Part shown: positions 1 to 64,000 of the stretch, in pieces
Layout: each line of letters starts with the position of its first letter
Position numbering within the stretch: position 1 is the first letter of the stretch
Origin: Amoebophrya sp. A120
Taxonomy: Eukaryota; Protista; Dinoflagellata
NCBI GenBank assembly: GCA_905178155.1
Contig: CAJINV010000019.1
Location: forward strand, 154,982 to 218,981
Reading direction: 5' to 3'
DNA: 64,000 bases
Program-made: the position numbers and the translations under genes
The notes under the pieces: generated by a model
Told to the model about the DNA's origin: nothing
The model's input: the letters and a program-made list of their open reading frames with translations, nothing else
Database searches by the model: none

Positions 1-230
1 GTACTCGTGCTTGTTTCCCTTCCTCCGACGCCCCTGGCGGCCTTGGTCTGTTGTATGTAGGGCACGCGGTTCGCCCGTGCGCCCGCAGCAGAACCAGGCC
101 GCCCCCGTCCGCTGGCGCCTCCGGGCGCTGGCGGGCGGGCCGGTGAGGGGAACAGAGCTGCGACGTGAGAAGTACTCGCGCTTGTTTCTCTTCCTCCGAC
201 GCACGCCCCTGGCGGCCTTGGTCTGTTGTA
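1..230. repeat. Direct repeat of about 56-59 bp, period 171 bp
   Basis: gtactcg(t/c)gcttgtttc(c/t)cttcctccgacg..cccctggcggccttggtctgttgtat occurs at 1-56 and 172-230. Confidence 0.85.
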
Positions 231-1689
231 TTTAAGAAGAGCCCCGCAGTGAAATGAATGGGCACGGCCGACAAGTGAACACGAAGACACTATCGCCGCC
301 GTTCCATCGCGCACGTACTCCACTAGCGCAAGGCCCAGCCCCACTCCTGGCCTGTGAAGTGTTTGCTTAAATGTGCGACGATTGCAACATCTGGAAAGAT
401 CAGTGCCCAGCTTCTTCGAAAAAGCTCTTCCTGAACGCAAAGACTTTCCGTGTCTGGGTCTGTGTCTATTCTTTTGATTCGAAAGCAAAACGATGAAGCT
501 CACCACACCGAAACGCGCTGACGTTTTCGCGTGAATTTCTTATCTTTGTTCGCGAAAAGCAAAAGAAATAGAGAAGAGGAGGACGATGGTGATCCGCAAG
601 AGAACGGACGTCAAGGCGATCAAGTATGAAGCGACGCCGATGCAAGTAGATTGATTTACTTTCCGACTCTTCGCGAGTATTCTCGTTGACGTAATTGCTA
701 AAAGGCCCACGGCTAGACACTTGCTCCGCGTATTCTCTTGGGCACAATAATGCAGGAAAATTACAAAAGAAAGAGAAGCAGCACTATGCAGCTTCGCGAG
801 ACGTACGCTCCGCGAAAAATGAAAAATCCGCACCGTTGCAGTTCCGTGAGAATCGCTCTGCTTTACTCTTTCAAAAAAGCGCGACTATTGTGGGCGAAGT
901 TTCGCCGAAGATCTCCGCGAAGTAGTAGTGATCAAGAAGAATCTGAAGAATAAAGAAAAATAAATAAGATCAGGCGCCTGCTATCTAGAATCGCAATAGC
1001 ATGCAGCCAGCTCATAAAAATCGCACCGCTCAATCATCTCCGCCGTTCTCTCAAAAACCAACTGACATATATGAACAAATCACATCTATACTCGTAGGCA
1101 CTCACAGCAGAGGGCCGGTCCTTTCTAGAGCAAAAACCCTCGCCATTTTCTGCAGCAAACGAACAGGACAAAGAGGAAAACCAATAAAGAAACAGGAGCG
1201 AGCTAGTTCTTTTCAGTATTTAGCAGCCCATGCCCGATAAGCCGCGCCGTTATTTTCGACTTGTAGAGAGTGAAGAAGCATTACAGATTTCATTCATTTC
1301 CGTTTTCTTTCGTCTCTGTGAAATTGGTCGCATCTGAGGAGGTTTCGACTTGCCCCGTATTCCACTACGTCTCTGCAATAAAGACAGACAAGAAAGATGC
1401 CGCGCCCGGGTGCGAAAGCGAAGAAAAGGGCGGCGGCCAAGGATGCCGGCGAGATATGCAATGCGTGCGTGCCTGGGTCTGTGCGGGTTCCAGCTCTGTC
1501 ATGCATGGCCTGCCTGGCCCTTGATGTTTGACGCGCATGACTTTGCATCTTTTGCATTTTCTCCGTTGTTCGTTCGGTGCGGCTTCTTGTAGTCCCCGAC
1601 TCTATTGCGAGCATTTGCAACCAGACAGGCCCAGGCTGCCTTGCTTTTGATATTCGACTATCAAGCGGGACACGAGATACGGGCCGCCG

Positions 1690-4037
1690 AAAAAGGGCCC
1701 GCGAAGCGGCAAGGGGGACCAAGCAGGGAGCTCGTCTGAAGGTATCCAGCGGCAGCCTCCTCCGCCAGCCTCGGCAGCCGCCGCAACAGCCACCGCAGCA
1801 ACCACCGCAGCAGCCACCGGAACAGTTTCGAAGAGCGCGCCCCAAGGTATTTGCTTAAATATGTAGCCGCCTGCCCCTCGGTGGGTTGCTTGTTTGTATG
1901 AATTCGCTCGCGGTCCGACGCTGTGTTTTGTGCGTGTGCCCATGTAAAGCCTTAAGACAAGAGGCCCTACGTATATGCCTCAGACTATGCTCAGCGTTGA
2001 CGCAAAAGATCCTACGCATACGCCTCGGACGATGTCAGCAAGCCTTTCCATTTCTCGTTATCAGGTAAGCGAAACGCGCCTCCGTCGGAAATGGAGCAGC
2101 CAGACGATGCGGGGCAAATAGGTAGCCAGCGACGGCCGCCTCCGCCAGCCTCGGCACCCGCCGCAGCAGCCACCGCAGCAGCAGCCGAAACAGTCCCGAA
2201 GAGCGCGTCCCAAGGTATCTGCTTGAATGTGTAGCCGCCTGCCCGTCGGTGGGTTGGTTGTGTGTTCGAGTTCGTTAGCGGTCCGTCGCTGTGTTTTGTG
2301 TGTGTCGATGTGAAACGAGCCTTATAACGAAAGACCCTATGCGTATGCCTTTGACTATCCCAAGCGCCTACGCTAAAGATCCTACGCATACGCGATGCCA
2401 AGCTTTTCCCATTTCTCGCTATCAGGTAAGCGCCACGCGCCTCCGTCGGAAGTGGAGCAGGAAGACGATCCGTGGAATACTATTTGCCAGGCGGTTGCAA
2501 TTATCGCGCGCAAAAGTGTCGGAGTCTGGAGGCAAGGAAGTTTGTCATGCTAGCTTCGTTAATATGGCGCCTCCGATTGTTGTGCATATTACCCAAAAGT
2601 CCCGGCGTTCTGATTCTACTGTCGCTCAAATTTACAAGATTCCAGACCCGCACACTTTTGCAATCGATAGAAAAAGAAAAAGGGCCGCAGTTGAACACGG
2701 GGACGGTCATCTTTTGCGCCAAGTGCCAAGGCCAGGGAGATTGGTATAACATTCCGGAGCCCGATCTCTCGCCGCCCCTCCTGGACAGCGACTGGTGGTA
2801 TCCGACCCGGAAGGACACCGAGTGGAGTGGTAAGATCGGGCGGATGAAGTTTGCCTTCCTCCCGAAAGTGGACAGCTTTTACAGGCTCAGCCCCCTCGAC
2901 GACCGTTACGATGGCTGGAGCGAGCGGTTTCTCAAGGAGTTGAAAACCAAGCAGGACGCTGACCGCAGGCAGTTCGGCTCGCAGTGCGCCGTGGTTGTCC
3001 GGTGCGAGGGCGTGGCGCGGGGGAAAGGGCGGGGGCTGTGTGGCGACGACTACACCTGGGTGTCGGGTGTTCCCCTGTTCGCGCGCGGCGGCTGGGAAGA
3101 TGCGGGGGCCCGGGCACATTACTCAACAACCTGGGAGGCGAAGGCCACGTGGCAAAAGGCCGGACAGGTATGCTCGTCGCCGTTTTCGTTTTGTGTTTTA
3201 TTTCCCCTCCTGCATGGTGTTCCTTGCGTTGCAATATGTCGCGCCGCGTTCATGTCTCTGCCTGGCTTCTATCCTTTGGCTTGCGTTTGTGCTATTCCCA
3301 TGCTGTGCATTATCCCGACAGGTTCACACGGACTTTCAGCATGACGAGTTGAGGCGCATCCTCGGGCTCCGAAGTCGTCAGCTGCGGCTCCCCTTGGAGA
3401 AGCAGTGCTATTTCGCGGGGACGGGTCTCGGGTATTGATTTTGTTCGTTTTTTTGTCCTGCATGGAATGGCATAGGCCGGCGGTTGTGGTTCGATTGATA
3501 GTCATGTCTCCGATGCTCTGCGGCAGTCGCGCGCACTTTTTATTTTGCATTCTCGTGCCTGAGAGTTAGTTTTCTCGATGTCATGTGCTATCTATTGCGC
3601 CCAGGTTTCGCGGCCACCAAAAAACTTTGCGGCTGCAGAAGGACGGGCACTGCTTTCGCGCCATGTCGGAGGAAGCCAGACTGGAGGAGCGGCTGGTCGG
3701 CAAGACGACCGCCTTCGAGAAGGAGCAGGCGTTCAAGGAGAGGGAGCTGCGGCACATGGTGAGCTCCTGGGGCACTCTCAGCGAATGCGGTGGCGGCATG
3801 CCCGAGGAACTGCAGCGAGAGATGAGCAGCCTGAACGATGAGCAGTGGAAGCTGGCGAAGGAGATCCGGAAACTGTCGGAGGAGCTCGGACGGCGCAGGT
3901 TCCCGGACTATGAGGATGCCGCAAGCGGGGAGGACGGCAAAAACGACCGAAGTGGCAAAGATGAGGAAGACGAAAACCCGGAGGACTATATAATCAGATG
4001 GCTGGAGCTCGAGGAAAAAATAAGAGCACGCGACTGA
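1690..4037 (+). CDS. Multi-exon hypothetical protein of the element (Ala/Pro-rich repeats, CxxC motif, coiled-coil/acidic C-terminus); start uncertain
   Basis: GC3-rich coding segments within ORFs 2472-3344 and 3585-4037, separated by T-rich GT-AG-like introns. No family recognised. Confidence 0.45.
1741..2461 (+). repeat. Tandem duplication of an approximately 360-380 bp exon+intron module
   Basis: 1741-2101 and 2121-2461 share cctccgccagcctcggca..gcagccaccgcagca..gaagagcgcg.cccaag|gtat and ..tatcag|gtaagcg..cgcgcctccgtcggaa.tggagcag. Confidence 0.85.
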
Positions 4038-4764
4038 TGTGGTTTTTGAGTCTTGATAGGATTACATAGCTGGTTACTTACGTAAGTTGATGGATGGAAT
4101 ACGAAGAGAAAGTGGCGCGGATGTTCACGAATTGAATCCAAGCACTTGACTGAAGTGGTTTTTGAATCGGTTGGATTGGAAGAGCCATGGACTATGGGTT
4201 TGATTGGAAGATCCATTCAGGCGGACACCTGCCGCCGGATTTTTCCGCTTAAATCAGGCTAAAAAATTGCTAAAAGCAAAAGACTAGGCCCCCGGCGGCG
4301 TTTCGTCAGTGCGCGCGCCGGGCCCTGGCTTTGTCCCATGCCTTGCGCCGTGGCCGCGCAGGCATTGGGCCGGCCACCTAGCATCCCCCGGGCTTTGTTT
4401 GCCCTCCCTCTTTCAGTTTTGCTCGTCGGTGGCGTTTGGGTTCTCCCTGTGGGGTTTCTGCGTTCTCATGGCTTGGCCGGGGCGTCGCCAAAGCAGTCCA
4501 GTTCCATCCTTTGGGGCCGCCGCTACGTCCGTTTCATGGCGGATCGCCAGCAGCGGCATTTGCCAGCCGCCCGGAGCAAGGAAAGTGCTCCAAGCAGGAC
4601 AGCGCCTGGGTGAGGCCCGGGGCGACCCTCTTTGGCGGGGGAGACGTCGTCTGGGGTGAAGGTGTTTGTTGTTCTGCTCGGGTTGTTTTCTTGCTTCGGA
4701 CGGCAAGGTTGCGGCTCCTCCGGAAAGGGCCGGAGTTGGGTCCGGAGTTGGTAATTTTCGGCAC

Positions 4765-5001
4765 TGCTAAAATCGGGATTTGGACTGCTAAAACGATTGC
4801 TAATTTGAGTGCTAAAATGCCTGACCCTTGAAAATCGGAACGATTTTCAAGTTTTGGCATTTTAGCACAAAATTAGCAATTTTTTAGCAGACACTTTAGC
4901 ACGGATTTTAGCAGACGAAAACTGCCGCGGCGGGATGTGGTTCCAGGGGATTTAGCAGTGAATTAGCACTGAATTAGCAGACTTTTAGCAGAATTTTAGC
5001 A
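4765..5001. promoter_or_regulatory. Dyad-symmetric iteron array around a hairpin; candidate replication origin or protein-binding array
   Basis: TGCTAA at 4765, 4786, 4798 and 4810. Perfect 11-bp stem CTTGAAAATCG-GAA-CGATTTTCAAG at 4827-4851. TTAGCA at 4862, 4873, 4884, 4896, 4908, 4952, 4963, 4974, 4985 and 4996, spaced 11-12 bp within each block. Confidence 0.6.
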
Positions 5002-6326
5002 GACCGGCCGCCCCCCCAACATCTTGTGAAACGGGGGGAATCGTTGGTGTTGGAGGGGCGATCGCAGGGTCGGGCGTTCGGGAAGGTTCTATGGGAAGAA
5101 CCGCTGCTCAAGTCTGACTGGTCATTCGGGGCGCGAATTGGTGGCGCGCAAGTCCGCCGTCGGGGAGGTGTTTCGGTTTCTCCCGCCCCAGCCCGTCGTC
5201 CTTCCGCCGGCCGGCGCGCTTGCGAGGCCCGCAAGGGGGCCGGCGCGCAAGTAGGCCTGGCCGGGTTTTTCTGAAGGGGCGCCTGCCGTCGCCTCCTTCT
5301 TCCGCCTCGCCTGTCTTCGGGCCCGGGGCAAGGCGGTCGTCTTCCCTTTTTCCCGGTTGTCGCGCGTGCTTCCCGTGTTGCTTTGGGGAAAAAAATTTTT
5401 TAGCACTTTTTCAGCAGCTTTTTAACGAAAAAGCCCGGCGCCCTTTGTCCGCCTGAATCCATTTGGAGGAGTTGCTGGCCATGATAGATAACGCGAACGA
5501 ATGCGATTCCTCGCCATGGACTGAATTAACCCAAGAAGGAACAAAGCCAAAAACTCGCCGCGCTCTGTGTGTTCCGTGCCTGGAAAACAAACCAGGAGCA
5601 GCGTTTTCGTGTTTTTCTCGATCATACAAATGCGCAAAAGACATCGGCTCGAGAAAGTTCGCGGCCTGCACTATTAGACACGCTGGGAAATTAATAGTGG
5701 TCCAAGAAATGCGCTCGCTTTTGAGGCTGTCTGCACTTTGACAGGTGGCAGCTCCAGTGACGAGGCAGGCCAAGAAGCCCTCTCAGACAGTGAGTCACTT
5801 CCAGAGATCCCGCGAGCGGTTTCATTCTCAGAGACTTCACGTCCGTCAGCCAATTCCAGAGATTTCGTCTCTTCATCTTGTAAGAGCCCGCCTCCTTGAA
5901 AATGATGAGGAGAGAGATCCTGCCCGCGGCAACATAACAAGAGAACGATCAAGATCGACGAGCTTCAGAAATTATCTCCCCATCCAGCCGACGGAGATCG
6001 TCCCTAGTAGAGAACGCAATGCCTTGGCGCGGCTGGCCATCTATCAATCTGATTCCCAAAACAAAACAGGAAGAGTGGCGCTGTGTCTGTTTCTCCGTTG
6101 GTTAAGCAAGCGCATTCCATCAGTTCCCTCGCTTATATTATTGCATCCACTGCTATTGTTGCACTATATTGCGCAACCTAAGCTGTCCGGTTATTATCTG
6201 TCTTCATCGCTTTGCTCTGCGTCCGTCTGCATTTCGATAGTTTTTGACTTCTATACTCAGGCCTTCACTTGTATACTCAGACTGATAGCGATTTCTTTCC
6301 TCGCTCGTATTATTTCTATACTCCGA

Positions 6327-7549
6327 ATGGCGCTTTCTGCGAACATGAGCCCGCTCCCCCCATGCGTTGCGAACGCCCTCGCGGAGGCGCAGAAGACAAT
6401 CAAGCCCCGGGGCGACGTCGTGGGAACGCCGGTGCTTGGTAATGGGTTGGGTTTGGCGGATGGGGCGGGGTTCCAGCCGCCGATCTTCCCCGAGCTCATT
6501 TGGGACCCGCGTCAGCGCGTGTGGCGTGCGTGCCCTGTTATCAGGAACGGCGACTGCTGGTATGCCGGGGCGCTCTCCGGTATGTTTTTGGCTAACTCGC
6601 ACCAGCAGAATTTGCGCGCTGGCTAACTTAACATCCATCGGCCGCGCACCGTCAGAATTGGCAACCTAGCTGCGTTTTCGGTGTATGCCTTATATAGATT
6701 CCCTGACTCTTTAGCGCGTGCCATCAGAATTGACAAACTAACTCGCCCAGGTTTGCTGGACCACCCGAAGACCACCGCGAAGCGAACGAGGCGCGAGGTT
6801 TTGGAGACGATCTGGCCCGTGAATTGCTACCAGCAAACACAGGAGCTGATCAACTGGCGGGAGACGCTTCTGGAGGATCCGCACTCCCCTGCCTATGGAT
6901 CCGCACTCCTGGTATTTGAGAGAGCCACCCACTTTTTTCCGGCCGGCCGCTTGTGCCGCAGCTGACTGCTTGCAATAGGTTGCGACCCGAGACAGCCCGT
7001 TGTATATAGTTGCGAGCATTTGCGAGATCTCGACGCTGTTCATTTTTCGGGAGACGTAAAAAAACTAAACCAGGTCGGCGCGGCTGTTCTCCGAGCGCGT
7101 GTGCAGGGTGCTGAGGCGAAAGCGAAGGACTCTGTTGGTAAGCCTTACTTAGCGCGCAGCTGCTTGGGGACCGTTGTGCTTTTTGTTATCTTTGTCCCGC
7201 CTCTAGCTTGCTTTTCAACTGTAGCGATTGGCTGCGTGCATGCTAGTGCAGCGGCCCTGTGTGTGTCGTCCCTCGGCCGGCCTTTAGATTTATTCACTCA
7301 GAAACTTGCTACCTATCAGGTGACAGCGTGATGGAGGCGACGGCAGAGCTACTGCGGATCCGCATCACGATCCTGTACTCCGCGGACGCCGACGATGCGG
7401 AGCGGAATGTGGACCCGCGCGACATCGGTCCGCCCGACGCGCCCGCGGCGCTTCAAATGTGGGCGCACGACTCCCACTTTGACTTGGTCGAGGAGGACGT
7501 GGTGGAGATCGACTATCTTCGGGAAAGCCCCCCGCCCCCTAGGGAGTTT
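6327..7549 (+). CDS. OTU-like cysteine protease domain (spliced); may be the N-terminus of the helicase-polymerase polyprotein
   Basis: Phase-compatible GT-AG exons 6327-6579, 6751-6911, 7074-7137 and 7320-~7549 give PVIRNGDCWYAGALS ... GDSVMEATAELLRIRITILY ... WAHDSHFDLV. This resembles the OTU Cys motif (DGNCLFRALS) and His motif (HYD). Confidence 0.55.
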
Positions 7550-7880
7550 GTTTGTTATGCAGCCCGGCGCCCGTGGGTCTTTGTGATGCAGCTTGCCCGG
7601 GCAGAGCGAGACAGACGCTCCAGACTGATATTGGGCGGGGGGGGTTTCAGCTTCATACCAATTGCACGCAAATTGTTACGCCGGAAGCCGAAGGAACGCA
7701 AATAATTACGCCGGAAGTCGAGGTACTGTCGTAGTAGATTCTTTGAGGCATATTGTCGAGGTATATTCTTTGAGCCAGCTATATATAAGCAGCGCGCATT
7801 CTCTGAGCCAGCTAGAAGCGGCGGGCGTGCTTTGTTTGAGCCAGCTAGTGGCCGAACCTTTTGCCGCAATCACGTCCCAG

Positions 7881-10800
7881 GTTCCGTCCCATTCTCAGAA
7901 AGGAAGCGGAGGCCGCCGGGCTCCGCCCCCGCAGAGAAGCCGCGATCTCCGCCGCAGGCCGCCGAGCGTCATGGTTCTCGACAGCTCCCAGAGCCCGGAC
8001 ATTGATGACCTTAACCACTTTCCACCGCTCGGGCCTGCGAAACAGAGCGCGCCGAAGGGGAGCAGCGTCGCCCGTGGAGGACAGGTAGTTTTGCTGTTGG
8101 GCACGTGTTGCATGTTGTTCGTTAATTGTCAGTCCCTATCTTTTGCGCCCTTAGGTTCTGATAGATCTGCGCCGATTCACTCACTTGGTTTCCCATTTTT
8201 CCACAGGCGCCTCGCCCGGCGCGTTTGTCTCCGCCGAAGCGGAACGACGGGAAGGCGGCCCCGGCTGAGCGACTGGTATCGGTTTTGCTAAAAAGTTAGT
8301 TTGCTGGCTCGGCTAGTTTCCTTGGCTCGTTCTTTTCGTGCAGGCCAACGCCCTTGGGTCTATTACCATGCGCGAATATTCTTAAACAGCTCCCCGCCGA
8401 GGGCAATACCCCCCGCCGGAGCAGGACGCCGCGCAGAAACCCCGCACTGGACCAGGGCTTTCTCCACATCGACTCTCCGCCGCTTGGTCTGTCTCCGTCC
8501 CCGCATGGCGCGCCGCAGGTGCTCCGCGACTACGAAATGGGCGTCGGTGGCTTCGGCCCGGCGGTCCAGGACCCAGACTCCCCGGCCGTTCCCGTCGCAT
8601 CCGCCCCGGCTCCGCCGGGCTATCCTCGGAGCGGCCCCTCGGCACCGCAGGCCAGCAGCTCGGCGCCAGGCGATCATGCTGGCGACTCCCGCCCCGCTGA
8701 TGCCCGGGGCGCTGCTCCGGACCCCCTGCAGCTTCCCGCGGGGCCGCTGCGCGAGTTCCTCACGGCCGCCCCCGACGAAAATGATGCGGCCCTCCTGCCG
8801 CCGAAGCGTCCCGAGCATGTGCAGGAAATGCTGAACAAGATCGACGCGGCACACGCGGACCTGAAGCAGCGCGCGCTGCCCGGGACAGTCGTGGACCAGG
8901 TTTACGCCCGCGTAGTGGTCGTCGCCGACCTCTTGAGTAGCCGCGTCCGCGGAAACGCTGGAGCCTATGAGCCAGACCTGATTCGTGACATCCTCGCGGC
9001 GATGGGTTTGGAGCGGACTTTCCGCGCCGAGCCGGGCGACTTGTTCTCGCGCTATGACCCGACCAAGTCCGGCGCGGCCGGGACGGCGAACTGGTGGAGG
9101 CAGGAGTCGAAGAGCAAGTCCGAGTCTTTGCACACGTATTTCTTTGCGCGGGATTTCGGAAAAATCCACCACGCGGCGGCGTTTCTTCTTCAGAAGGCCT
9201 ATGGCCAGGACGTGCAGCCGAGTTTTGCGGACATTGTCGCCCAGAATTGCTGCGGCTGGAATCTGCGGGCCTTTCTGAAGCACGCCTCGGCGGAAAACGT
9301 AAGAAGCACGATGGGAAAGCAGAAGCTATCAAGTGCAAAAGTGTCTGGGCCCGGAAGGGTGCGGTCTGTCATGCTAAATCTGAAGCATGTGGGAGCCTGC
9401 TTGCCCTGATAGATTACCAAAAGCATTCCAGATGGACTTGCTTCGTTTTCCCTTGCCCTTTCAGGCCCACACGCCTTTGCGTTCGATAGTAAGAATACGG
9501 AAACAACATGACGCAGGGCTTCACGCAGGGCGTAAGCCAGGGCCTGGTCGAGTTGATTGAGTGCCTGAAGAAATGGGAAGAGTCGTACAGAACGGCGGAC
9601 GCGAAGGTCCTGCAATGGTTTGCGATCGACCGGTGGAGAAGGCCGGGGCACGCATTTTCCGACGGTTCGCTCTGCCGGGGCCGCGGCAACAAATTCTGCT
9701 GGATCCCGCGCGTTGACCGGGCCGACGCGGATTTCCGCGATGACTACTTTTACGATGGCTGCCACATGGACCTCCAGCCGGATGCCCCGGCGAACCTGAA
9801 CGAGCTGCGGGCCTTCGAAAAGGAGCTCCGCAAGTATTTCGGCGGCGACCCGCACGTGCTCTGTGTCTTCATCATCGCCGCTGCGATAGTTTTGCTCGGT
9901 GGGGCCCCTAGTCGGTGGCTGTATTGTTACAACGCCAGCGGCTTCGGCAAGACAACTTGGAACGCGTTTCTGGCCTGGGCGATCTCGCCGAAGAATCAGA
10001 CGGAGCACCACGCGTTCTCTGCGGAGTGGCTTAGCAGTTCGGACCTTTTGCGGGCCGCCGCCTGCGACATTGCGCAAGCAAAGGTGACCGTCACGCCTGA
10101 AGTCAGCAAGCCCTTCAACAACCTCTACATCAAAACCGTTGTCGACCCTGTCTGCAAGGTGGAGGCGCGAATGCTTTACAGTGATCCCGTTCAGCTTTGC
10201 CTCGCCTATGCCTTGCGGCTTTTAGAGTCGAACCCTGATGACTGGAAGACGTTGCACCTCAAGGAGCTTCCCTCGGACTTCGTCGCTTATTTCTCGCGCA
10301 TCATCATCCTAGCCAGGCAGTCCGGGGCCTTTACGCGCAACGAGAGGAACGCGAACAAGACCAAGGCAGAGCAGAGCTACATTAGTAAACTGCAAACCGA
10401 GGCCAATCGCAGGCAGCTCATCCGGCTCGTAGTTGCGTACGCGTCGAAATGGGCGGCCTTCAGCGACGTCCCAATCATGGAGATGCTGCACGATCTGAAC
10501 CGTCTCGACCGTCTCCTGGGTGCCCATTTTTTTGCAGACACTGGCAACTTCTGCTACGATGTGCTTCTCAAGGGCCAGCTTTCTCAAGCTGAGCGCGACA
10601 AAGAAGACGTGAAGCTGGTGCTGACGCAGCTCGCAGCGTATAACGCGAACGCGGAAGTCCCTGCTGGTGCAGAGAAAGCGAGCGGAGGGAGTGGCGTGGT
10701 TTCGGGTTGCTCCTGGGGGTGGGAGAAGGACCAGAAGCTCATGGGGAACGACAAGCCCGCGGCGCAGCAAAAGCAAGCCGTTCAGAATCTGGACGCGGAC

Positions 10801-12450
10801 GGGTCCTGGTTGCGCTCGCAGGTTTGGCAGCCACAGCGTGGGAAGTTCGACGGCGCCGGGCGGCCCTACCCGAAGTTCTTTGCTGCGCAGGTGCGGAGCC
10901 GCGTCCCGCGCTTCTGGGGCAAGCGCGGGCGAATGCGCGGCGGCCCCTTGCCAGTTAATGTCGACGGCCTCCAGTTCCACCGGGCCGTTTTACGCGCATC
11001 CGCCGCCGGCGAGCAGGACGAAAACGAGCGCGGCAAGGAAGTTGCCGAGCGGGTCCGAAATATTTCCACGATGCTGGAAGAAAACTGCGGAGCCGACGGC
11101 ATGCACCGCGCTGCCTTGGCCTGGCCAAAGTTGCTACTTGATGGGGGCGAAGACGTGCAGAAGATGGGCTCACGCAGGTACGCCGCCGGGAGTGTTCAAG
11201 GAATCTCGCAGGCCGGGCGCGGGGCCGGGTTCTACAGCATCACGCCGGGGCAAACATTCGGAGAGGTCGACATCAAGAAGAGCCACCTGCGGTGCCTCGT
11301 CGGTGTCTGTGACCGCATTTTCTTCGGTTCAGTGGTTGGGCCGCCGCCGCTTGCTGCGCTCCGCCGCTACCTGGCCAACCCGGAGGAGGTCCACGCGGAG
11401 GTGGAGGCCGACGCGGGCTTCCAGGTTTTGGGGATCAGCGCGAAGGAGCTCTTTCTGCAAATTCTGTACAAGGCCGGGAAGCGCAACACGGAGATGCAAA
11501 AAATCTCCGCGAGGTCGGTCCTCCTCTTTGCAAGGGATGTGGCGACTTGCGTGGAAATTTTGCGGCAGGCGCATCCGCCTCTCGTCGCCTTTTTCGAAAA
11601 ACGGGCAAGGGAGGAGAAGAGAGGCCCGCAGGACAAGTTCTTTCGCGATCCGCTTCCATCGTTGCTGTCGTATTTGATGAACGACGAAGAAAATGCGATC
11701 TGTTCCTCGATCGAAAACAAAATCCGCGACCTTGGCCGCGAAGGGGTCGAGACTTTTCCAATTTACGACGGCGTCTTCTGCAATCTCGACCTCCTCCCGG
11801 CGGATTTTCTTTCCAATTGCGTGGAGCAGATTGCCATCGAAATGGGGTACGAAGTCGGCCTGAAGCTCAAGCCCCTGGCACCTGCCGGCTGGATGGTTTC
11901 GCCGTTGCACCGCCTCCCCGCTCTCCGCGCGGTGCAGCTGAAGGGGCCCGGTGGAAATAACGCAAGCGGCCCAGCTCCGGCGCACCCGCTTGGCTGTTTG
12001 TTGCACCAGGTCGGCCTGGACCACATGCAGTTGCCCTCTGGAGGACCGGGCGCGACCGCCAACGAGCTTGCGGGCTCGTTTGGCTTGCACCTGAAGCACG
12101 TGGCCTCTGGGTTGCAGCTTCCGGAAGAGGGAGCAGCGCGGCACTTCGTCCTCCAGGAGATGGCGGTCAGTGTTTCCGGCCCGGGCGAAGTTCCGGCCCC
12201 CACCGCCGTCTGGGAGGGAGAAACCGCGCGCCGCTGGTGGATCGTGGACTTTATTGGTGACGAAAACGCGGCAACTGTTTTCTTCTCGGAGGGTTCGGCG
12301 GAGGTTGGCGGCGCAGGCCTCGAGGCCCTTCGTGGTTTTCTCCGTGGAAATGGCGCGCTCATCGTCTTCCAGCAGGTCCGCCCGGGCGCGGCGCAGCAAG
12401 ACCCGGAAGAATTGCCTGAAGGAGAAGTTTATAGAATTACAGCGCATTGA
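7881..12450 (+). CDS. D5-like SF3 helicase fused to a C-terminal family-A-related (TVpol-like) DNA polymerase/primase
   Basis: Exons 7881-8084, 8207-8275, 8390-~9325 and ~9493-12450. Helicase motifs: Walker A NASGFGKTT (9931-9957), Walker B VTVTPE, D5-type IKTVVDPVCKVEARMLYSDP, motif C LLESN, Arg finger FSRIII. Polymerase motifs: SRRYAAGSVQGI, motif A EVDIKKSHLRCL (D at 11269), motif B AKELFLQILYKAG (K at 11443), SLLSYLMNDEENAI, motif C PIYDGVF (D at 11767). Confidence 0.75.
9327..9488. mobile_element. Degenerate family-A introner inside the helicase-polymerase gene
   Basis: Left end TATCAAGTGCAAAAGTGTCTGGGCCCGGAA, right end TTTCAGGCCCACACGCCTTTGCGTTCGATA. Removing 167 bp (element + 5) fuses ORF 8354-9409 in frame to ORF 9508-12450. 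Confidence 0.65.
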
Positions 12451-13354
12451 TCTAGGTATGAAGCAGGAGTCCCCTGCGCATATTGGTGCACTCAGACTCG
12501 GAAACTGTTTACGTCGTGTTTACATTACAGGCCAACCTTTCTTATCTTAACCCACACTCGGAAGTTGTTTACCTCATTTTTTCAAACTTACGCAGCCACG
12601 CGCGGAATAGGCTCGCGCGTGGCCTGTCCTTTCTATAAAAACGCAGAGAGTTTGTATCGAGCTAGCGGCTATGATCGTCAGCATCAATCTGACCAAGAGC
12701 ACGCAGACTAACTATGGTCGTCAGCATCTATTCAAGAACCAAGGTCGAAAATAATAAGAGAAGCGATACCATTGCGAGAAGGAATATGCCAAGGGATGGG
12801 CGGCACATGTCTCGGAAGAAAGCACCGCGCGAGCCCGCGTTCCAGGTGCCCGCGAAAAAAGCCGGCGCGGAGAGAGGTGTTCTGTCTCCGACTATGTATA
12901 GGCATCAGCCTGGCGGAAATCGCGGCGAGATCTGCTCTGAGGCAAGGAACTGCAATAGCCCGCGCGCCGTAAATAAAAAGCCAGCGCGATGAAAGTCGGG
13001 AGATCAGAAAATAGCAAAAACAAAAGCGATCCCCAATATATTAAGTTCCTCCGTCGCTGAGTTTCGCTGTGCTTAGAAAATGAAGCAAGGAAAGAAGGGC
13101 CATGAGCATGATCAAAGAGGTTGGCTTTGCTGAGAAAATCACTCAAACCCATAACACAGGGACGAGCTTCATCAAGATTGGGACGCTTTTTAATGAGAAA
13201 GAACCTTCGCGATTGCTAGGCCCGCTCTTACCCCCGTAGTTTGTTTAGTTAGAAAGAATTTTCGCGACTCTCTTTCCTGTCTTCTCTGTGCAATTTATAC
13301 ACATTGTCTAGATTTCTGCGCGCACACTCTCCCGCCTTCGCTGAACTAACAACA

Positions 13355-15900
13355 ATGAAGCGCGCGAATGTTGCCCAGCAAAACGCCAACCGGAGGGCGG
13401 CTGCTGGGGACCGGCTGCCGGCCCTGAACTTCAGCCCGACCGGGAAGAAGCAGCGGAAGGACTTCCCCTACAAGCAAATCACGCGCGAGGCCATTAAGGA
13501 CAAGGTAAGTCGTTGTAAGTAGCCCGCCTTGCTGCCGTTGGCCGTTTTTTCCATTCCTCTGCTGCTTTGGGTTTGCGATCTTTGTCGATCTCTTATGGAA
13601 CGAGATAAAACCACTCAAACAGCTCTGGTTTCGGGAAACCACACGCAAGAGGACCAAGGAGGCCCACGCCTGCAGTCTGTGCGGCATCGTCACCGACGAG
13701 AAAAAGTACGTCGTGCACAACAAGCAGACCCACGAACACCTTTTCAACTCCTGGAGGTGCCACGGTAACTGCCCGGCGCCCTACAAGGGGGACATGCAGA
13801 AGCTCTTCGGCTGCAAAGATTACAAGAGAGAGGAGGACATCTTTTGCTATGCCGCGCCGCTCGAGGGATCGGAGAAGCACGCCTACAGTATTGCGCTAGC
13901 CTGATGCGTGTTCCTATCTTTTTTCCTAGCAAGCTGCCGCGCCTGTTTAGTTTTTCAACCCGCTAGCGGAAATCTTCAAAACAACGAAAAACCCCCGGCA
14001 TCAGGTAAGTCCGGGTATGTCCATGTGACCGCCGCGCAGCTGAAACTGCGACAGCCCAAGCTCCGCGCTGACAAGTCTCTCAAGCTCGACGAGATCACGC
14101 GCCGGGAGGCGAGCGACCTGGTGAAGATGTTTTTCAGCAAGGCCCAGACCAAGCCGGACACCGTCCTGAAGTGCCCGAGCTGTGGCAAGGTGAGGCAGAT
14201 CAGGGAGGTCAGTAGCGCGGGCGCCTCGTTGCACTGCAGCAGCTGTGGCACGGCCGAGGCGTTCAATCTGTTCTCTCCACCTGGCCCGGCTGGCGGCGCG
14301 CAGCGGAGCACGCTGTCAGTGGTGGACATGATCCGGGTCGTTCGAAGCTTCGCGTATGGGGACACGGTGGATCGTGCCTGCAAGGACCTGAGTATATATA
14401 CCCACCCTGTTTTTTTTGGCCCTGGAGCCTTGCTTTTTGTGCGGCCGGGGGTCGCCTGGTCTTGCGGTTGTTTCGAGAAAAAGCGACGAGATTCGGCGCC
14501 TTAGCGAATTCAATCGTCCTCAAAATTTTTCAGATGTCGGGCACGCCACCCTCAAGGAGTACTGGAGCAAGCTCGTCAAGGCGGCCGCGGCCATGTACCT
14601 GCAGGGCATGGCGGGCGTGCGGTTTCCCGGGCGCGTGTGTTTGGAAGCGGATGAGGCGGCCTTCGGGTGCGTTACGAAGTTGGTCGCCGCTTCGCCGAGC
14701 AAAATGGGCAAGGCCAAGGCCGCAGCAGGCGCCGCCGGGGCCGCGAAGGCTAAAAGCGCCGCGGTGGAGCAGGAGATGGAAAAGGAGTACACGTCGCGGA
14801 TAATTCTCGGCACAATGCAGCGGGGCCGCCCCCTATGACAGCGAGACTTCGCGCCGCAGTCACATCCGAGGCATTTTGTGCGGTGTTCTCCCTTGCAAAA
14901 TGTGTCCGGTGTGACTGTGGCGCGCAGTTTTCCCTTCACACCCTGAGACGCTGCTCTTGTTCGACCTCGGCCACCAGCCGACGCGGCAGCACAGGCGATT
15001 CCGGCCGGTATGTTCTTTGGTTGCTTTTCCTAAGTATGTTGGTGCGCAGGTTCCTTTGCTTTCCGGGGTGCCTATTGGGTGCGGTTTTCCGTCACCTCTT
15101 TCATCGGCAGGCATTGTCGCAATTTTCCCCAACAGGTTCAGCAGAAGATCTGGCGGTGGATTTGGAAGAAGAAAATCGAGCCGAAGCTGGAAGGGTTGCA
15201 CCACGAGGACGGGCACATCTTCCTTGCCACAGATTCCGCAAAGTGCTACGAGATAGCGGCGCCATATACTGTATAGCTTTTCGCGTTTTTTTGTCTGTGT
15301 GTTCACCTTCCTCATTTGTAGCCTGCCGCCCATCTTCCAGGCGTCGGCCTTTCTACTTACCCAACCAACTAAAACCCCGCAGCACCTCCAAGTCAATCAC
15401 CAGAAGAAGGAATACTGGAAAAAGTTGCGGGACGCCGATGAGATCCCGCACTTCGGCAACAACTGGATGGAGTGCGTGTGGAAGCACATTCGTCGCCACA
15501 TCAAGGTACCCGCGGGGCGTACAGCCTTCGCTCTTTTCGCTTTTTGCCTCTTTCCATCTATGCCGTGTATGTTGGCGATCCCGTTGCCCGGCGCGGTCGC
15601 TGTTTCTTTCGACGTAAATTGACCACCCCCAAAATACAGGCGCGCTTCTCCGGCTTGACGCGTTCCCTCCTCTTGGAGAAGCCGGATTACGTTTACATGG
15701 GAGCGTATTTCTGGCGGAACGTTCTGGAGGTGGATGAAGTCGTCAAGGAGTTCATCGCGCAGCTCCTGCGGCCCAGCGCCGACACCTCCTGCGCGATCCA
15801 GGTCCCGCCGGACGGCTATGGGCCGGGGGACGAGGTTTCCTCTGACGATGACGACGCGGCCATTGTCGACGACGACTCCGATACCGATGAGGACAATTGA
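13355..15900 (+). CDS. Merlin / IS1595(ISXO2)-family DDE transposase with N-terminal zinc ribbon, multi-exon; one apparent +1 frameshift
   Basis: CPSCG..CSSCG ribbon; VCLEADEAAFG (D 14650; cf. VEIDES), IILGTMQRG, FLATDSAKCY (D 15232; cf. SDxWxxY), HLQVNHQKKEY (cf. HxxVNH), GNNWMECVWKHIRR (E 15470; cf. TNxIExxWxxxK), YMGAYFWR (cf. YLxEFxWR). GT-AG introns, e.g. 13505-13622. Linkage of the first two exons is less certain. Confidence 0.8.
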
Positions 15901-16309
15901 GCCGCTCGGGCGGGCCTAGAGAGGTCGCGAGCGTGTGCCCCTCCTCCGCCGCAGCGGCAGCCATCCCGGTCGCCTATCCATCGCTGTGAGGAGTCGAAGC
16001 TTGTAGAGAATTCGCTAACTTTTCTGCTCTCATCGTTGTGGTGTGGGCTTTTCATCTATTTTCGCGCGCCCTCGTTTCGGAGATTTTCACTTATTGTCTA
16101 CGTTCGTCATTGCTGCCGTTCTCGCATCTCTTCGCTCATTATGTATTCGAGAAACTAGCCGCCATCTCTTGCGATGTTGCTTCTGCGTCGTGTTCCCCCT
16201 ATGGGTGGACCTTGTTCGAGGTATACTAACTGACCAAACAGCGGAAGCGCTTCTGCTTACGCCTGTCGTATTGATGCCAAAAGCGGAAAAGCTAAGGCAG
16301 GGCCTCCCT

Positions 16310-16725
16310 GCGGCTTTTCGCGTTTCGCAACTCTGGCGGTGTTCGTAGCTTTCGCGAAAGAAAGACGGCAAGGAGCCCGATGGCGTACCTCGGTCGCTGT
16401 TTCTCTGTCGCTTTTCGCGTTTCGTGTTTCGCAGTACTGGCGGCGTTTTCGGCTTTCATAGTACACGGAAACCAATGAGCCTAGTGGCGTACCTCGGTCG
16501 TTGTTTCTCTGTCGTTTTTCGCGTTTCGTGTTTCGCAGCACTGGCGGCGTTTCCGCCTTTTTTAGTATAACAAAAGCAATGAGCCTAGTGGCGTACCACC
16601 GTGAAAGTTCCCGGTCGCTTTTCGCGTTTCGCATTTCGGGAGCCGCCTCCCCCTTCTCTTTGCTTACTATATTAATTATTTAAGGAATAGGCTTTGTATT
16701 TCTTTCGCTTTTCGTGTTTCGCAAT
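16310..16725. repeat. Imperfect tandem repeats of about 100 bp (4-5 units); probable subterminal repeats of the element
   Basis: (g/c)ttttcgcgtttcg recurs near 16313, 16410, 16513, 16617 and 16707; tggcgtacc(tcggtcg) recurs near 16381, 16484 and 16588. Confidence 0.75.
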
Positions 16726-16763
16726 TCAAGCAAGGAGGCCAGCTACTCTCACACTTTACACAA

Positions 16764-16790
16764 CACACCCACACACACACACACACACAC
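16764..16790. repeat. (CA)n microsatellite
   Basis: cacacccacacacacacacacacacac. Confidence 0.8.
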
Positions 16791-17060
16791 CAAAAACGCC
16801 CCTCATGCTATCGCTTTCTTCTATTTTCTGTGTTCCGAAGGGATCCGCGTTCTCACCAAATCACGATAGTAATCCAAGCCGTTGCACTTGTTGCAGGTAA
16901 AAAAAAGGTAGGTGTTTCGCCTTTAATTCTGCTTATTTGGCCGCGTGCCAACAACAACAACATCGTGATGATGCTTTAGTACGGTTCATCAAAAAAGCTA
17001 GTTTTGAAGGTATGACAAGAATGTTGATGACACGTATGGTGCCCGTGGGCATGCAGATGC

Positions 17061-19650
17061 TCATGCAAATCGACATCGAAATCTAGATTTGGTGGCATTC
17101 GGTTCCATCCGTACTTCCAAAAATTCCAGTTGCTCCTTCGGGTCCAATTCCTGAACGGAGATTATTGTGTCGTGGTAATCCCACACCCCCGGAAACTTAT
17201 GGTCCTGTTCGTCAGGCGTAAACAGGAGGGAATTCTGTGGAGGTGGAGGACGGCCGTCATAATCCTGGCCAAAGTAGCGTCCTCTGGAAAAACTACGTCC
17301 CCGGGACCCCACAGTCAAGACTATGAATTGCAAAAGCATCGCACTCGTATAAATGCATTACAAATGTCTCAGCATGAGAAAATTTGTAATGCTGATCTAA
17401 ATCAAGAAAAAGATTTGTGATGCATGATTGCAATACGAGTACGATACAGTTGCACAGGATAAAGACGCGAGCTCTGCTACAGATAGTATGCATAGCTACA
17501 TAGCTCAAGAAGTTTTTCTCCGTCCACGTCGTAGGCGGGGACGTGCACGACAAACGCCTTCCTACGGGAGTCGCGTAGATATAGTTTGTGTTGACTACTC
17601 ACTTAAAGATGAAGGAGTGAAGATCGAAAAACACGGTATGCTTGGATGCGCTTGAGAGCGCGCTCATCGATCATTAATTCAATACTGTTATGCAAGTATT
17701 GCAGCGTCTGCGTCAGCGTCACAACTCTTACTTTTATCTTGCCGCCTCCAAACCGGGCATGTATTTAAACTATTCGCAGTATCGCGTCGATAATGGGAAT
17801 GGGTCAGGGACGGACTGTTCACACAGGATAGCATGTCGCTCACAACTATCCTGAGAAAAAGCGTACGTACCCCCTCGTGGTCCTATGCTATGGTCCAAAG
17901 TACACAAATGAAGCAACGCTTGGGAGAAGTCATGCATGACAGAGCCCGGCGCGGGCGGGCTCGCAGCAGGAGCAGCAGCTGCTGGTGACTAGCTAGTATT
18001 ATAACCCCGGCCGCATCACAAACTGATGAACACCCTTTGCTCATTAGAGCATGCAACCTTGTTCTGAACGAGCATCAAGAAAAATCCCTCTCACGCGAAG
18101 CCGCATTAAAAACTCTCCTCATGGTTGTCGTTGTACTTGTATCCCAGGCTACATGCATGACAAGTAAAAGTACGGAGAGGCGCCCACGTTTTTGAACAGG
18201 ATAGTCACCTTTTGCATCTCGGTCGGGAACGGACCCAAAAACGTGTCATCGTCAAAATTACCGCTTTATCCACTGCAACTGTGTCTGGGTCGGGATGATA
18301 ATAGTGGAGTTTGTCATGCCAATCGTACATGGCCCGCGAAAATGCCTGTGATGCATGCTCTAGCATCACCGCTCTAACGGAGCCGGAGGCTTGCTCGTGC
18401 CTATCCTTCATGAGAACTGCCCCCGCCTCGTCCGGGCGGTGGCAACAGTCTGAGTGCCTTTTGCTGCTCATGCAGGCCAGGTTTTCCCATGATCGAAAGT
18501 TAGTAAACACAAACGCCATGCTTTTCAGACCCAGACATATTTGCAATCCATACATTTTCTCCGGGAACGGGGATATCGAAGTTATCTGCTGAGACGAAGT
18601 CATCTGAAATAAACTTCTTCCGCCCTTCCCCTTCGCGTAGTTCTTTTTTTTCTTCCGTACCTTGCTGCTGCGCAACTTGCTGGTGACTTCGTCCCTGTTC
18701 TACTTTTTCTCGTTGTGCTTGTTCCTTTTTTCCACCTTCTCTCTCCAACAACGTAGAACTACTGCTCTCTTCCGCTGAGGCACGACGAAACTCGGCTTTT
18801 TTCTCGTTTTCCTGCGCCTTATAGCCTGCTCAGGTTTTACGATCTCAAACGCTACAATAGAATAATGGAAATCTGTGATGTTAGAAGTGCATTATCTACC
18901 CAACTCTCATAGGATTGCACATGACAAGCTCCGGCGTCCCAAACCGCACTACAATCCGGCAAAATTTGTATATGCAGAGAGTGGAATGCTGTCCGAGTCT
19001 GTCTTGCTCGTCATGCAATACGAAATCCAGATTCTATTGTAAACGTTTGAGATTGTAATGTATGCGCAGGTCATATTCCTGTGTTCGTTCTTCTAATGTG
19101 GTTTTCATCATCTCTTCGGCTTTTTCATTTTCCAGAAACGCCGAGCTACTCGTGCTGGACGGAGGCGAGAAATTTTGGTCTTGATGAAGAACTGCTGGCG
19201 CGTCCTGCTCGGCGGAGTCGTGTCAGGTCGCGGTCGTGCTGCTGCTCGAAGATGATCCTGTGATGCCAGCAGCCGCAGCTTCCGCTTTGTTTTGTCTCAC
19301 TTCTCCTGTCGGGCGCCGATCTGTTTCAGGCGGCACAGCCGCGAAGGAGGAATCCTCATCCACAGAAGATGCGGGGTCGGGGTCACCTGTACTAGCAGGC
19401 GATACAACTCGACCTGATACTTGCGAGCTAGATTCCGCTTTTTGAACTTTGTCCTTCTCGACCCGCAGCGCAAAGACCAGAAACGTGGTGGAGGGAGCCG
19501 GGGCAGGTTGGAAAATCCTGCTCGCGTTTGATGTGCTGGTGAGGTGCTGCACACTGGAGGGGGCGGACCGCAGTGTCTTGTACTCGGACATCAAAAGGTC
19601 CTCGATGTGGTTCTCCTTCAGTAGTTGTAGATGAAAAAATGATTCGAAAG
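17061..19650 (-). CDS. Hypothetical multi-exon host gene interrupted by introners; boundaries uncertain
   Basis: Removing introner 17322-17461 plus one TSD joins ORF 17293-17553 to ORF 17061-17339 in frame (ARV|LTVGSRG). Further coding-like segments extend to ORF 19223-19834. Confidence 0.35.
17322..17461. mobile_element. Family-B introner
   Basis: TATGAATTGCAAAAGCATCGCACTCGTA...TACGAGTACGATACAGTTGCACAGGATA; TSD aagac/aagac. Confidence 0.85.
17847..18203. mobile_element. Degenerate family-C introner
   Basis: TATCCTGAGAAAAAGCGTAC...CACGTTTTTGAACAGGATA; TSD not conserved. Confidence 0.5.
18267..18552. mobile_element. Degenerate family-A introner
   Basis: TATCCACTGCAACTGTGTCTGGGTCGGGA...TTCAGACCCAGACATATTTGCAATCCATA; TSD degenerate. 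Confidence 0.7.
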
Positions 19651-20822
19651 CGGCCAGAAGGACTGCAGTGCAGGAGGCGAGCAAAAGAGCTAAATTCCAT
19701 TGTTGAAGACGAAAGTGCGGAGCAACGTGGCGCAGCACCCGCGGTCGTACCACGACGCAACAAGAAAAACTCCGCGGGGGACGGCCACGACGCCGGCGGT
19801 TGTACACGATCACGCTTTGGTCCTCACCCAACATCGTTTCTTCTTTATTCTTAGTAGTAGAACGCCAACTACGCGCGTCGGTGATCGAAGAAAAGTAGGA
19901 ACCGCCCGTCGGGGAACAAGAGCTGAAACGGGTTGTGGTCAGAGGAGCCGCCGATATAAAGATTACGAAGTGGAGGCCGCCGCGTTATCAGTCGTATCGC
20001 CCGTTACTGACAAGGTCGCACACAAAATTGTGTCGTTCTTGTATTAGTCCAGGGACTTCTACTAGTCCCGCACCACGGCGACGAGATGCAATCCGCTGCG
20101 GGAAGAGCGTAGGTGGCCGCACGATAAAAAATCGAAGTATAATTCCGCCAAAATGTTGACTCTATTTCAACACTCAAGTAGCGAACATAGCTCGTTAGGA
20201 TATTCATAGGGTATAGCGAATCAATCAAGTGTACTTAAAATAAGCGTGCTAGCCAAGACCAGATGGCTGGTTTGTGGCGGACTGGAAGGAACTTCTCCCA
20301 CACACTCTCAGATTGCTGACACTCAAAGTATCCATCTCCCTCCAGCACTTCTGTTGAATACAAGTGCGCCCAAGTATCGCCTCAAGAAGTAGAACCACAC
20401 AAAAACAGACGGGAAAACACGTGTTCTACCTGTTGTACAAGAAGACACCTCAAGCCATTATTAGTTTTTGTTTCCCTACCCCTCATCGCACTCCCTTGCA
20501 AGAACATCCCACTCGAAGGTGATAAAACTTGCCACAGGAACTACAGACATGGGAAATGACTGCAGCAGCACACCAGGAAGAGGAACCAAACAAGTTTTGC
20601 ATTTGATTTCATTTCTCTGGTCGTGCATAGTCTAATTATTGCGTCACCCTCAGAGGTTATCTTGATCTTACGATACATTAGCGAAACCCGGTTTGTTCAT
20701 GTAGTTCATTTGTTCTCAGAGTCACAACTGTCGTTAGATTTTCATCTTTCTAGAGAAGTTCATGTCCAGGCGTGCAAAGACACATCAATCCGTGTTTATT
20801 CATGATGAGGCCCGCACCTTGT

Positions 20823-23800
20823 TCAGTCTTCAAAATTTTCATGAAACACGACTTCGCAGTTTTCCACTTTTTCCGTGAGAAACTTCCATTTTCGCCGGAA
20901 GTGCTGCTCCAGCTCGACCTGCAAAAAAGGCGGATACAGCTCCCATGCGTTTTTCCATTCATGCACGACGACTTTGTGTGTCAGCATATGAATTGCAAAA
21001 GTGTCTGAGTCTGGAAGATTGCAACTTGTCATGGTAAATCTCGAGCATGCAAAAATCTGTGTTGCATGAGTCCCAAAAGCGGTATACTTTTGACCAAGTT
21101 GGAAGGAGGTTTCTCATGCAGGATTGGCATGGCAGAGACCTCGCATAGTCTGTCATGCTAAGTCCCGCATTCCAGACCTCATGGGTCATGGAAAATCTGC
21201 ATGACAAGTCTACACTTTTCCAGACCCAGACATTTTTGCATTTGATACAGCACGCTGCAAGACGATGAACCAGGGCTCGTTCTGTCACCACGCGTGCAGG
21301 TCTTCAATTCCTCTACCACCGGACACAGAAACGGGCCGATAACTCGTGATCCCAGCAACGGGTGCTGAGCCTGTAGCTCCGCCGGCGCAGGGGCCGCAGC
21401 CGGTTGCTGTACCGTAGCTGTATCAGTTGAGATCATCTCTAGTGCACGTGCTTGCCCAGAAGCACCACAAGTGGATCCTTGTTTATCGGTCCTTATCTCG
21501 TCGTCGCTGGAAAGAGAAACACCTTCGTGTTGTATCAAACCCTTCCGCACTTTCCTCTCCAGTGTTTCCCAGATGTAGGAGTAGCGCGTTACTCTCTCTG
21601 GCGCTAGGTTGCTATCCCGCATCTCTTCCAGAGAGAGCGAAACGCGATCCCGCACTGTCTCTAGCAACTCCTGGGCATCTGGCTCCAAGCAACGCAGATC
21701 GGCCGGTAGGCAGTGCGCCGTGGTCTTCAGAAGCAGCAGATCGCTCAGCAGGAAAGAATCCGTTGTTCCTCCGCTGGTCGTGCTGGTGCTCGTCGTCGGC
21801 TGTTGTTTCTTAATAGCCGAACTTGTGTTAGCTCCTGAGCTGCCCTGGTATTCGCCGTCAACAGTTGTAGGAGAACTCTGTTCAACATCTACTTTCAGTT
21901 CCTCTGCCGTCTGATCGTTGCCACCGCCATTTGCAACATTCGGGTACTCCGGATCCTGATCGTTGAGCCTGCCGTTCTCCGTAGCAGTAGGTGGACGACT
22001 CCAGTTCGTAGCACCAACATTGGTAAAAACCATAGGCGAGGACGAGTCGCTTCCCTTCCCGGACTTCCTCCGCAGGTGTTCGACAACCACTCTCTCCTCC
22101 AAAACCTTCAGATTCCACATGCGGAAAAGCCATAGATTGAGTGTCTGCAGCGAAAACCGGTCCTCTACAGCAAGAGTGAACCCCGCACGCAGAAGCAGTT
22201 CGCTGCTCTGCCACCCGTAAATCTTCTTTCGGATTTTCTTGTCAAATTGCGGGGAAAAGGTCCTTTCCGTCCGTTTTGAGGCAAACTTGACGAAAAAGAC
22301 GGAAAAAGTTTTCAAACAGTCGGAATCCAGGTTCGAAAAATGTCGTCCGGCGTGCCGCACAAGCAACTCGAGCAGTTCCTGTTCCTCGTGGCAAAACTTC
22401 GCGGAGAGCAGCGTCCGCAACAGCTGCACTACCTGGTAGCCGCGGAGTTGTCCACAACTATCGATAGAGTCGATAGTCCCGGATGATGTAGTTGAACTTC
22501 CGTCACCTCCCATCGGCCTGGGTGCTGATGAATTTAGCCGGTTTAGCACCTCGGCGAGAAGCAGATCAAAATCAGGAGAGCGGCGCCAACTCCGGGACAT
22601 CGAACTTGAAGACCCTAGCACACCTGCTCTTGAGATCGTGCTGCCGTGCGATAGTGATTGTGATGTGTACTTCTTGTACAGCTTCCCTTTCACGACGGCA
22701 TACACGACATTTACCAAGTCCGAATCCGAAAGCTGGCTCGCGGACTTGACACAGTGACGCAAGAGGCTTTCCGCGGTTTGCAACAGCCATTTTTTTTCCG
22801 TCTTCCGGATCCTTGTTGAGCATTTCGCGCAGGAATGCGCGAGGAGCAGGAGAAACTTCGTCAGCTGCTTGGGGGAAAACGCCGCGGGAACAGCCATCGA
22901 GGCTGGTTCGCTTTTGTCTAACGTCCTCGCACGGGGAGGTTGTGAAGGGCCTTGACGTGTTGAAGAAGGTGGGACACCTTCTTCACGTAAAATGTCCGCG
23001 CTAGAAGTACTCGTCAAGTCTGCATTTGTAGTACCGGTGCTCTTCGCGCGCTTGTTCTTATTTTGATGCGAGCCTAGTGGTGCTTCGCTTGTCTCGCCCG
23101 CGGTAGTACACTCCTCCATATTACCCACCTCGGCAGCCAAAATCTGTTCTCTGCGTCGCCTTTTCCGTGCAGAGTTCCGGTTGTCATTGACAAGAAACGA
23201 GTTCAGACGTGCTTGCTGCGAAGCGGCGGCAGAGCTCGTTGCGGAAAACCGCGTTAGCGCCTCGTCGTCGTCCAGAGTAGAATGGTTTACACCATGAACA
23301 TAGTGGTTGCCTTCGGATCGTCCTACACTGCCATCACTTTCCCCAACTGGTCGTGCATCTTCTTCCCCTCGTCCAAGAGAGAAACCATCAATCTCGGCAG
23401 GCAGAAAGTCTTGTCTCGCCCGTTTGCTGATTTCGCTGGTTAGCTTGGTCCACACGACGTCTAGTTGTTCGGGATCAGTGTTTTCGGCGTTGTGGTCATC
23501 GCGGAATTGATTGTCTGCACCGACACCGAATTTATTTTCGTGTTCATCGAAGAGCGCCGTGTTCTTGGGGAGAGATCGAGCAGATGCAGCACAGCCTCTG
23601 GAAGATGCTGGTGTAGTAGGAGTGTTTTTACTCGCTACAGCTCCTCCACTAGTATTTTTCCAACGTGCGTTTTCTCTTGCAGTTTGGTTGTTCATCAAGT
23701 TCGCCAGATTTTTGCATGTGTATTGGTACAGCTCGTGATTGCTCATAAGATTGACGAGTTGTGCCTCGTGCAGTGGTTGTGATTTATTCTTCGTTTCATC

Positions 23801-24034
23801 ATCTCCAACCCCGTTTTGTCTTCCGGTCACGGATGCAGTCCGCGCACTATCAAACAAACTAGCCGGGTCGCCGGTAAAGATATCACCTGCTGGAACCGCC
23901 CCTGTCGGATCGCGCTTATCTGGCAAACGCAGCGACGCAATCGATCTGGCGGTGGTTCTCGGCCGTCCAGTGATCACACCACGAACACCACGTCGCGGAC
24001 AAGGGAACGGCACTATTCGCGATTGAGGTAACAT
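20823..24034 (-). CDS. Large hypothetical protein, possibly organelle-targeted with a C-terminal RAP-like domain
   Basis: The long ORF 21179-24253 (first plausible ATG at 24034, Arg-rich MLPQSRIVPFPCPRRGVRG) runs into an introner. Removing 20987-21247 plus one TSD continues the frame into LTHKVVVHEWKNAWELY...RRKWKFLTEKVENCEVVFHENFED*. The RAP call is a weak impression. Confidence 0.6.
20987..21247. mobile_element. Family-A introner
   Basis: TATGAATTGCAAAAGTGTCTGAGTCTGGAA...TTCCAGACCCAGACATTTTTGCATTTGATA; TSD cagca/cagca. Confidence 0.9.
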
Positions 24035-25792
24035 GATGCGGAACGTGGCGCGCACCTGCAGGCAGGTTTTATTTTCCTGCAGAGTCACTATTCTGTTGGT
24101 GGCGATGGCAACCTTGGCTGCGCTGAGTTCTACCGTGCGCCCAGAAAAATCTCTCTTGTTGATCACTAGCAGCAGAAGATGAGTTCCGGACTGAAGTAGA
24201 CGACAGGACACTACCCAAGGAGAGCCGAGCACTCGACGAAAACCAGTGAACACGAACCAAGGTAACGAAAATAAAGAAGCAGAGTTTTGGCAGGATCTGC
24301 ATACATATGTTCCACGAACGAAGGAACAATCTCGCGGAATGCCGGTCGGCGGGCCGGCTGCGTGGGTGCAACACCGGCCCCCGGCGCCCTTCGTTCCTAG
24401 GTAAGAAAGTAATTTGCTGGGACCGGCGGCCGGGCCCTGCTTCCTGGCTAGCCTCCACCCCAGCCCCCACTAGCGCCACGCCCGGAATGCCATCCGCACA
24501 GGAAGGCACGCACGCAGACTGACAGGCAAGGAGGCGAGCCCGGCCCCCCTGCCTCTTTCTATCGCGGGGCCGAGCGCGGCGGCATTGGGGCGCGGGCGAT
24601 GGGCGCACCCAGGAGCGCGCCGCCAGGCACAGAGCCCAAGACCGCCGGCGGGCTCGCGCCCGGGCTGGCGCGCGTATATGGGGCCCGGGCGCCTAGTGGC
24701 CTGGCGGGGGCAGCCCCGGCAAGCTAGAGAATGGCCGGCGGTCCGTCTCGTTACTTCTTTGGCCTGTTTCCTTGCGCTGCCGGCCTCATACGTGCGGGGG
24801 CATCTCGGTCGAGCTGTTCCAGGTTGGAACGCTGGAGCGAAGGAAGGGCCGCGGCTGGCGCGCCACGAAGGGGGGCCCGAAGGAATGGCCGCGGCTGGCG
24901 CGCCTGCTAGGCTCGAGAGGTTCGCGCGGAAGGCAGGCAGCCGGCCGCGGCCGGCCAAACAACACCGCCGGCGCGAAAGCCCCCGCGCGGCCGCCATAAC
25001 AGAAGAGAACCGGCGCCCAAGCCGGGCCCGCGGTGGCCGCGGGCGCGGACCAAATGCCGCGGGCGACTGCATTGCACTCCCTTCGGCGGCAGTTGGGGCG
25101 ACGGGCCACCTCATCGCCAAAGACCCCCCGGCCGGGCAGGGTGCTTAAGTTCGCGACTGCTGGCTAGCAGGTACCTGCGCAGCTAAACCCGGTCCAGCCA
25201 CCGGGCCACCGGAGGCAAAGAAAGTCGGGGCCTATTGATCAACAGCCTTGACGCAGCTTCGAAAACAACCATGACGAACACCGCACGATAGCGTTCCTTT
25301 TCCAAGAGAAGACGCGGCGAAAACGCCCCTCAGAAATGGGTCGCAGGGCTGGGCAAGTTCAAGTGCCGCCACTTCATGCCCCTCACTTGTTCACCTCTGC
25401 TTTTTTGTTCTGAACAGGGCGCAAGTCAACATTTAAGCGTGCGAGGGTTGTATTACATTCATATGGGGGAATTATATTGCCGCGCAACTTCTTTCTGGGA
25501 AGTAGAAGTAGTCGTTTGTTTCGCTTCGAGGATGCCGAGGCCTTTGTTGAGGGAGTATTTCGCAACAACAAACAAGAGTTCCAATATGGAATCTTCACCA
25601 TCATCGATTTTCATTTTGTTTTGATGATAGCAAGGTCTTGTCCAGCAAATGACCCCTGCGTTGAGTATAGCTCATACTCATTAATTTGTATGCTTCAGTT
25701 GCGCCCTGGTCCTGATCTTACTTTGCAAAGAAGATCACAGAAAGTGAGACCTTCAACTTCAAGCGATCGAAGGAATAGATACGTCAGTGTAA

Positions 25793-25931
25793 ACTGAAGT
25801 AGAAAAACAAAGAATCCTAGGTAAGTGATCAGCTGTAAAACTGCAGCCCTTCCCGGGTGAGAAAGCCGGCAGTTTTATGCTGACACCACACTAAAATTTT
25901 GTACTGAAGTAGAAAAACAAAGAATCCTAGG
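25793..25931. repeat. 29-bp exact direct repeat, period 110 bp
   Basis: actgaagtagaaaaacaaagaatcctagg at 25793 and 25903. Confidence 0.85.
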
Positions 25932-26128
25932 ATATTACAATCCAAACCCAGAATACAAAGTGTAATTCCAAATTTGCCTGTAACACAATTCTAGTACTTG
26001 TCGCGTCGTCTTTTTAGAAGCGAAGGAGCTCGTCGTAATCAGTATTAACAACATCGAGCTACCTTTCATTACTCTATCCTCCCCACTACAACTTCTACCT
26101 CTTCGACCCACCTCTCCTTTTTCTTTTT

Positions 26129-29100
26129 TCATTCGGTCCACTTTTTCCGCAGCAACTTCGAGCATTCTTCCACAAAAACGTCATCCTTCGCCCCGTGGTC
26201 GTCTATCGCGGCCTGCACCGCGTCCTTCACTTTCTGCAGCACGGGATCCTTCAACTTGTCTGCCGGAATTTGGTCCAACGTGCAGGCCAGGGCCTGGCGG
26301 TACCCGTCCTGCTTCTCCGGGGAGCAGTTCGCGGCGCCGCTGGCTTGACAGGAGAGGTTATTCGCGAGTTCTTGCAGAAGGGAATCGGTCCTTGGGTTCA
26401 GCACAACCAAGACGCCGAGGGACTCCGCAGCCTTGGACCGAACCTGGTGCGAAATAGACAATTTTTTGAGGGAGAAATTTTCTACGAGTAAAAAACTTGT
26501 TGTAAATGCTGGCACAACAACATCCTAAGCAGGTCGCTGTGTCTGTCATTCTGACTGTCAACTAGAACTACCTACTGCAGGTCTAGGCAAAAAAGTTTTG
26601 CAAAGCCCTTCCCGAAACTTATAACCAGAACAAAAATTATACCTCTCCACTCGTAGCGTCCGTGAGACACTTCAGATACGTCGTCTGCAACTGCGGCAGG
26701 AAGGGCCGCAAGGACGCGCCTCCCTTCTTCAGCAACAGTTCCAGCGTCTCCAAGATCGCGATTCGTACGTTCGGCGGAAACCGGTCCCCGACAATCCGGA
26801 TCAGCGGCCCAGTGATTTTCACCACGTACGGCTTCAACGCCGCTTCCGTTGTGTGATCCACTAACTCTCCCAACCCCTTCGCAGTATGCATTGCAAATAT
26901 ATCTGGGTTTGGAAAGATGCAAGGTTTGTCATGCTTGGCTAACAGGACTCTCAAGTCTGTCATGCGGGTTACTCAAAAGCCTCATCCTTTTGTCATGCAG
27001 GAGCTCACTTTGTCGTGCAGAATAGACAACACTGTGGCGCCTCCAAAACTTGTCATACTTGGCAGTCAATCGAGCCGTCGTGGTCGTCTTTCTCCACCAG
27101 CATCACAAGTTTCCACTTCCAGACCCGGACATATTTGTAATGCATACGCAGCTAACAACCGCAATTCGTTGGACCCGTACATCAGTCCGTGCTGGTAGAT
27201 ATGCATTGCAGAAGTATCGTACTCGTACAAATGCTATGCATTACAAATTTCCTCAGCATGAGAAACACAATTTCTAATGCAGATTTACCTTCGGGAACAA
27301 AATTTGCAATGCAAGACTTGCATTTGTACGAGTACGATACTTTTGCAGAGCATAGTAGATCGGATAGAAGGGTTCTAACCCGTTCGGCAACGCCAAACCG
27401 GGGAGCTATTACAGTGAAAAGTGCCCCCCACCCCTGAAATTGCAATAATTTGTGATGCAAAGTTTCCAAATGAAAGGTTTTTGTCATGCATAAAAGGAGT
27501 ATGAATCTTTGTGATGCAGAGTCTAGGTGTGTGTCGCAGCGCTTGCATGACAAGCGCCGCTCTTGCTGGGATCTTTTGCAATACAAATTTTTGCTATTCA
27601 CGATCGGAAATCTGTCATGCTGATACATGCTAGGGGGCGCATGTTTCATTTGGAAAGGTTTGCAATACAAATGCTCCCAAGTTCGGGGGTGGGGGCGTTT
27701 TTCATTGCAATAGGAGCGTCATGCCCTTTTGTTCGGTCGATTTCGTACCCGATTTGTCGGTGACGGACGCTTCTTTGAGGATTAATTCCCGCACCTGCTC
27801 GAGGTACAGGGATTGGTCCTCTTTTTTCGCCATTTTCGTTAACGCTTGGAAGGCCTTGAAGTTCTCCTTCAGGGCAAACTCATCCGGGTCGGAAACCGCG
27901 ATCGGGAGCAGCGTGTCCAGGATCAGGTCCATGATACCTTGGATTTCATAAGTGGAAGTACTCGTATTGCAGTCATGCATTACAAATGCTGTTCCTAAGG
28001 TGGATCCGCATTACAAATTTCATTTCTCATGCTGAGGGAATTTGTAATGCATTTATACGAGTACGAGAGTTTTGCGCAGGATAGTAAATTTCCATGCGTA
28101 TACCGAACAACTTGAGTTCGTCACGCACACACAGCATGGCACATATATTTCAACGAGCACCTCCTTCACACGTATTGAAAAAGACATTGATTAATCTTAC
28201 TTGGCATCTCCGCGTTGGTCTCTTCAAAAAAGACCCTCAATAAAATCCCGCCCGCCGCACGCATCCTGCCCCGCTTCGAGGATAAGCACTGCCCCAACTC
28301 GCCCAATATGATGTTCGATCCCGTGCTCGTCACCTTCTGCAGCAATTTCCGCCCCGCCTCAACTGCGTCATCGATAAAGTCTGCCTGGTCTTCGCTCGCC
28401 AAGGTTTCCAGAATTGGTTCTAACACGTCGGTGATATGGCGGTAAAACAAATGTTCGTCTTCCAACTTCGACAGGGTCGACAATCCGTACAATTGCGCCG
28501 CACTTTGCCACGGCGGCCCGGCTTTGGGTAGCGTTTCTAGAATCACCGGCAGAACCATGTTCGACTGCCGCTGCAGCAACTGTTCCAGGCCGTCGAGACA
28601 TCTCGTGTCGCCCTTGGACAAGCCCTTCAGCAAGCCAGTAATGATCGGATTCGTCGCGGAGGTTCCGACGGAAGAGTAGAGTAACGCCGCGACTTTCGAA
28701 GCGGCGTTGCGGACCGATTCGGAGTTGTCGCACAAAGCTTGTCTCACCGCGGGAACAAGCTCCGAAACGTAGTCGACGAGCAGTTGGCGGGAGCAGTTGT
28801 TGATTAACTCTGTTAATCCAATACAGACACCCTCGCGGACCTGTAGACGAGGTTGATTTTATGTTCATTTTAATATGCGTGATGTTACTGTTTTCAGTGA
28901 AGCTCCTGTAGCTGCGCACGATACATAGCACTGTGAAGATTGTGTGCATGCATAAGTAAGACCTGTTTTCATCATCAGACTGTGTGATTCTTTGTAAGTA
29001 CGTCGTCACTGAAGTTTATTCGGGAGTAGACCAGCCGCACCTGAAAAAGACCCAGCGGAGAACCCCTCCGACGGATCAACTTCGTGGTACAAGACTGGAA

Positions 29101-32100
29101 AAATCTCGAATTATCAGCATCTACTATCCAGGATCTGCTTCTGTCATCATGATGGTTCATCTCTTGTACCACTGCGGTGGTCATCTGTGATCATGTGTGT
29201 ACGGCACCGTGAATTAGAATTATCTCCCATGTTGAACAAGATGCTAAACCTAAAACGCGCATCATCAACAACACAAGTAAAAATACCAATTCCGTGCTTC
29301 CGTCTGTCGTCAGTGCTTTGAAGAAGATCGGCATGAGTTCTGGCAACACTCTGTCGCCCAACTTCCCCACCAATTCTCCCACGCACCGACTTGCGCACAC
29401 CTGTTTCTCCTTCGAAGCGGAGGCAAGCAAGTGGATCAGTCTTCGCATTAGAATCGGCAGTAACTCCCGGACGCACCGCGGCGTGTTCTGCACGAGTTGC
29501 TTCCAAGCCGACGTGGCCGCGTGCTTCACCGCACCAGACTCGTCGGATCGGACAATGTACAGGGAGGACAACACGTAAGCGCGACGCTCCGGGGGCATTA
29601 CCTGATTGTTTTTGATCATCATGATATCGTGGGTTCACGCAAGACAAATCTTCGACGTTTCGAACGTCGGGCGCCGATAAAGCTGTGATGCACACAATTA
29701 CGCATGACAAGAAGCAAATGTCATGCCAAAACTGCATCCGAAGCTATAGCCCTTAAGTACCTCCGCGCTCATGAGATCCACGTTATTCGTATTCATCCGG
29801 TTCGCCTTCAGCACTGACTCAATCACGTTCATCAGCAGCAGCACGGACGCGTGGCGTATCCTGTAGTCCACCTCAAACAGCCCCTCCTCCAAAGGTGGCA
29901 AAATCAGCGCCGTGTAGGTCGCGCCAAACTGCTTGCAAATACTGCTCGCCGCGCGGAACGCGACATCCCGCACCGTTTGGTACTCTTCCTGCATACCGCG
30001 CAGTAAGCCATCCAGCGCCCGTTGGAACCACTTCTCGAACGACTTCCCGCCCATCGTCAGGGGCAAGTAGACGAACAAGCCCAGGTACCCCTCCTTCACC
30101 TCTGGTGGGGTGTTTGGCGCCGCGGCAGTTTCTAACAAATCGGGTAAGAAAGCGTCGACTCGGTTGGCCCCGAGTGCCATCAATACTTCCGACAAGCCGT
30201 GCGCCGCACCGGACCGTTCCACGGGGGATTCCTTGGATTTCAGCATGGTGAATAACCATGGAAGCAAATCGCCGAGTAATTCCTCCGGCAGACCCTGGGC
30301 GAGGGTGCCGAAGGCTTTGGCGGAGGTGGCGCGGACGTCCGGGATGGGGTCCACGAGGGTGATTTTTAGGGCTGGGAGGAGAACCGGTAAGTGCGGTTGA
30401 ATGTCCTTGGGCTCCTTGATAAGGAGAACCATGGAACCGATGATTTGGGCACCTGGAGGTGTGATAAAATTTATTTTTTTTTGAGCAGAGCCGTTTGTTC
30501 CAAATGCAAGAAGTGTTGATGCCCCCGCCCTGAAAAACAATCATCAACATCAAATTGCTGCAAGTCGCAACAATCAATGGACGAAGTACTTGGTTGTGCA
30601 GACTATTTTCAGAACAGCGGAGAAATGTTGTCAACAAACTGCAACTTCCGAAAAGTCCCAATTCAGTTCTGTTGAGCTTGAATAGATGAGAAGTCATCAT
30701 TCTCTTGTGTACTTTGTTTCCATCGATCTCATGCACAACCAATGAGAACCAAGCGCAGTCGGTGATGCTGATGCGTAAAGCGCAAAAATATAAACGTACC
30801 TTTCCTCTTCATTTCCGCACTTCTCTCGCGCAGGGCCCGCAAGACCAGTGGACACAGCAAAGCCAGCGACGGCGCGTCCACGTTGTGCACGAAACTGGTC
30901 GTCAGCAAGGAATCCAGCGCTTTTCTCGTGCTGTTCTCCGTCACGGTGGAGAGACAGGTCAATAACTGCGGCGCTAATTGCCGGATCTCCGGATTCGAGA
31001 TCACTTGTCCCACGCGCTCCATCGCGAGTTTAGCCGCGTCTTTGACCTTGGCGTGCGTGTCGTTCACCACTTCCGCGAGGACTGGCACCACCTTGGGTAA
31101 AGACACCGCGAGCTGCTTCGGCGCACCTTGCACCATCGAGGCCAGCATTTCGATAGACGCCAGCTTCGTGCGCCACTGCTTGTCATCGATACCTAGAGTG
31201 AATATATGTGAAATTTTGATTTTTGTTGATCATGCCAAGAACATCAATTCTACGATGAACGGACACGAGTTTGCGATTTTTGTGCTGATCTTCATGCATA
31301 TTTACATGGAATCGATCTGTATCTGATCTATGAAAAACTCAAAAAAAATCACTCCTCAGCCAGTTGTAACACGTAGTTGTACCTTCCAGCAAATGCGGCA
31401 GCACCAATTTGACTCCGTGCGCGCTCAAATTTCCCATAATCGCCTTGGCCGTCGACTGCGTCGCGGTCCGCACAATCGGCGCGGAATCCGCAAAAGCCTT
31501 CAACAAGATCGGCAATGTCGCGATCACATAGGGTTCAAACAACCGTCCGAGAGATCGCGTCAACCCCTCCAGGCACATGATCGCTCCCTGCTTCGCCTGG
31601 GAGTTTGACTGCTTGCCGTTAACGATCTGCTCGATCTTGCTCATAATGTCGAATTGCTTCAAGGTCTGGATCGACAACCCCTTGACCACCGCCCCAAGCG
31701 CCAACGCCGCGCCTCTTCTGACTGTCTCAACCTTATCGGTAAACGCGACGTCGAGCAGATCCAATAACTTCGATTCAATTGTCGACTTCGAGTCCAACGG
31801 GATATCGGGGTCGGAAGTCAGTTTCGCGTTCTTCTCCACTTGCAATTGCATCTTGATCAAGGGCGGCAGAACCTTCACGACGGCGAGTTGCATATGGATT
31901 GCAAATAGGTCTGGGTCTGGACTTGTAATGCTAAAAGTGAATGATAGACGCATTGCGATACGCAGCTATGCATGACAATTAATTTGGCTGCCATGTCCTA
32001 CGTATTCCGCATGGCAAACTTCGTTTTTGCATGACAGGTAAGAGGACTTTTTCGTGCCTATGCAACACAGATTCTCGAGTCATACCAAACAAGCATGACA

Positions 32101-35100
32101 AACTTGCACTCTTCCAGACCCAGACAATTTTGCATTTGATATTGCACCGAGTTGGACGATTTCGCGTCCAAACACTGGGTGAATAACCTCGGTAAAATCG
32201 CCCTCGTGCTGTCCGAATTTGGGTTCAAAAACTTTCCCAGCGCGCCGGAAAAGACCGCGGACCCAAGTTGCGATCCCTCAGGAGTAATTGCCGCGATTTC
32301 CAACTCATCGACAATTTTCGCGAGTTTCTCCCCCTGTGATTCCCCCAACACCTCGATCAACGCGGTTCCCGACGCGATCAAAAGCTCCCGGAGGTCGCCG
32401 AAAAGTTGGATGGCCGGGTCGATTTCTTCCAGTTCGGGAGAAGATTTGTTTTCGTCCTTTTTGTCGTCCTTCTTCACAGACCGAACGTCTTCGATGGTAG
32501 ATTTCTCCTTGACTTCCAAATCCTGCAAGCGGTCGTCGTGTAAAGCCACGTGCAGTAAGAATCGTAAGAAATCCTCCCCCGTCGTCCCGTCCGCAATGCT
32601 CGCGGGTGGAAGTTGCACGAGGTTGTTGTGAGACAAGATGTGTTTGAACAGCAAAACCAACCCGTATTTCGCGGTCCAGTATTGCTTGCGGTTGATCTCA
32701 TCTAACTCCTCGATCTCCTTCTCCAGAGCGGACTTCGGCGCGTTGCTCCCGGTCAAAAACTTTTTCGCCTCGACCGCGGCCTTCTTGTCTTCCGCGAGTT
32801 TGTCCTTTTTGAGTTTCAAATTCAAATAGAACTCTTGCTGTTTCAGGATTTCGCTGGTATACGCTTGTTTCAAAATGTCGAATGCATTCCGCACGTAGTC
32901 CTCATTCGTCTCGAGCGGTCGGCCCGTTTTGCACAAGGACTTGGCTTGGGTGTTAATTCTGTACTGCTTCTCTTGCACCAGTTCCAACAGTTTCAGCATC
33001 GCCAGCCCGCCGAGCTTCTGGATCTCCCGGGCTTCGACGATGGGGGCGGGGAGGATTCCCTTGATGATTTCCAGCAGGTCGGGAAGAACTGTCGTAGTTG
33101 CGTCAAGACTGTCGGTCAACCCGAACGATTCGTAAATTTCCGCGGCAAGGGACTGGTCGGATGAACTTGGGTTATTTTTACCATCTGTATTCCCGTTTCG
33201 CATTCCGTCGTCTTCATCGTGGTTGTCGTTTCCAGCTGCACTTCCTCCCCCACTTCCAGCGCTTTCACAGAGCCCGATCAGCAAAACCGCGTGGAACGCT
33301 TGCCTCGCGGTAGTCGTCTTCATTACGTAATAGTTCTGCAGCAACGCCGCGATACCGGGGAGCAAAACTACCTTCCGTGCTTTCTCACTGCACTGCAGAT
33401 ACATCCTTGCTAGCTTCTTGCACTCCTTTTCCGTCGCCACTAACCGCTTGCAGATCACCTCCAGTGTGTCCTTGCAGTTCATCGCAATGCGGGGTAGTTT
33501 ATAGATGCAGGAGAACAGCCCTTCAAGCAGGTTCATCCGGATCTCGGTCGTCAACAGCGTCAGTTGCGTTTCCGACACAATCGACAACTGCCGCGCTAGG
33601 ATTTGCAATGCGAGCGAGCAGAGAGACTCAGATTTACTGTCCGCCTCTTGCAGAATCTGGATCAAGACAGGGACGAGGAACGAAAACCCGCCGGCGGTCA
33701 GTGGATTTTCGTGACTCACGCCGTGGAGAAGTGTGAGGAGCTGGGATTGCTGCCGATCGTTGCTGTTTTCGCTACCTTCTTGCTCGTTCTCAGCAGTCGT
33801 GTTTTCATTCAGCAACTCTTCGCTTGTACTATCTCCTTCTCCCACAGCAGAGACTATCGCCGATCTGATGTCCACCAACGGCAGCGGCTTCACGTGCTTA
33901 CATTTCACGTCCCGCGCGATCTCGTTTCGCGCGACGAGTTGCAGGATATCCGGTAGTATCAAATGCAAAAATGTCTGGGTCTGGAAGAATGCATGTTTGT
34001 CATGCTTGTCTGGCATGACTCTTAAATCTGTCATGCACGTTACCCACGCGCCCCATTTTTCTGTGACGCAGAAACGTCGTTTGTCATGCGGAATAGGCAA
34101 CACCTAGAAGCTCAGAAACTTGTCATGCTGAGCCAGCACTTGTGGCCTCATCATGAGACGCCACCCAGCATCACAAGTTTCCAGACCCAGACATTTTTAC
34201 ATTTGATAGGTAGCAGACATCTTGTACTGATCACCTGCTTCGGCACCACGGATTGGCATCAAACGCAAAAATGTCTGGGTCTGGAAGAATGCAAATTTGT
34301 AATGCTCGTCTGGCATGACTCTTAAATCTGTCATGCACATTACCAAAGACCCCCACTTTTCTGTCATGCAGAAACGTAGTTTGTCATGCAGAATAGGCAA
34401 CACCTAGAAGCTCAGAAACTTGTCATGCTGCGCCAGCACTTGTGGCCTCTTCATGATACGCCACCCAGCATCACAAGTTTCCAGACCCAGACATTTTTAC
34501 AATTCATAATTGGACGAAGGAGCGGATCCGCGCGACGGTGGATAACGCGGTCAGTGGGGAACCTAACAGAATCACCAAAGAGGGTAAAAGCTCCGGCACG
34601 TGCTTTTCCAACAGAGAAATGGTCCCCCCGCTAGAAGTATTAAATGTAAAAATGTCTGGGTCTGGAAACTTGTGATGCTGGGCGGCGTCTCATGATGAGG
34701 CCACAAATGGTGGCTCAGCATGACAAGTTTCTGAGCTTCTAGTCGTGTTGCCTATTCTGCATGACAAACTGCGTTTCTGCATCACAGAAAAAAAGAGCTC
34801 CTGGGTGCCGTGCATGACAGATTTAAGAATCATGCCAGACAAGCATGACAAACATCAATTCTTCCAGACCCAGACATTTTTACAGTTGATAAGAAGTTGT
34901 CTGGGACTTTTGTGGGATGAAACTGAAGGAAGAAAACATATCCTGTGCAAAAGTATCGTACTCGTAGTAATTGCAGTTATGCATTACAAACCTCTTTCTC
35001 ATAGGCAAATCCGCATTACAAATTTAATTTGTAACGCTGGGCCAATTTGTATTTCAATTTATACTAGTACGATACTTTTGCATTTCATAAAACAAGTCGA

Positions 35101-38100
35101 GCAGCAACTCCGCCTCCTGAATCGTGTAGCGCATCCTTTGTCTCAGTTGCAGCTGCTCCAATAACTTCATCTCATTCTGCTCTTCTTTTGAAAGCGCGCC
35201 TTTATTCTTCAACATGGTCGTCCCAGGTCCTGCCGCTGCCGCCTTCGCGGGTGCCGCTTTGGCTTTCGCTTTCGACTTTGGGGCTGCGGCAGATTTATTT
35301 CCTCCTGTCGCACCAGCCTTTGCGGTCGTCTTCGGAGCCGCTGCTGCAACTGAAACTACAGCCGGAGCTGCGTCGAGATCCGCTGATTTGATTTTCGCCT
35401 GTGTATGGACTGCAAAAGTATCGTACTCGTATAAATGCGTGACAAATTTCCTCAGCATGAGAAATAAAATTTGTAATGCAGATTTGCATTGGGAACAAGA
35501 TTTGTAACGCATGACTTGCATTTATACGAGTACGATACTTTTGCACAGGATACTGTGCAAGCCCAAGCGAATCTTCGGCGGAATTATACTCGGAGTGAAA
35601 CACCTCAGATTCGTTATTGAGAGGAAAAATCCCCCCTCCCCATATTGAAAAGGTATGTTTCCAAAAATTTGTGTTGCGGATTTGAGGTCAAAAATCACAT
35701 CTGTCTTGCAAGAAGACAAGGGCAGAAGCTTCCGCCCCATTATGGAAGCGATTTGTCATGCTGTCTGGCCTAAAGGGGGGCCGTTTCTCATGCTGAACTA
35801 CTAGACCCATACGCCCCTACCTAGTCTGGGGATCTGGCCGCAGTGCCTCTGTGCAATACAAAGCTGATTTGTGGCCACAAATCAGCATCACAAATTTCCG
35901 TTTTGATATGGGGAGAGGGGATTTTTCATTTTGATATTCGTCCTGGAAAAAGATCGCAATCGCGTCGGATTTGCTATCGAGGTTGATTCTGTCGCTGACT
36001 TGCTTCATCTTTAACTTCACCTGAGTCATCAAAGACTCCAAATGGTTTCTCGCCGACGGCTTGTACAGCGACGTGATCGCCCGGACCGCGCCGATTCTGA
36101 GCGGATTTTGCTGGAGAAAATTCATCATCTCAGAAGAGCTCCAATCCAGTTCTTCAGACGCGAGCGCGAGCGCCTGTAACCGCGGGAAGCAACTGTCAAA
36201 AAACACATCCGGGCTTTTGATGTTCGATTGGTTCAGTTTCTCTTCCACCAATTTCGTCACCAGCTGCCTCCCACCGATCAAATGCAAAAATGTCTGGGTC
36301 TGGAAAATTTCTAGACCTGTCATGCATATTTTCCATGAGCCGTGATGTCTGTGATGCATGCCGTAGCATCACAGATTTTCAGAGCGCTTTGCGATACCTC
36401 TACCGCATGAGAAATGCCGTCTCCGCGTAGCACAAACTGGAGCCCTCTTGCTGGTCATGCAGTACAAATTTTTTCAGAATCCAGAGACAGCATTACATGT
36501 TTAGAATGTTCCAGACCCAGACATATTTACATTTGATACCACCGTTCCTCGGGCAAATCGCGGGGTGGAAAGCCAGTGCGAGGAGACACGCAGTCACATC
36601 CGGGAATTCTGCGGTGAAAGGGAGGCAGGCGGACAAAAGGTCTAAAACAATCGCGCGGAGAACAATGTCGGTTTGCGGGATGGAATTATTTCCCTCCTCG
36701 GGAGAAGATATCGAGCTAAAACTTCCTGCTCCGGTCGAAAGACTTGCATTTTTTCCATCCCCGCTTGACGCGGCCGTAGTACTACTAGAAGTCGAACCAA
36801 TCGAACTGGTGGGGAAAAGCGCGAAGTCCTTTCTTCCCAAAACTCTTTTGAACCCATACGACTCGTTCAGAATCGTCGTCCCGCGCAATTTCCCGTTCTC
36901 GAAGTGTTTCTGCCCGCCGAGAACTTGGGAATTTTTCTCCGAGGAAGTCTGCAACATGTGGTGAAATATTTGCACCAAACTGGTGGTGAAGTGATGGAAA
37001 AGCAAATCCAAGTCCGGCTTGCACGCGGGACTGATGGTTTTATCCTTCTCCGAAACCGCTGCGGACTTGACGAGTTTTTCTAACAACGTTTTGAAAAACG
37101 GAACAGAATCCGAATTCGCGAACTGCGCGTTATTTCCGGCGTAGCTGCTGGACAATACAGCGAGAAATTGTTTCAAAACCGGGTTGGTTTTCATGTCGAG
37201 AAGTTTCTGCAAACTCTGCGGTTTCAGCACCGGTTTCTCGGAATCGACGACGATGTAGCCCTATCAAATGCAAAAATGTCTGGGTCTGCTGGAAGGTTGT
37301 AACTTGTGATGCTGTCTTTGGAAGGTAAAAAAAATCTGTATTGCATGACCGGCAAGAGGAGTTCAGTTTGCGCTACGCGGAGTGGGCGTTTCTCATGCGG
37401 AATACGCATCAGAGGGCCCTTTAAAAATCTGCGATGCTAGGTCATGCATTACAGGCCTCATGGGCTATGAAAAATAAGCATGACAAATCTCAGAATCTTC
37501 CAGACCCAGACATTTTTGCGCTTGATAAGCCCTCTTCCGTCTCCGTACAGCTGGACGTTTCCAACGACGCGGCGGTCGGCTCGATGAAGAGCTGCAAAGA
37601 GGTATTGTGAGGAAAAATGTCCCCACTCTAGAGTCAAGATGGAAAATCTGCTAGACAAATCAAACAGCTTTCGCTGTTTCGCATGACAATTTTGCCCTCA
37701 AAATAGTGTGATCCTGGTTCGCTAGTTCAGCAGCATCACAGATCTAGGTCTAGCATATCATGCTGGTTCTAGCATCACAAACTCAAAAAGACGACTAGTA
37801 AATGCCTCTTATGGGGCTTCGCATAAGAAACTTTTTTGGCTGGCATTGCAGATTTGCATGACAACTCTGGGGTGGGGACGTTTTTACTCAGCATAAGAGG
37901 ATTGCTTCGTCAACGTGAGGGGGAACCTGGTCGCGAGATCGAGCTTGCTTTCCACCACAGCCGTTTCCAGCACCGCGGAAAAAGCGGCGCACCAGAGGTC
38001 CTGGGGTGCGATGGTGTTGTTCAGTTTGAAGTTTTCCGGGTTCAGGAAAAAAGACTCCGTCGCATCGGTGAAGAGGGCAAGTTGCTCTTTCTTCCAGTCC

Positions 38101-40467
38101 TTTTTCAAGTTCACGGCAGCCTCAAGCGGCAACGCGAATACCAACGCGGAAAGCATCCCGGAACGGAGCGCGACCTTCAGAGTGGCGGACCACAGGGTTG
38201 CGTTGATGATGATGTTTTCCTTCACCCAATCTTGAAAGGGAGACAGATCGTAGAGAATGGAGGTCTGCTTTTCTTGGGTACTACTAGTTGTGCCGTTGTT
38301 TTTACTCCGTTTCGCGACCATCTCCGCTGGGGATATTGATGTTGGTCTACCTGTTTTTACAACTACCAATCCATTCACGCAGGCGGCCTTAATTGTGTCC
38401 TTCTTCTCGTTTGCTAGAACCTTCTTGATCACGTCCAAGACTGGTTGTGTCACCTGTTTTCGCTTGTCAAGAGAGCTGCTATCGGATTTGTCACCGAAGA
38501 CGACCAAGTTCGCCAAGTTCACGATCAAGCCGCAATTTTTGATCGCCAACAGCCTCAAATCTTCGCTCATGCCCGGGCCGGTGGCTTCTTTCAGAAGCAG
38601 GCTGGTGGAGGTGGTGGCGCCGTTGACGAGAAGGGACTTGAAAGTGGTGACTTTTTCCAGGAACATGGTGTTGAAACAGGATACAAGAAGTTGTGCCTGA
38701 TGTAGTTGTTGTTCCTTATTTTGCTGTTCCTGTACATCACCGCCTGAACTACAAGCAGTCATTTTATACAGCACGCTCCCGATCATCTTGGCCAGCATCT
38801 TGCTCCCCATCGTCAGCGCCGCAATCTTGTCCTGCGCCGGCGCGGTGTTTTTCGTGGTGAGGAGGGTGAAAACGTGATCGAGAACGGCGGAGGTTCTAGG
38901 AAAGGTCGCTTTGTCCTCCTTCGCATCAGCCAGTGTTGCTTGTTCCGCGACCGCTTCGGACACTCGGGTACAGAATTCCCGCTGCTTCACGTGCAGCGAA
39001 TGGGAGGTCGTGAGGAACTCGGAAAGCGTTTTGACGAATTCTTCTGACACTGACGTGCCTTTATTCGCGTTTTCATGCAAGTGGAACAACAATTCACACC
39101 CGCAAATTTCCATTAATCGCATGATGCAGCCCCCCGCCGTCTCCGGCTGCCTCTTCAGCATTCTGTTGCAGGTTTGCAGTAGCTTCTGGATTTCACCTGC
39201 TGGTTTGGAAGAAACAAGTTGCGCTTTCAACATGCTGCATACCCCGTCGACAACAGCGGGGTAAGAAGTGGCTGTGCTGGTGGTTTTCGCTTCTTCGAGC
39301 AGCTGTTTCTGGAGAAAGTCGCAGACCGGCTCGATGAAGTTATTCGTAGTGGTATTATCGCGACTCGTCAACAGCCCACCGAGCACCGCCGCGCCTGAAA
39401 CCGCCTGCAAGGATCCTGCTGCGCTTATCAAAAGGAAAACTCCCCCCTCCCCATATCAAGAAAGAGCTTCTAACGCAGGATCTGCGTACACAAATCAGAT
39501 TTGTCTTGCTGGAGAGGAACGCAGGCCCTTCCTAGGCCTAAGTCGAGCGGTTTTGGCCTAGGCGTCTAGCACGAGAAACGTCCACGCTGTAGGCCCATGA
39601 GCATCACAAACCGCCTGCACAATGCTGCGGAGCTTGTGGAGTTGCCTTCTTGCAAGACAAAGGTGATTTGTGACCTCAAATCAGCAACACAAATTTTGGT
39701 GGAGCCATGCCTTTTCGATATGGGGAGAGGGAGTTTTTCCTTTCAATAGCGGTCGTGGTCGCCGCGAGCGCGTTTTTTCCGATCACCGCAAAGCCGGCCT
39801 CGATAACTTTCTTCTGCGAAAAAAATTTCTCCTGGACCACCTTCCACTTCTTCTTCCACCTTCCCGTGGAGGTTCCGGCCTTGTTGGACAAACAGTACCG
39901 CATGAACAGTTGCAGGACTTTGGATAATCGGTTGGAGTCGATCTTTTCGACCACAGAACAAGAAGTCGCTGATGTGGCTGAACTTCTACCCGCGATCATT
40001 TTCGTCAACATGTACAGGCCCAACACCAACGTCCTGCAGTCCCTTCCCACCTTGATCAATCGGTCCAAGAAGCAGTTGACACTCGTTTCGTTCGGAGGTA
40101 ATATCCTCGCAATCTTGTCCACGAGCAGATACTGCAAATTCCGGGAATCAGAGCTCGCTCTCGGCAGAGCAGCCGCGGTGAAATCCAGAAGCGCATCCTG
40201 CAGCGCTTTGGAGATGGTGTGTTGTTCTTGCGATAATTTGGCGTTTACTTTCGGGCATGTTATCAGCTTCGCGTACAGCACGCTATCACTGACGTTGTCC
40301 CCCCCGACAACTTGCTCGGCATCCTCGCCGCTGTTCGGTGCACCCTCGGCGAGGAACTTTTTCAAATTGGTTAAGGCCTTGCCGGTGGTGGCGCCCTGGA
40401 CGGCGAGGGTTGCGGCTTGGAGCAGCGCGATCCTCGCACTGTCGTCTTCTAGAGTGATGCCGTCCAT
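26129..40467 (-). CDS. GCN1: GCN1, HEAT-repeat activator of the eIF2-alpha kinase GCN2; multi-exon with about 14 introners plus canonical introns; start provisional
   Basis: Characteristic peptides: LGRLFEPYVIATLPILLKAFADSAPIVR, NLSAHGVKLVLPHLL, TSFVHNVDAPSLALLCPLVLRAL, LVDPIPDVRATSAKAFGTL, VERSGAAHGLSEVL, VREGVCIGLTEL, LKPYVVKITGPLIRIVGDRF. Confidence 0.93.
26885..27146. mobile_element. Family-A introner in GCN1
   Basis: TIRs TATGCATT(G/A)CAAATAT(A/G)TC(T/C)GGGT(T/C)TGGAA; TSD cgcag/cgcag; removal restores ELRLLAAKGLGEL. Confidence 0.92.
27200..27354. mobile_element. Family-B introner in GCN1
   Basis: TATGCATTGCAGAAGTATCGTACTCGTAC...GTACGAGTACGATACTTTTGCAGAGCATA; TSD gtaga/gtaga; removal restores PFYPIYQHGL. 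Confidence 0.92.
27407..27712. mobile_element. Family-C-like introner in GCN1
   Basis: TATTACAGTGAAAAGTGCCCCCCACCCC...GGGGTGGGGGCGTTTTTCATTGCAATA; TSD ggagc/ggagc. Confidence 0.88.
27940..28083. mobile_element. Degenerate family-B element within a GCN1 intron
   Basis: AAGTACTCGTATTGCAGTCATGCATTACAAAT...TACGAGTACGAGAGTTTTGCGCAGGATA; left end eroded. Confidence 0.6.
31893..32141. mobile_element. Family-A introner in GCN1
   Basis: Family-A TIRs; TSD ttgca/ttgca; removal restores NSVQLAVVKVLPPL. Confidence 0.92.
33957..34208. mobile_element. Family-A introner in GCN1
   Basis: TATCAAATGCAAAAATGTCTGGGTCTGGAA...TTCCAGACCCAGACATTTTTACATTTGATA; TSD ggtag/ggtag. Confidence 0.92.
34257..34508. mobile_element. 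Family-A introner in GCN1, near-identical to 33957-34208
   Basis: Same length (252 bp) and same internal sequence; TSD attgg/attgg. Confidence 0.92.
34638..34891. mobile_element. Family-A introner in GCN1, inverted copy of the same subfamily
   Basis: Internal sequence is the reverse complement of 33957-34208; TSD agaag/agaag. Confidence 0.92.
34939..35089. mobile_element. Family-B introner in GCN1
   Basis: TATCCTGTGCAAAAGTATCGTACTCGTA...TACTAGTACGATACTTTTGCATTTCATA; TSD aaaca/aaaca. Confidence 0.9.
35404..35552. mobile_element. Family-B introner in GCN1
   Basis: Family-B TIRs; TSD ctgtg/ctgtg. Confidence 0.9.
35615..35936. mobile_element. Family-D introner in GCN1
   Basis: TATTGAGAGGAAAAATCCCCCCTCCCCATAT...ATATGGGGAGAGGGGATTTTTCATTTTGATA; TSD ttcgt/ttcgt. 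Confidence 0.88.
36276..36538. mobile_element. Family-A introner in GCN1
   Basis: Family-A TIRs (first base G instead of T); TSD ccacc/ccacc. Confidence 0.9.
37262..37527. mobile_element. Family-A introner in GCN1
   Basis: Family-A TIRs; TSD agccc/agccc. Confidence 0.9.
37603..37895. mobile_element. Family-C introner in GCN1
   Basis: TATTGTGAGGAAAAATGTCCCCACTCTAGAGT...ACTCTGGGGTGGGGACGTTTTTACTCAGCATA; TSD agagg/agagg. Confidence 0.9.
39426..39748. mobile_element. Family-D introner in GCN1
   Basis: TATCAAAAGGAAAACTCCCCCTCCCCATATC...GATATGGGGAGAGGGAGTTTTTCCTTTCAATA; TSD gcgct/gcggt. Confidence 0.88.
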
Positions 40468-41615
40468 GGTTGGTTTTGTATGCAGGAAATTCAGTCGCCG
40501 GTTGTACCTTCTGTGGTGGAGGAGGAGTACGAGAATAAGTTAAGGCTTCTTTGGCGGTAAATGCTACTGAGAAGGGTCGTGGCACAGAAACAAGCAACTA
40601 CTACTCATGGGACTTCCTTGTTTCCAGTCGATCACTACTAGGTGCGGAACTAATTCGGAACGATAGGGGTCACCTTCGCTAAAGGCATGCTTTCAATATC
40701 AATTATCATGTTTGTTTGTCGCTTTGGCATGATGGATGTGAAACATGTTGTGCGTACAGGTATATTTCTATGCTACGGCGGAACCGCTGAAAAAAATGAA
40801 TTGGTTTTTGTTTTGTATATTCGGTCTGAAGCCGCGTCAAATTCCAAATACGAGGTAGGTTTGTTTTTGTTTTTATATTCAGATCGGTCAGAGAATTTCG
40901 TTGCGCCAGATGTAGAAAGATCACGACGAAAGAGTAGGGATCGGAAGATTACGCATAGCGCGCCGATGTCAACATGTACGTATCAATCTGAACTGCATCA
41001 TCCTGGTACGCGAGGGCAAGATAACTAGTGTGTGAAAAGGATCTGAACAAACCAATTATTTCCACGCATTCGGAAGTAGATCTTTCAAGGAGGAGCCTAG
41101 TGTGTCTACGAGAGCATGATGAACATCCTTGAACAATGTAATGGATTCAGTTGTTCTAGTTGCATGGAACGCAATGGCTGAGCACCTTTTCCCAGCACAC
41201 AGTGATGTAGTAGAATGGTCATGTCAAGGTGAAGGACGTGATCGATATCATCAAATTCTTGAAATAGGTTTGGAAGTTATAATGTTAAGGAACTGTTCTT
41301 AGCCCGGACAAAAGTTGCAAATTTCAACTTCTTCGCGACCACCTGGTGCTGCTGGCAAGGTACCTGATAGATGATTCCACTCAGTTTGATTTTTCGTGAG
41401 GACCCATTCGAAAATACAGAGTTTCTGACGCAAGAAGAAAACGAGATAGATAATCTTTTCCTGTGGGGTCGACAGAGATAAATCGAATTATTAAGGCATG
41501 AAAGCGCATGGAAGTAAGGGGCACGCAAGGAGTTCACAGCAGCCGAGGCGGATCATCAAATTTGCGTATGTTGAGTCAATGTACTTACATCTCGTCCTCG
41601 TTCCGTCCTCATCTT

Positions 41616-42281
41616 CTAGGCGCCGCACCGATCCGCGGCTGGGACTCCGTTTGTTCCATCCGCAAAAGTGCAGCTCGACTCCTTGGGACCACAACTTCCA
41701 GGAACGAGAGAAGAGCCCTCCACAAGCGCGAGCAAATCAGAAACTTCGGCCTCGATCTTCGCTGCATCTCTGCTCTGCATAGAGATAGACCCGCACCCGA
41801 ACATCGCCAACTGATAACGCTGATTTCCACAGCCACCCTCCCCGAACACCGCACGATAATGCTCCCGGAAAGTGTCTGGGCCGGTCATCTCCATTAGACA
41901 CAGCAACGTCGGGGCCTCCTTCATTTGTGCGATTTCTTTCGTCAGCCATTTGTTGGCGTTTTCCCGCAGGGAAAAGTATAACTGTCCGGGCTCCACGACG
42001 TTCTCCGTCAACTCTTTTGGAACAGTACTACCCTTCGCCTTCCCGTTCGTGTCGAATGGGTTCTCCATTCTTTCATCAGGGAATGTATAGGCAACATAAA
42101 CAGTATCGATGGTTTTTCCGCCGGAGGAGCGCATTGTGCAGGCACGAATTGCCCTACGGGAGGAATAAAGCACTCGCATGGGGTGCAATCCTGTCGGAAT
42201 AACTCTTGTTCTGTATGAAAAAAGAAAAAGCGGACGCACGTTCGTGCAGTGCGATCCCTTGTCTGCTGCTGAAGCCGCCAT
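41616..42281 (-). CDS. Hypothetical protein
   Basis: Long ORF with protein-like composition, co-oriented with its neighbours; may contain introns; no family recognised. Confidence 0.45.
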   Translation of the reverse strand: MAASAADKGSHCTNVRPLFLFSYRTRVIPTGLHPMRVLYSSRRAIRACTMRSSGGKTIDTVYVAYTFPDERMENPFDTNGKAKGSTVPKELTENVVEPGQLYFSLRENANKWLTKEIAQMKEAPTLLCLMEMTGPDTFREHYRAVFGEGGCGNQRYQLAMFGCGSISMQSRDAAKIEAEVSDLLALVEGSSLVPGSCGPKESSCTFADGTNGVPAADRCGA

Positions 42282-43233
42282 CTTGATGGTGGCGCAGTTT
42301 TTCACGGCCAACCTCGAGAGAAACGCCGTAGCACAGATGAAAGAAAATACTCAAGGGGCGACTTCTGTAAAAATATCGGATGTTACTTGAAATTCGGAAT
42401 AACAGGATAGGTCGCTACACGAAAGAATGTAGGTTGTGGCTTCGATGGAACTACCGCTGAAAAAGTTAGTGTTCTTTTGGAGCGTCAGGCCCTTCAAATT
42501 CAAATTGTGAATTGTTTCTTGCTTTCACAGGATCGTCGTTCAATCATGAAATTTCCTACTTCCGCAATAAAGTCTTGTCGATCTTCACAAAGAATAAAGA
42601 CTCAGCATCAGCAGACGCAGTAGCCATCATTCAACAAAGTTGAAGTGCATTGTCATATTCAACATCATGACGCGGAAGTGAATAGAGGTAGTGCATCAGG
42701 ATCTTCTTCTTGCGCAACCCTCCAACATGTGGCTGAACATAAATTGAGATCGTCCTCTTGCGCGGTCGCGGTCGGACAGCCCTCTTAGCCGACCCGAGGA
42801 CCATCCTCACCCGAGAATAGAGCACGGCTGTTGGGTTTCTTCCATAGTGAAAAATCAAAACCTTCAGAACCGGTATGAAAGCACTCAATGCTCAGTCACA
42901 TGATCCAGATCCACCAACAGAAACCTAGGCACCAAAATAGTCTTTCGTGAAAAATCGTGATTGGGATTTTGCATCGTTAATATCGTAGGGGTACTTATTA
43001 TCGCTTCGGCTTCCAGATTTGAAGTTGAAGCTCAAGTTTATGCAGTTTTCGTTTTCGACGTGTTCGACATGAACATAATTTCTCATACATTCTCGCTTAG
43101 TGCAGTTAGTCGCCAAATAAAAAATCTCAATCGCTGTGATATAAAACGGGAAAAATCATGTAGACGGATTCAAATGGTGTAACCATGGGTATCGGTATGG
43201 TTCTTGTTCGCTTTAATATTATTCAATAACTGT

Positions 43234-43842
43234 TTACAGACTCACGGATGCTTCCACCATCTCCAAATATTCCAAAACATCCTCCCCGGCATTCCCGAGC
43301 TCGGTGACCGTTTTCTTACCTCCCCGCTGCGCTGACACTTTTTCTGAATCGCACTTGAAAACGAACACCGCCTTCTCCTGCACCAAGTCTAGCAACCGAA
43401 TTTCCCGCCCGGTCAGCTCCGAGGGCAGTTTCTCTTGCTGCTTCGCGATCCAGATGCCCGCAGCCTGTCGGGTCGTGAAGCACATCGCGGGAGCGATCTT
43501 TTGCAGACAGGCGTACAGCTCGGCGTAGGTGGTCTTTCCGATGGGGATACGACCGGCCAGCTCGTAGCAGAGAAACACCGTTTGCTCTTTAATGTCGTAC
43601 TGGGTGCTGGGATCATCGCGAATATTTGTGGAGTTTCTTGGGTCGTTTGTTCCAGCGTCGCTACAATTTGTTGTTGGTCTCCTCCTCTCCTGGACTTTGA
43701 CATTGGTACAGCAGGTCACAACGTGGCTAAATACCTCGTAGGACACGTTGTACGGGTAGGTTTCACATGTGGTAGTGCAGTGCACCACGCTGACGATACA
43801 CAGCGGACGCCAGTCGCGCTGCTCGGATTTTGTTGCTGACAT
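43234..43842 (-). CDS. Hypothetical protein
   Basis: 202-aa ATG-initiated ORF co-oriented with its neighbours; no family recognised. Confidence 0.45.
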   Translation of the reverse strand: MSATKSEQRDWRPLCIVSVVHCTTTCETYPYNVSYEVFSHVVTCCTNVKVQERRRPTTNCSDAGTNDPRNSTNIRDDPSTQYDIKEQTVFLCYELAGRIPIGKTTYAELYACLQKIAPAMCFTTRQAAGIWIAKQQEKLPSELTGREIRLLDLVQEKAVFVFKCDSEKVSAQRGGKKTVTELGNAGEDVLEYLEMVEASVSL

Positions 43843-45231
43843 AGTACTGGTGTCGCTTCAGGAACGGATGAGGAGTTGTAGGAATTTTTTCTGTTGAAGA
43901 TTACGGACTACGGACTCGCTCCTGCGGTGTCGCGGCTGGATCAAAAAAACGTGGCAGAGCTGTGAATTTTTTGGAAACGCTGTGGTCTAGTATGTCGTAT
44001 GTATCTAAATGTATTTCAGTAGTACTGAACGAGGACACAACTCTCAACAAAACAATGTAGACTAGAAACGAGATATCAAAGGCATTGTATGAAAGGAACT
44101 GCTCATCTACTATGATTGCACAACACAAGCATTGCAAGAAGCGGGCATGATCAGATTTTCGCTTTTGCACAACAGCACAATAAGTAGAGAAGCAGACAAG
44201 TCACACTAGTAAGTAGTGCTGACACCAAGCCGCTGTTAACGAGAAAATAAATACTGAGATCAATAGAAGTGCTTCGTCTGCCTACGGTAAATAAGCATAC
44301 AGGTCTGTTGTGCGCTTGTGGTGGCTGGGACCATGATCTATAGTAGCTATGATATCACTAAACGCCTCGTAGTACTAGACAAAATGTTGTAGTAGGGATC
44401 GTTTTTCTTGTTGAGCTAGACGAGAAATAGATCATGATCATCACGCAAGAACGAGAGAGCTGCCATCGCGATCTGCTAGAACCTGTTCGCGGAACAAACA
44501 CTGCTCATCCTGTGTTTTTTAGATCCTCATGATAGTCAGAACGTCGCACGCACTAGAGAGTGAAAAACAAAACTACTAGAGGGCGCAGATCTATAGCTGG
44601 AAAAGAGGACAAACGTCGTGATCCTTGTTGATGGAGATCTTTTCGTGCGCTGGTCCTTCTTCTGGTTCTGGCTGTAAAATGTTGACCACCTCCGGAACGA
44701 GATCTTACTACGAGACATCTCTGTTTTTTTTTATCCTTCTTGTCGTGCCGCTCCATATCGGACCAGCACCACATCTTTGGTTGGCAAACCACGAGGACAT
44801 CAACACATCATGAAGAACTCTGGTCTACTTGCCCTTGCGCTTGATGTTGCCACAGGAGCAAATACGTGCATCAACACTCCTCTGCCTGCAAGGAGCTCCT
44901 GCAACAAGGTAGAACAAGTGTGCTGTACTACATTCGTAAACATTATGGTCGTGTTTTTTCCGTTCCAAATCCATTTCGAGTCATGGGAGGTCGTACATCG
45001 ACTATGAACAGAGTCTACTTCCGGTCGTGTAGAAGTCAAATGGTTAGACTCCACGTAACATCAAATGAGCCATAGAGGAGAACATCATAAAAACGGAGAA
45101 GACGACGAAACTAACACCACGACCAGCGAATCAAATTTCTATTCGCTACTCCTTTCCCGGCCGCGTGGTTTGTTTCGCTAGTGTCCTTCTCGACCGTCTC
45201 CGAAATAAACAAAGTACTTCTTTGTTGGAAC

Positions 45232-48200
45232 TCACTCCGTCTTCGCCCGTTTGGCGTCCGGTGGTCCTCCGTCGTTGAAACCGCCGGTGGCTATCCTGAG
45301 TAAAAACGTACCCACACCAGAGTTGTAATGCAGATTTGCACAGACAGGAAGACTTGTAATGCGCATCCGCATGAGAGCCATTTCCAGTCGTGTTTTGGAA
45401 TTTGTGATGCTGTGAACAGGATGAGCAGATGGATCTGTGATGCGGCTGCACTTGCTAGTCTGCACTACACTGCAGAGTGCAACTTGTCATGCGTGACTCA
45501 CAAAACTCCTAGGTTTGTGTTGCAAAATCCCCATCCTGACTCTGGTGTGGGTACGTTTTTACTCAGGATAGCGGCGCCCATTTGTTTATCAAACGCCGTT
45601 ATGAAATACAAAAGCATCGCACTAGTATAAACCGCATGACAAATTTCCTCAGCATGAGAAATAACATTTGTAATGCGGATTTAACTTGACAAAGAAATTT
45701 GCAATGCATGACTGCGATTACTACGAGTACGATACTTTTGCAGTTCATAGCCTTGATCGCGTCCATGACGAAGTTTTTCCCTTTGCCCTGGTCTACCGCC
45801 GCGTTTATTATCTCCCCCTTCTTGCCCCCGATCTTCCCCGCCAGTTGCCGCAGCTGGGCTTTCTCCGCTTCGGCCGGCCCGGACGGGGTGTTGTTCGTGT
45901 TCGTACTCTGGATATGGGTATCCTGTGCAAAAGTAGCATCTACTTTAATATCGCATTTTTCGCAGGCGTAGTACCCTGACAGTGCAGTTTATTTTACATG
46001 AAAGTAAAGACAAACCTCGCTTCTGCACAAAATCCGCATTAATTACAGTTTTTTCATATCTTTTCCTCGTCCACCTCTTCGGAATTGTGATTGCAAAGCA
46101 ATGCCTGCTAGAGCGATATTATTTCTAAATACTTTTGCAAAAATGCATAGATGGACATGATGTCTGCTCCCTCTGCCTTCACTTTCTCCATTAGATCCTT
46201 CACTGCCTCCTTGTCGTTGAGGTCACGAAGTCGCGCGATTTCAAATTTCAACGCCTCCGGCTGCTGAATCAGTTCCCGTACCCTCTCCTTGCTCAGAAAG
46301 TTCCGGTCCGTCTCCATCAGCTGCAGCTGCACCGGAGCATTTGATGGTCCACCGCCGCCGCCCATTGGGTTGCTGGACATTGATTTCCCCCCGCCGAGAA
46401 AGCCGCCCTTCATGTTCCCGAAATCGGGTCCGCCTTCCGGCCCCTATCAAATGTAAAAGTGTCTGGGTCTGGAAGAGTCATGCTGTTTCTGCATGACACA
46501 GAAGGTCTGGCATGGAAGCTCTAGCATCACAGGTTTCGAGAAGCTTCCGCAATGCCGAATCCGCATGACAAATCCCCCACATTGGTGACAGAAAGTGAGC
46601 AGCTTTTGCTGCCTATGTATCAGAGATTTTTGTGTGTTCTGAAATGCGCATCACAAGTTACATCCTTCCAGACCCAGACAATTTTACATTTGATAGCCCC
46701 ATGCCTTTTCCTAGTCCTTGTTTGCTCTTCTGGCCGATGGCTTGTATGATGTTTTGCTGCTCGTCGAAACTTGTGCAGTGAAAAAGTAGTACCGCACGAC
46801 TGCTTGCAAAAGAGATTTTAATATACGAAAACTGTTCTCAAAAACAAAAATCGACTGTTGTGTCATGCAGATTCAGCTTAGAATTAGAATGAAGCAGTTC
46901 TGTTTGCTCATGCAGATCATCAACTGCAGTTCCTATACAGTAGTGCGAAGATTATACTTTTTCAATGCGTAAATCCCTTCTGCAGCAACTTGTCCACGCC
47001 CTCGGGACCGCCCTTCGAGAGCAGGAACTCGATCACGTAGGGAGGTAGATTCCCCGCTTCGGGGTGTAAGCCGGCGAGGGCTGGATTGGTGGGTCCTTTA
47101 CTAATGCTGCCCGGTCCACCCTTCATGCCGCCGCCGCCCCAGGAACTGCTTTCCTTGCCGGAGTTACTGTGCTTGTCGAAGGACTTGTTGTGCCACTTGT
47201 CAAACGGGCCGCCGCCTTTCAGGTTGTAGTAGTTATCGCCCTTGGGATTACTACTTCCACCCCAGCCGTCCTTCCCGCCCGAACTGTTCCAATCGTGGTC
47301 CTTTCCGCCTTTGCCCCAAGCATCCGGCCCTTTCGGCCAGTGCCTCGGGGACTTCCCCCACTTGCCCTTTGGTGCGCCCCAGCCCTTGCTGGGATCCATT
47401 TCGGGGGAAAGCCGCGGGGTCGGCATGCCCTTCGGCTGCTGCATGCCCTGGGGCATGATTGACGGGCCCTTCATGCTGTTCGGCGACGGGCCTGCTCCGC
47501 CGGGTAGCGGTGGCATCATCGGTCCTCCGGGGCCCCCCTTGTTTCCCGCCATGGGGACGACGGCGTTGGGGTTCAGTTTCAGCATGATCTCGTGCAGCTT
47601 CGCTTTGCCGGATTCGGTTAATGACACAAACATCTGGTCGTCGGTTGCCGCCTCGATTTGAAAAAAATCCTTGTTTTCCTTCCCCAGGGCTTGGGTGAGC
47701 AGCTTCACAAACTTGGGTAGGTCGATGGAGAACGCGGGGAGGCTCTGCAGATAGTCCTTGTAAAAGGAAGCGCACTGTTGAAAATGATTGTTGTTTTTCG
47801 CTTTTATTTCTTGTGTCATGTACTATGTCTTGCAACACAAACCAATTTTGCCATGCACTGTCTTGCATTCCACACATAAGAAGATAGATGAAGAACATAA
47901 ACATCTATCAAATCTATACCGGTTTATCCACGCACTCCTTCTTTACTAACTCGTGAAAGGCGATGAAGAGTGGATTCCTTTCGCCCGCGCACAGCTTTAT
48001 CTTCCCTGGTGAGGCGTCCCATATGTGCTTCTGGCCTTCCAGCACCCGTCCCTTCTCGCCGTCGAAACACCGGAGAAAATCGACGCACAACTGGGCCTTC
48101 AGTTCGTATACCTTGCAGATCTGCTGCAGGGCGAGCTTCCACAGTGCAAATGTGCGATTGCGCCTGAGGGAGGTTTTATTTTCTCATCATGATTTTATTT

Positions 48201-49992
48201 TTGATGGAGATGATGAACTTTGGTCAAAATTCTTGCAGTTTTCTTTTTCAGTAGGTACGCAAGATCACATCACTATCAACACGGTGCAACCGCCCAAGTA
48301 AAAAATTTTACTTCTAGTATAGATACGTATGCCAAGAGTCAAGTCATCTTACCTTCCCCGCAGCCACGCCTCGACTATATTTCCGCCCTGCTTTTTCACC
48401 ACCTTTTGCTGTTCCGCAGTTAAATCCTCCGGCATTTTGAAATAATGGTCCGTTAACCGCTGGCACCACGTTTGCAAGATGGGCACCTTCTTCAACGCCG
48501 GGAGCGGTTTGGGGCCGGACCTCCCTAGGCTGATGGAGCAACCCAGGGCAAAGAAGAAACGCGTTTTTCTCTGGTAGTCGTCATCATCCTTGGCGAACGC
48601 GAGAAGTGCGGACCCCGAGATCTCCTTCATCAACTCTTGGAGGCGCTTTTGCTGTTTTTTAGAAATGTTGATTTTCTCCTGGTCTTGAAATTGCGTAATA
48701 TTGGTAAATGGGATTTTTTCCAACACTTTTCTTTTCTTATCGAGATTCTTGCTTGTCGATAAAATTTTTGTTCGCATGGTGGTACGATCTATCAAAGGTG
48801 CGATTTTTTGAGTAGCGGACACTACAACATCCTTTTTTCACAATACCCCCAAAAGGAAACTCAAAAATTGTACCATGGAATTGGCTTCTTTTTCACTGCC
48901 GAAATTGTTCGTCTCGACGTCGTTTAGCCAGGAAACTAACCTATCCGTTACCAACTTTACCGCCTCGGGCAAGACGATTTTCTTCATCATCGGAAAACAC
49001 TCGATGATAACCTGATTGAATTTTCAACTGCAAGAAATGCGTTTTCTCATTTTTGTACGTGTTTCTTATTTTCATTTGACAAAAATATGCGAATAACGAC
49101 GGAACTCGCGGTTCTCATGCGAAAAAACGCATCTGCGCGTGAATGCTGCAAAAGCTGCAAGTTTCGCCGCAGTGAAAGTGCATCATACCGTTGTGATTCA
49201 GATTCTGAAAATTTGAAAACCGACGGTATGATGTATTTTCAAATAAAACAAACAGCCAACACGTCAATCACGAGCTAATGGTGAGTTTATAAAAAATTCA
49301 TGCAAGAATACAAACCTCAATCACGGCCTGAATGCGTTTTCTTCATTTTCGCGAGAGTACTTAAATGCAGTTCTATATGGAGTCACGATTTTGTAGAATC
49401 AATGAAATTTTTTGGCGATAAAGGACAAAAATTAAAAGTTTTCATCAAGAACCATCACCTAGTAGGTACTTACAATTGCAAGTTGACAAATATCAATCTA
49501 GTACCTGTTGGTCCTCCGGCTCTGCGGACTGAAATTTTGGGATGACGAGCCGAATGCACTCAATTCGGTGTCTATCGCAAGAAAAAGCTGCTTCACTGTA
49601 AACTTGTGATGCAGGAGAGAGACAATGAGATGCAGTTGCACAGAGGGGTCGTTTACCTTGCTATTTACAAAACTACATGTTGCAAGACAATCGGGGATGT
49701 TTAGCCGTGTTTTTATCTTTCCCGAGGAAGGACGACCGGCGCATGGCAATTTTTTTCATCATGTTGTAGAAAAGCAGACATTTGTGAAATACTTACAAGT
49801 ACAACACAGAGAAGCACTTTATATTCTTCTTGGATACTTCCGCACTTCTTCGGGTAGATCACTCAGTGCGGAGGCGAAATCTTCTTCATCAATCGCCTTG
49901 GTCGTCATTGCGGTAATGTCCTCCCCGCTCAAGGCTTGCTTGTCCTGCGCTCCCGCGCTGGGGGACTTCGTAGCCGCGTCCGCGCCGGTCAT
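45232..49992 (-). CDS. Multi-exon hypothetical protein with Gly/Pro/Lys-rich low-complexity regions and a C-terminal NLS-like PPDAKRAKTE
   Basis: Probable first exon MTGADAATKSPS at 49992; coding segments in ORFs 48349-48822, 46962-47819 and 46108-46413; four introners in the 3' part; stop at 45232. Confidence 0.6.
45292..45570. mobile_element. Family-C introner
   Basis: Perfect 32-bp TIR TATCCTGAGTAAAAACGTACCCACACCAGAGT; TSD gtggc/gcggc. Confidence 0.92.
45600..45749. mobile_element. Family-B introner
   Basis: Family-B TIRs; TSD gccgt/gcctt. Confidence 0.85.
45919..46149. mobile_element. Degenerate family-B-like introner
   Basis: TATCCTGTGCAAAAGTA...TACTTTTGCAAAAATGCATA; TSD imperfect. 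Confidence 0.55.
46445..46695. mobile_element. Family-A introner
   Basis: Family-A TIRs; TSD gcccc/gcccc. Confidence 0.9.
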
Positions 49993-52831
49993 TGTCGATT
50001 TTTTCCTTGTTCTTCACTTGAAGATGGAGTTGTTGTCGGTATTCAAGTAGAACTAAGAGTACTTGTCGTCCGTCTGCAGGACGAGTCGTATCGAGAAATT
50101 GGTCGTGGTCTTATTCTTGTTTCTCTTCCTTCTACTTCCAGTTTCGTCCGACTAGATGTTGTTCTGGCACGAGGACCAGGTGTGAGGAACACTTGGTCGC
50201 TGATGTTACTGATGGTGGCACTTGTTCGAGGAAAACCAAAACAGGGCGTCAGGGTCAGCGACCGGTACTTCTATATCGCTCTTCTTCGTCCTATGTAAAA
50301 GGTGGTGTCCTGGTGGTCCGTCGACGTGGTGAAGAGGAATTCGAATTTTTGACGTGCTCGGCGACGAAATGTTGCGAGATGTACTTCTTTTATTTATGAG
50401 CGGCGATGTAGCACCACAGGCACAGGCGGATTGCTTTCAATTAATATTGTTCACTCAACCACTGCATCAGCAGAGTTGCTTTTTTCCGTCCTCGTCGCTC
50501 CGGCGATTTCGTTGTGGAACCAAGAGGTCGGGAGTAAGTAACTTCTTTGTCAAGCTGCTGGTGCACTGCTGTCTTGTCGCTACTTTGTGCTGCCGCTGCG
50601 ATGAGTATTACTTTCGGAGTCCGCCGTGGTGAACTGCAACTGCTCCTGATGTGCAGCTCCGTATAATCTACTGATCCCCCTAGTTGTATCGGAGACGCAC
50701 ACGTCGCAAGAAGTGCACTAGCAGGAATCGCTGGCGCGTGCTGGAGTTGTCAAAAGTACTCAACTGTACTGGGAAGTTTTTTTTAATTTTTCATCCAAGT
50801 AGATGTTTGCTTGTTTAATGTTTCCTCGAAAGAAGTATGATCCTCTTCAGAAACTGCTCTCACACGATCTGTGAAAGTAGGACGGGAGAAGGATTTTTTT
50901 CTTTGCTTGTGCGGTTATCAATACCAACAAAATACGCATCCAGCACTTTCTTGCAAGACCCTTTATTAGTGCTGGGAATTCCTCGAAATTTCAAGTCGAC
51001 AAGAATACATTCCAAGTGAACTACTACCCGACCAGAGGATGACAACTTGGTCAGAGTTCTGTGCGTTTGCGATACAAAGAGATGGCGTCGACGTCCCAAA
51101 TAAATTTTCTACGACTAGTACGTCCTTGCGCTGAACGACAAAAGATACTTCTGTGGAGGTCGCGAAGGGTATCATTCAGGACAACTAGTTTCGACAAATC
51201 AAATCTTATTGCGAAATTGAATGGGAATTACTACATGCTAAGTGTCGCGCACTAGTGAAACAACAAGGAGGTCGTGTCGTGTCTGTGTGTAGCCTGTGGA
51301 TTAAGTCGATTACAAGATGCTGGCTCTTAGTCCGCTAGAGTACTAGCAAGAGATCCCGATCCCCCAAATTGATTCTTCGCCATTCGAAAAGACCACGGCG
51401 CAACATCAACTTCAGGCCAGAATAATATTACACAATGCCTTATTTTCCACCGCCAGCTCGTCAGACTGCAAAATCATATCAATTTCTATTCCCGCCATAC
51501 ATCAATTTTGTTTCGATGTTAGCCGTACCACTAGTCTATCTACTTCGATGTTGCTTGTGGTGCCAGTGGGTCCGATCTTGAACACTGAAAAAACCAACAG
51601 ATTTTTGTATTTTTTCGAAATTTCTCCTGTCGCAAGCTCGAGAGTTACTCAGTTGTGGCAAGCCGAGTAGTCTGAACTAGTTTCTCAATTGCAGAAAAAA
51701 ACCACACGCTGTCTGTCCTCTGTGGCGGTAGTTCATCTCGACAGATTTGTCTTTGAAGAAGTTTCATGTCACTTGCTGGTGCTGTTTCTACTTTCAAATC
51801 TGAGCGCTTTTATTGTCGGAGATAACATCATTCTCATTTCAAGCATCCGCATTCTTTCGCTCATCTTGTTGCGCACAGGTGATGGTGATGATCGTCCAAG
51901 CACCATAACAATACATCTCATTCTCGCACATGTCTGCCTCTGCGAGTGACTAGTACTAGTTCATCGCGTGCTGCTGTTGTAGTTGTATCGCTTCTAGTTC
52001 GTTCTACTACACGCTCATGTGGCCGTCGAGTGCTATAGTTTATACTGAAGCTATGTTAACTCAAAGAGCTGCTAGTACGGATTTTATCTACCACCTTCTT
52101 CGCGGTTTATTGATTATATTACAACTACCTTCTGGCTGAAAACTAGATTTGGATCCGGATCTCCATTTTTACTTCTCGAGTCCTAAATATCGAACGGCTT
52201 CATTTCGACGAGCATCGTTCTCTCACTCTTAGTATTTCTGTCGCGCAGCTAGGCAATTCTTCAAATTCATGTTCTTACTTTATTGAATAGGAATTTTCTT
52301 GTTAGGCAGTCAACATCAGAGTGCAACATGGAAAATCCTGAATCCCATGAGAGCCCCTGGCTACCTACTTATTGACGATGCCTGCTAACACGAAGAATTA
52401 AAGTACCCCACTGCTGAGAAAAAACTCGTGGAAAAAAGCTCGGTCAAGTATCTACTACTCCAGAAAAAAAATGAGGTCGAACAAGGAAGTGCTCGATGTG
52501 TCAATGAATGCAAATATGTTCAAACTACGGAAAAAAAGAAAAAAACTGTGTACCTGAAAAACTACTAAAAACAAAAACTAGACAGCGTCAGTGCCTGTCT
52601 GCTGCAGGTTGATATCCTGCAAAGTTGGAAACTACAGTAAAACCTTCTAACAACAACAAATAAATACGTCCATCGAATGGAAATAGGGTCGGCTAATTTA
52701 GAAGAAGGCTCGAGCTGCACCAGCACCCCGTTCTTTCGTCGAGCAATTTGCGCGTACAGCAAGCAAAGTAAAAGTGCAACTTATCTCGATTTTCTCTATC
52801 TAGTACTACAATTACAAAGACCTAAGGTTTC

Positions 52832-55800
52832 TCACATGATGACACAGCTGCAGGGCTGCGCATTTCCTTTTCGTTTCCCTCCACCCCCTGCTGTGGCATC
52901 ATCGTAGTTGTCGAATTGGTCCCGCTCCCAATTTTCGCCTGGCTGGGGCTCCCAGCCGTAGCCCTCACTTGATTCGGATTCCCCTTTTCTCTTGCCATAC
53001 GCAGACCAGTGCTCGCGCTCGTAGCTCATGTCCTTTCTTCTAGACGGAGACTTGATAAAGTCCTTCCGGTATCAACTGCAAATATGTCTGGGTCTGGAAA
53101 GTTGTGATGCAGGTCACTGAATAATAACCACACTGTAATGCGCCCCCAAGCATGACGACTTCTGTGTATGTGTTGCGTATTCCGCATGAGAAACTGCGTG
53201 TTTGCATGACAGGCAAGAGGAGCTCCTGGTTGCCACGCAGTACAGATACCAGAGTCATGCCAGACTAGCATGACAAATCTCGCAATGTCCCAGACCCAGA
53301 CATTTTTGCAATCCATATCCGGTGCTCGTACGTCGCCATCTTCAACGGGGAGCCGTGGCAGTGCCCGCACACCGTGGCGGCGCCGAAGGACCAATCGAAG
53401 TCTTCCCACTGCAGGAAGAACACGCCGTCGTCCGACTTCACAAAGCTGTTGTGAGGGTTTTTTTTTGGTGAGATAGTAAAATCCTTTCAGAATCATAGTG
53501 TTGTTCTTATAGTTGGAACAAGAGAAACAACACGAACTGCGATTCATCTACTCTGAAGGACGACGAGGCAGGATCCAGAAAGACCGATTTTTTTGTTTTG
53601 TTTCTCGTCATGAATCTCTTATTTGCAGCATGCGTGGATTCTTTTTCTTGTTTTGTTTCCACTTCCCCACGATAATGCTAATGGCTCTTTGACATGGATA
53701 GTAGCAGCGCACAAAGGTTTTTCTTGTGTTCGTAGACCGACCGCTTGCTTGCTCTTTTTGGTCCTAGCGATAAATCTGACTTCTGATCGGTTGGTTCCGA
53801 AGGACTGAACTGCAGGGCCAGCAGATAGCAGAGGTAATAGAGGTAGCGATAGCCATATTAGGTCGTTCACAAAACGCGCAACTTCCTATGTATTCAATAG
53901 CTCTATCTTACAGTACGGGGCAACAGTAGTGCGTCGGGTTCATTTGGAAGCGAGGATGAGATGGTGCTAAGAAAGGCTTCTTATTTCGGGCCGAGAGAGA
54001 GTACAAATTCGCCGCTTCATCTTCAGTTGGAGGTGGTGGTCAATGGGCTCAAAGGCGGAAAAGAATGGCACCAAGGGAAATGGGACAAGTATTAACGGGA
54101 TGAAGTTAATATCATCTGCGGAGATGAGAATCCATCGCAGAACATGCGGGATAACGCCGTGGACAGGACCTTTCATCCTCCTCCGTGGCGCCACATCTAC
54201 TTGGCCTCACTGTGGTCGGCGGGGCGATGATCATGCCGTTGATGGTACTTTCCGGCTTTTGAAGTAAAAGGAATTATTGCGGAAACAGGAGAGGACGCGA
54301 GGGTGACAAGAATAACTCAAGGGATGTCGGCTGGAAATAGTACGAAGGAAGCAACAACGCGAGCACGAAGAAGTGGCGGCCGATTCAGACTTGAGTTCGA
54401 TATATATCACATCTACATCATGCATAGAGGGACACCTCCACGCGTTTTCATTTCTTTTCCCATGATATATGATCACGATTTTCGTGCTGCTGAAAACTCT
54501 CATCTCGGTCAGAATATTGATGTTAGCGGCTCTTTCAATTATACAGACATGCTTTTGATTTGCTCCTTGTCATTAGCGATTGAAGATCTATCACCCTGAA
54601 GATCGGCTTTTGCGTATAAAATTTCCATAGGCAACCGTGATAGAGGTATCCGGAAAAAAAAGCATCCTTCCATTCCTTGCAGTTTTTTGTAGAATTACAC
54701 CGAACTTCGAAGGTCAAGCGCTATGCTAATCTTGGGCTTTCTTGATGTAGTACAAGTGTGACAGCAGGATGAGGACCTACAGCTAGACACCAATCATGGC
54801 ATGTAAATGCATACCAGCAGCTACAAAAGCTCGTCGCTTAAGTTCAGGATCAGCTGTTAGCGCGTCAGAAGATTCTGCTGGTGGTAGGGAGCTGCAAGAA
54901 TTCTGCTCCATCTTAGCCCGGCTCCAGCAAATCTGCGCCCAGTCTCCGCCGGGCAGCACCACCCGTGCTTGCAGCATGACCGACGCAGCGCGGCCAAGCG
55001 GATGAAAAGCAGGTCAGAATTATCTTCAAGACAAACCAGAAGCGAGGGAAGGTGGGAATAAAGGCTCTGGCAGAAATAATCCACCGACGTAGTGGAGTGC
55101 TGGCCCCAGACGGAAGCAGAAGCGGAAGGGCTGCTGAGGGTGCGTACTGGGACTCCGGGACTGGACTACAACTCGTCTGGGTCTGCAAACAATCAGCGAA
55201 GTTGTAGCGCATCTAATGCGTCTTTCTTTGATCGATCTTCGAGTTGTGATATTGATCAGGAAGCTATAGTTTTTTCTTCGTTAATTTACAGCTGGTGTTG
55301 AGCTTATCCGAGCGCTATAATGTAGCACATAGCTAAATAAGCACTGTAAGCATGATAAATTTTCTAGCTGCGCCAGGTTTCATTGGTGCTGACGTTTCTC
55401 CTGCCACAACAATGGCACACGAAGAGCGAGTTCCTACTGTAAGTTGAAGGTCTTATATTGCATACTAGTTGTGTCATGCGAACTGACGATGTCATTAGTA
55501 CTAGTGGGCACGGCCGTATTAGAAGATAGGAGCAAGGTTGCATTTATTTCGTCTCAGTTTCCTCGAGCACCCTAAATCGGCGTGGCCGTGGGGATATTAT
55601 CTTCTATGCCGTGTTGCAATACAAATTCCGAGTCCCCAATTTAGCACTATCTTTTTTTCGTTCATGCAACACGCCATTGATTAATTAAAACTTCCCCTAT
55701 GTACGTTACTTTCAGCTGTACTTGTGGACTAGCATCTTCATCCTGCCACCCTATTAATTTACACCTGTTACAACTTCTCTTTCCGAAGCCCCGCATTGTA

Positions 55801-58800
55801 AGTAGTGCCGCTGGCTGCAACATATTACGACCTCTACAAGAACCAGAGAGCTTCAGCCCTGCAGTTGCAGTTCATTCCATTTCCAGCATTGATTTCCAAA
55901 AACATAAGTCAAGCGCTACACTTTCCTTTCTCCTGATGTAATCTTCACGAGTACGTAGTGCAACGGTTGGTTTTATTCTAGAATTCGCCTGCGTAGCGCT
56001 CCACCCAGCGGCCAGCGAATAGAATCTTCACGAAGAAGAAGAACGGCATCATGCCAGCTTCTAAGTAGAGACCACATTCATCACTAAAGCAAACAAATGA
56101 CAATAAAGAGTAGAGAAACCAAATCAAAATAAACAATAAGTACTTGAGCGCCTTGGCAATCTCGGGGTAGTAGTCCCAGACCGCGCTCTGATCGGCCCAG
56201 AGTCCCGTCCATTCCCCGTGCCCCCAGGGATTTCGGATTTTCACGAACTTCGCGCGGGTACCGCCCTTCAGCCAGTACTGCCCCGCCGGGCACTTTTCGT
56301 ACATTTTCGCGGTGTCCGCGTGTCCGGCCATCTTCCGGATCATGGAGCCCTGCACCTGGTTTGGCTGTTTGAAGCTGATGGTGTCCTATGCATTGCAAAA
56401 ATGTCTGGGTCTGGAAGAATGCAACTTGTCATGCTAAATCTGAAACATGCAAAAATCTGTGTTGCATGATTACCAATAAAGCTGTTCACTTTTGAGAAGG
56501 CCGAGAGACAGTTTCTCATGCGGAAAAGGCATGGTAAAGATCTCACAAAATCTGTGACGCTAGGGCATGCATCACAGACCTCACACGTCATGCAAAACGT
56601 GCATGACAAACCTGGCAATCTTCCAGACCCAGACATTTTTGCATTTGATATGTCCCCGTTGCGCACGCTCAGCACCTCGTCCGGAAGAAAATTCTTCCCG
56701 CTCGTGGGCGTTTCGTAACACCTATCCACAGTAAATTTCCCGTACACGTACAAAGAAATGCGGTCTCTGCATGACAAAACTGGGCTCCGATCCTAGTCTA
56801 GCATGACAAGTGTTACACGGGAAATTGGTGAAATTTGTGATGCATTTTGTACATGTACAGGAAATTTGTATTTTTGCATAACACCACTTCAGCTTCCCGT
56901 GGTTGCCCTCCAGCTTGAAGTCGTAACTCTTCATGGTCTTCTGCATCACCGTGCCCCGCCACTTCGTGGGGGTCTCCTCCGAGTAGTGCCGGAACCGAAT
57001 CGGGCACCCGGTCTCGTTGACGAGGTGCAGGACCTTTTCGTTTTCCCGCTCCTGCGCGGAGATGGGGGTTTTCGTATGCATTGCAAATGTGTCTGGGTCG
57101 GGAAGGATGCAAAGTTTGCCATGCTTGTCTGGCATGACTGAAGAGTTTGTCATGCGTGTGCCAGAAGAGACCCTTTGACTTGTCATGCAAAAACGCAACG
57201 TGTCATGTGGAGAGCGCTACACTGAGCCGCGCAACTATTTCTCATGTTGCTTGGCTGATGTGCATTACAGAGCATTCACGATTCACAACTCGGCATTACA
57301 AGTTTCCAGACATCCAGGGATATTTGCAATGCATATTTTGCAAAGTCCTGCAAAAACTGCACGTAGCCGTCCCGGCCCCCGCGGGGCATCTCCATATCCC
57401 GCACGTCTAAGATGGAAAACACGTATCCTGAGTAAAAACGTCCCCACCCCAGAGTCACGTTGGTAAATCTGCAACACAAATCTCCAAGGTTTGGAAATTG
57501 TGCATGACAAGTTCTTTCCATCTGCAGTGTAGTGCTGTTTAGCAAGGGGAGCGCATGATAAATTCATTTTCTCATCGTGTTTACTTACAGCATTACAGAT
57601 TCCAAAACACGACTGGAAAGAACGCGTCTCATGGAGATGCGCATTACAAATGTAGTTCCTGTAGTCGCAAATCTGCATGACAACTCTAGGGTGGGACGTT
57701 TTTACTCAAGATAACACGTGCCCGGGGATCAGCCCGTCCTTTCCCTCGCAGCCCGAGGTGGTCATCAGGAAATTTCGGCCGCGGAAGTCCAGCATCTTTT
57801 CCACCGTCATCTGCGGCTCCAGGATCTGGTTGTTGGGGTTGCTGTGCCGTTTCGAAGTTTCCAGCTCGTAAATCTCGGAGCCGGCCGTGAGGGCCTCCAT
57901 CGCCTTGGTGGACCCGATGGGCGTGATGATGTTTTGCATCCCGCCCCGGAGGTTTTGGTAGCACCCCGCCCACTTCGCGAACGCCTTCTCGATCAGGACC
58001 GGCCAGAGCTCGCCCTGGGTGGCGGAGGAAACAAACTTCGGATTGGCGATGTTGCCCCGGTCGACCGGAATGCGGTCGTCGAGCAGCAGCCACCGGATCT
58101 GTATCCTGTGCAAAAGTATCGCACTCGTAGTAATTGCAATCATGCATTACAAATTTTTTTCTGAAGCTAAATCCGCATTACAAATGGTATTTCTCATGCT
58201 CACGAAATTTGTAATGCATTTATACGATTACGAGTACGATACTTTGGCAATGCATAATCTGCCCCTCGACGACAATGCGAAACGTGAACACCCCGAACTC
58301 CGGCACGTGCGTGATGGCCCGCTTCACGAACTCCGGGTCTTCGCGGTACGCGCACGCGGCCAGGATGGACGTGAGCCAGCAATCGCCCACGTTGTGCTGT
58401 CGGATGTCCGTCTCGTGGACGCCGTCCGGCGCAATCAAAAACTCCGGGTGCGATATGTCCGGGTTGTTGGCGATCCGGGACTTCAGGATCCAGGGTCTCC
58501 GCCAGTCGGTGGCGTCGCAAACCTTCCCGTACCCGTTGTCTCCGTCCGGGTCGCATTCCGAGCAAATCACTTTCCGGTCGAACGGGCCGTCGAAATTCAG
58601 ATCCACAAAAAGCGTCGCGTCCTCGTGGATCAACTCTTTCACTTCGCTCGTGCGCAACTGCAGGTCCTTCCCCACGGAATCAATCTGCTTCGCCGTTGCC
58701 TGGGTTTGCTCCTGCCGCACCTCGTTTTTACTCACCTCGCTCATCGCTTTAAAGTGCTGTTTCGCGATCACCGCGGTGATATAGCGCGCCTCCTCGACCG

Positions 58801-61800
58801 CAATATCGGAGTTGAAAGAATCCCGTTGGTGCTCACCCTCGAAGAAAGGACCACGGCGGAGGTGCTCCTGTGGGGCGGATGAGAAATTTGAATTTTTTAT
58901 TTTCGATGTAGTAAACATGAAGTTGACCACCCCACGTCGATTCATGCTAGTTGTAATAGGCCGCCGTCATTTGTTCCCATTGTAGGGACCGCTGGTGCAC
59001 GTCAAACACATAAACTATCATGCGGGGACTACTTCGAATGCTTTTGCTTGCATGTTTGTCGTGGTACCTATAGACACTTTTTTTCATACACTATGTCGAC
59101 AGTGCTTAAGTTGTACATGGTACGTAGTGAAGCTGAAGATATTGAAGACTCATCAAACAATACAAGGTTTATCAAAGACAGTAAGTACAACTAAATACCC
59201 TCCTCCTCTCGTCCCGCGCGCGCTTGTCGATAGCATTCTGTACTTTCTCGTCCCGGTCTCCGTCGTCCGAGGAAGGGCTACTGTGAGAGGAAGTTGTCTC
59301 TACTTCACTGGCCATGTCCGCTTGCTGTTGTTCGCCCTCAAACTGCATCTGGACTTGTTCCGGCGCCGCTTCCTCCCCCTCCTGGGAATGTCTCAAGTGC
59401 ACCGATATCAAATGCAAAAATGTCTGGGTCTGGAATGTTGCCGGGTTTGTCATGCATATTGTGCACCTAGACCAAACTACATGCATATTTTGCATGACCC
59501 AGGACGTCTGTAATGCATGGCCTAGCGTCACAGATTTTCAGAGGGCTTCCTGATGCCTATTCCGCATGACAAATACCCTCCCCGCGTAGCACAAACTAGA
59601 CCCCTCTTGCTGATCATGCAATACAGATTTTTTTAGTGTCCAAAGTTAGCATCACAAGCTTCAACCTTGCAGACCCAGACATTTTTGTACTTGATAACCG
59701 ACCTTCGCATCCCCGCTTTGTGGTTGGAGATCCGCGTCTATCCTGTGCAAAAGTATCGTACTCGTAGTAACCGCAGTCATGCATTACAAATCTCCATCCT
59801 AAGGCAAAACAGCATGACAAATACCATTTGTCATGCTGAGCCAATTTGTAATGCGGTTACTACTAGTGCGATACTTTTGCAAGGCATAGCGTCCGCACCG
59901 AGGAGCCCTCCATGTTGGTCACCTTCTTCACCGCTTTTAGTGGGACCTCCTCGGCTATCAAATGCAAAAATGTCTGGGTCTGGAAGATTGGAAGATTTGT
60001 CATGCACATCTGACATGAGCCATAAAGGCTGTGATGTATGCCCTAGCATCAAAGATGTTCTGAGTGCTTCTTGATGCATATCCTGCATGAGAAATCAATG
60101 CCCTCTCTCCACGTCGCAAAAACTGGAGTCCTATTGCCTGTCATGCAACACACATTTTTTTTTATTTTTTAGAATCCAACAATAGCATTACAAGTTGCAT
60201 CCTTCCAGACCCAGACATTTTTACATTTGATATCGGCGTGCCCGTGCTTGTGGACCGCGGACACGCGTTTGTAGACCTCGACCTGCGTGCCCCGGCGGTC
60301 CTTCTCCAAGTCGGAACCCGGAAAATTCATGCTGTTGTCGTACTCCACGTGCGAACCCAGAATGGAGTCCGCTTCCTCGCTAGTTGGCAAAGAGCCGTAT
60401 GCATTGCAAAAATGTCTGGGTCTAGAAACTTGTGATGCAAATCTACGAACAATGAATCTTCAATTGTGGGCGCGCTGCAATATGCAGCCCAGCATGACAA
60501 GTTTTTCAACTGCTGTGTGTTTCGTTTTTCGCATGACAAACTGCGTTTTTGCATGACAGGCAAGAGGCCCTTTGCCTGCTCATGCATCACAGATTTAAGA
60601 GTCATGCCCGACAAGCATGCCAAACCTTGCATCCTTCCAGACCCAGACATATTTGCATTTGATAAGCCATACTGGCTGACGATCTCCTCCGGAATGACCC
60701 CCTTCAACAGGTTCCGGACGGCTTTCTGGATCTCGATGATCCGCGGCAGCGGGTCCTTGGTGTAGAAAATTGGGCCGGTGTGCTTAATATGCAATACAAA
60801 TATCCCTGGACGTGGACGTCTCAGCGGAAGGATGAACCTGTATTGCGAGTCTCGCATTCCTGAAAAATCTGTATTGCATCATCTTCCTGAGTAACAAAAG
60901 TTCTCGCAGTCTCTCTTGTGGTCATGTTGCAAAAAGGCAGCTTCTCATGCAGACTGTGTATGAGCGGAGAAAGCGTAGTTCTGCAAATTTGTCATGGAGT
61001 ATCCTGCATTTGGAAGTAGAGCTCTCATCAACATCATACACAGCTTAGCATCACAAATTTCCAGACCCAGGTTTCGATATTTGCAATGCATAATTCGAGT
61101 AGCCGTTCAGGTCCGTAATGGGGGCTTCCATCACGATCCGGGTTAAGGGGCACACGCGGGCTATGGAAGTGTAAGAATCGAAATTGACAAAGTCGAAAAA
61201 TTTGTGATGCACAAGATCGATACCAGTCGCGGCCTCAGGAGTTTTCAAGTGGCGCATGACAAATTTTGAGAGCAACAAAATCCGTCTGTCATGCTGTTTG
61301 GGTAAAGAAGACTGCTCCTGTCATGCTACTCTGGCAACACATTGCATACCCCTAAACAGGCCTGCAATCGGTCTCACTTGCCTGCTCCCCAATACAGGCC
61401 TACGGTGCCCTACATTTTATGCATCGCAAATTTTTCGACTTTGTCGATTTCGATCCTGACACATCCATACGGGTTTCGCGCTGGAGCCGCTCCAGGAGCG
61501 ACAACCGGCGGAAGCAGTCCGTTGCCTATCCTGTGCAAAAGTATCGTACTCGTAGTAATCGCAGTCATGCATCACAAATCTCCATCCCAAGGCAAAACAG
61601 CATGACAAATTTCGTTTGTCATCCTGAGCCAAGAATTTGTAATGCGATTACTACTAGTACGATACTTTTGCAGTGCATATTGCCGAGTACCAGCCCATTT
61701 CCATCGGGAGCTTCCCGCGCCGGCGGTTGCCGTCCAGCATGTAAAATTCGTCGAAAAAGACGTAGGACTGCGGGTTTCCCTCCTCTCCGTTCTTCGCCAT

Positions 61801-62205
61801 CCGCTTGCCATCAGGCGCGACCACGCGCAACTCCTTCACCTCGCCCGCCACATACTCGGGCTGGTTTCGCGCGGTGGACCGGGTCCGCAGCCAGCACTCC
61901 TTGCCGCGGTCGGAGATCTCCGCGCCTGCGTGGATGTTCTCAATGTCCACCTTTTTGGTGGCCGTGGGGTTGCTGGCCGGCGCGGCCTCGAAGGTGGTGG
62001 CTTTCCCGAGCTGGATTTTTCGGGCCTTAATATCCAGGTAAAGCTGGTTCACCGACCTTATCGGCTGCTTGTTCACGTACAGCACGCCCTCGTAAGCGGC
62101 ATCCTGGCCCGGGATCTCGATCAAACAGGAAGTCTGCGGGTTGTTGTTCTTCAGCCGCTCCCCGATGCGGGCCGCGTGCGTGAAGGTGATCTCTCCGAAC
62201 GGCAT
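52832..62205 (-). CDS. Calpain-family (CysPc, peptidase C2) cysteine protease with a long N-terminal extension and C-terminal CaaX (CVIM); 13 introners plus canonical introns
   Basis: IRQHNVGDCWLTSILAA (catalytic Cys), LLLDDRIPV, ELWPVLIEKAFAK, GLIPGHVFSI (His, joined across 57424-57713), KIRNPWGHGEWTGLWAD (Asn), DDGVFFLQWEDF after the GT-AG intron 53446-56143. Linking the N-terminal exons (59200-62205) to this gene is inferred. Confidence 0.85.
53070..53317. mobile_element. Family-A introner in calpain
   Basis: Family-A TIRs; TSD tccgg/tccgg; removal restores TYEHRKDFIK. Confidence 0.9.
56387..56650. mobile_element. Family-A introner in calpain
   Basis: Family-A TIRs; TSD tgtcc/tgtcc. Confidence 0.9.
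56723..56880. mobile_element. Family-E introner in calpain
   Basis: TATCCACAGTAAATTTCCCGTACACGTACA...TGTACATGTACAGGAAATTTGTATTTTTGCATA; TSD acacc/acacc. Confidence 0.8.
57075..57335. mobile_element. Family-A-like introner in calpain
   Basis: TATGCATTGCAAATGTGTCTGG...CCAGGGATATTTGCAATGCATA; TSD tttcg/ttttg. Confidence 0.82.
57424..57713. mobile_element. Family-C introner immediately after the calpain catalytic His codon
   Basis: Family-C TIRs; TSD acacg/acacg; removal restores PGHVFSILDV. Confidence 0.92.
58102..58256. mobile_element. Family-B introner in calpain
   Basis: Family-B TIRs; TSD atctg/atctg; removal restores VEGQIRWLLLDD. Confidence 0.92.
59406..59696. mobile_element. Family-A introner
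   Basis: Family-A TIRs; TSD accga/accga. Confidence 0.9.
59739..59888. mobile_element. Family-B introner
   Basis: Family-B TIRs; TSD gcgtc/gcgtc. Confidence 0.9.
59956..60232. mobile_element. Family-A introner
   Basis: Family-A TIRs; TSD tcggc/tcggc. Confidence 0.9.
60398..60664. mobile_element. Family-A introner
   Basis: Family-A TIRs; TSD agccg/agcca. Confidence 0.88.
60788..61092. mobile_element. Degenerate A-like introner
   Basis: TATGCAATACAAATATC...GATATTTGCAATGCATA; TSD not conserved. Confidence 0.6.
61162..61469. mobile_element. Family-F introner
   Basis: TATGGAAGTGTAAGAATCGAAATTGACAAAGTCGAAAAATTTG...CAAATTTTTCGACTTTGTCGATTTCGATCCTGACACATCCATA; TSD cgggc/cgggt. Confidence 0.85.
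61527..61679. mobile_element. Family-B introner
   Basis: Family-B TIRs; TSD ttgcc/ttgcc; closely similar to 59739-59888. Confidence 0.9.
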
Positions 62206-63541
62206 ATTTGATTATTATTTGTGTTGCACAAGAAGGATGAATGTATATATTTGTGCTGTTGCAGAATCCACTAATCGAATATGTTCCGTAACTCGTAGAA
62301 CGACGCGAGCGAAACGATTACCAGATACTGCAGGAGAACCATGATGTTGCGGGAGGATAAAAAATCACTTAGACGTCGTGATTCAGCATAATATATGTGG
62401 GGAAAAATAACATTGAATTACTGGGTGGGTATTCGTATTACACTGTTGTCGTCACTTTGAAATGAGCGATACAGGTTCTTGTAGATACATAGTGCTTTAC
62501 TTCACGACATCAAACAACATTTGTTCATCCAAGCGCACGAACGACGGCAAGAAATGACACGACCTTCACCTTCAGGACAGTGAAAGGGTGCGATAATCGT
62601 GTTGTCCTCTTCTTCGTACGATGCAGAAGCTGAATAGCTGGAATTATGATACTTATACACAAAACTTGTGAACGAACCGAGCACATTTTCCAGATGGGAT
62701 ATTCATCCACAGAGTCCTTGACTCCACCGACTGTAAAATCCGTGGGCAAAACAAGGCAAAACCGAAGTGTAACGGCGCCTGCTTCCCTCTTGAGCAGGCA
62801 CGAGGCAACCGCAACGAAAATGCGGAGATAAAACAAAGTAAAACAAACCGAGGATGATTGGTAGAACCAGGTCGGGAGCCGAAAAACCGAGGCGAAAGGC
62901 CGGCGAGCGAAGAAATATGTCTTCGGACCGATAAAATCAAATGGCTTCGTTTTTAAGCGTGTACTGAAATTTTATACGAATGAAGACTAAAACCGATTCA
63001 TTGGCGAATTTGAAACCGATAGTTCATCTCGAAGTGAGTTTGCTTTTGTAAGGACATCAACTACAACTAGTAGTGGTAGCATGATAGGCAGAGACGACAG
63101 AATATTTTTGGTTTGTGGTCGAGAAGCTTACTTTCACAATTCCTCTCCACAAGCAGCTGGCTTCTTGCATTTGGCAGCTGGCTTCCTGCATTTTCTGAGT
63201 GAAAAGCTCAAGTTCTTGTTCCCATTCTTGTTTGGGATTCTTGGTGCTCTTGGGAGGACAAGAAGGGGACAAGAAGACGAGAATTTGATCCGGTGTCTTC
63301 GTGTTGCTTGACTCAACATGGTTGTACAGCGCGAACTGAATGCAACATGGGTGGTAGAACCAACTACAACATATGATCTTCAGGGAAAATAGAACTAGAA
63401 GCGGGTAAGCTGTACGTAAGAACTTCGAGATACAACGCTAGAAGGTTTGCTTTGATGATTCCAATGTATTCGTTCGAAACAGCAGCTCAGCGCTAGAATA
63501 CACGGCGAGTACTACGCCAAAATACTTCAACTTCATCTTGC

Positions 63542-63909
63542 TCAACGCATCTTCACCCTGGGGGGTAGTTCCGTGGTCAATTTTTGCGCGACCGGAACTA
63601 CCTTCTGTCCATCACCGCTTTCCTTTCCCTCCCGTGGGTCGTGGTCAACATGAATATGATCCGTTTTCTTGTAAAGCTCGTCACCGTGATAGTAGGCATC
63701 CCAGGCCCCCTCTCCGGCCTGCGCCGCTTTGCCATCTGGAAACTGGATCGCGTCTGCATGGGCGTGCTGGGAATCGGATTCCTCCCAGATGCGGTCGACA
63801 ACGTGGTCCACATCATGATGAATTTTGTGCCACAAGTCGTTGTTTTTGTCGAGCAAGTCCGCTTGAAGCCCGTCGGTGGCGGTGTGCACGGTGTCCAGCA
63901 GGATTCCCA
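63542..63909 (-). CDS. 3' exon of a hypothetical His/Asp-rich protein; the gene continues beyond the window
   Basis: The part of ORF 63542-63940 downstream of the introner reads MGILLDTVHTATDG...LPPRVKMR*. Confidence 0.55.
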
Positions 63910-64000
63910 TATCAACTGTAAAAATGTCTGGGTCTGGCAATTCTGAGACTTGTCATGCACTTCGCAATGCCTATTCCGCATGACAAATTCCCTCTCCGCG
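63910..64000. mobile_element. Family-A introner, truncated by the window edge
   Basis: TATCAACTGTAAAAATGTCTGGGTCTGG followed by TGTCATGC motifs. Confidence 0.8.

Follow-up and report, generated by a model that had tools for sequence, protein, structure and literature searches.

A replicase gene and a transposase gene lying within positions 1–16760 of the window (the whole 64,000 nt stretch of Amoebophrya sp. A120 DNA analysed here) probably represent the core of one family of capsid-less, self-synthesizing DNA transposons that has long resided in Amoebophrya-like parasites. Both reading frames are open in the spliced models, and the catalytic residues are intact in the window copy. By analogy with IS1595/Merlin elements, the DDE transposase would bind subterminal repeats (16285–16760 on the right), excise the element and reinsert it with an 8–9 bp duplication. 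The SF3 domain would form a ring and unwind the element DNA, and the apparently exonuclease-free PolA domain, if it behaves like the TV-Pol member CCPol, would prime and extend, probably as a primase-polymerase, leaving host polymerases to complete the synthesis. Internally deleted copies retaining their ends could ride along.

The replicase and transposase genes

The replicase gene (7971–12450, forward strand) has an open model with three GT-AG introns (predicted exons 7971–8084, 8207–8275, 8390–9332 and 9494–12450) and specifies a protein of about 1360 aa. The spliced model is arranged as an N-terminal region, an SF3 helicase, a PolA-like domain and a C-terminal region of about 220 aa. The gene ends 904 bp before the start of the transposase gene at 13355, matching the distance of about 0.9 kb given in an earlier, sequence-only reading of this DNA.

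The SF3/D5-type (DUF5906-like) helicase domain has approximate limits of 9600–10400 and was detected by HHalign and Atlas. HHalign matched this half of the protein to the DUF5906/D5 part of viral TVpols at 91.5% (E 8.5e-7), and the top Atlas matches were DUF5906 at 0.93. Single-sequence matches were weak: hmmsearch gave only 4.5 bits, compared with −3.0 for the best shuffle (1 of 97 reciprocal hits). The residues that we take to be the Walker A Lys (9949), the Walker B Glu (10099), the motif C Asn (10231) and a candidate Arg finger (10297) are all present, and the Lys, Glu and Asn are invariant in 6/6 family members.

The TVpol-type family A polymerase domain (11020–11910) was recovered by HHalign, hmmsearch and predicted fold. 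It matched the N-terminal PolA-like domain of viral TVpol proteins at 99.1% by HHalign (E 9e-19), and scored 23.8 bits compared with 0.5 for the best shuffle. The minimal PolA core of TV-Pol polymerases is present: a hairpin Arg (R937, 11176), the two catalytic Asp residues of motifs A (D968, 11269) and C (D1134, 11767), and the motif B Lys (K1026, 11443). The window copy and several of the viral rows lack the Arg of the RxxxK motif, which is present in two relatives, P0001 and P0003. The predicted polymerase structure (pLDDT 87.7) matched PolA structures in the PDB and virophage replication proteins in BFVD (Foldseek against Zamilon, E 5e-9); the model was built with 58 viral TVpol rows, and so tests the family rather than the window protein alone. 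A single-sequence fold of the 985 aa exon reached a pLDDT of 35, with N- and C-terminal regions that were not reliably folded. No family match to a fused proofreading nuclease or exonuclease was found in the exons scanned, the N- and C-terminal regions being compared by sequence only. The replicase thus appears to be a real SF3/D5-type helicase followed by a predicted TVpol-type family A polymerase, and the helicase motifs and PolA motifs A, B and C picked out earlier are borne out by the profile comparisons and by the PolA fold.

The likening of this protein to the TVpol-SF3 fusions of Sputnik and Polinton-like viruses (PLVs) did not hold in one respect: the helicase comes first in the window protein, as it does in 5/5 relatives, while the viral fusions are polymerase-first, with the helicase after the polymerase in 70/70 of those with a helicase match (of 97 proteins). 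The same contrast bears on the idea that the block belongs, as the right-hand portion, to a larger endogenous PLV or virophage, with its capsid and packaging genes lying to the left of the window or lost, and with the DDE enzyme serving as its integrase. The polymerase is indeed closest to virophage and PLV replication proteins, but the domain order is the opposite of the viral one and no IS1595 protein was found in the 97 viral TVpol loci; such an origin is unlikely.

The transposase gene (13355–15900, forward strand) specifies 560 aa in eight predicted exons (13355–13504, 13623–13887, 14005–14391, 14534–14827, 14940–15007, 15136–15270, 15383–15505 and 15640–15900), separated in the spliced model by six GT-AG introns and one non-canonical hairpin intron (14828–14939). 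The latter has 33 nt inverted arms (14846–14878 and 14896–14928), and its register was inferred from a homologue. A C4 zinc ribbon begins at 14172 (aa 195–219), and the catalytic triad is formed by D307 (14650), D421 (15232) and E463 (15470). A profile built from 40 IS1595 proteins, of which 3/3 checked pass Pfam PF12762, gave the transposase a score of 14.2 bits (best of 100 shuffles, 6.8), and HHalign gave 95.7% (E 1e-8). The single-sequence match was weak (1 of 74 reciprocal hits). The C4 ribbon aligns to that of IS1595 proteins, placing the enzyme in the IS1595 family rather than among typical Merlins. None of the exons tested in the block had a significant match in Pfam, PHROGs or NCBIfam, the best being a sub-threshold zinc ribbon. 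The complete Merlin-type D/D/E transposase claimed for 13355–15900 is predicted to be a real IS1595/Merlin-family enzyme that keeps all three catalytic residues, and HHalign supported the IS1595, D5/SF3 and TVpol/PolA families expected of the spliced proteins.

Relatives and conserved linkage

Five related proteins were found among 1.84 billion representatives, one of which is g6326 of Amoebophrya AT5.2 (P0003). This protein aligns to the replicase (aa 314–990, 21% identity, E 1e-13), and its C-terminal third aligns to the whole transposase, including the unusual N-terminal extension (33.7%, E 1.6e-82), so that the two modules occur in AT5.2 in the order found in the window. The one-gene model of g6326 may be a merge of two genes. 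In its transposase part a Gly is aligned with the third catalytic residue, and Pfam gave no match to P0003. The five family polymerase domains tested cluster apart from 58 viral TVpols (SH-aLRT 99, quick tree).

P0001 is a single 1561 aa record in which the helicase-polymerase continues into a further C-terminal domain. The Atlas neighbours of that domain are often MULE transposases (0.81–0.89), which is a lead only; a MULE profile was negative, the profile consisting of one sequence (only 1 of 12 loci yielded a protein that could be used). No transposase part was seen in the records of P0002, P0004 and P0005. A new class of eukaryotic capsid-less self-synthesizing transposons, in which a helicase-first SF3-PolA replicase has joined with more than one kind of cut-and-paste transposase (IS1595/Merlin for Amoebophrya, a Mutator-like one for P0001), is tentatively suggested; such a class would be a missing link that connects ordinary DDE transposons with virophages or Polinton-like viruses.

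Locus searches found no relative in metagenome contigs or in viral contigs including IMG/VR, the latter again arguing against a viral origin. One genome match, a 37 aa match in an archaeal contig (L240), was without a family profile match and was rejected, as was the single match (E 1.3) of a PDB sequence search with alignment A1. Word-based homologue searches with A1, the P0003 transposase region and an orphan exon found none; these blanks carry little weight, because the A1 search missed even the members of A1 itself.

The conserved pair can be read in more than one way. Synteny of Amoebophrya strains with AT5 is 49–57%, so vertical descent alone can keep two genes side by side. This is one of the points in favour of the main rival explanation, which is nevertheless rather unlikely: that an old insertion was fixed and domesticated, leaving two now-cellular genes at one syntenic locus, perhaps for host genome turnover (e.g., introner movement), the extra copies having arisen by local duplication. 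The strong synteny among strains, the absence of the third catalytic residue in AT5.2 and the few transposases reported in Amoebophrya genomes all fit domestication, but the window copy keeps every catalytic residue of both enzymes, and distant relatives occur in other samples, one of them with a different C-terminal partner.

The same pair weighs differently on the suggestion that unrelated elements are nested or piled up here (a Merlin on its own next to an element with only a replicase), or that the block is an assembly artefact, either of which is highly unlikely. The ordered pair is found in AT5.2 despite deep divergence, and no inverted ends were found in the window around the transposase alone. 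Such ends could be missed, since the Merlins of dinoflagellates may end in very imperfect repeats and contain tandem repeats, and there is at least one nested unit in the block (4218–5455, described below). No short-read contig covers the whole block by itself, as an artefact might explain, but depth is unbroken in 30/30 bins and elevated at the replicase-transposase junction.

Extent, copy number and other parts of the block

As first described, the block is GC-rich: positions 1–16760 have a GC fraction of 0.568, compared with 0.492 in the rest of the window (1 kb bins, Mann–Whitney p=2e-7). GC and GC3 are above those of the host (0.75–0.83 vs 0.54–0.68). This sharp step does not sit easily with domesticated host genes; it would suit endogenous PLVs, described as 15–30 kb with a GC step. 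The shared orientation of the genes, noted earlier, has little weight because 83–98% of Amoebophrya genes are reported to lie in co-oriented blocks (PMC7789003).

The left edge of the window holds two direct copies of a repeat of about 60 bp (1–59 and 172–234, within 1–238) at very high genomic depth (summed depth of 770 at 52–56 vs 43 for single-copy sequence), and the left end of the unit is probably within 1–238 or to the left of the window. The candidate right subterminal region (16285–16760, forward strand) consists of five imperfect tandem units of about 100 bp, followed by an AC microsatellite and a drop in GC content. The single-copy contig stops at 16644, depth is 3.2–4.4x at 16682, and one contig has a variant extra unit, which suggests that the right end is present in three to four copies. 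Within the window, beyond which the left end may lie, no terminal inverted repeats were found around the block or the pair, and no target duplication was found to enclose the pair. The only left-right match (553–570 and 16697–16714, 17/18 nt) is weak, with 13/500 shuffles equally good, and the likeness of the left repeats (1–238) to the right repeats is not above that of shuffles (186/500 and 30/500).

Single-copy depth was 43/22 in the genomic contigs. In the stretches 239–4168 and 11659–13700, depth is 1.3–2x and about 1% of the letters differ. This is consistent with the collapse of two copies, for which 1.73x is expected at 1%. The second stretch takes in the 3′ end of the replicase gene, the intergenic spacer and the 5′ end of the transposase gene; the contig at 11659–12251 is at 1.7x with seven other letters, and bins from 12007 to 13340 are at 79–90 vs 43. 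Depth is thus raised over the junction within continuous coverage, suggesting that a second partial copy, roughly 99% identical, spans it. Since the coding cores (5428–11688 and 13671–16644) are single-copy at 90% likeness while the flanking stretches are at two-copy depth, this copy appears to join the replicase 3′ end to the transposase 5′ end without either catalytic core. Of the six listed variant letters in the replicase part, five alter an amino acid, which is what decay of a copy would produce. The joints of the second copy are not seen in the contigs, so the extra depth could also come from a segmental duplication or from separate repeats. A proposed deletion joint at a 7 bp microhomology (5471/11661) was contradicted by contig break points.

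The claim that the block is one element therefore stands in part: the same ordered pair in AT5.2 and the two-copy depth at the junction speak for it, and the single-copy coding cores and the enclosing termini and target duplication that were not found speak against. Single-copy cores, undetected termini and many spliceosomal introns would also suit an old, domesticated insertion, but the near-identical partial copies and the multi-copy right end would not.

An orphan gene of about 505 aa (1397–4037, forward strand) has an open spliced model of seven exons, in which the non-canonical joins are not unique. Its product has a low-complexity N-terminus, a Cys-containing middle and an acidic coiled C-terminus, with no Pfam match and no homologue by the weak word-based search. 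Depth over the region is 1.5–1.7x, with 19–31 other letters in 3147, and from this depth the gene is inferred to belong to the unit. Two of its introns are degenerate host-type introners: one at about 1455–1651 is 65% identical to host repeat family D1 and its removal restores the frame, and the other (2502–2669) has 43 nt inverted ends. A third (9327–9489) overlaps replicase intron 3 and is about 80% identical to host copies over 50–64 nt. The genes of the block are intron-rich with some introns derived from introners, as in old or host-adapted genes. RNA runs X4 and X5 yielded 2 and 0 reads, and left the host part of the window uncovered as well.

A 1238 bp non-coding unit (4218–5455) has 61 bp imperfect inverted ends and a flanking 8 bp direct repeat (7/8). 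Its hexamer repeats switch strand at about 4838, and depth is 2.8–3.4x at 4553–5091; it is likely a small, separate MITE-like element nested in the block. The dyad described as origin-like (4779–4920) is real, but sits inside this unit, which has its own inverted ends and about 3x depth. Rfam gave no matches in 1–20000.

A four-exon gene (6327–7705, forward strand; about 287 aa, 3′ end uncertain) was thought to encode an OTU-like protease. Motifs resembling the OTU Cys and His boxes are visible by eye, but with a profile of 12 viral OTU-motif proteins the spliced model scored −0.9 bits, a value inside the spread of 200 shuffles, and the HHalign figure was 0.4%. OTU domains are known in preplasmiviricot replication proteins and the two-copy region extends to the left window edge, both of which would suit a viral remnant. 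Against this, no capsid or packaging ATPase family matched any exon scanned in the window (orphan genes being compared by sequence, not fold), as the sequence-only reading had also reported, and the genes are intron-rich where endogenous viruses are described as intron-free.

Comparison with known systems

In the sources consulted, the self-synthesizing integrating elements of eukaryotes either combine PolB and an RVE integrase or are capsid-coding viruses in which PolA/AEP primase-helicases occur, mostly together with tyrosine recombinases. If the transposon reading is correct, a spliced, capsid-less PolA-helicase plus IS1595/Merlin element would break this pairing pattern. It would be a eukaryotic case, with a reversed replicase architecture, of the replicative TV-Pol transposons from which, in the proposal of Iyer et al., Sputnik-like viruses descend (PMC2579912). 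It would also mean that a transposase family too divergent for Pfam exists in a lineage reported to be nearly without DNA transposases, which would bear on the question of what moves the MITE-like introners of Amoebophrya.

The replicase resembles the PolA-S3H (TVpol) replicases of virophages and PLVs (Sputnik V13, Zamilon) in its homologous PolA domain and DUF5906/D5-type SF3 helicase, and differs in the reversed domain order and in the absence of capsid genes from the exons scanned. According to a 2026 preprint (10.64898/2026.10.13.758929), PolA correlates with tyrosine recombinases, and it is PolB that goes with DDE enzymes; the window departs from that pattern, its PolA accompanying a DDE enzyme.

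The transposase shares with Merlin/IS1595 enzymes a DDE_Tnp_IS1595-like core, three motif blocks and internal tandem repeats (PMC8101967), and alveolate Merlins are known to be divergent (PMC8101967). Its N-terminal C4 zinc ribbon also occurs in bacterial IS1595 and is absent from the Merlins described in that source. Merlin ends are described as terminal inverted repeats of 24–462 bp that start with GG and can be very imperfect. Unlike Merlins, the window transposase has an extra N-terminal region and a linked replicase; no GG-starting inverted ends were found within the window.

Polintons/Mavericks likewise have their own polymerase and a DDE integrase, and transpovirons are likewise capsid-less, but the former use a protein-primed PolB with an RVE integrase and the latter a pPolB-SF1 helicase fusion (PMC11161782). 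In the window the polymerase is of family A, the helicase is SF3-type and the DDE enzyme matches IS1595, with no rve integrase match in the exons scanned. SCCmec elements pair CCPol-MP, a TV-Pol-family enzyme, with the helicase Cch2 on an integrating element; CCPol was shown to prime and extend, and is not highly processive (PMC7581432). This system is bacterial, has separate genes and requires the MP subunit, so it serves as a model for mechanism only.

The closest precedent in concept is bacterial. Iyer, Abhiman and Aravind proposed in 2008 replicative transposons in which TV-Pol lies beside a resolvase, an integrase or an RNase H-fold transposase (IS630/IS605); they have a minimal exonuclease-free PolA domain, as the window protein appears to have (PMC2579912). 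The concept is therefore not wholly new, and the statement that the combination was not known to have been described needs narrowing to what differs. The bacterial elements are prokaryotic, those linked to a transposase carry an N-terminal helical domain, and the D5 fusions in that account are polymerase-first (PMC2579912), whereas the proposed window element is eukaryotic, spliced and helicase-first, and is paired with an IS1595/Merlin enzyme.

The replicase gene and its domain order

The replicase gene (7971–12450) was modelled with four exons encoding about 1360 aa, and its 3′ end lies 904 bp ahead of the transposase gene. The protein has no match in Pfam, PHROGs or NCBIfam, and a HMMER search of 1.84 billion representatives returned five relatives (P0001–P0005) at 25–29% identity. 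In Atlas, residues 1–800 of the large exon were placed beside viral DUF5906 proteins (0.93). A viral TVpol set of 97 loci was gathered by a TVpol motif; of four loci checked, three carry DUF5906 and the fourth PolB. With a polymerase profile built from 59 N-terminal domains of these loci, the window protein reached 23.8 bits, against 0.5 for its best shuffle; P0003, a relative from Amoebophrya AT5.2 (g6326), reached 67.3 bits. By HHalign, the polymerase half matched the viral TVpol N-terminal domains (99.1%, E 9e-19) and the helicase half matched the viral helicase halves (91.5%, E 8.5e-7); the single-sequence score of the helicase was weak (4.5 bits, reciprocal 1/97).

An AlphaFold2 model of the polymerase domain reached a pLDDT of 87.7. 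All PDB matches among those listed are family A polymerases (Z up to 12.8, rmsd 4.1, 249 aligned), and the best viral structure matches include replication proteins of the virophages Zamilon (E 5e-9) and Qinghai Lake (7e-8). Because viral TVpols made up 58 of the 63 rows in the underlying alignment, what the fold confirms is the family, and the profile scores link the window protein to that family. The protein retains both catalytic Asp residues, together with the hairpin Arg and the Lys of Walker A. The sequence-only reading had placed an SF3 helicase and a PolA-like polymerase in one gene, and this is borne out by the two HHalign matches and the PolA fold. Both DNA read runs differ from the window at position 10793, showing T instead of A at the full depth of a single copy, which replaces Asp by Val in the linker of the replicase; the mismatch may be an assembly error or a strain difference.

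The domain order is reversed relative to the viral proteins: the helicase lies ahead of the polymerase in the window replicase and in 5/5 relatives, and the polymerase ahead of the helicase in all 70 viral proteins with a helicase match (of 97, many others being cut short). Polymerase-first is stated as the rule for TVpol-helicase proteins in passages of PMC2579912 and of a 2026 preprint (10.64898/2026.10.13.758929). In a quick tree with long branches, five family polymerase domains cluster separately from 58 viral ones (SH-aLRT 99); P0005, which is missing most of the domain, was excluded. In P0001, one continuous record of 1561 aa on a 7.8-kb contig, the same helicase-polymerase is followed by an extra domain (aa 1040–1490). 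The Atlas neighbours of this domain include several MULE clusters at 0.81–0.89, under the tool's mark of 0.9, and it is a possible Mutator-type transposase domain, although a MULE profile built on one sequence gave no match to it. A viral locus from IMG/VR (L078) has a 1556-aa frame in which C2H2 fingers and a TVpol-like motif (residue 714) are combined with a protein-primed PolB domain at the C-terminus, possibly two polymerase types in one frame.

The transposase gene and its linkage to the replicase

The transposase gene (13355–15900), with an exon model guided by the homologue P0003, has eight exons and an open 560-aa frame; six introns are GT-AG and one is a non-canonical hairpin intron placed in a presumed register. 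An IS1595 profile was made from 40 non-redundant proteins of 109 viral loci, gathered by a motif, and 3/3 profile proteins checked passed Pfam DDE_Tnp_IS1595. The window transposase scored 14.2 bits with this profile (best of 100 shuffles, 6.8), and HHalign of the two-member transposase family against IS1595 gave 95.7% (E 1e-8) over 243 columns, which take in a zinc ribbon as well as each of the three catalytic blocks. The catalytic triad is D307, D421 and E463. The family is very divergent, since P0003 is unrecognised by Pfam and a reciprocal search matched 1/74. An N-terminal zinc ribbon is present in bacterial IS1595 but absent from described Merlins, according to a section of PMC8101967, so the safe label is 'IS1595-family, Merlin-like'. 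The earlier assignment to Merlin/IS1595 holds for the IS1595 family and the D/D/E triad, and the zinc ribbon sets the protein apart from described Merlins.

P0003 (1661 aa) carries replicase and transposase modules in the same order as the window, with 21% identity to the replicase and 33.7% (E 1.6e-82) to the entire window transposase; it has Gly at the column of E463, and may be a merged gene model. Depth was taken from DNA contigs of one sample (runs X1 and X2), possibly the source sample and so not independent, and summed contig depth is no copy number. Single-copy depth (43/22) was found in host DNA, at 5428–11688 and at 13671–16644. Depth was 1.3–1.7x with about 1% other letters at 239–4168 and 11659–12435, about 2x in bins 12007–13340, and 3.2–4.4x at 16682; two collapsed copies 1% apart are expected to give 1.73x. 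We read this pattern as a putative second copy that has lost internal parts but retains the left gene, the junction between replicase and transposase, and the right end. In the 3′ part of the replicase, five of the six variant letters listed (among 40 of 194 variant rows) alter the amino acid. One X1 contig (depth 42.7) links 15204 to 8049 with 15 letters between, a join that could reflect either rearrangement of a copy or chance similarity.

The proposal that replicase and transposase belong to one element is favoured by the same ordered pair in AT5.2, by the raised depth at their junction and, tentatively, by the extra domain of P0001; against it stand the single-copy cores and the lack of ends around the pair. 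Chance nesting of separate elements is, in our judgement, very improbable. The single-copy coding cores also favour a second alternative, that the two are fixed, domesticated genes. Co-orientation is normal in Amoebophrya, whose strains share 49–57% synteny with AT5, as reported in parts of PMC7789003, which makes domestication a real rival, if an unlikely one. As a control, the 97 viral TVpol loci (80 carrying flanks of at most 2.5 kb, the other 17 being short) were searched and contained no IS1595 protein; we regard it as quite unlikely that the block is a truncated virus.

Limits and other components of the block

The block (1–16760) has a GC content of 0.568, and the remaining window 0.492; GC3 is 0.75–0.83 in the block and 0.54–0.68 in six host frames. 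On its right side the block closes with five tandem units of about 100 bp (16285–16760). Neither inverted ends nor a target duplication were found around the gene pair within the window, beyond which the left end probably lies. A repeat at 1–238 represents a many-copy family at the window edge (summed depth about 770 versus 43 at 52–56), and one contig over it differs from the window at 32 letters in 174–239. Short imperfect direct repeats, possibly regulatory, occur in an intron (6596–6743) and also in the spacers that precede the replicase (7650–7860) and transposase (12480–12730) genes.

The dyad at 4779–4920, previously described as origin-like, is present but sits inside a separate 1238-bp unit (4218–5455) bounded by 61-bp inverted ends and flanked by a direct repeat with a 7/8 match (chance 6e-4 per register, seven registers inspected). 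Hexamer repeats change strand at the unit's centre (about 4838); its depth is about 3x, with an estimated three or more genomic copies. The best reading of the unit is a nested element of MITE-like type, which may still act as an origin. The OTU-like protease proposed at 6327–7705 is a candidate recognised by its motifs. The orphan gene (1397–4037) is predicted to splice into an open frame of about 505 aa and had no match in family-profile and homologue searches; at 1740–2475, an exon-plus-intron unit of about 370 bp is tandemly duplicated at about 79% identity.

Host genes begin to the right of about 16,760, and include, on the minus strand, a gene of the GCN1/EF3 type with HEAT repeats (28166–40543) and one with a calpain domain (58220–58966). 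They are crowded with repeated introns bearing inverted ends, the type of introner described for Amoebophrya in part of PMC7789003. Among relatives of the block proteins, the one with a named source comes from Amoebophrya AT5.2, and the eukaryotic host is thus likely to be a parasite of the Amoebophrya type. Across 17322–64000, host genes are split by introners with inverted ends that belong to at least two abundant families, some of them nested (33957–34891). Degenerate introner-derived introns are also found inside block genes at 1455, 2502 and 9327, so the block has been long resident. A GC-rich island (24300–25150; 0.65) with no obvious coding signal lies directly upstream of a 1096-aa minus-strand frame, which has no Pfam match.

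Proposed mechanism and relation to known systems

The domains, catalytic residues, open predicted spliced frames and conserved gene order are directly supported. On balance we favour a self-replicating transposon formed by the transposase and the helicase-polymerase, with a mechanism that we infer as follows. The transposase would cut the element out and insert it elsewhere, the helicase-polymerase would initiate copying of the excised or resident element, and copy number would rise independently of host S phase. SF3 helicases are ring-forming unwinders. Terminal repeats are the substrate of IS1595/Merlin enzymes, whose insertions are flanked by 8–9-bp duplications. The TV-Pol member CCPol works with a partner subunit to prime and extend DNA; its processivity is not high, and a host polymerase presumably takes over synthesis (PMC7581432, in part).

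The logic of a polymerase plus a transposase is already known, since Iyer et al. (2008) proposed bacterial replicative transposons in which TV-Pol lies beside resolvases, integrases or IS630/IS605 transposases (PMC2579912, in part). For a eukaryotic element with helicase-PolA and an IS1595/Merlin transposase, a full-text literature search, mostly of papers outside subscription and outside Repbase, found no paper that describes one in its title or the opening of its abstract, and the portions seen of PMC12166617, PMC12130899, PMC11161782, PMC10120064, PMC11453091 and PMC12005148 contain no such element. The pair is a real, probably undescribed, candidate form of self-synthesizing transposon. 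In small eukaryotic DNA viruses, according to part of the 2026 preprint, DDE enzymes correlate with PolB, and tyrosine recombinases are the enzymes correlated with PolA, though exceptions may exist; in contrast, the window pairs PolA with a DDE enzyme.

Follow-up and report, generated by a model that had tools for sequence, protein, structure and literature searches.

The TGCTAA/TTAGCA dyad described here marks the midpoint of a non-coding element of 1,240 bp that is bounded by terminal inverted repeats (TIRs). The window, a 64,000-nucleotide stretch of Amoebophrya sp. A120 DNA, is the whole stretch that was analysed, and the 1,240-bp unit is nested in it within a ~16-kb element that carries an SF3-like helicase/PolA frame and a presumably Merlin-like transposase gene. 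The unit is very probably an independent non-autonomous transposon. Its dyad is tentatively read, from the combined analyses, as the helicase-loading origin of a non-autonomous satellite of self-copying transposons. The initial annotation had proposed the replication origin of the element, or an internal transposase-binding or terminal-junction structure. The first of these is wrong as stated, because the dyad belongs to a separate element with its own TIRs and target-site duplication, whose sequencing depth is roughly threefold that of the helicase-polymerase gene. The features of the unit are as follows.

4211–4216, forward strand: target-site duplication ATCCAT, left copy, 6 bp
4217–5456, no strand assigned: non-coding TIR element of 1,240 bp with the dyad at its centre
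4217–4275, forward strand: left TIR, with 11 perfect terminal bases and one exact motif copy, at 4268
4755–4821, forward strand: left arm of the dyad, four TGCTAA and one degenerate slot
4827–4851, no strand assigned: central hairpin, perfect, with an 11-bp stem and a GAA loop
4856–4920, reverse strand: right inner block, five TTAGCA, mirroring the left arm
4952–5001, reverse strand: right outer block, five TTAGCA at exact 11-bp spacing, without a mirror on the left side
5398–5456, reverse strand: right TIR, 75% complementary to the left TIR over ~60 bp, with an exact TTAGCA at 5400
5457–5462, forward strand: target-site duplication ATCCAT, right copy, 6 bp

The dyad has the layout first reported for it. 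The central hairpin (4827-4851) is perfect, and the outer pair 4810-4821 / 4856-4867 consists of exact reverse complements whose match extends to 13 bp. There are four TGCTAA copies to the left (starts 4765, 4786, 4798, and 4810; steps 21, 12, 12) and ten TTAGCA copies to the right in two blocks of five. The inner block starts at 4862, 4873, 4884, 4896, and 4908 (steps 11, 11, 12, 12), and the outer block follows after a gap of 44 at 4952, 4963, 4974, 4985, and 4996 (four steps of 11). The 11-12 bp spacing given for the right-hand copies holds in both right blocks; in the left arm it is interrupted by one double step of 21. All 14 of the 14 sites are strictly convergent, and the hexamer and phase are kept while the spacer bases vary. 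The AT-rich island is likewise real: positions 4765-4915 have a GC content of 36% vs 64% and 68% on the two sides, and the 46-bp core (39% GC) is set between flanks of 64-68% GC.

No hexamer clusters more densely anywhere in the 64-kb window than this one does here, with 14 copies in 240 bp, and the dyad is the window's only inverted array of at least 3+3 copies. The hexamer occurs 35 times across the window vs 26.7 expected; it is barely enriched there, and the dyad signal is therefore local. Folded as single-stranded DNA, 4745-5010 has a z of -9.6, and 0 of 200 shuffles were as good. An Rfam search returned only mir-548, at 34 bits vs a cut-off of 90. A structured RNA family was rejected, as this match, below the gathering score, is a by-product of the hairpin. 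A telomere repeat and the bacterial CIRCE operator were both rejected as the identity of the dyad because spacing and orientation do not fit.

The hairpin loop has 622 bp of the 1,240-bp element to its left and 617 bp to its right, which places the dyad within 3 bp of the element's centre. The longest ATG-started frame of the element is 108 codons, and the element lacks a transposase gene of its own. Each TIR contains three roughly 11-bp-phased copies of the dyad motif, mostly degenerate. The TTAGCA copies near 4271 and 5400, at first described as stray, are not stray; they are at 4268 and 5400, inside the TIRs. Within the left TIR, positions 4258-4273 also match 4873-4888 of the dyad in inverted orientation, without a mismatch over 16 bp. 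Ends and centre thus share one motif.

An exact 6-bp duplication would be found at the TIR edges by chance about 1 in 1,000 times (estimate). A length of 6 bp is preferred, though 2, 4, or 8 bp (with one mismatch) also fit and give the same empty site. When the 1,240-bp unit is removed, a frame is open across the empty site for 110 codons. The exact duplication and the frame open over the empty site together indicate an insertion. A search with the TIR pattern gave one hit, which was attributed to chance.

The outer ends of the element begin TCAGG. Membership of CACTA/En-Spm by ends was rejected on these termini, and the internal CACTG/CAGTG pair (4762/4960) has no duplication. The reiterated subterminal repeats of CACTA/En-Spm elements are nevertheless present in the unit, as three phased copies per end. 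Merlin/IS1595 elements have GG termini and an 8-9-bp duplication. No duplication fits ends placed at 4220/5453, and this identity was rejected as well. A decayed fold-back of the whole 1,240-bp unit was rejected because the two stretches that link the TIRs to the dyad show no complementarity to each other (score -155 vs -127 +/- 13 for shuffles). The dyad as a nested copy of the element's own ends was also rejected, as its borders have no copy of the outer terminus.

The copy evidence comes from two DNA runs of one sample, which is possibly the assembly's own source. Depth, which is not equal to copy number, was 62.5 and 144.9 for the dyad contig vs 21.6 and 43.7 for the contig over 5428-11688, and 22-35 and 42-48 for other seemingly single-copy contigs. 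The depth ratio of the dyad to the helicase-polymerase region was 2.9x and 3.3x in the two runs of this one sample. The contig over 5428-11688 is one letter off the window and starts ~30 bases inside the right end of the element. A second right flank is found in another contig, which tracks the element to 5456 and then enters other DNA with an introner-like repeat; the short side of this joint has only 23 letters. These data point to about three copies of the 1,240-bp element with at least two right flanks. The segments 1026-4168 and 11659-13670 have depths of ~1.3-2.3x, with the helicase-polymerase core and transposase at 1x, so part of the excess may stem from a second, deleted copy of the large element. 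In the RNA runs X4 and X5, only 2 and 0 reads fell on 18 kb.

The same sample contains a contig that matches only the transposase exons (13868-15739) and the 104-bp end repeat (16377-16665). This contig indicates that a diverged second family of the large element is present in the sample.

The surrounding large element is made up of the following parts, with tentative ends at ~517-576 and 16692-16743 (about 520 to 16740).

9327–9488: introner-like insert that separates the 985-codon frame from the upstream frame 8300-9325
9493–12450, forward strand: 985-codon frame, with a weakly supported SF3-like ATPase region ahead of a family-A DNA polymerase fold
13626–15771, forward strand: intron-split zinc-ribbon/DDE-type transposase gene, homologous to the C-terminal part of P0003
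16313–16727, reverse strand: subterminal repeat array of 104-bp units, with a motif unlike that of the dyad

The tentative ends form a weak inverted match (score 36 vs at most 29 in 100 controls), and no target duplication was found at them. The dyad motif is absent from the right end of the large element. No capsid gene was recognised in the large element. Several local direct repeats are present in or next to the large element: a high-depth 60-bp pair at the start of the window (1-239), a 380-bp tandem pair (1740-2475), degenerate short pairs immediately before the insertion site on its left side (4025-4216), and a 35-bp pair behind the polymerase gene (12490-12584). Diverged introner-like inserts at 9327-9488 and 2502-2669 lie inside large-element frames and lack a 5-bp duplication.

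The 985-codon frame has five distant relatives among 1.84 billion representatives. One of these, P0003 (Amoebophrya sp. AT5.2 g6326.t1), matches both the 985-codon frame and the gene 13626-15771, so the pairing of helicase-polymerase and transposase is conserved. P0003 is a predicted protein of Amoebophrya AT5.2 in which a helicase-like/PolA part is fused to a Merlin-like transposase. In P0001 the C-terminus is of a different DDE type, which we take from its motifs to be MULE/KDZ-like; this suggests swappable transposases. The transposase gene of the window is presumably Merlin/IS1595-like, judging by motifs. Pfam gave only the IS1595 zinc ribbon for it, with an E of 0.09, below the cut-off. 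Relatives of P0002 were not encoded in the viral contigs searched.

A structure model of the 985-codon frame was built from six sequences and has a mean pLDDT of 38, with ~55 over residues 588-795. Family-A polymerases were found throughout the listed PDB matches (best E 4.5e-5), and virophage replication proteins were among the best matches to viral models (Zamilon, E 1e-7). According to this model, the frame has a PolA fold. Word-based protein searches brought up no relatives, whether with the 985-aa frame, with its polymerase part, or with alignment A1, and Pfam, PHROGs, and PDB sequence searches were blank. The ATPase ahead of the PolA fold is weakly assigned as SF3-like, on an Atlas feature value of 0.89 to DUF5906 clusters and an hhalign SF3 match over the Walker A region with a probability of 5%. 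DUF3987 identity was rejected for this ATPase, which has no match to DUF3987, and the 64-kb window has no DUF3987 gene. No winged-helix domain is visible in the model of mean pLDDT 38, which is too poor in that region.

The large element and the TVpol/PolA-SF3 replicases (Zamilon V6BPG7, Qinghai Lake virophage) have the PolA fold in common. Unlike in virophage and polinton-like TVpol replicases, the helicase-like region of the large element precedes the polymerase and the transposase is Merlin-like. To our knowledge, no origin has been identified for TVpol/PolA-SF3 elements or for dinoflagellate helicase-polymerase-transposase elements. For such elements of dinoflagellate relatives, self-copying is assumed, and we know of no cis-acting origin.

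Several known systems resemble the dyad. Origins of SaPIs have opposed iterons round an AT-rich region, are bound by the winged-helix domain of SF3 or SF6 helicases, and include the PriRep5 iteron TGCAAC(C), as given in the accessible text of bioRxiv 10.64898/2026.10.17.759575. The replication protein of pRN1 is described as requiring a stem-loop origin (accessible part of PMC4234260). The dyad shares opposed penta- or hexanucleotide iterons and an AT-rich core with SaPI-type origins (SF3 PriRep5/Rep1, SF6 Rep2) and with arrays at the DUF3987 and DUF5906 primase-helicase genes of bacterial integrative elements. It also shares with them a TGC-type hexamer, inner and outer blocks, and gaps in multiples of ~11. 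Bacterial dyads directly follow the helicase gene, are bounded by a 9-bp outer block on each side, and are usually without a perfect hairpin. In contrast, the window dyad is ~4.5 kb upstream of the helicase-like frame, has one 11-bp outer block, and has a perfect hairpin in its 46-bp core. It further differs from the SaPI type in its eukaryotic host and gene-less TIR carrier. Strict membership of the SaPI-type origins was rejected, as the layout agrees but the position does not. The comparisons with SaPIs, pRN1, and helicase loci indicate that the dyad is built like a helicase-loading origin. The SF3-helicase origin first suggested for it thus stands in part: the layout has comparative support and the neighbour has a PolA fold, but the SF3 match of the ATPase is weak.

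A relaxed dyad pattern returned 0 viral, 78 metagenome, and 21 GTDB loci, and neither it nor the exact hairpin pattern matched the viral contigs. By blastn and tblastx, the 78 metagenome loci include no homologue of the element or of window positions 1-17000. After 40 loci of a dispersed eukaryote-like 11-mer satellite were set aside, 59 remained. The copy-rich loci numbered 33 of these 59, and 26 of the 33, near-duplicates included, adjoin a DUF3987 helicase gene, often with a primase or integrase. Copy-poor loci adjoining DUF3987 numbered 0 of 26. DUF3987 was shown to be a 5'-3' helicase of mobile elements (PMC11724360, accessible text), a function predicted in the available part of PMC5862659. 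Among the seven copy-rich loci without DUF3987, L028 stops at a contig edge and L091 is unexplained.

A second test used helicase loci picked by protein family, to avoid motif-based selection. A 3+3 inverted array was present in 14 of 35 DUF3987 loci (13 of 34 without L111, from the seed genome) and in 8 of 30 SF3/DUF5906 loci. Pooled, these bacterial SF6 and SF3 helicase loci, chosen independently of the motif, had the array in 21 of 64 cases, as against 0 of 325 shuffles. The hexamer differs among these arrays (TGCGAC, TGCGCC, TGGCAC, and others). No independent second array was found in 21 pattern-picked non-helicase loci (84 kb), where two extra matches are the same dyad shifted by one base. 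Gaps follow multiples of about 11 in both the window dyad and the DUF3987-linked dyads.

In a clade of bacterial islands with DUF3987 primase-helicases, a TGCTAA/TTAGCA dyad of stereotyped form comes right after the gene, no more than about 100-250 bp from its end (L007, L008, L010, L011, L012, L022, L049, L067, L075, L083, L085, L088-L090, L094-L097). These dyads are composed of inner blocks of 3-4 copies at 10-12 bp, gaps of 33-55 bp, and outer blocks of 2-3 copies at 9 bp. This dyad is a candidate origin. A literature search found no description of a DUF3987-associated TGCTAA dyad. Another search, of openly accessible main texts, found nothing on the 1,240-bp element or on a TTAGCA origin; in the accessible text of PMC8263062 the hexamer occurs only within a primer.

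The hexamer recurs in several settings: helicase elements, the ends of transposons, sites next to integrase genes, and a satellite. L005 (1821-1968) is a CACTA-ended element of 148 bp, and L017 is a 1,214-bp element (176-1389) with a 2-bp duplication; both have TGCTAA subterminal repeats. L002, L037, and L058 resemble them, and a search for their ends found none. TGCTAA is thus a subterminal repeat of eukaryote-like CACTA-type elements, and the hexamer is not diagnostic. Its presence in 2+2 sites adjacent to tRNA or integrase genes and in a eukaryotic satellite further indicates a common iteron. The 2+2 inverted TGCTAA sites are by integrase genes or tRNA-like ends (L042, L051, L079-L082, L084, L086, L087, L092, L098, L099); several are in Desulfovibrio genomes, and they are possibly integrase arm sites. 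The 11-mer satellite (L001, L004, L006, L013-L016, and 33 more) forms facing arrays in eukaryote-like contigs, where 20-40 bp of flank is often duplicated between and outside the arrays. These duplications suggest template-switch synthesis.

Binding of a transposition protein is a close alternative, only a little less likely than the origin. Here the repeats would bind a transposase or a TnpA-like helper, and the dyad would be a central internal enhancer that pairs the ends, or the remnant of a nested MITE with facing subterminal arrays; there would be no origin. A central site that aids end pairing is found in phage Mu. The three phased copies in each TIR and the exact 16-bp match of TIR and dyad argue for this reading, and an exact, rightly oriented hexamer in a TIR would arise by chance in only ~1% of cases. 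L005 and L017 have the same hexamer as subterminal repeats, and TnpA is described as binding the subterminal repeats of CACTA elements (PMC2613891, accessible part). The 1,240-bp element shares with non-autonomous TIR transposons of CACTA/En-Spm type, such as L005 and L017, its TIRs, duplication, non-coding sequence, probable presence in several copies, and end regions in which this hexamer is repeated in phase. Unlike them, it has a best duplication of 6 bp, non-CACTA outer ends, and repeats that are mostly central and purely convergent round a perfect hairpin; these ends and this arrangement weigh against a transposition-protein array. Neither a target duplication at the CACTG/CAGTG pair (4762/4960) nor an outer-terminus copy at the dyad borders is present, which also weighs against this reading.

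Orientation and motif position pull in opposite directions. Convergent sites make up 181 of 186 in 16 DUF3987-linked dyads vs 44 of 57 in five transposon-end-like eukaryotic arrays, although L005 alone has 7 of 8. On this comparison of sequences, orientation (14 of 14 in the window dyad) leans to an origin. The motif inside the element's own TIRs leans to a transposition protein.

The dyad might instead be the native origin of the 16-kb element, with the 1,240-bp unit as a built-in origin cassette kept in deletion derivatives. This is improbable. The large element has no other origin-like array, and the raised depth of 1026-4168 and 11659-13670, with genes at 1x, fits a derivative that keeps the dyad and loses the genes. 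The exact 6-bp duplication and open frame indicate an insertion, however, the second contig exits the right end at 5456 into other DNA, and the end repeats of the large element have another motif.

Neutral and junction readings are unlikely even when taken together. The array could be a functionless minisatellite expansion or the site of a host chromatin protein, carried along by the MITE, and phased A-tracts may just bend DNA. The dispersed 11-mer satellite, which has the same hexamer inverted in 40 eukaryote-like metagenome loci, is in keeping with this. Hexamer and phase are kept as spacers vary, though, and the array is laid out symmetrically about a perfect hairpin, no more than 3 bp away from the element's centre, making a neutral or chromatin-protein reading very unlikely. 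A circular or linear form whose ends meet at the dyad, as also raised in the initial annotation, or one with a hairpin telomere there, is hardly credible: the perfect hairpin is at the midpoint of arms equal in length, but these have no residual complementarity, and a junction of the element's own ends would read TTAGCA then TGCTAA, the reverse of the observed order.

For the preferred reading, a helicase-loading origin, the following mechanism is proposed. A helper protein would bind the TGCTAA repeats, which are spaced by one helical turn, to the left and right of the hairpin and melt or extrude the AT-rich hairpin core, after which the helicase would load. The PolA domain would copy the excised or integrated element, and the transposase would insert it via the TIRs. 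One DNA-binding domain may read both the ends and the centre, since in P0001 and P0003 the helicase, polymerase, and transposase are parts of a single predicted protein. As the helper, a relative of the surrounding 16-kb element is more probable than that element itself, whose right end bears a different repeat. In the fullest version of this proposal, which we offer with more reserve, the unit would be a eukaryotic satellite mini-transposon made up of two ends and a phage-satellite-type origin. It would be copied and moved in trans by self-synthesizing helicase-PolA-DDE transposons of an undescribed class. For that class, the dyad would be the first origin to be identified, and one protein would read dyad and ends.

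The 1.24-kb non-autonomous element, with two ends and one central array, offers a short and exactly defined substrate on which binding and replication can be assayed. Should the array be an origin, eukaryotic DNA transposons would include a case of the phage-satellite strategy of origin plus ends with borrowed enzymes. Should it serve a transposase, it would be an enhancer in a MITE that is ordinary except for the unusual central placement of this enhancer. The comparison also brought out the recurrent, precisely phased TGCTAA dyad behind one bacterial DUF3987 clade, as a candidate origin of those islands.

Host frames in the window encode HEAT-repeat and calpain proteins and are interrupted by inverted-repeat elements of 140-290 bp. 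Paired copies in the window have a 5-bp duplication in 20 of 25 cases. Two families (about 250-290 bp and 140-155 bp) occupy 17322-61679, share terminal bases and 5-bp duplications, and break host genes such as a GCN1-like HEAT gene and the calpain gene. Their depth is in the thousands to tens of thousands. They resemble the introners described in Amoebophrya (accessible text of PMC7789003 and PMC12130899). Like the 1,240-bp element, Amoebophrya introners are non-coding, with inverted repeats and direct repeats in the same genome (PMC7789003, accessible text). The introners of the window differ from the 1,240-bp element, with its 6-bp duplication and central dyad, in their length of 140-290 bp and in having other ends and motifs.

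Follow-up and report, generated by a model that had tools for sequence, protein, structure and literature searches.

The elements that interrupt coding exons in the stretch of Amoebophrya sp. A120 DNA analysed here (64,000 nucleotides, called the window below) are introner elements of this organism that are kept in the DNA and are most likely excised by the cell's own spliceosome, relaxed in its demands and using the element's hairpin as a ruler; the probability that we give to this reading is about 50%. We are highly confident that these are known A120 elements and that they are removed at the level of RNA; that the spliceosome catalyses the removal is an even bet.

Neither the elements nor their end rule is new, and the window elements are the published introner elements of A120. 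The accessible part of Farhat et al. 2021 (PMC7789003) gives A120 ends as TAT, seven looser bases and at least three As, and direct repeats as 3-5 nt (length is called variable, and a 5-bp example is shown), with 29,850 copies in 1954 families; it describes hairpins, RNA-supported removal and mixing with GT-AG introns, as found here. The elements of the window and of further loci (464 kb) lie in the A120 genome and have TAT-N7-AAA ends, 3-5 nt repeats, families and non-GT-AG removal, and they do not differ in kind from the introners in that part of the paper. The shared TAT/ATA and 5-bp rule, offered as new in an earlier sequence-only reading of this DNA, was thus anticipated by the TAT-N7-AAA ends and the 5-bp example of Farhat et al. 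The same accessible text calls the border unknown and mentions no internal motif, whereas the window elements show a uniform 5-bp repeat, one junction fixing the cut, and a phased motif that links the types. Gozashti et al. 2025 (PMC12130899) list 58 A120 introner families, and many of these, like the window elements, are TIR DNA elements (150-320 bp) whose splice calls are largely non-canonical; the duplication lengths assigned there by an automated method vary between 2 and 6, in contrast to the uniform 5 bp here.

Thirty-six complete elements were found at 17322-64000 (140-357 bp each, 8779 bp in total), in line with the earlier estimate of about 30 elements of 140-360 bp, and two further copies lie 5' of 17322, at 2502 and 9327. 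As had also been claimed, nearly all ends are TAT...ATA (exact in 33/36) and 5-bp repeats flank the elements; the repeat was perfect in 25 elements, had one mismatch in 6 (hence 31/36 within one mismatch), and two or three mismatches in 5. These elements, together with a decayed copy inside a GT-AG intron and a copy cut off at 63910, are as follows, with types named by sub-terminus:

17322..17461, no strand assigned, type B (GTATCGTACTCG sub-terminus), perfect 5-bp repeat, putative coding context
17847..18203, no strand assigned, C-like, decayed repeat, putative coding context
18267..18552, no strand assigned, type A (GTCTGGGTCTGG sub-terminus), decayed repeat, putative coding context
20987..21247, minus, type A, perfect repeat, towards the 3' end of a frame of 1096 codons (1126 once removed)
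26885..27146, minus, type A in GCN1, perfect repeat, X4 record 5 arithmetic
27200..27354, minus, type B in GCN1, perfect repeat, transcript contigs and GCN1 reconstruction
27407..27712, minus, type E (GCCCCCCAC sub-terminus) in GCN1, perfect repeat, transcript contigs and GCN1 reconstruction
about 27950..28083 (left end approximate), minus, decayed type B within GT-AG intron 27938-28200
31893..32141, minus, type A in GCN1, X1 record 1 contig skips 31888-32141 (249+5 nt)
33957..34208, minus, type A in GCN1, GCN1 reconstruction
34257..34508, minus, type A in GCN1, sense 3' end ATG, not ATA
34638..34891, minus, type A in GCN1, inverted relative to 33957
34939..35089, minus, type B in GCN1, GCN1 reconstruction
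35404..35552, minus, type B in GCN1, GCN1 reconstruction
35615..35936, minus, type D (ATCCCCCCTCCCC sub-terminus) in GCN1, GCN1 reconstruction
36276..36538, minus, type A in GCN1, sense 3' end ATC
37262..37527, minus, type A in GCN1, GCN1 reconstruction
37603..37895, minus, type C (ACGTCCCCAC sub-terminus) in GCN1, GCN1 reconstruction
39426..39748, minus, type D in GCN1, repeat mismatch at sense position 2
45292..45570, minus, type C, repeat copies differ at position 4
45600..45749, minus, type B, repeat copies differ at position 2
45919..46149, minus, single-copy type, repeat mismatches at positions 3-5, junction that cannot slide
46445..46695, minus, type A, perfect repeat
46772..46971, minus, old single-copy type, TAC...ACA ends on the sense strand, 2 repeat mismatches
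53070..53317, minus, type A, perfect repeat, in a 133-codon frame
56387..56650, minus, type A in the calpain-domain gene, end-rule scan and open frame
56723..56880, minus, further type (TTCCCGTACA sub-terminus), perfect repeat
57075..57335, minus, type A, one repeat mismatch
57424..57713, minus, type C, perfect repeat
58102..58256, minus, type B, perfect repeat
59406..59696, minus, type A, perfect repeat
59739..59888, minus, type B, perfect repeat
59956..60232, minus, type A, perfect repeat
60398..60664, minus, type A, one repeat mismatch
60788..61092, minus, A-like, repeat mismatches at positions 1, 2 and 5
61162..61469, minus, further type with 56-nt inverted arms, one repeat mismatch
61527..61679, minus, type B, perfect repeat
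63910..64000, no strand assigned, type A cut by the window end

An end rule tuned on these elements returned 40 pairs from the window, 24 with a perfect 5-bp repeat, compared with a mean of 0.77 pairs and no perfect repeat in 30 block-wise dinucleotide shuffles; a second scan without the TAT requirement recovered the same set. In the independent loci the repeat was exactly 5 bp in 91 of 106 anchored pairs, with no base preference, and 2, 3, 4 or 6 bp in 8, 1, 1 and 0 of them. Thirty-eight window elements clustered into 5 multi-copy clusters and 11 singletons, and one 30-nt element end was present in at least 128 loci. The elements fit the definition of MITEs (short, non-coding, with inverted ends, a fixed-length target duplication and many copies), and all 6 that were folded had strong terminal stems and energies 4-12 SD below mononucleotide shuffles. 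No GT-AG borders could be placed on 34 window elements (six placements each, sense strand), which bears out the claim that no consistent placement exists; such borders were possible in 4 of 227 oriented elements of the loci, and border dinucleotides were arbitrary at every placement tested.

The host genes, and the GT-AG introns found in transcript contigs of the first of them, are:

26129..40467, minus, GCN1/ILITYHIA-like gene, 3055 aa after removing 14 elements (with 5 nt each) and 6 GT-AG introns
45235..47776, minus, 3' part of a host gene, 468 codons open across 5 elements
56143..62205, minus, calpain-domain gene, open frame of at least 931 codons once 12 elements and one modelled GT-AG intron (58868-59198) are taken out
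26444..26642, minus, GCN1 intron, donor GTAT
27938..28200, minus, GCN1 intron, donor GTAA, contains a decayed element
28841..29286, minus, GCN1 intron, donor GTAT
29602..29760, minus, GCN1 intron, donor GTAC, has the elements' internal motifs
30453..30799, minus, GCN1 intron, donor GTAC
31193..31382, minus, GCN1 intron, donor GTAC

The reconstructed GCN1 was identical over aa 303-3055 (2753 aa) to P0001, a record named Amoebophrya sp. A120 (100% identity for exon 32142-33956), and 53% identical to the orthologue P0002 over its length; residues at the junctions are conserved in P0002 and in P0003 (named ILA). The junction peptides LLAA|KGLGEL and PFYPIY|QHGL are those that had been proposed, and they match homologues. 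Flanks of other sizes also gave long products (+2, 3069 aa; +8, 2843 aa), and thus it is the transcript contigs, not the frame alone, that set the flank at 5. The claim that the elements interrupt conserved coding sequence holds for GCN1, the only gene tested for conservation; for the elements at 17322, 17847 and 18267 the coding context is putative. The product of 56143..62205, in which Cys, His and Asn motifs were identified by eye, is presumably of the calpain family.

Transcript contigs of runs X1 and X4 were compared with 17 elements. Among the rows listed, spliced contigs lost the element plus 5 nt exactly at 4 junctions and partly at 2 more, which gives RNA evidence for at least 6 of the 17 elements of the compared stretch (up to 46000); the calpain-domain gene and the element at 60788 lie beyond it. 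Record 5 of X4 was short by 1200 nt, the sum of two GT-AG introns (462), three elements (723) and 15. In a 5623-nt contig of depth 35 the skipped form is the main path. The X1 and X4 contigs also skip GT-AG introns and are therefore spliced RNA (their RNA nature is read from these skipped introns, and no run is on record as RNA). The mapping of transcript junctions that the sequence-only reading had proposed thus came out in its favour, as did its view of the elements as known Amoebophrya non-canonical introners removed precisely alongside GT-AG introns, since the same contigs skip both. Raw RNA reads of run X8 fell on element ends (83 reads, 82 of them aligned only in part) and never on exons, and were uninformative for these junctions. 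Frame-keeping cryptic GT-AG pairs lie within 12 nt of 8/33 elements, and none of these nearby sites accounts for the observed junctions.

The position of the cut was read from the junction at 45919, where, of six possible cuts, only the one designated “4+1” yields the loose end seen at 45914 in both X1 and X4. There the cuts lie 1 nt ahead of TAT and 4 nt past ATA; the product mixes the two repeat copies, and the junction has no microhomology. Transcript pieces of the same host gene cover 44953-45286, and the X4 piece ending at 45286, beside the element at 45292, keeps at least 4 nt of the upstream repeat copy, which is compatible with “4+1”. We conclude that these introns probably extend from 1 nt ahead of TAT to 4 nt past ATA; the basis is a single junction that cannot slide, seen in two runs from one sample and taken from a loose-end row and not from raw reads. 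Repeat mismatches fell at third codon positions in 24/40 cases, with 14/17 at repeat positions 4-5 and 8/18 at positions 1-2 (p=0.035 for the contrast; 0.054 with window elements included), a pattern more readily explained by a wobbling cut than by a fixed one. A test for A/T drift on the free repeat copy ran the opposite way at positions 1-3 (13 vs 4) and was uninformative, in part contrary.

All nine top A120 motifs in the accessible part of Table S4 of Farhat et al. 2021 (PMC7789003) start NT, as this register would have it, but the bias may stem from an aligner preferring GT.

The element ends appear to differ with the direction of transcription. Changes in the first two letters of the end triplet numbered 0 at the sense 5' end and 6 at the mirror end in 226 oriented elements of the loci (p=0.03), and 0 and 3 in 33 window elements; together these give 0 vs 9 (p=0.004) after one mis-parse was dropped, the count for the loci before that drop being 1 vs 7 (p=0.07), and all these counts come from related copies and from an element finder that permitted one change per triplet only. 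The dropped case, L056 (TGT...ACA), proved on inspection to be an inner stem. Third-letter changes to TAC or TAA numbered 5 at the 5' end and 1 at the mirror end. The orientation method was right for all 31 callable window elements.

Cut register and TA polarity together point, at about the probability given above, to a hairpin-guided, relaxed spliceosome. At the few junctions read, the RNA loses the element plus 5 nt, and the intact GCN1 frame contains copies in both orientations. In this gene the copies at 33957 and 34638 are 91% identical and inverted to each other, and those at 33957 and 34257 are 92% identical in the same orientation. The donor in the “4+1” register would be N-T-A-T, like the GT-A-H donors of GCN1 with only +1 freed (all six RNA-supported GT-AG donors of this gene begin GTA); the stem would join the ends in place of U1 and AG, and the acceptor would be set by distance. 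A fuller version, which we advance tentatively and would rather bet against, is that A120 introners of every type belong to a single uncharacterised transposon superfamily whose RNA is spliced by a U1-less spliceosome without +1 G or AG, reading an N-TA donor and an acceptor four bases from the hairpin base, so that an insertion would be a finished intron wherever it landed and whichever way it faced. The elements showed no preference for a branch point, an AG or a +1 G, though a normal spliceosome needs these.

The rival that survives best, possible but in our estimate somewhat improbable, is a separate non-spliceosomal machine (a structure-reading endonuclease plus ligase, or the system proposed for euglenid introns) that would cut RNA at fixed offsets from the stem. 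Such a machine would suit elements that have strong terminal stems, are removed in both orientations and lack a GT, AG or branch consensus; Euglena introns, with their offset stem and longer 3' overhang (N3 vs N5-6), have been argued to use other proteins (PMC12501133), and U1 snRNA is given as undetected in A120 in the accessible part of Farhat et al. 2021 (PMC7789003). Set against this, conservation of the 5' TA appears to follow polarity, and this end allows the same third letters as the local GTA-H donors, and element remnants lie in GT-AG introns here, suggesting a continuum; according to that same part of Farhat et al., nearly all spliceosomal proteins were found in A120, and 15% of canonical A120 introns have the same layout of inverted and direct repeats. 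The evidence leans to the spliceosome over a separate machine.

Excision from DNA in the expressing stage, as for ciliate IESs, with transcripts made from excised templates, is very improbable. In its favour, the ends resemble TA and the target is restored exactly; however, in the DNA-like run X5, 8 pieces among those listed (depth 23-31) stop within elements and read through GT-AG introns without change, and contigs at single-copy depth run into elements from both sides. X5 is possibly the window's own source and represents one stage at most, and contigs lose rare variants. The 45919 junction combines both repeat copies without microhomology, and conservation appears to track the polarity of transcription. 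We know of no separate somatic nucleus in the group to which Amoebophrya belongs, which also counts against excision from DNA. The sequence-only reading had allowed for this route; X5 keeps the elements and leaves it little room.

Slightly less probable still is that the skipped form arises by reverse-transcriptase jumps, for which a hairpin with a direct repeat is a known substrate, while the mRNA keeps the elements, either untranslated or bypassed by the ribosome between matched codons. Whatever the phase, a 5-nt repeat does include a complete codon, and 23/40 repeat mismatches are synonymous. Yet the 45919 junction has no microhomology, and a 4-nt match one base away (giving an out-of-frame +6 product) is not the one assembled; the skipped form is the main path at depth 35; and 29/33 elements would shift the reading frame if kept, whereas GCN1 is intact and well matched to its orthologue. 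That MITE insertions have turned the host genes into dead pseudogenes, an idea to which the elements at 17322, 17847 and 18267 (putative coding context, two with decayed repeats) might lend themselves, is refuted for GCN1 and hardly credible, as this gene is transcribed and spliced, has conserved junction residues and reads through 3055 codons without a stop, the outcome that the earlier reading had favoured.

That reading had taken the families to be otherwise unrelated; instead, all element types have the terminus in common, as well as an internal GCATNACA motif at spacings of 31-33 nt. There were 1380 such motifs in 75,170 element bases and 1180 in 386,773 outside bases, and 324 of 826 spacings were 31-33 nt compared with a mean of 33 (maximum 49) in 300 random placements, a count inflated by related copies; the spacing recurred in all five types and in the “other” class. 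By their sequence the types thus appear to behave as for one MITE superfamily. The motif was rejected as a branch point, being symmetric on the sense strand (68 forward vs 81 reverse). The superfamily would have been mobilised by a DDE transposase or integrase with a 5-bp stagger and no target preference, and the putative enzyme would bind the common TAT-N7-AAA ends and outward-pointing GCATNACA boxes about three helical turns apart. To our knowledge, TAT...ATA ends with a 5-bp duplication match no nameable transposon superfamily. The window and 464 kb of loci yielded neither a transposase nor a long copy with an ORF, so that the suggested long elements with the same TIRs around a transposase ORF did not materialise there; three perfect-repeat candidates above 500 bp (631, 697 and 2459 bp) had no transposase-like ORF by eye, and ORFs of 1-26000, compared with Pfam (14 ORFs) and PHROGs (6 ORFs), gave weak zinc-ribbon matches only, below cut-off. 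The accessible part of Farhat et al. 2021 (PMC7789003) reports no transposase in A120; in A120 family 38 of Gozashti et al. 2025 (PMC12130899), inverted ends occur together with integrase-like ORFs.

Three other systems resemble the elements in part. Euglenid non-conventional introns (Nomura et al. 2025, PMC12501133; PMC11282704) are likewise mostly non-GT-AG and of probable transposon origin, and share direct repeats that make junctions slidable, a terminal stem offset from the cuts (by 1 and 4 here, at one junction) and a longer 3' overhang; but their signature, N3CDG...CH'GN5-6|R, is absent from the window elements (N-TAT...ATA-N4), the lineage is unrelated, and circular excision products are reported there. 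The MITE-derived introns of Fritillaria borealis (Henriet 2019, as cited in the accessible part of PMC11282704) also have inverted repeats and a target duplication, and reportedly represent a recent mass gain excised by a changed spliceosome; their borders are mostly AG-AC or AG-AT after TAC, whereas the window elements have arbitrary target bases at both junctions and no AG-AN. Emigrant/Lemi1-type MITEs, from the accessible part of PMC1636448, are similarly short and non-coding, with inverted ends, target duplication and repeated subterminal motifs; for the window elements, in contrast, no partner transposase was found in the window and 464 kb of loci.

The likely cut position and the apparent 5' TA polarity are small additions beyond the published work. 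The register N|TAT...ATA-NNNN, the TA polarity and the shared phased motif lead to direct tests of branch points, key bases and transposase binding. If the spliceosome of this organism drops G+1 and AG and uses a hairpin ruler, this would change the view of what is essential in a splice site, and hairpin-ruler splicing, if true, would explain how transposons may enter exons at almost no cost.

We scanned the window for inverted ends flanked by direct repeats, without demanding TAT, and the set that emerged was one of TAT...ATA elements with 5-bp repeats; the set was then enlarged by an end profile and a pairing rule. The sequence-only reading had rightly recognised this system of elements: 36 complete copies of 140-357 bp were found at 17322-64000, 33 with exact TAT...ATA ends, and the 5-bp repeat was perfect in 25 and carried one mismatch in 6 of the 36. 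With the pairing rule 40 pairs were obtained, of which 24 had perfect repeats; 30 shuffles gave 0.77 pairs on average, none perfect. At least 128 loci in metagenome contigs matched one 30-nt element end, and all 80 among the matches listed were JACKZZ contigs. Within these loci the repeat was exact in 91 of 106 anchored pairs, with no base preference, and a general finder scored 261 of 357 as exact and 308 of 357 with at most one mismatch. One locus (L068:958-7872) held eleven elements within 7 kb, with some intervening exons of only about 25-100 nt. The earlier statement that no GT-AG pair fits the elements consistently was borne out, since none was possible on the sense strand in any of 34 window elements at six placements each; GT-AG could be placed in 4 of 227 oriented elements from the loci.

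The elements were also held to fall into otherwise unrelated TIR families, and this was refuted by termini (TAT-N4-(T/A)G(C/T)AAA) and an internal box, GCA(T/A)NA(C/G)A, common to all types. The box is oriented toward the nearer end, in arrays written GCATNACA, and occurred in the window 149 times in 7996 element bases versus 51 times in the 54,800 bases outside elements; in the loci, 324 of 826 box spacings were 31-33 nt (33 expected), this phasing being found in every type. The box was rejected as a branch signal because it is symmetric on the transcript; the phased boxes are predicted to be protein-binding sites on DNA. No autonomous copy was found among window ORFs at 1-26000 or in 464 kb of loci. 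Two GT-AG introns of the GCN1 gene, 27938-28200 and 29602-29760 (minus strand), contain a decayed element or internal boxes, and may be elements becoming, or landing in, ordinary introns.

Features observed outside the GCN1 gene were as follows.
1-16000: GC-rich (53-62%), with unannotated ORFs around a virus-like gene; possibly an integrated Polinton-like element.
2502-2669: element with a decayed repeat, in the GC-rich block.
8300-12450, plus strand: virus-like replication gene with a frame of 985 codons, in which a GKT P-loop and motifs resembling those of polymerases were recognised by eye; the closest Atlas clusters (0.88-0.89, a lead only) are viral DUF5906/D5 primase-helicases; no match in Pfam, PHROG or a homologue search.
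9327-9488: A-like element between this frame and an upstream 369-codon frame; the two share one frame once the element plus 5 nt is discounted.
13905-14504: zinc-ribbon ORF, with weak Pfam matches below cut-off.
16381-16638: 104-bp tandem unit, 2.5 copies, with an AC run after it at 16758-16790.
21179-24469, minus strand: frame of 1096 codons that matched nothing in Pfam; element 20987 lies close to its 3' end.

The claim that removing an element plus one repeat copy restores the frame was upheld in the GCN1 gene, where taking out six GT-AG introns and 14 elements, every element together with 5 nt, gave a protein of 3055 aa, identical from residue 303 to the end with P0001, a record named Amoebophrya sp. 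A120, and 53% identical to its homologue P0002; the residues at element junctions fall in conserved regions of the alignment. Exon 32142-33956 showed 100% identity to P0001. Removal with 0, 1, 3, 4, 6 or 7 additional nt stopped the frame near residue 260; removal with 2 or 8 gave 3069 and 2843 aa, so frame alone cannot fix five nt. Nor is P0001 independent of RNA, because transcripts guided the building of this genome model (methods text of Farhat 2021, PMC7789003). The P0001 model begins 302 codons downstream of the likely start (40467-39560, minus strand), and the region upstream aligns with P0002 from residue 13, spanning element 39426. Two further genes, their identity judged by eye, stay open across 5 and 12 elements.

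Removal was then seen in contig sets X1 and X4, which are from one sample and whose transcript label is a guess. In X1 record 1, 31887 is joined to 32142 (249 + 5 nt gone); in X4 record 5, 1200 nt are missing between 26441 and 28198, equal to 462 (two GT-AG introns) plus 723 (three elements) plus 15. Since GT-AG introns are also skipped in them, these contigs are spliced RNA, and they provide RNA evidence for at least 6 of the 17 elements in the stretch compared. Excision from DNA, the other option entertained by the sequence-only reading, is opposed by the DNA-like run X5, although rare variants would be lost from it and it may be the source of the window itself: its depth was flat, near 30, outside elements, and eight pieces among those listed all end inside elements, which are therefore kept in that DNA. 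In a raw RNA run without coverage of these exons (X8), one element end (34179-34208) recurs in about 70 reads, fused to other sequence; the copy in question is kept in a transcript from the organism or strain of that run.

Perfect repeats leave a junction slidable, and diverged repeats make it non-slidable. At 45919-46149 the repeat copies differ at positions 3-5; X1 and X4 both align up to 45914 and then with letters from 46151, and of six registers tested only four bases from the upstream copy plus one from the downstream copy fits. The observed junction is without microhomology, and a 4-nt match one base away, whose use would take out six nt and break the frame, was passed over; together these points argue against template switching. 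At 45292 an X4 piece stops at 45286, requiring at least four upstream repeat bases. The same register was probably already implied in Farhat 2021, because its top A120 motifs all start NT and the Fig. S23 legend places repeats 1-5 nt from splice sites; its Fig. 3 calls the border unknown. Of 17 mismatches at repeat positions 4-5, 14 hit the third base of a codon, versus 8 of 18 at positions 1-2, a bias that speaks against a strictly fixed cut, wobble being a post hoc hint; an A/T-drift test on the mismatches had a contrary outcome at positions 1-3.

With the cut in this register, the donor sequence is N-T-A-T; the six GT-AG donors that have RNA support all begin GTA, the next letter being T, A or C. 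Locus elements were oriented with a codon model that was right for all 31 callable elements of the window, and 227 of 322 received an orientation. First-two-letter changes numbered 1 at the sense 5' end versus 7 at the mirror end in the loci (p=0.07); one oriented element was rejected on inspection as a mis-parsed inner stem, giving 0 versus 6 (p=0.03), and 0 versus 9 with the window added (p=0.004), in small numbers of related copies. Third-letter changes (TAC, TAA) numbered 5 at the sense 5' end versus 1 at the mirror. A symmetric DNA process would not be expected to produce such polarity.

The elements are an already known system. The text of Farhat 2021 gives 65% non-canonical introns in A120, a motif of TAT, seven bases and AAA, repeats of 3-5 nt, no U1 snRNA, no transposase and an unknown mechanism; Gozashti 2025 (PMC12130899), in the portion available, reports 58 families for A120, as well as a TIR element that carries integrase-like ORFs. 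The Euglena offset-stem code (Nomura 2025, PMC12501133, as excerpted) was defined from non-slidable introns. In the passages at hand, a 2024 review (PMC11282704) treats Fritillaria and euglenids, and Gozashti 2022 (PMC9860276) merely cites Farhat. Searches of the open literature and of the Farhat supplement text turned up neither the phased motif nor the polarity, and no later paper on the mechanism; figures and subscription journals may hold them. What is added for A120, namely register, polarity and phased motif, amounts to thin but testable leads.
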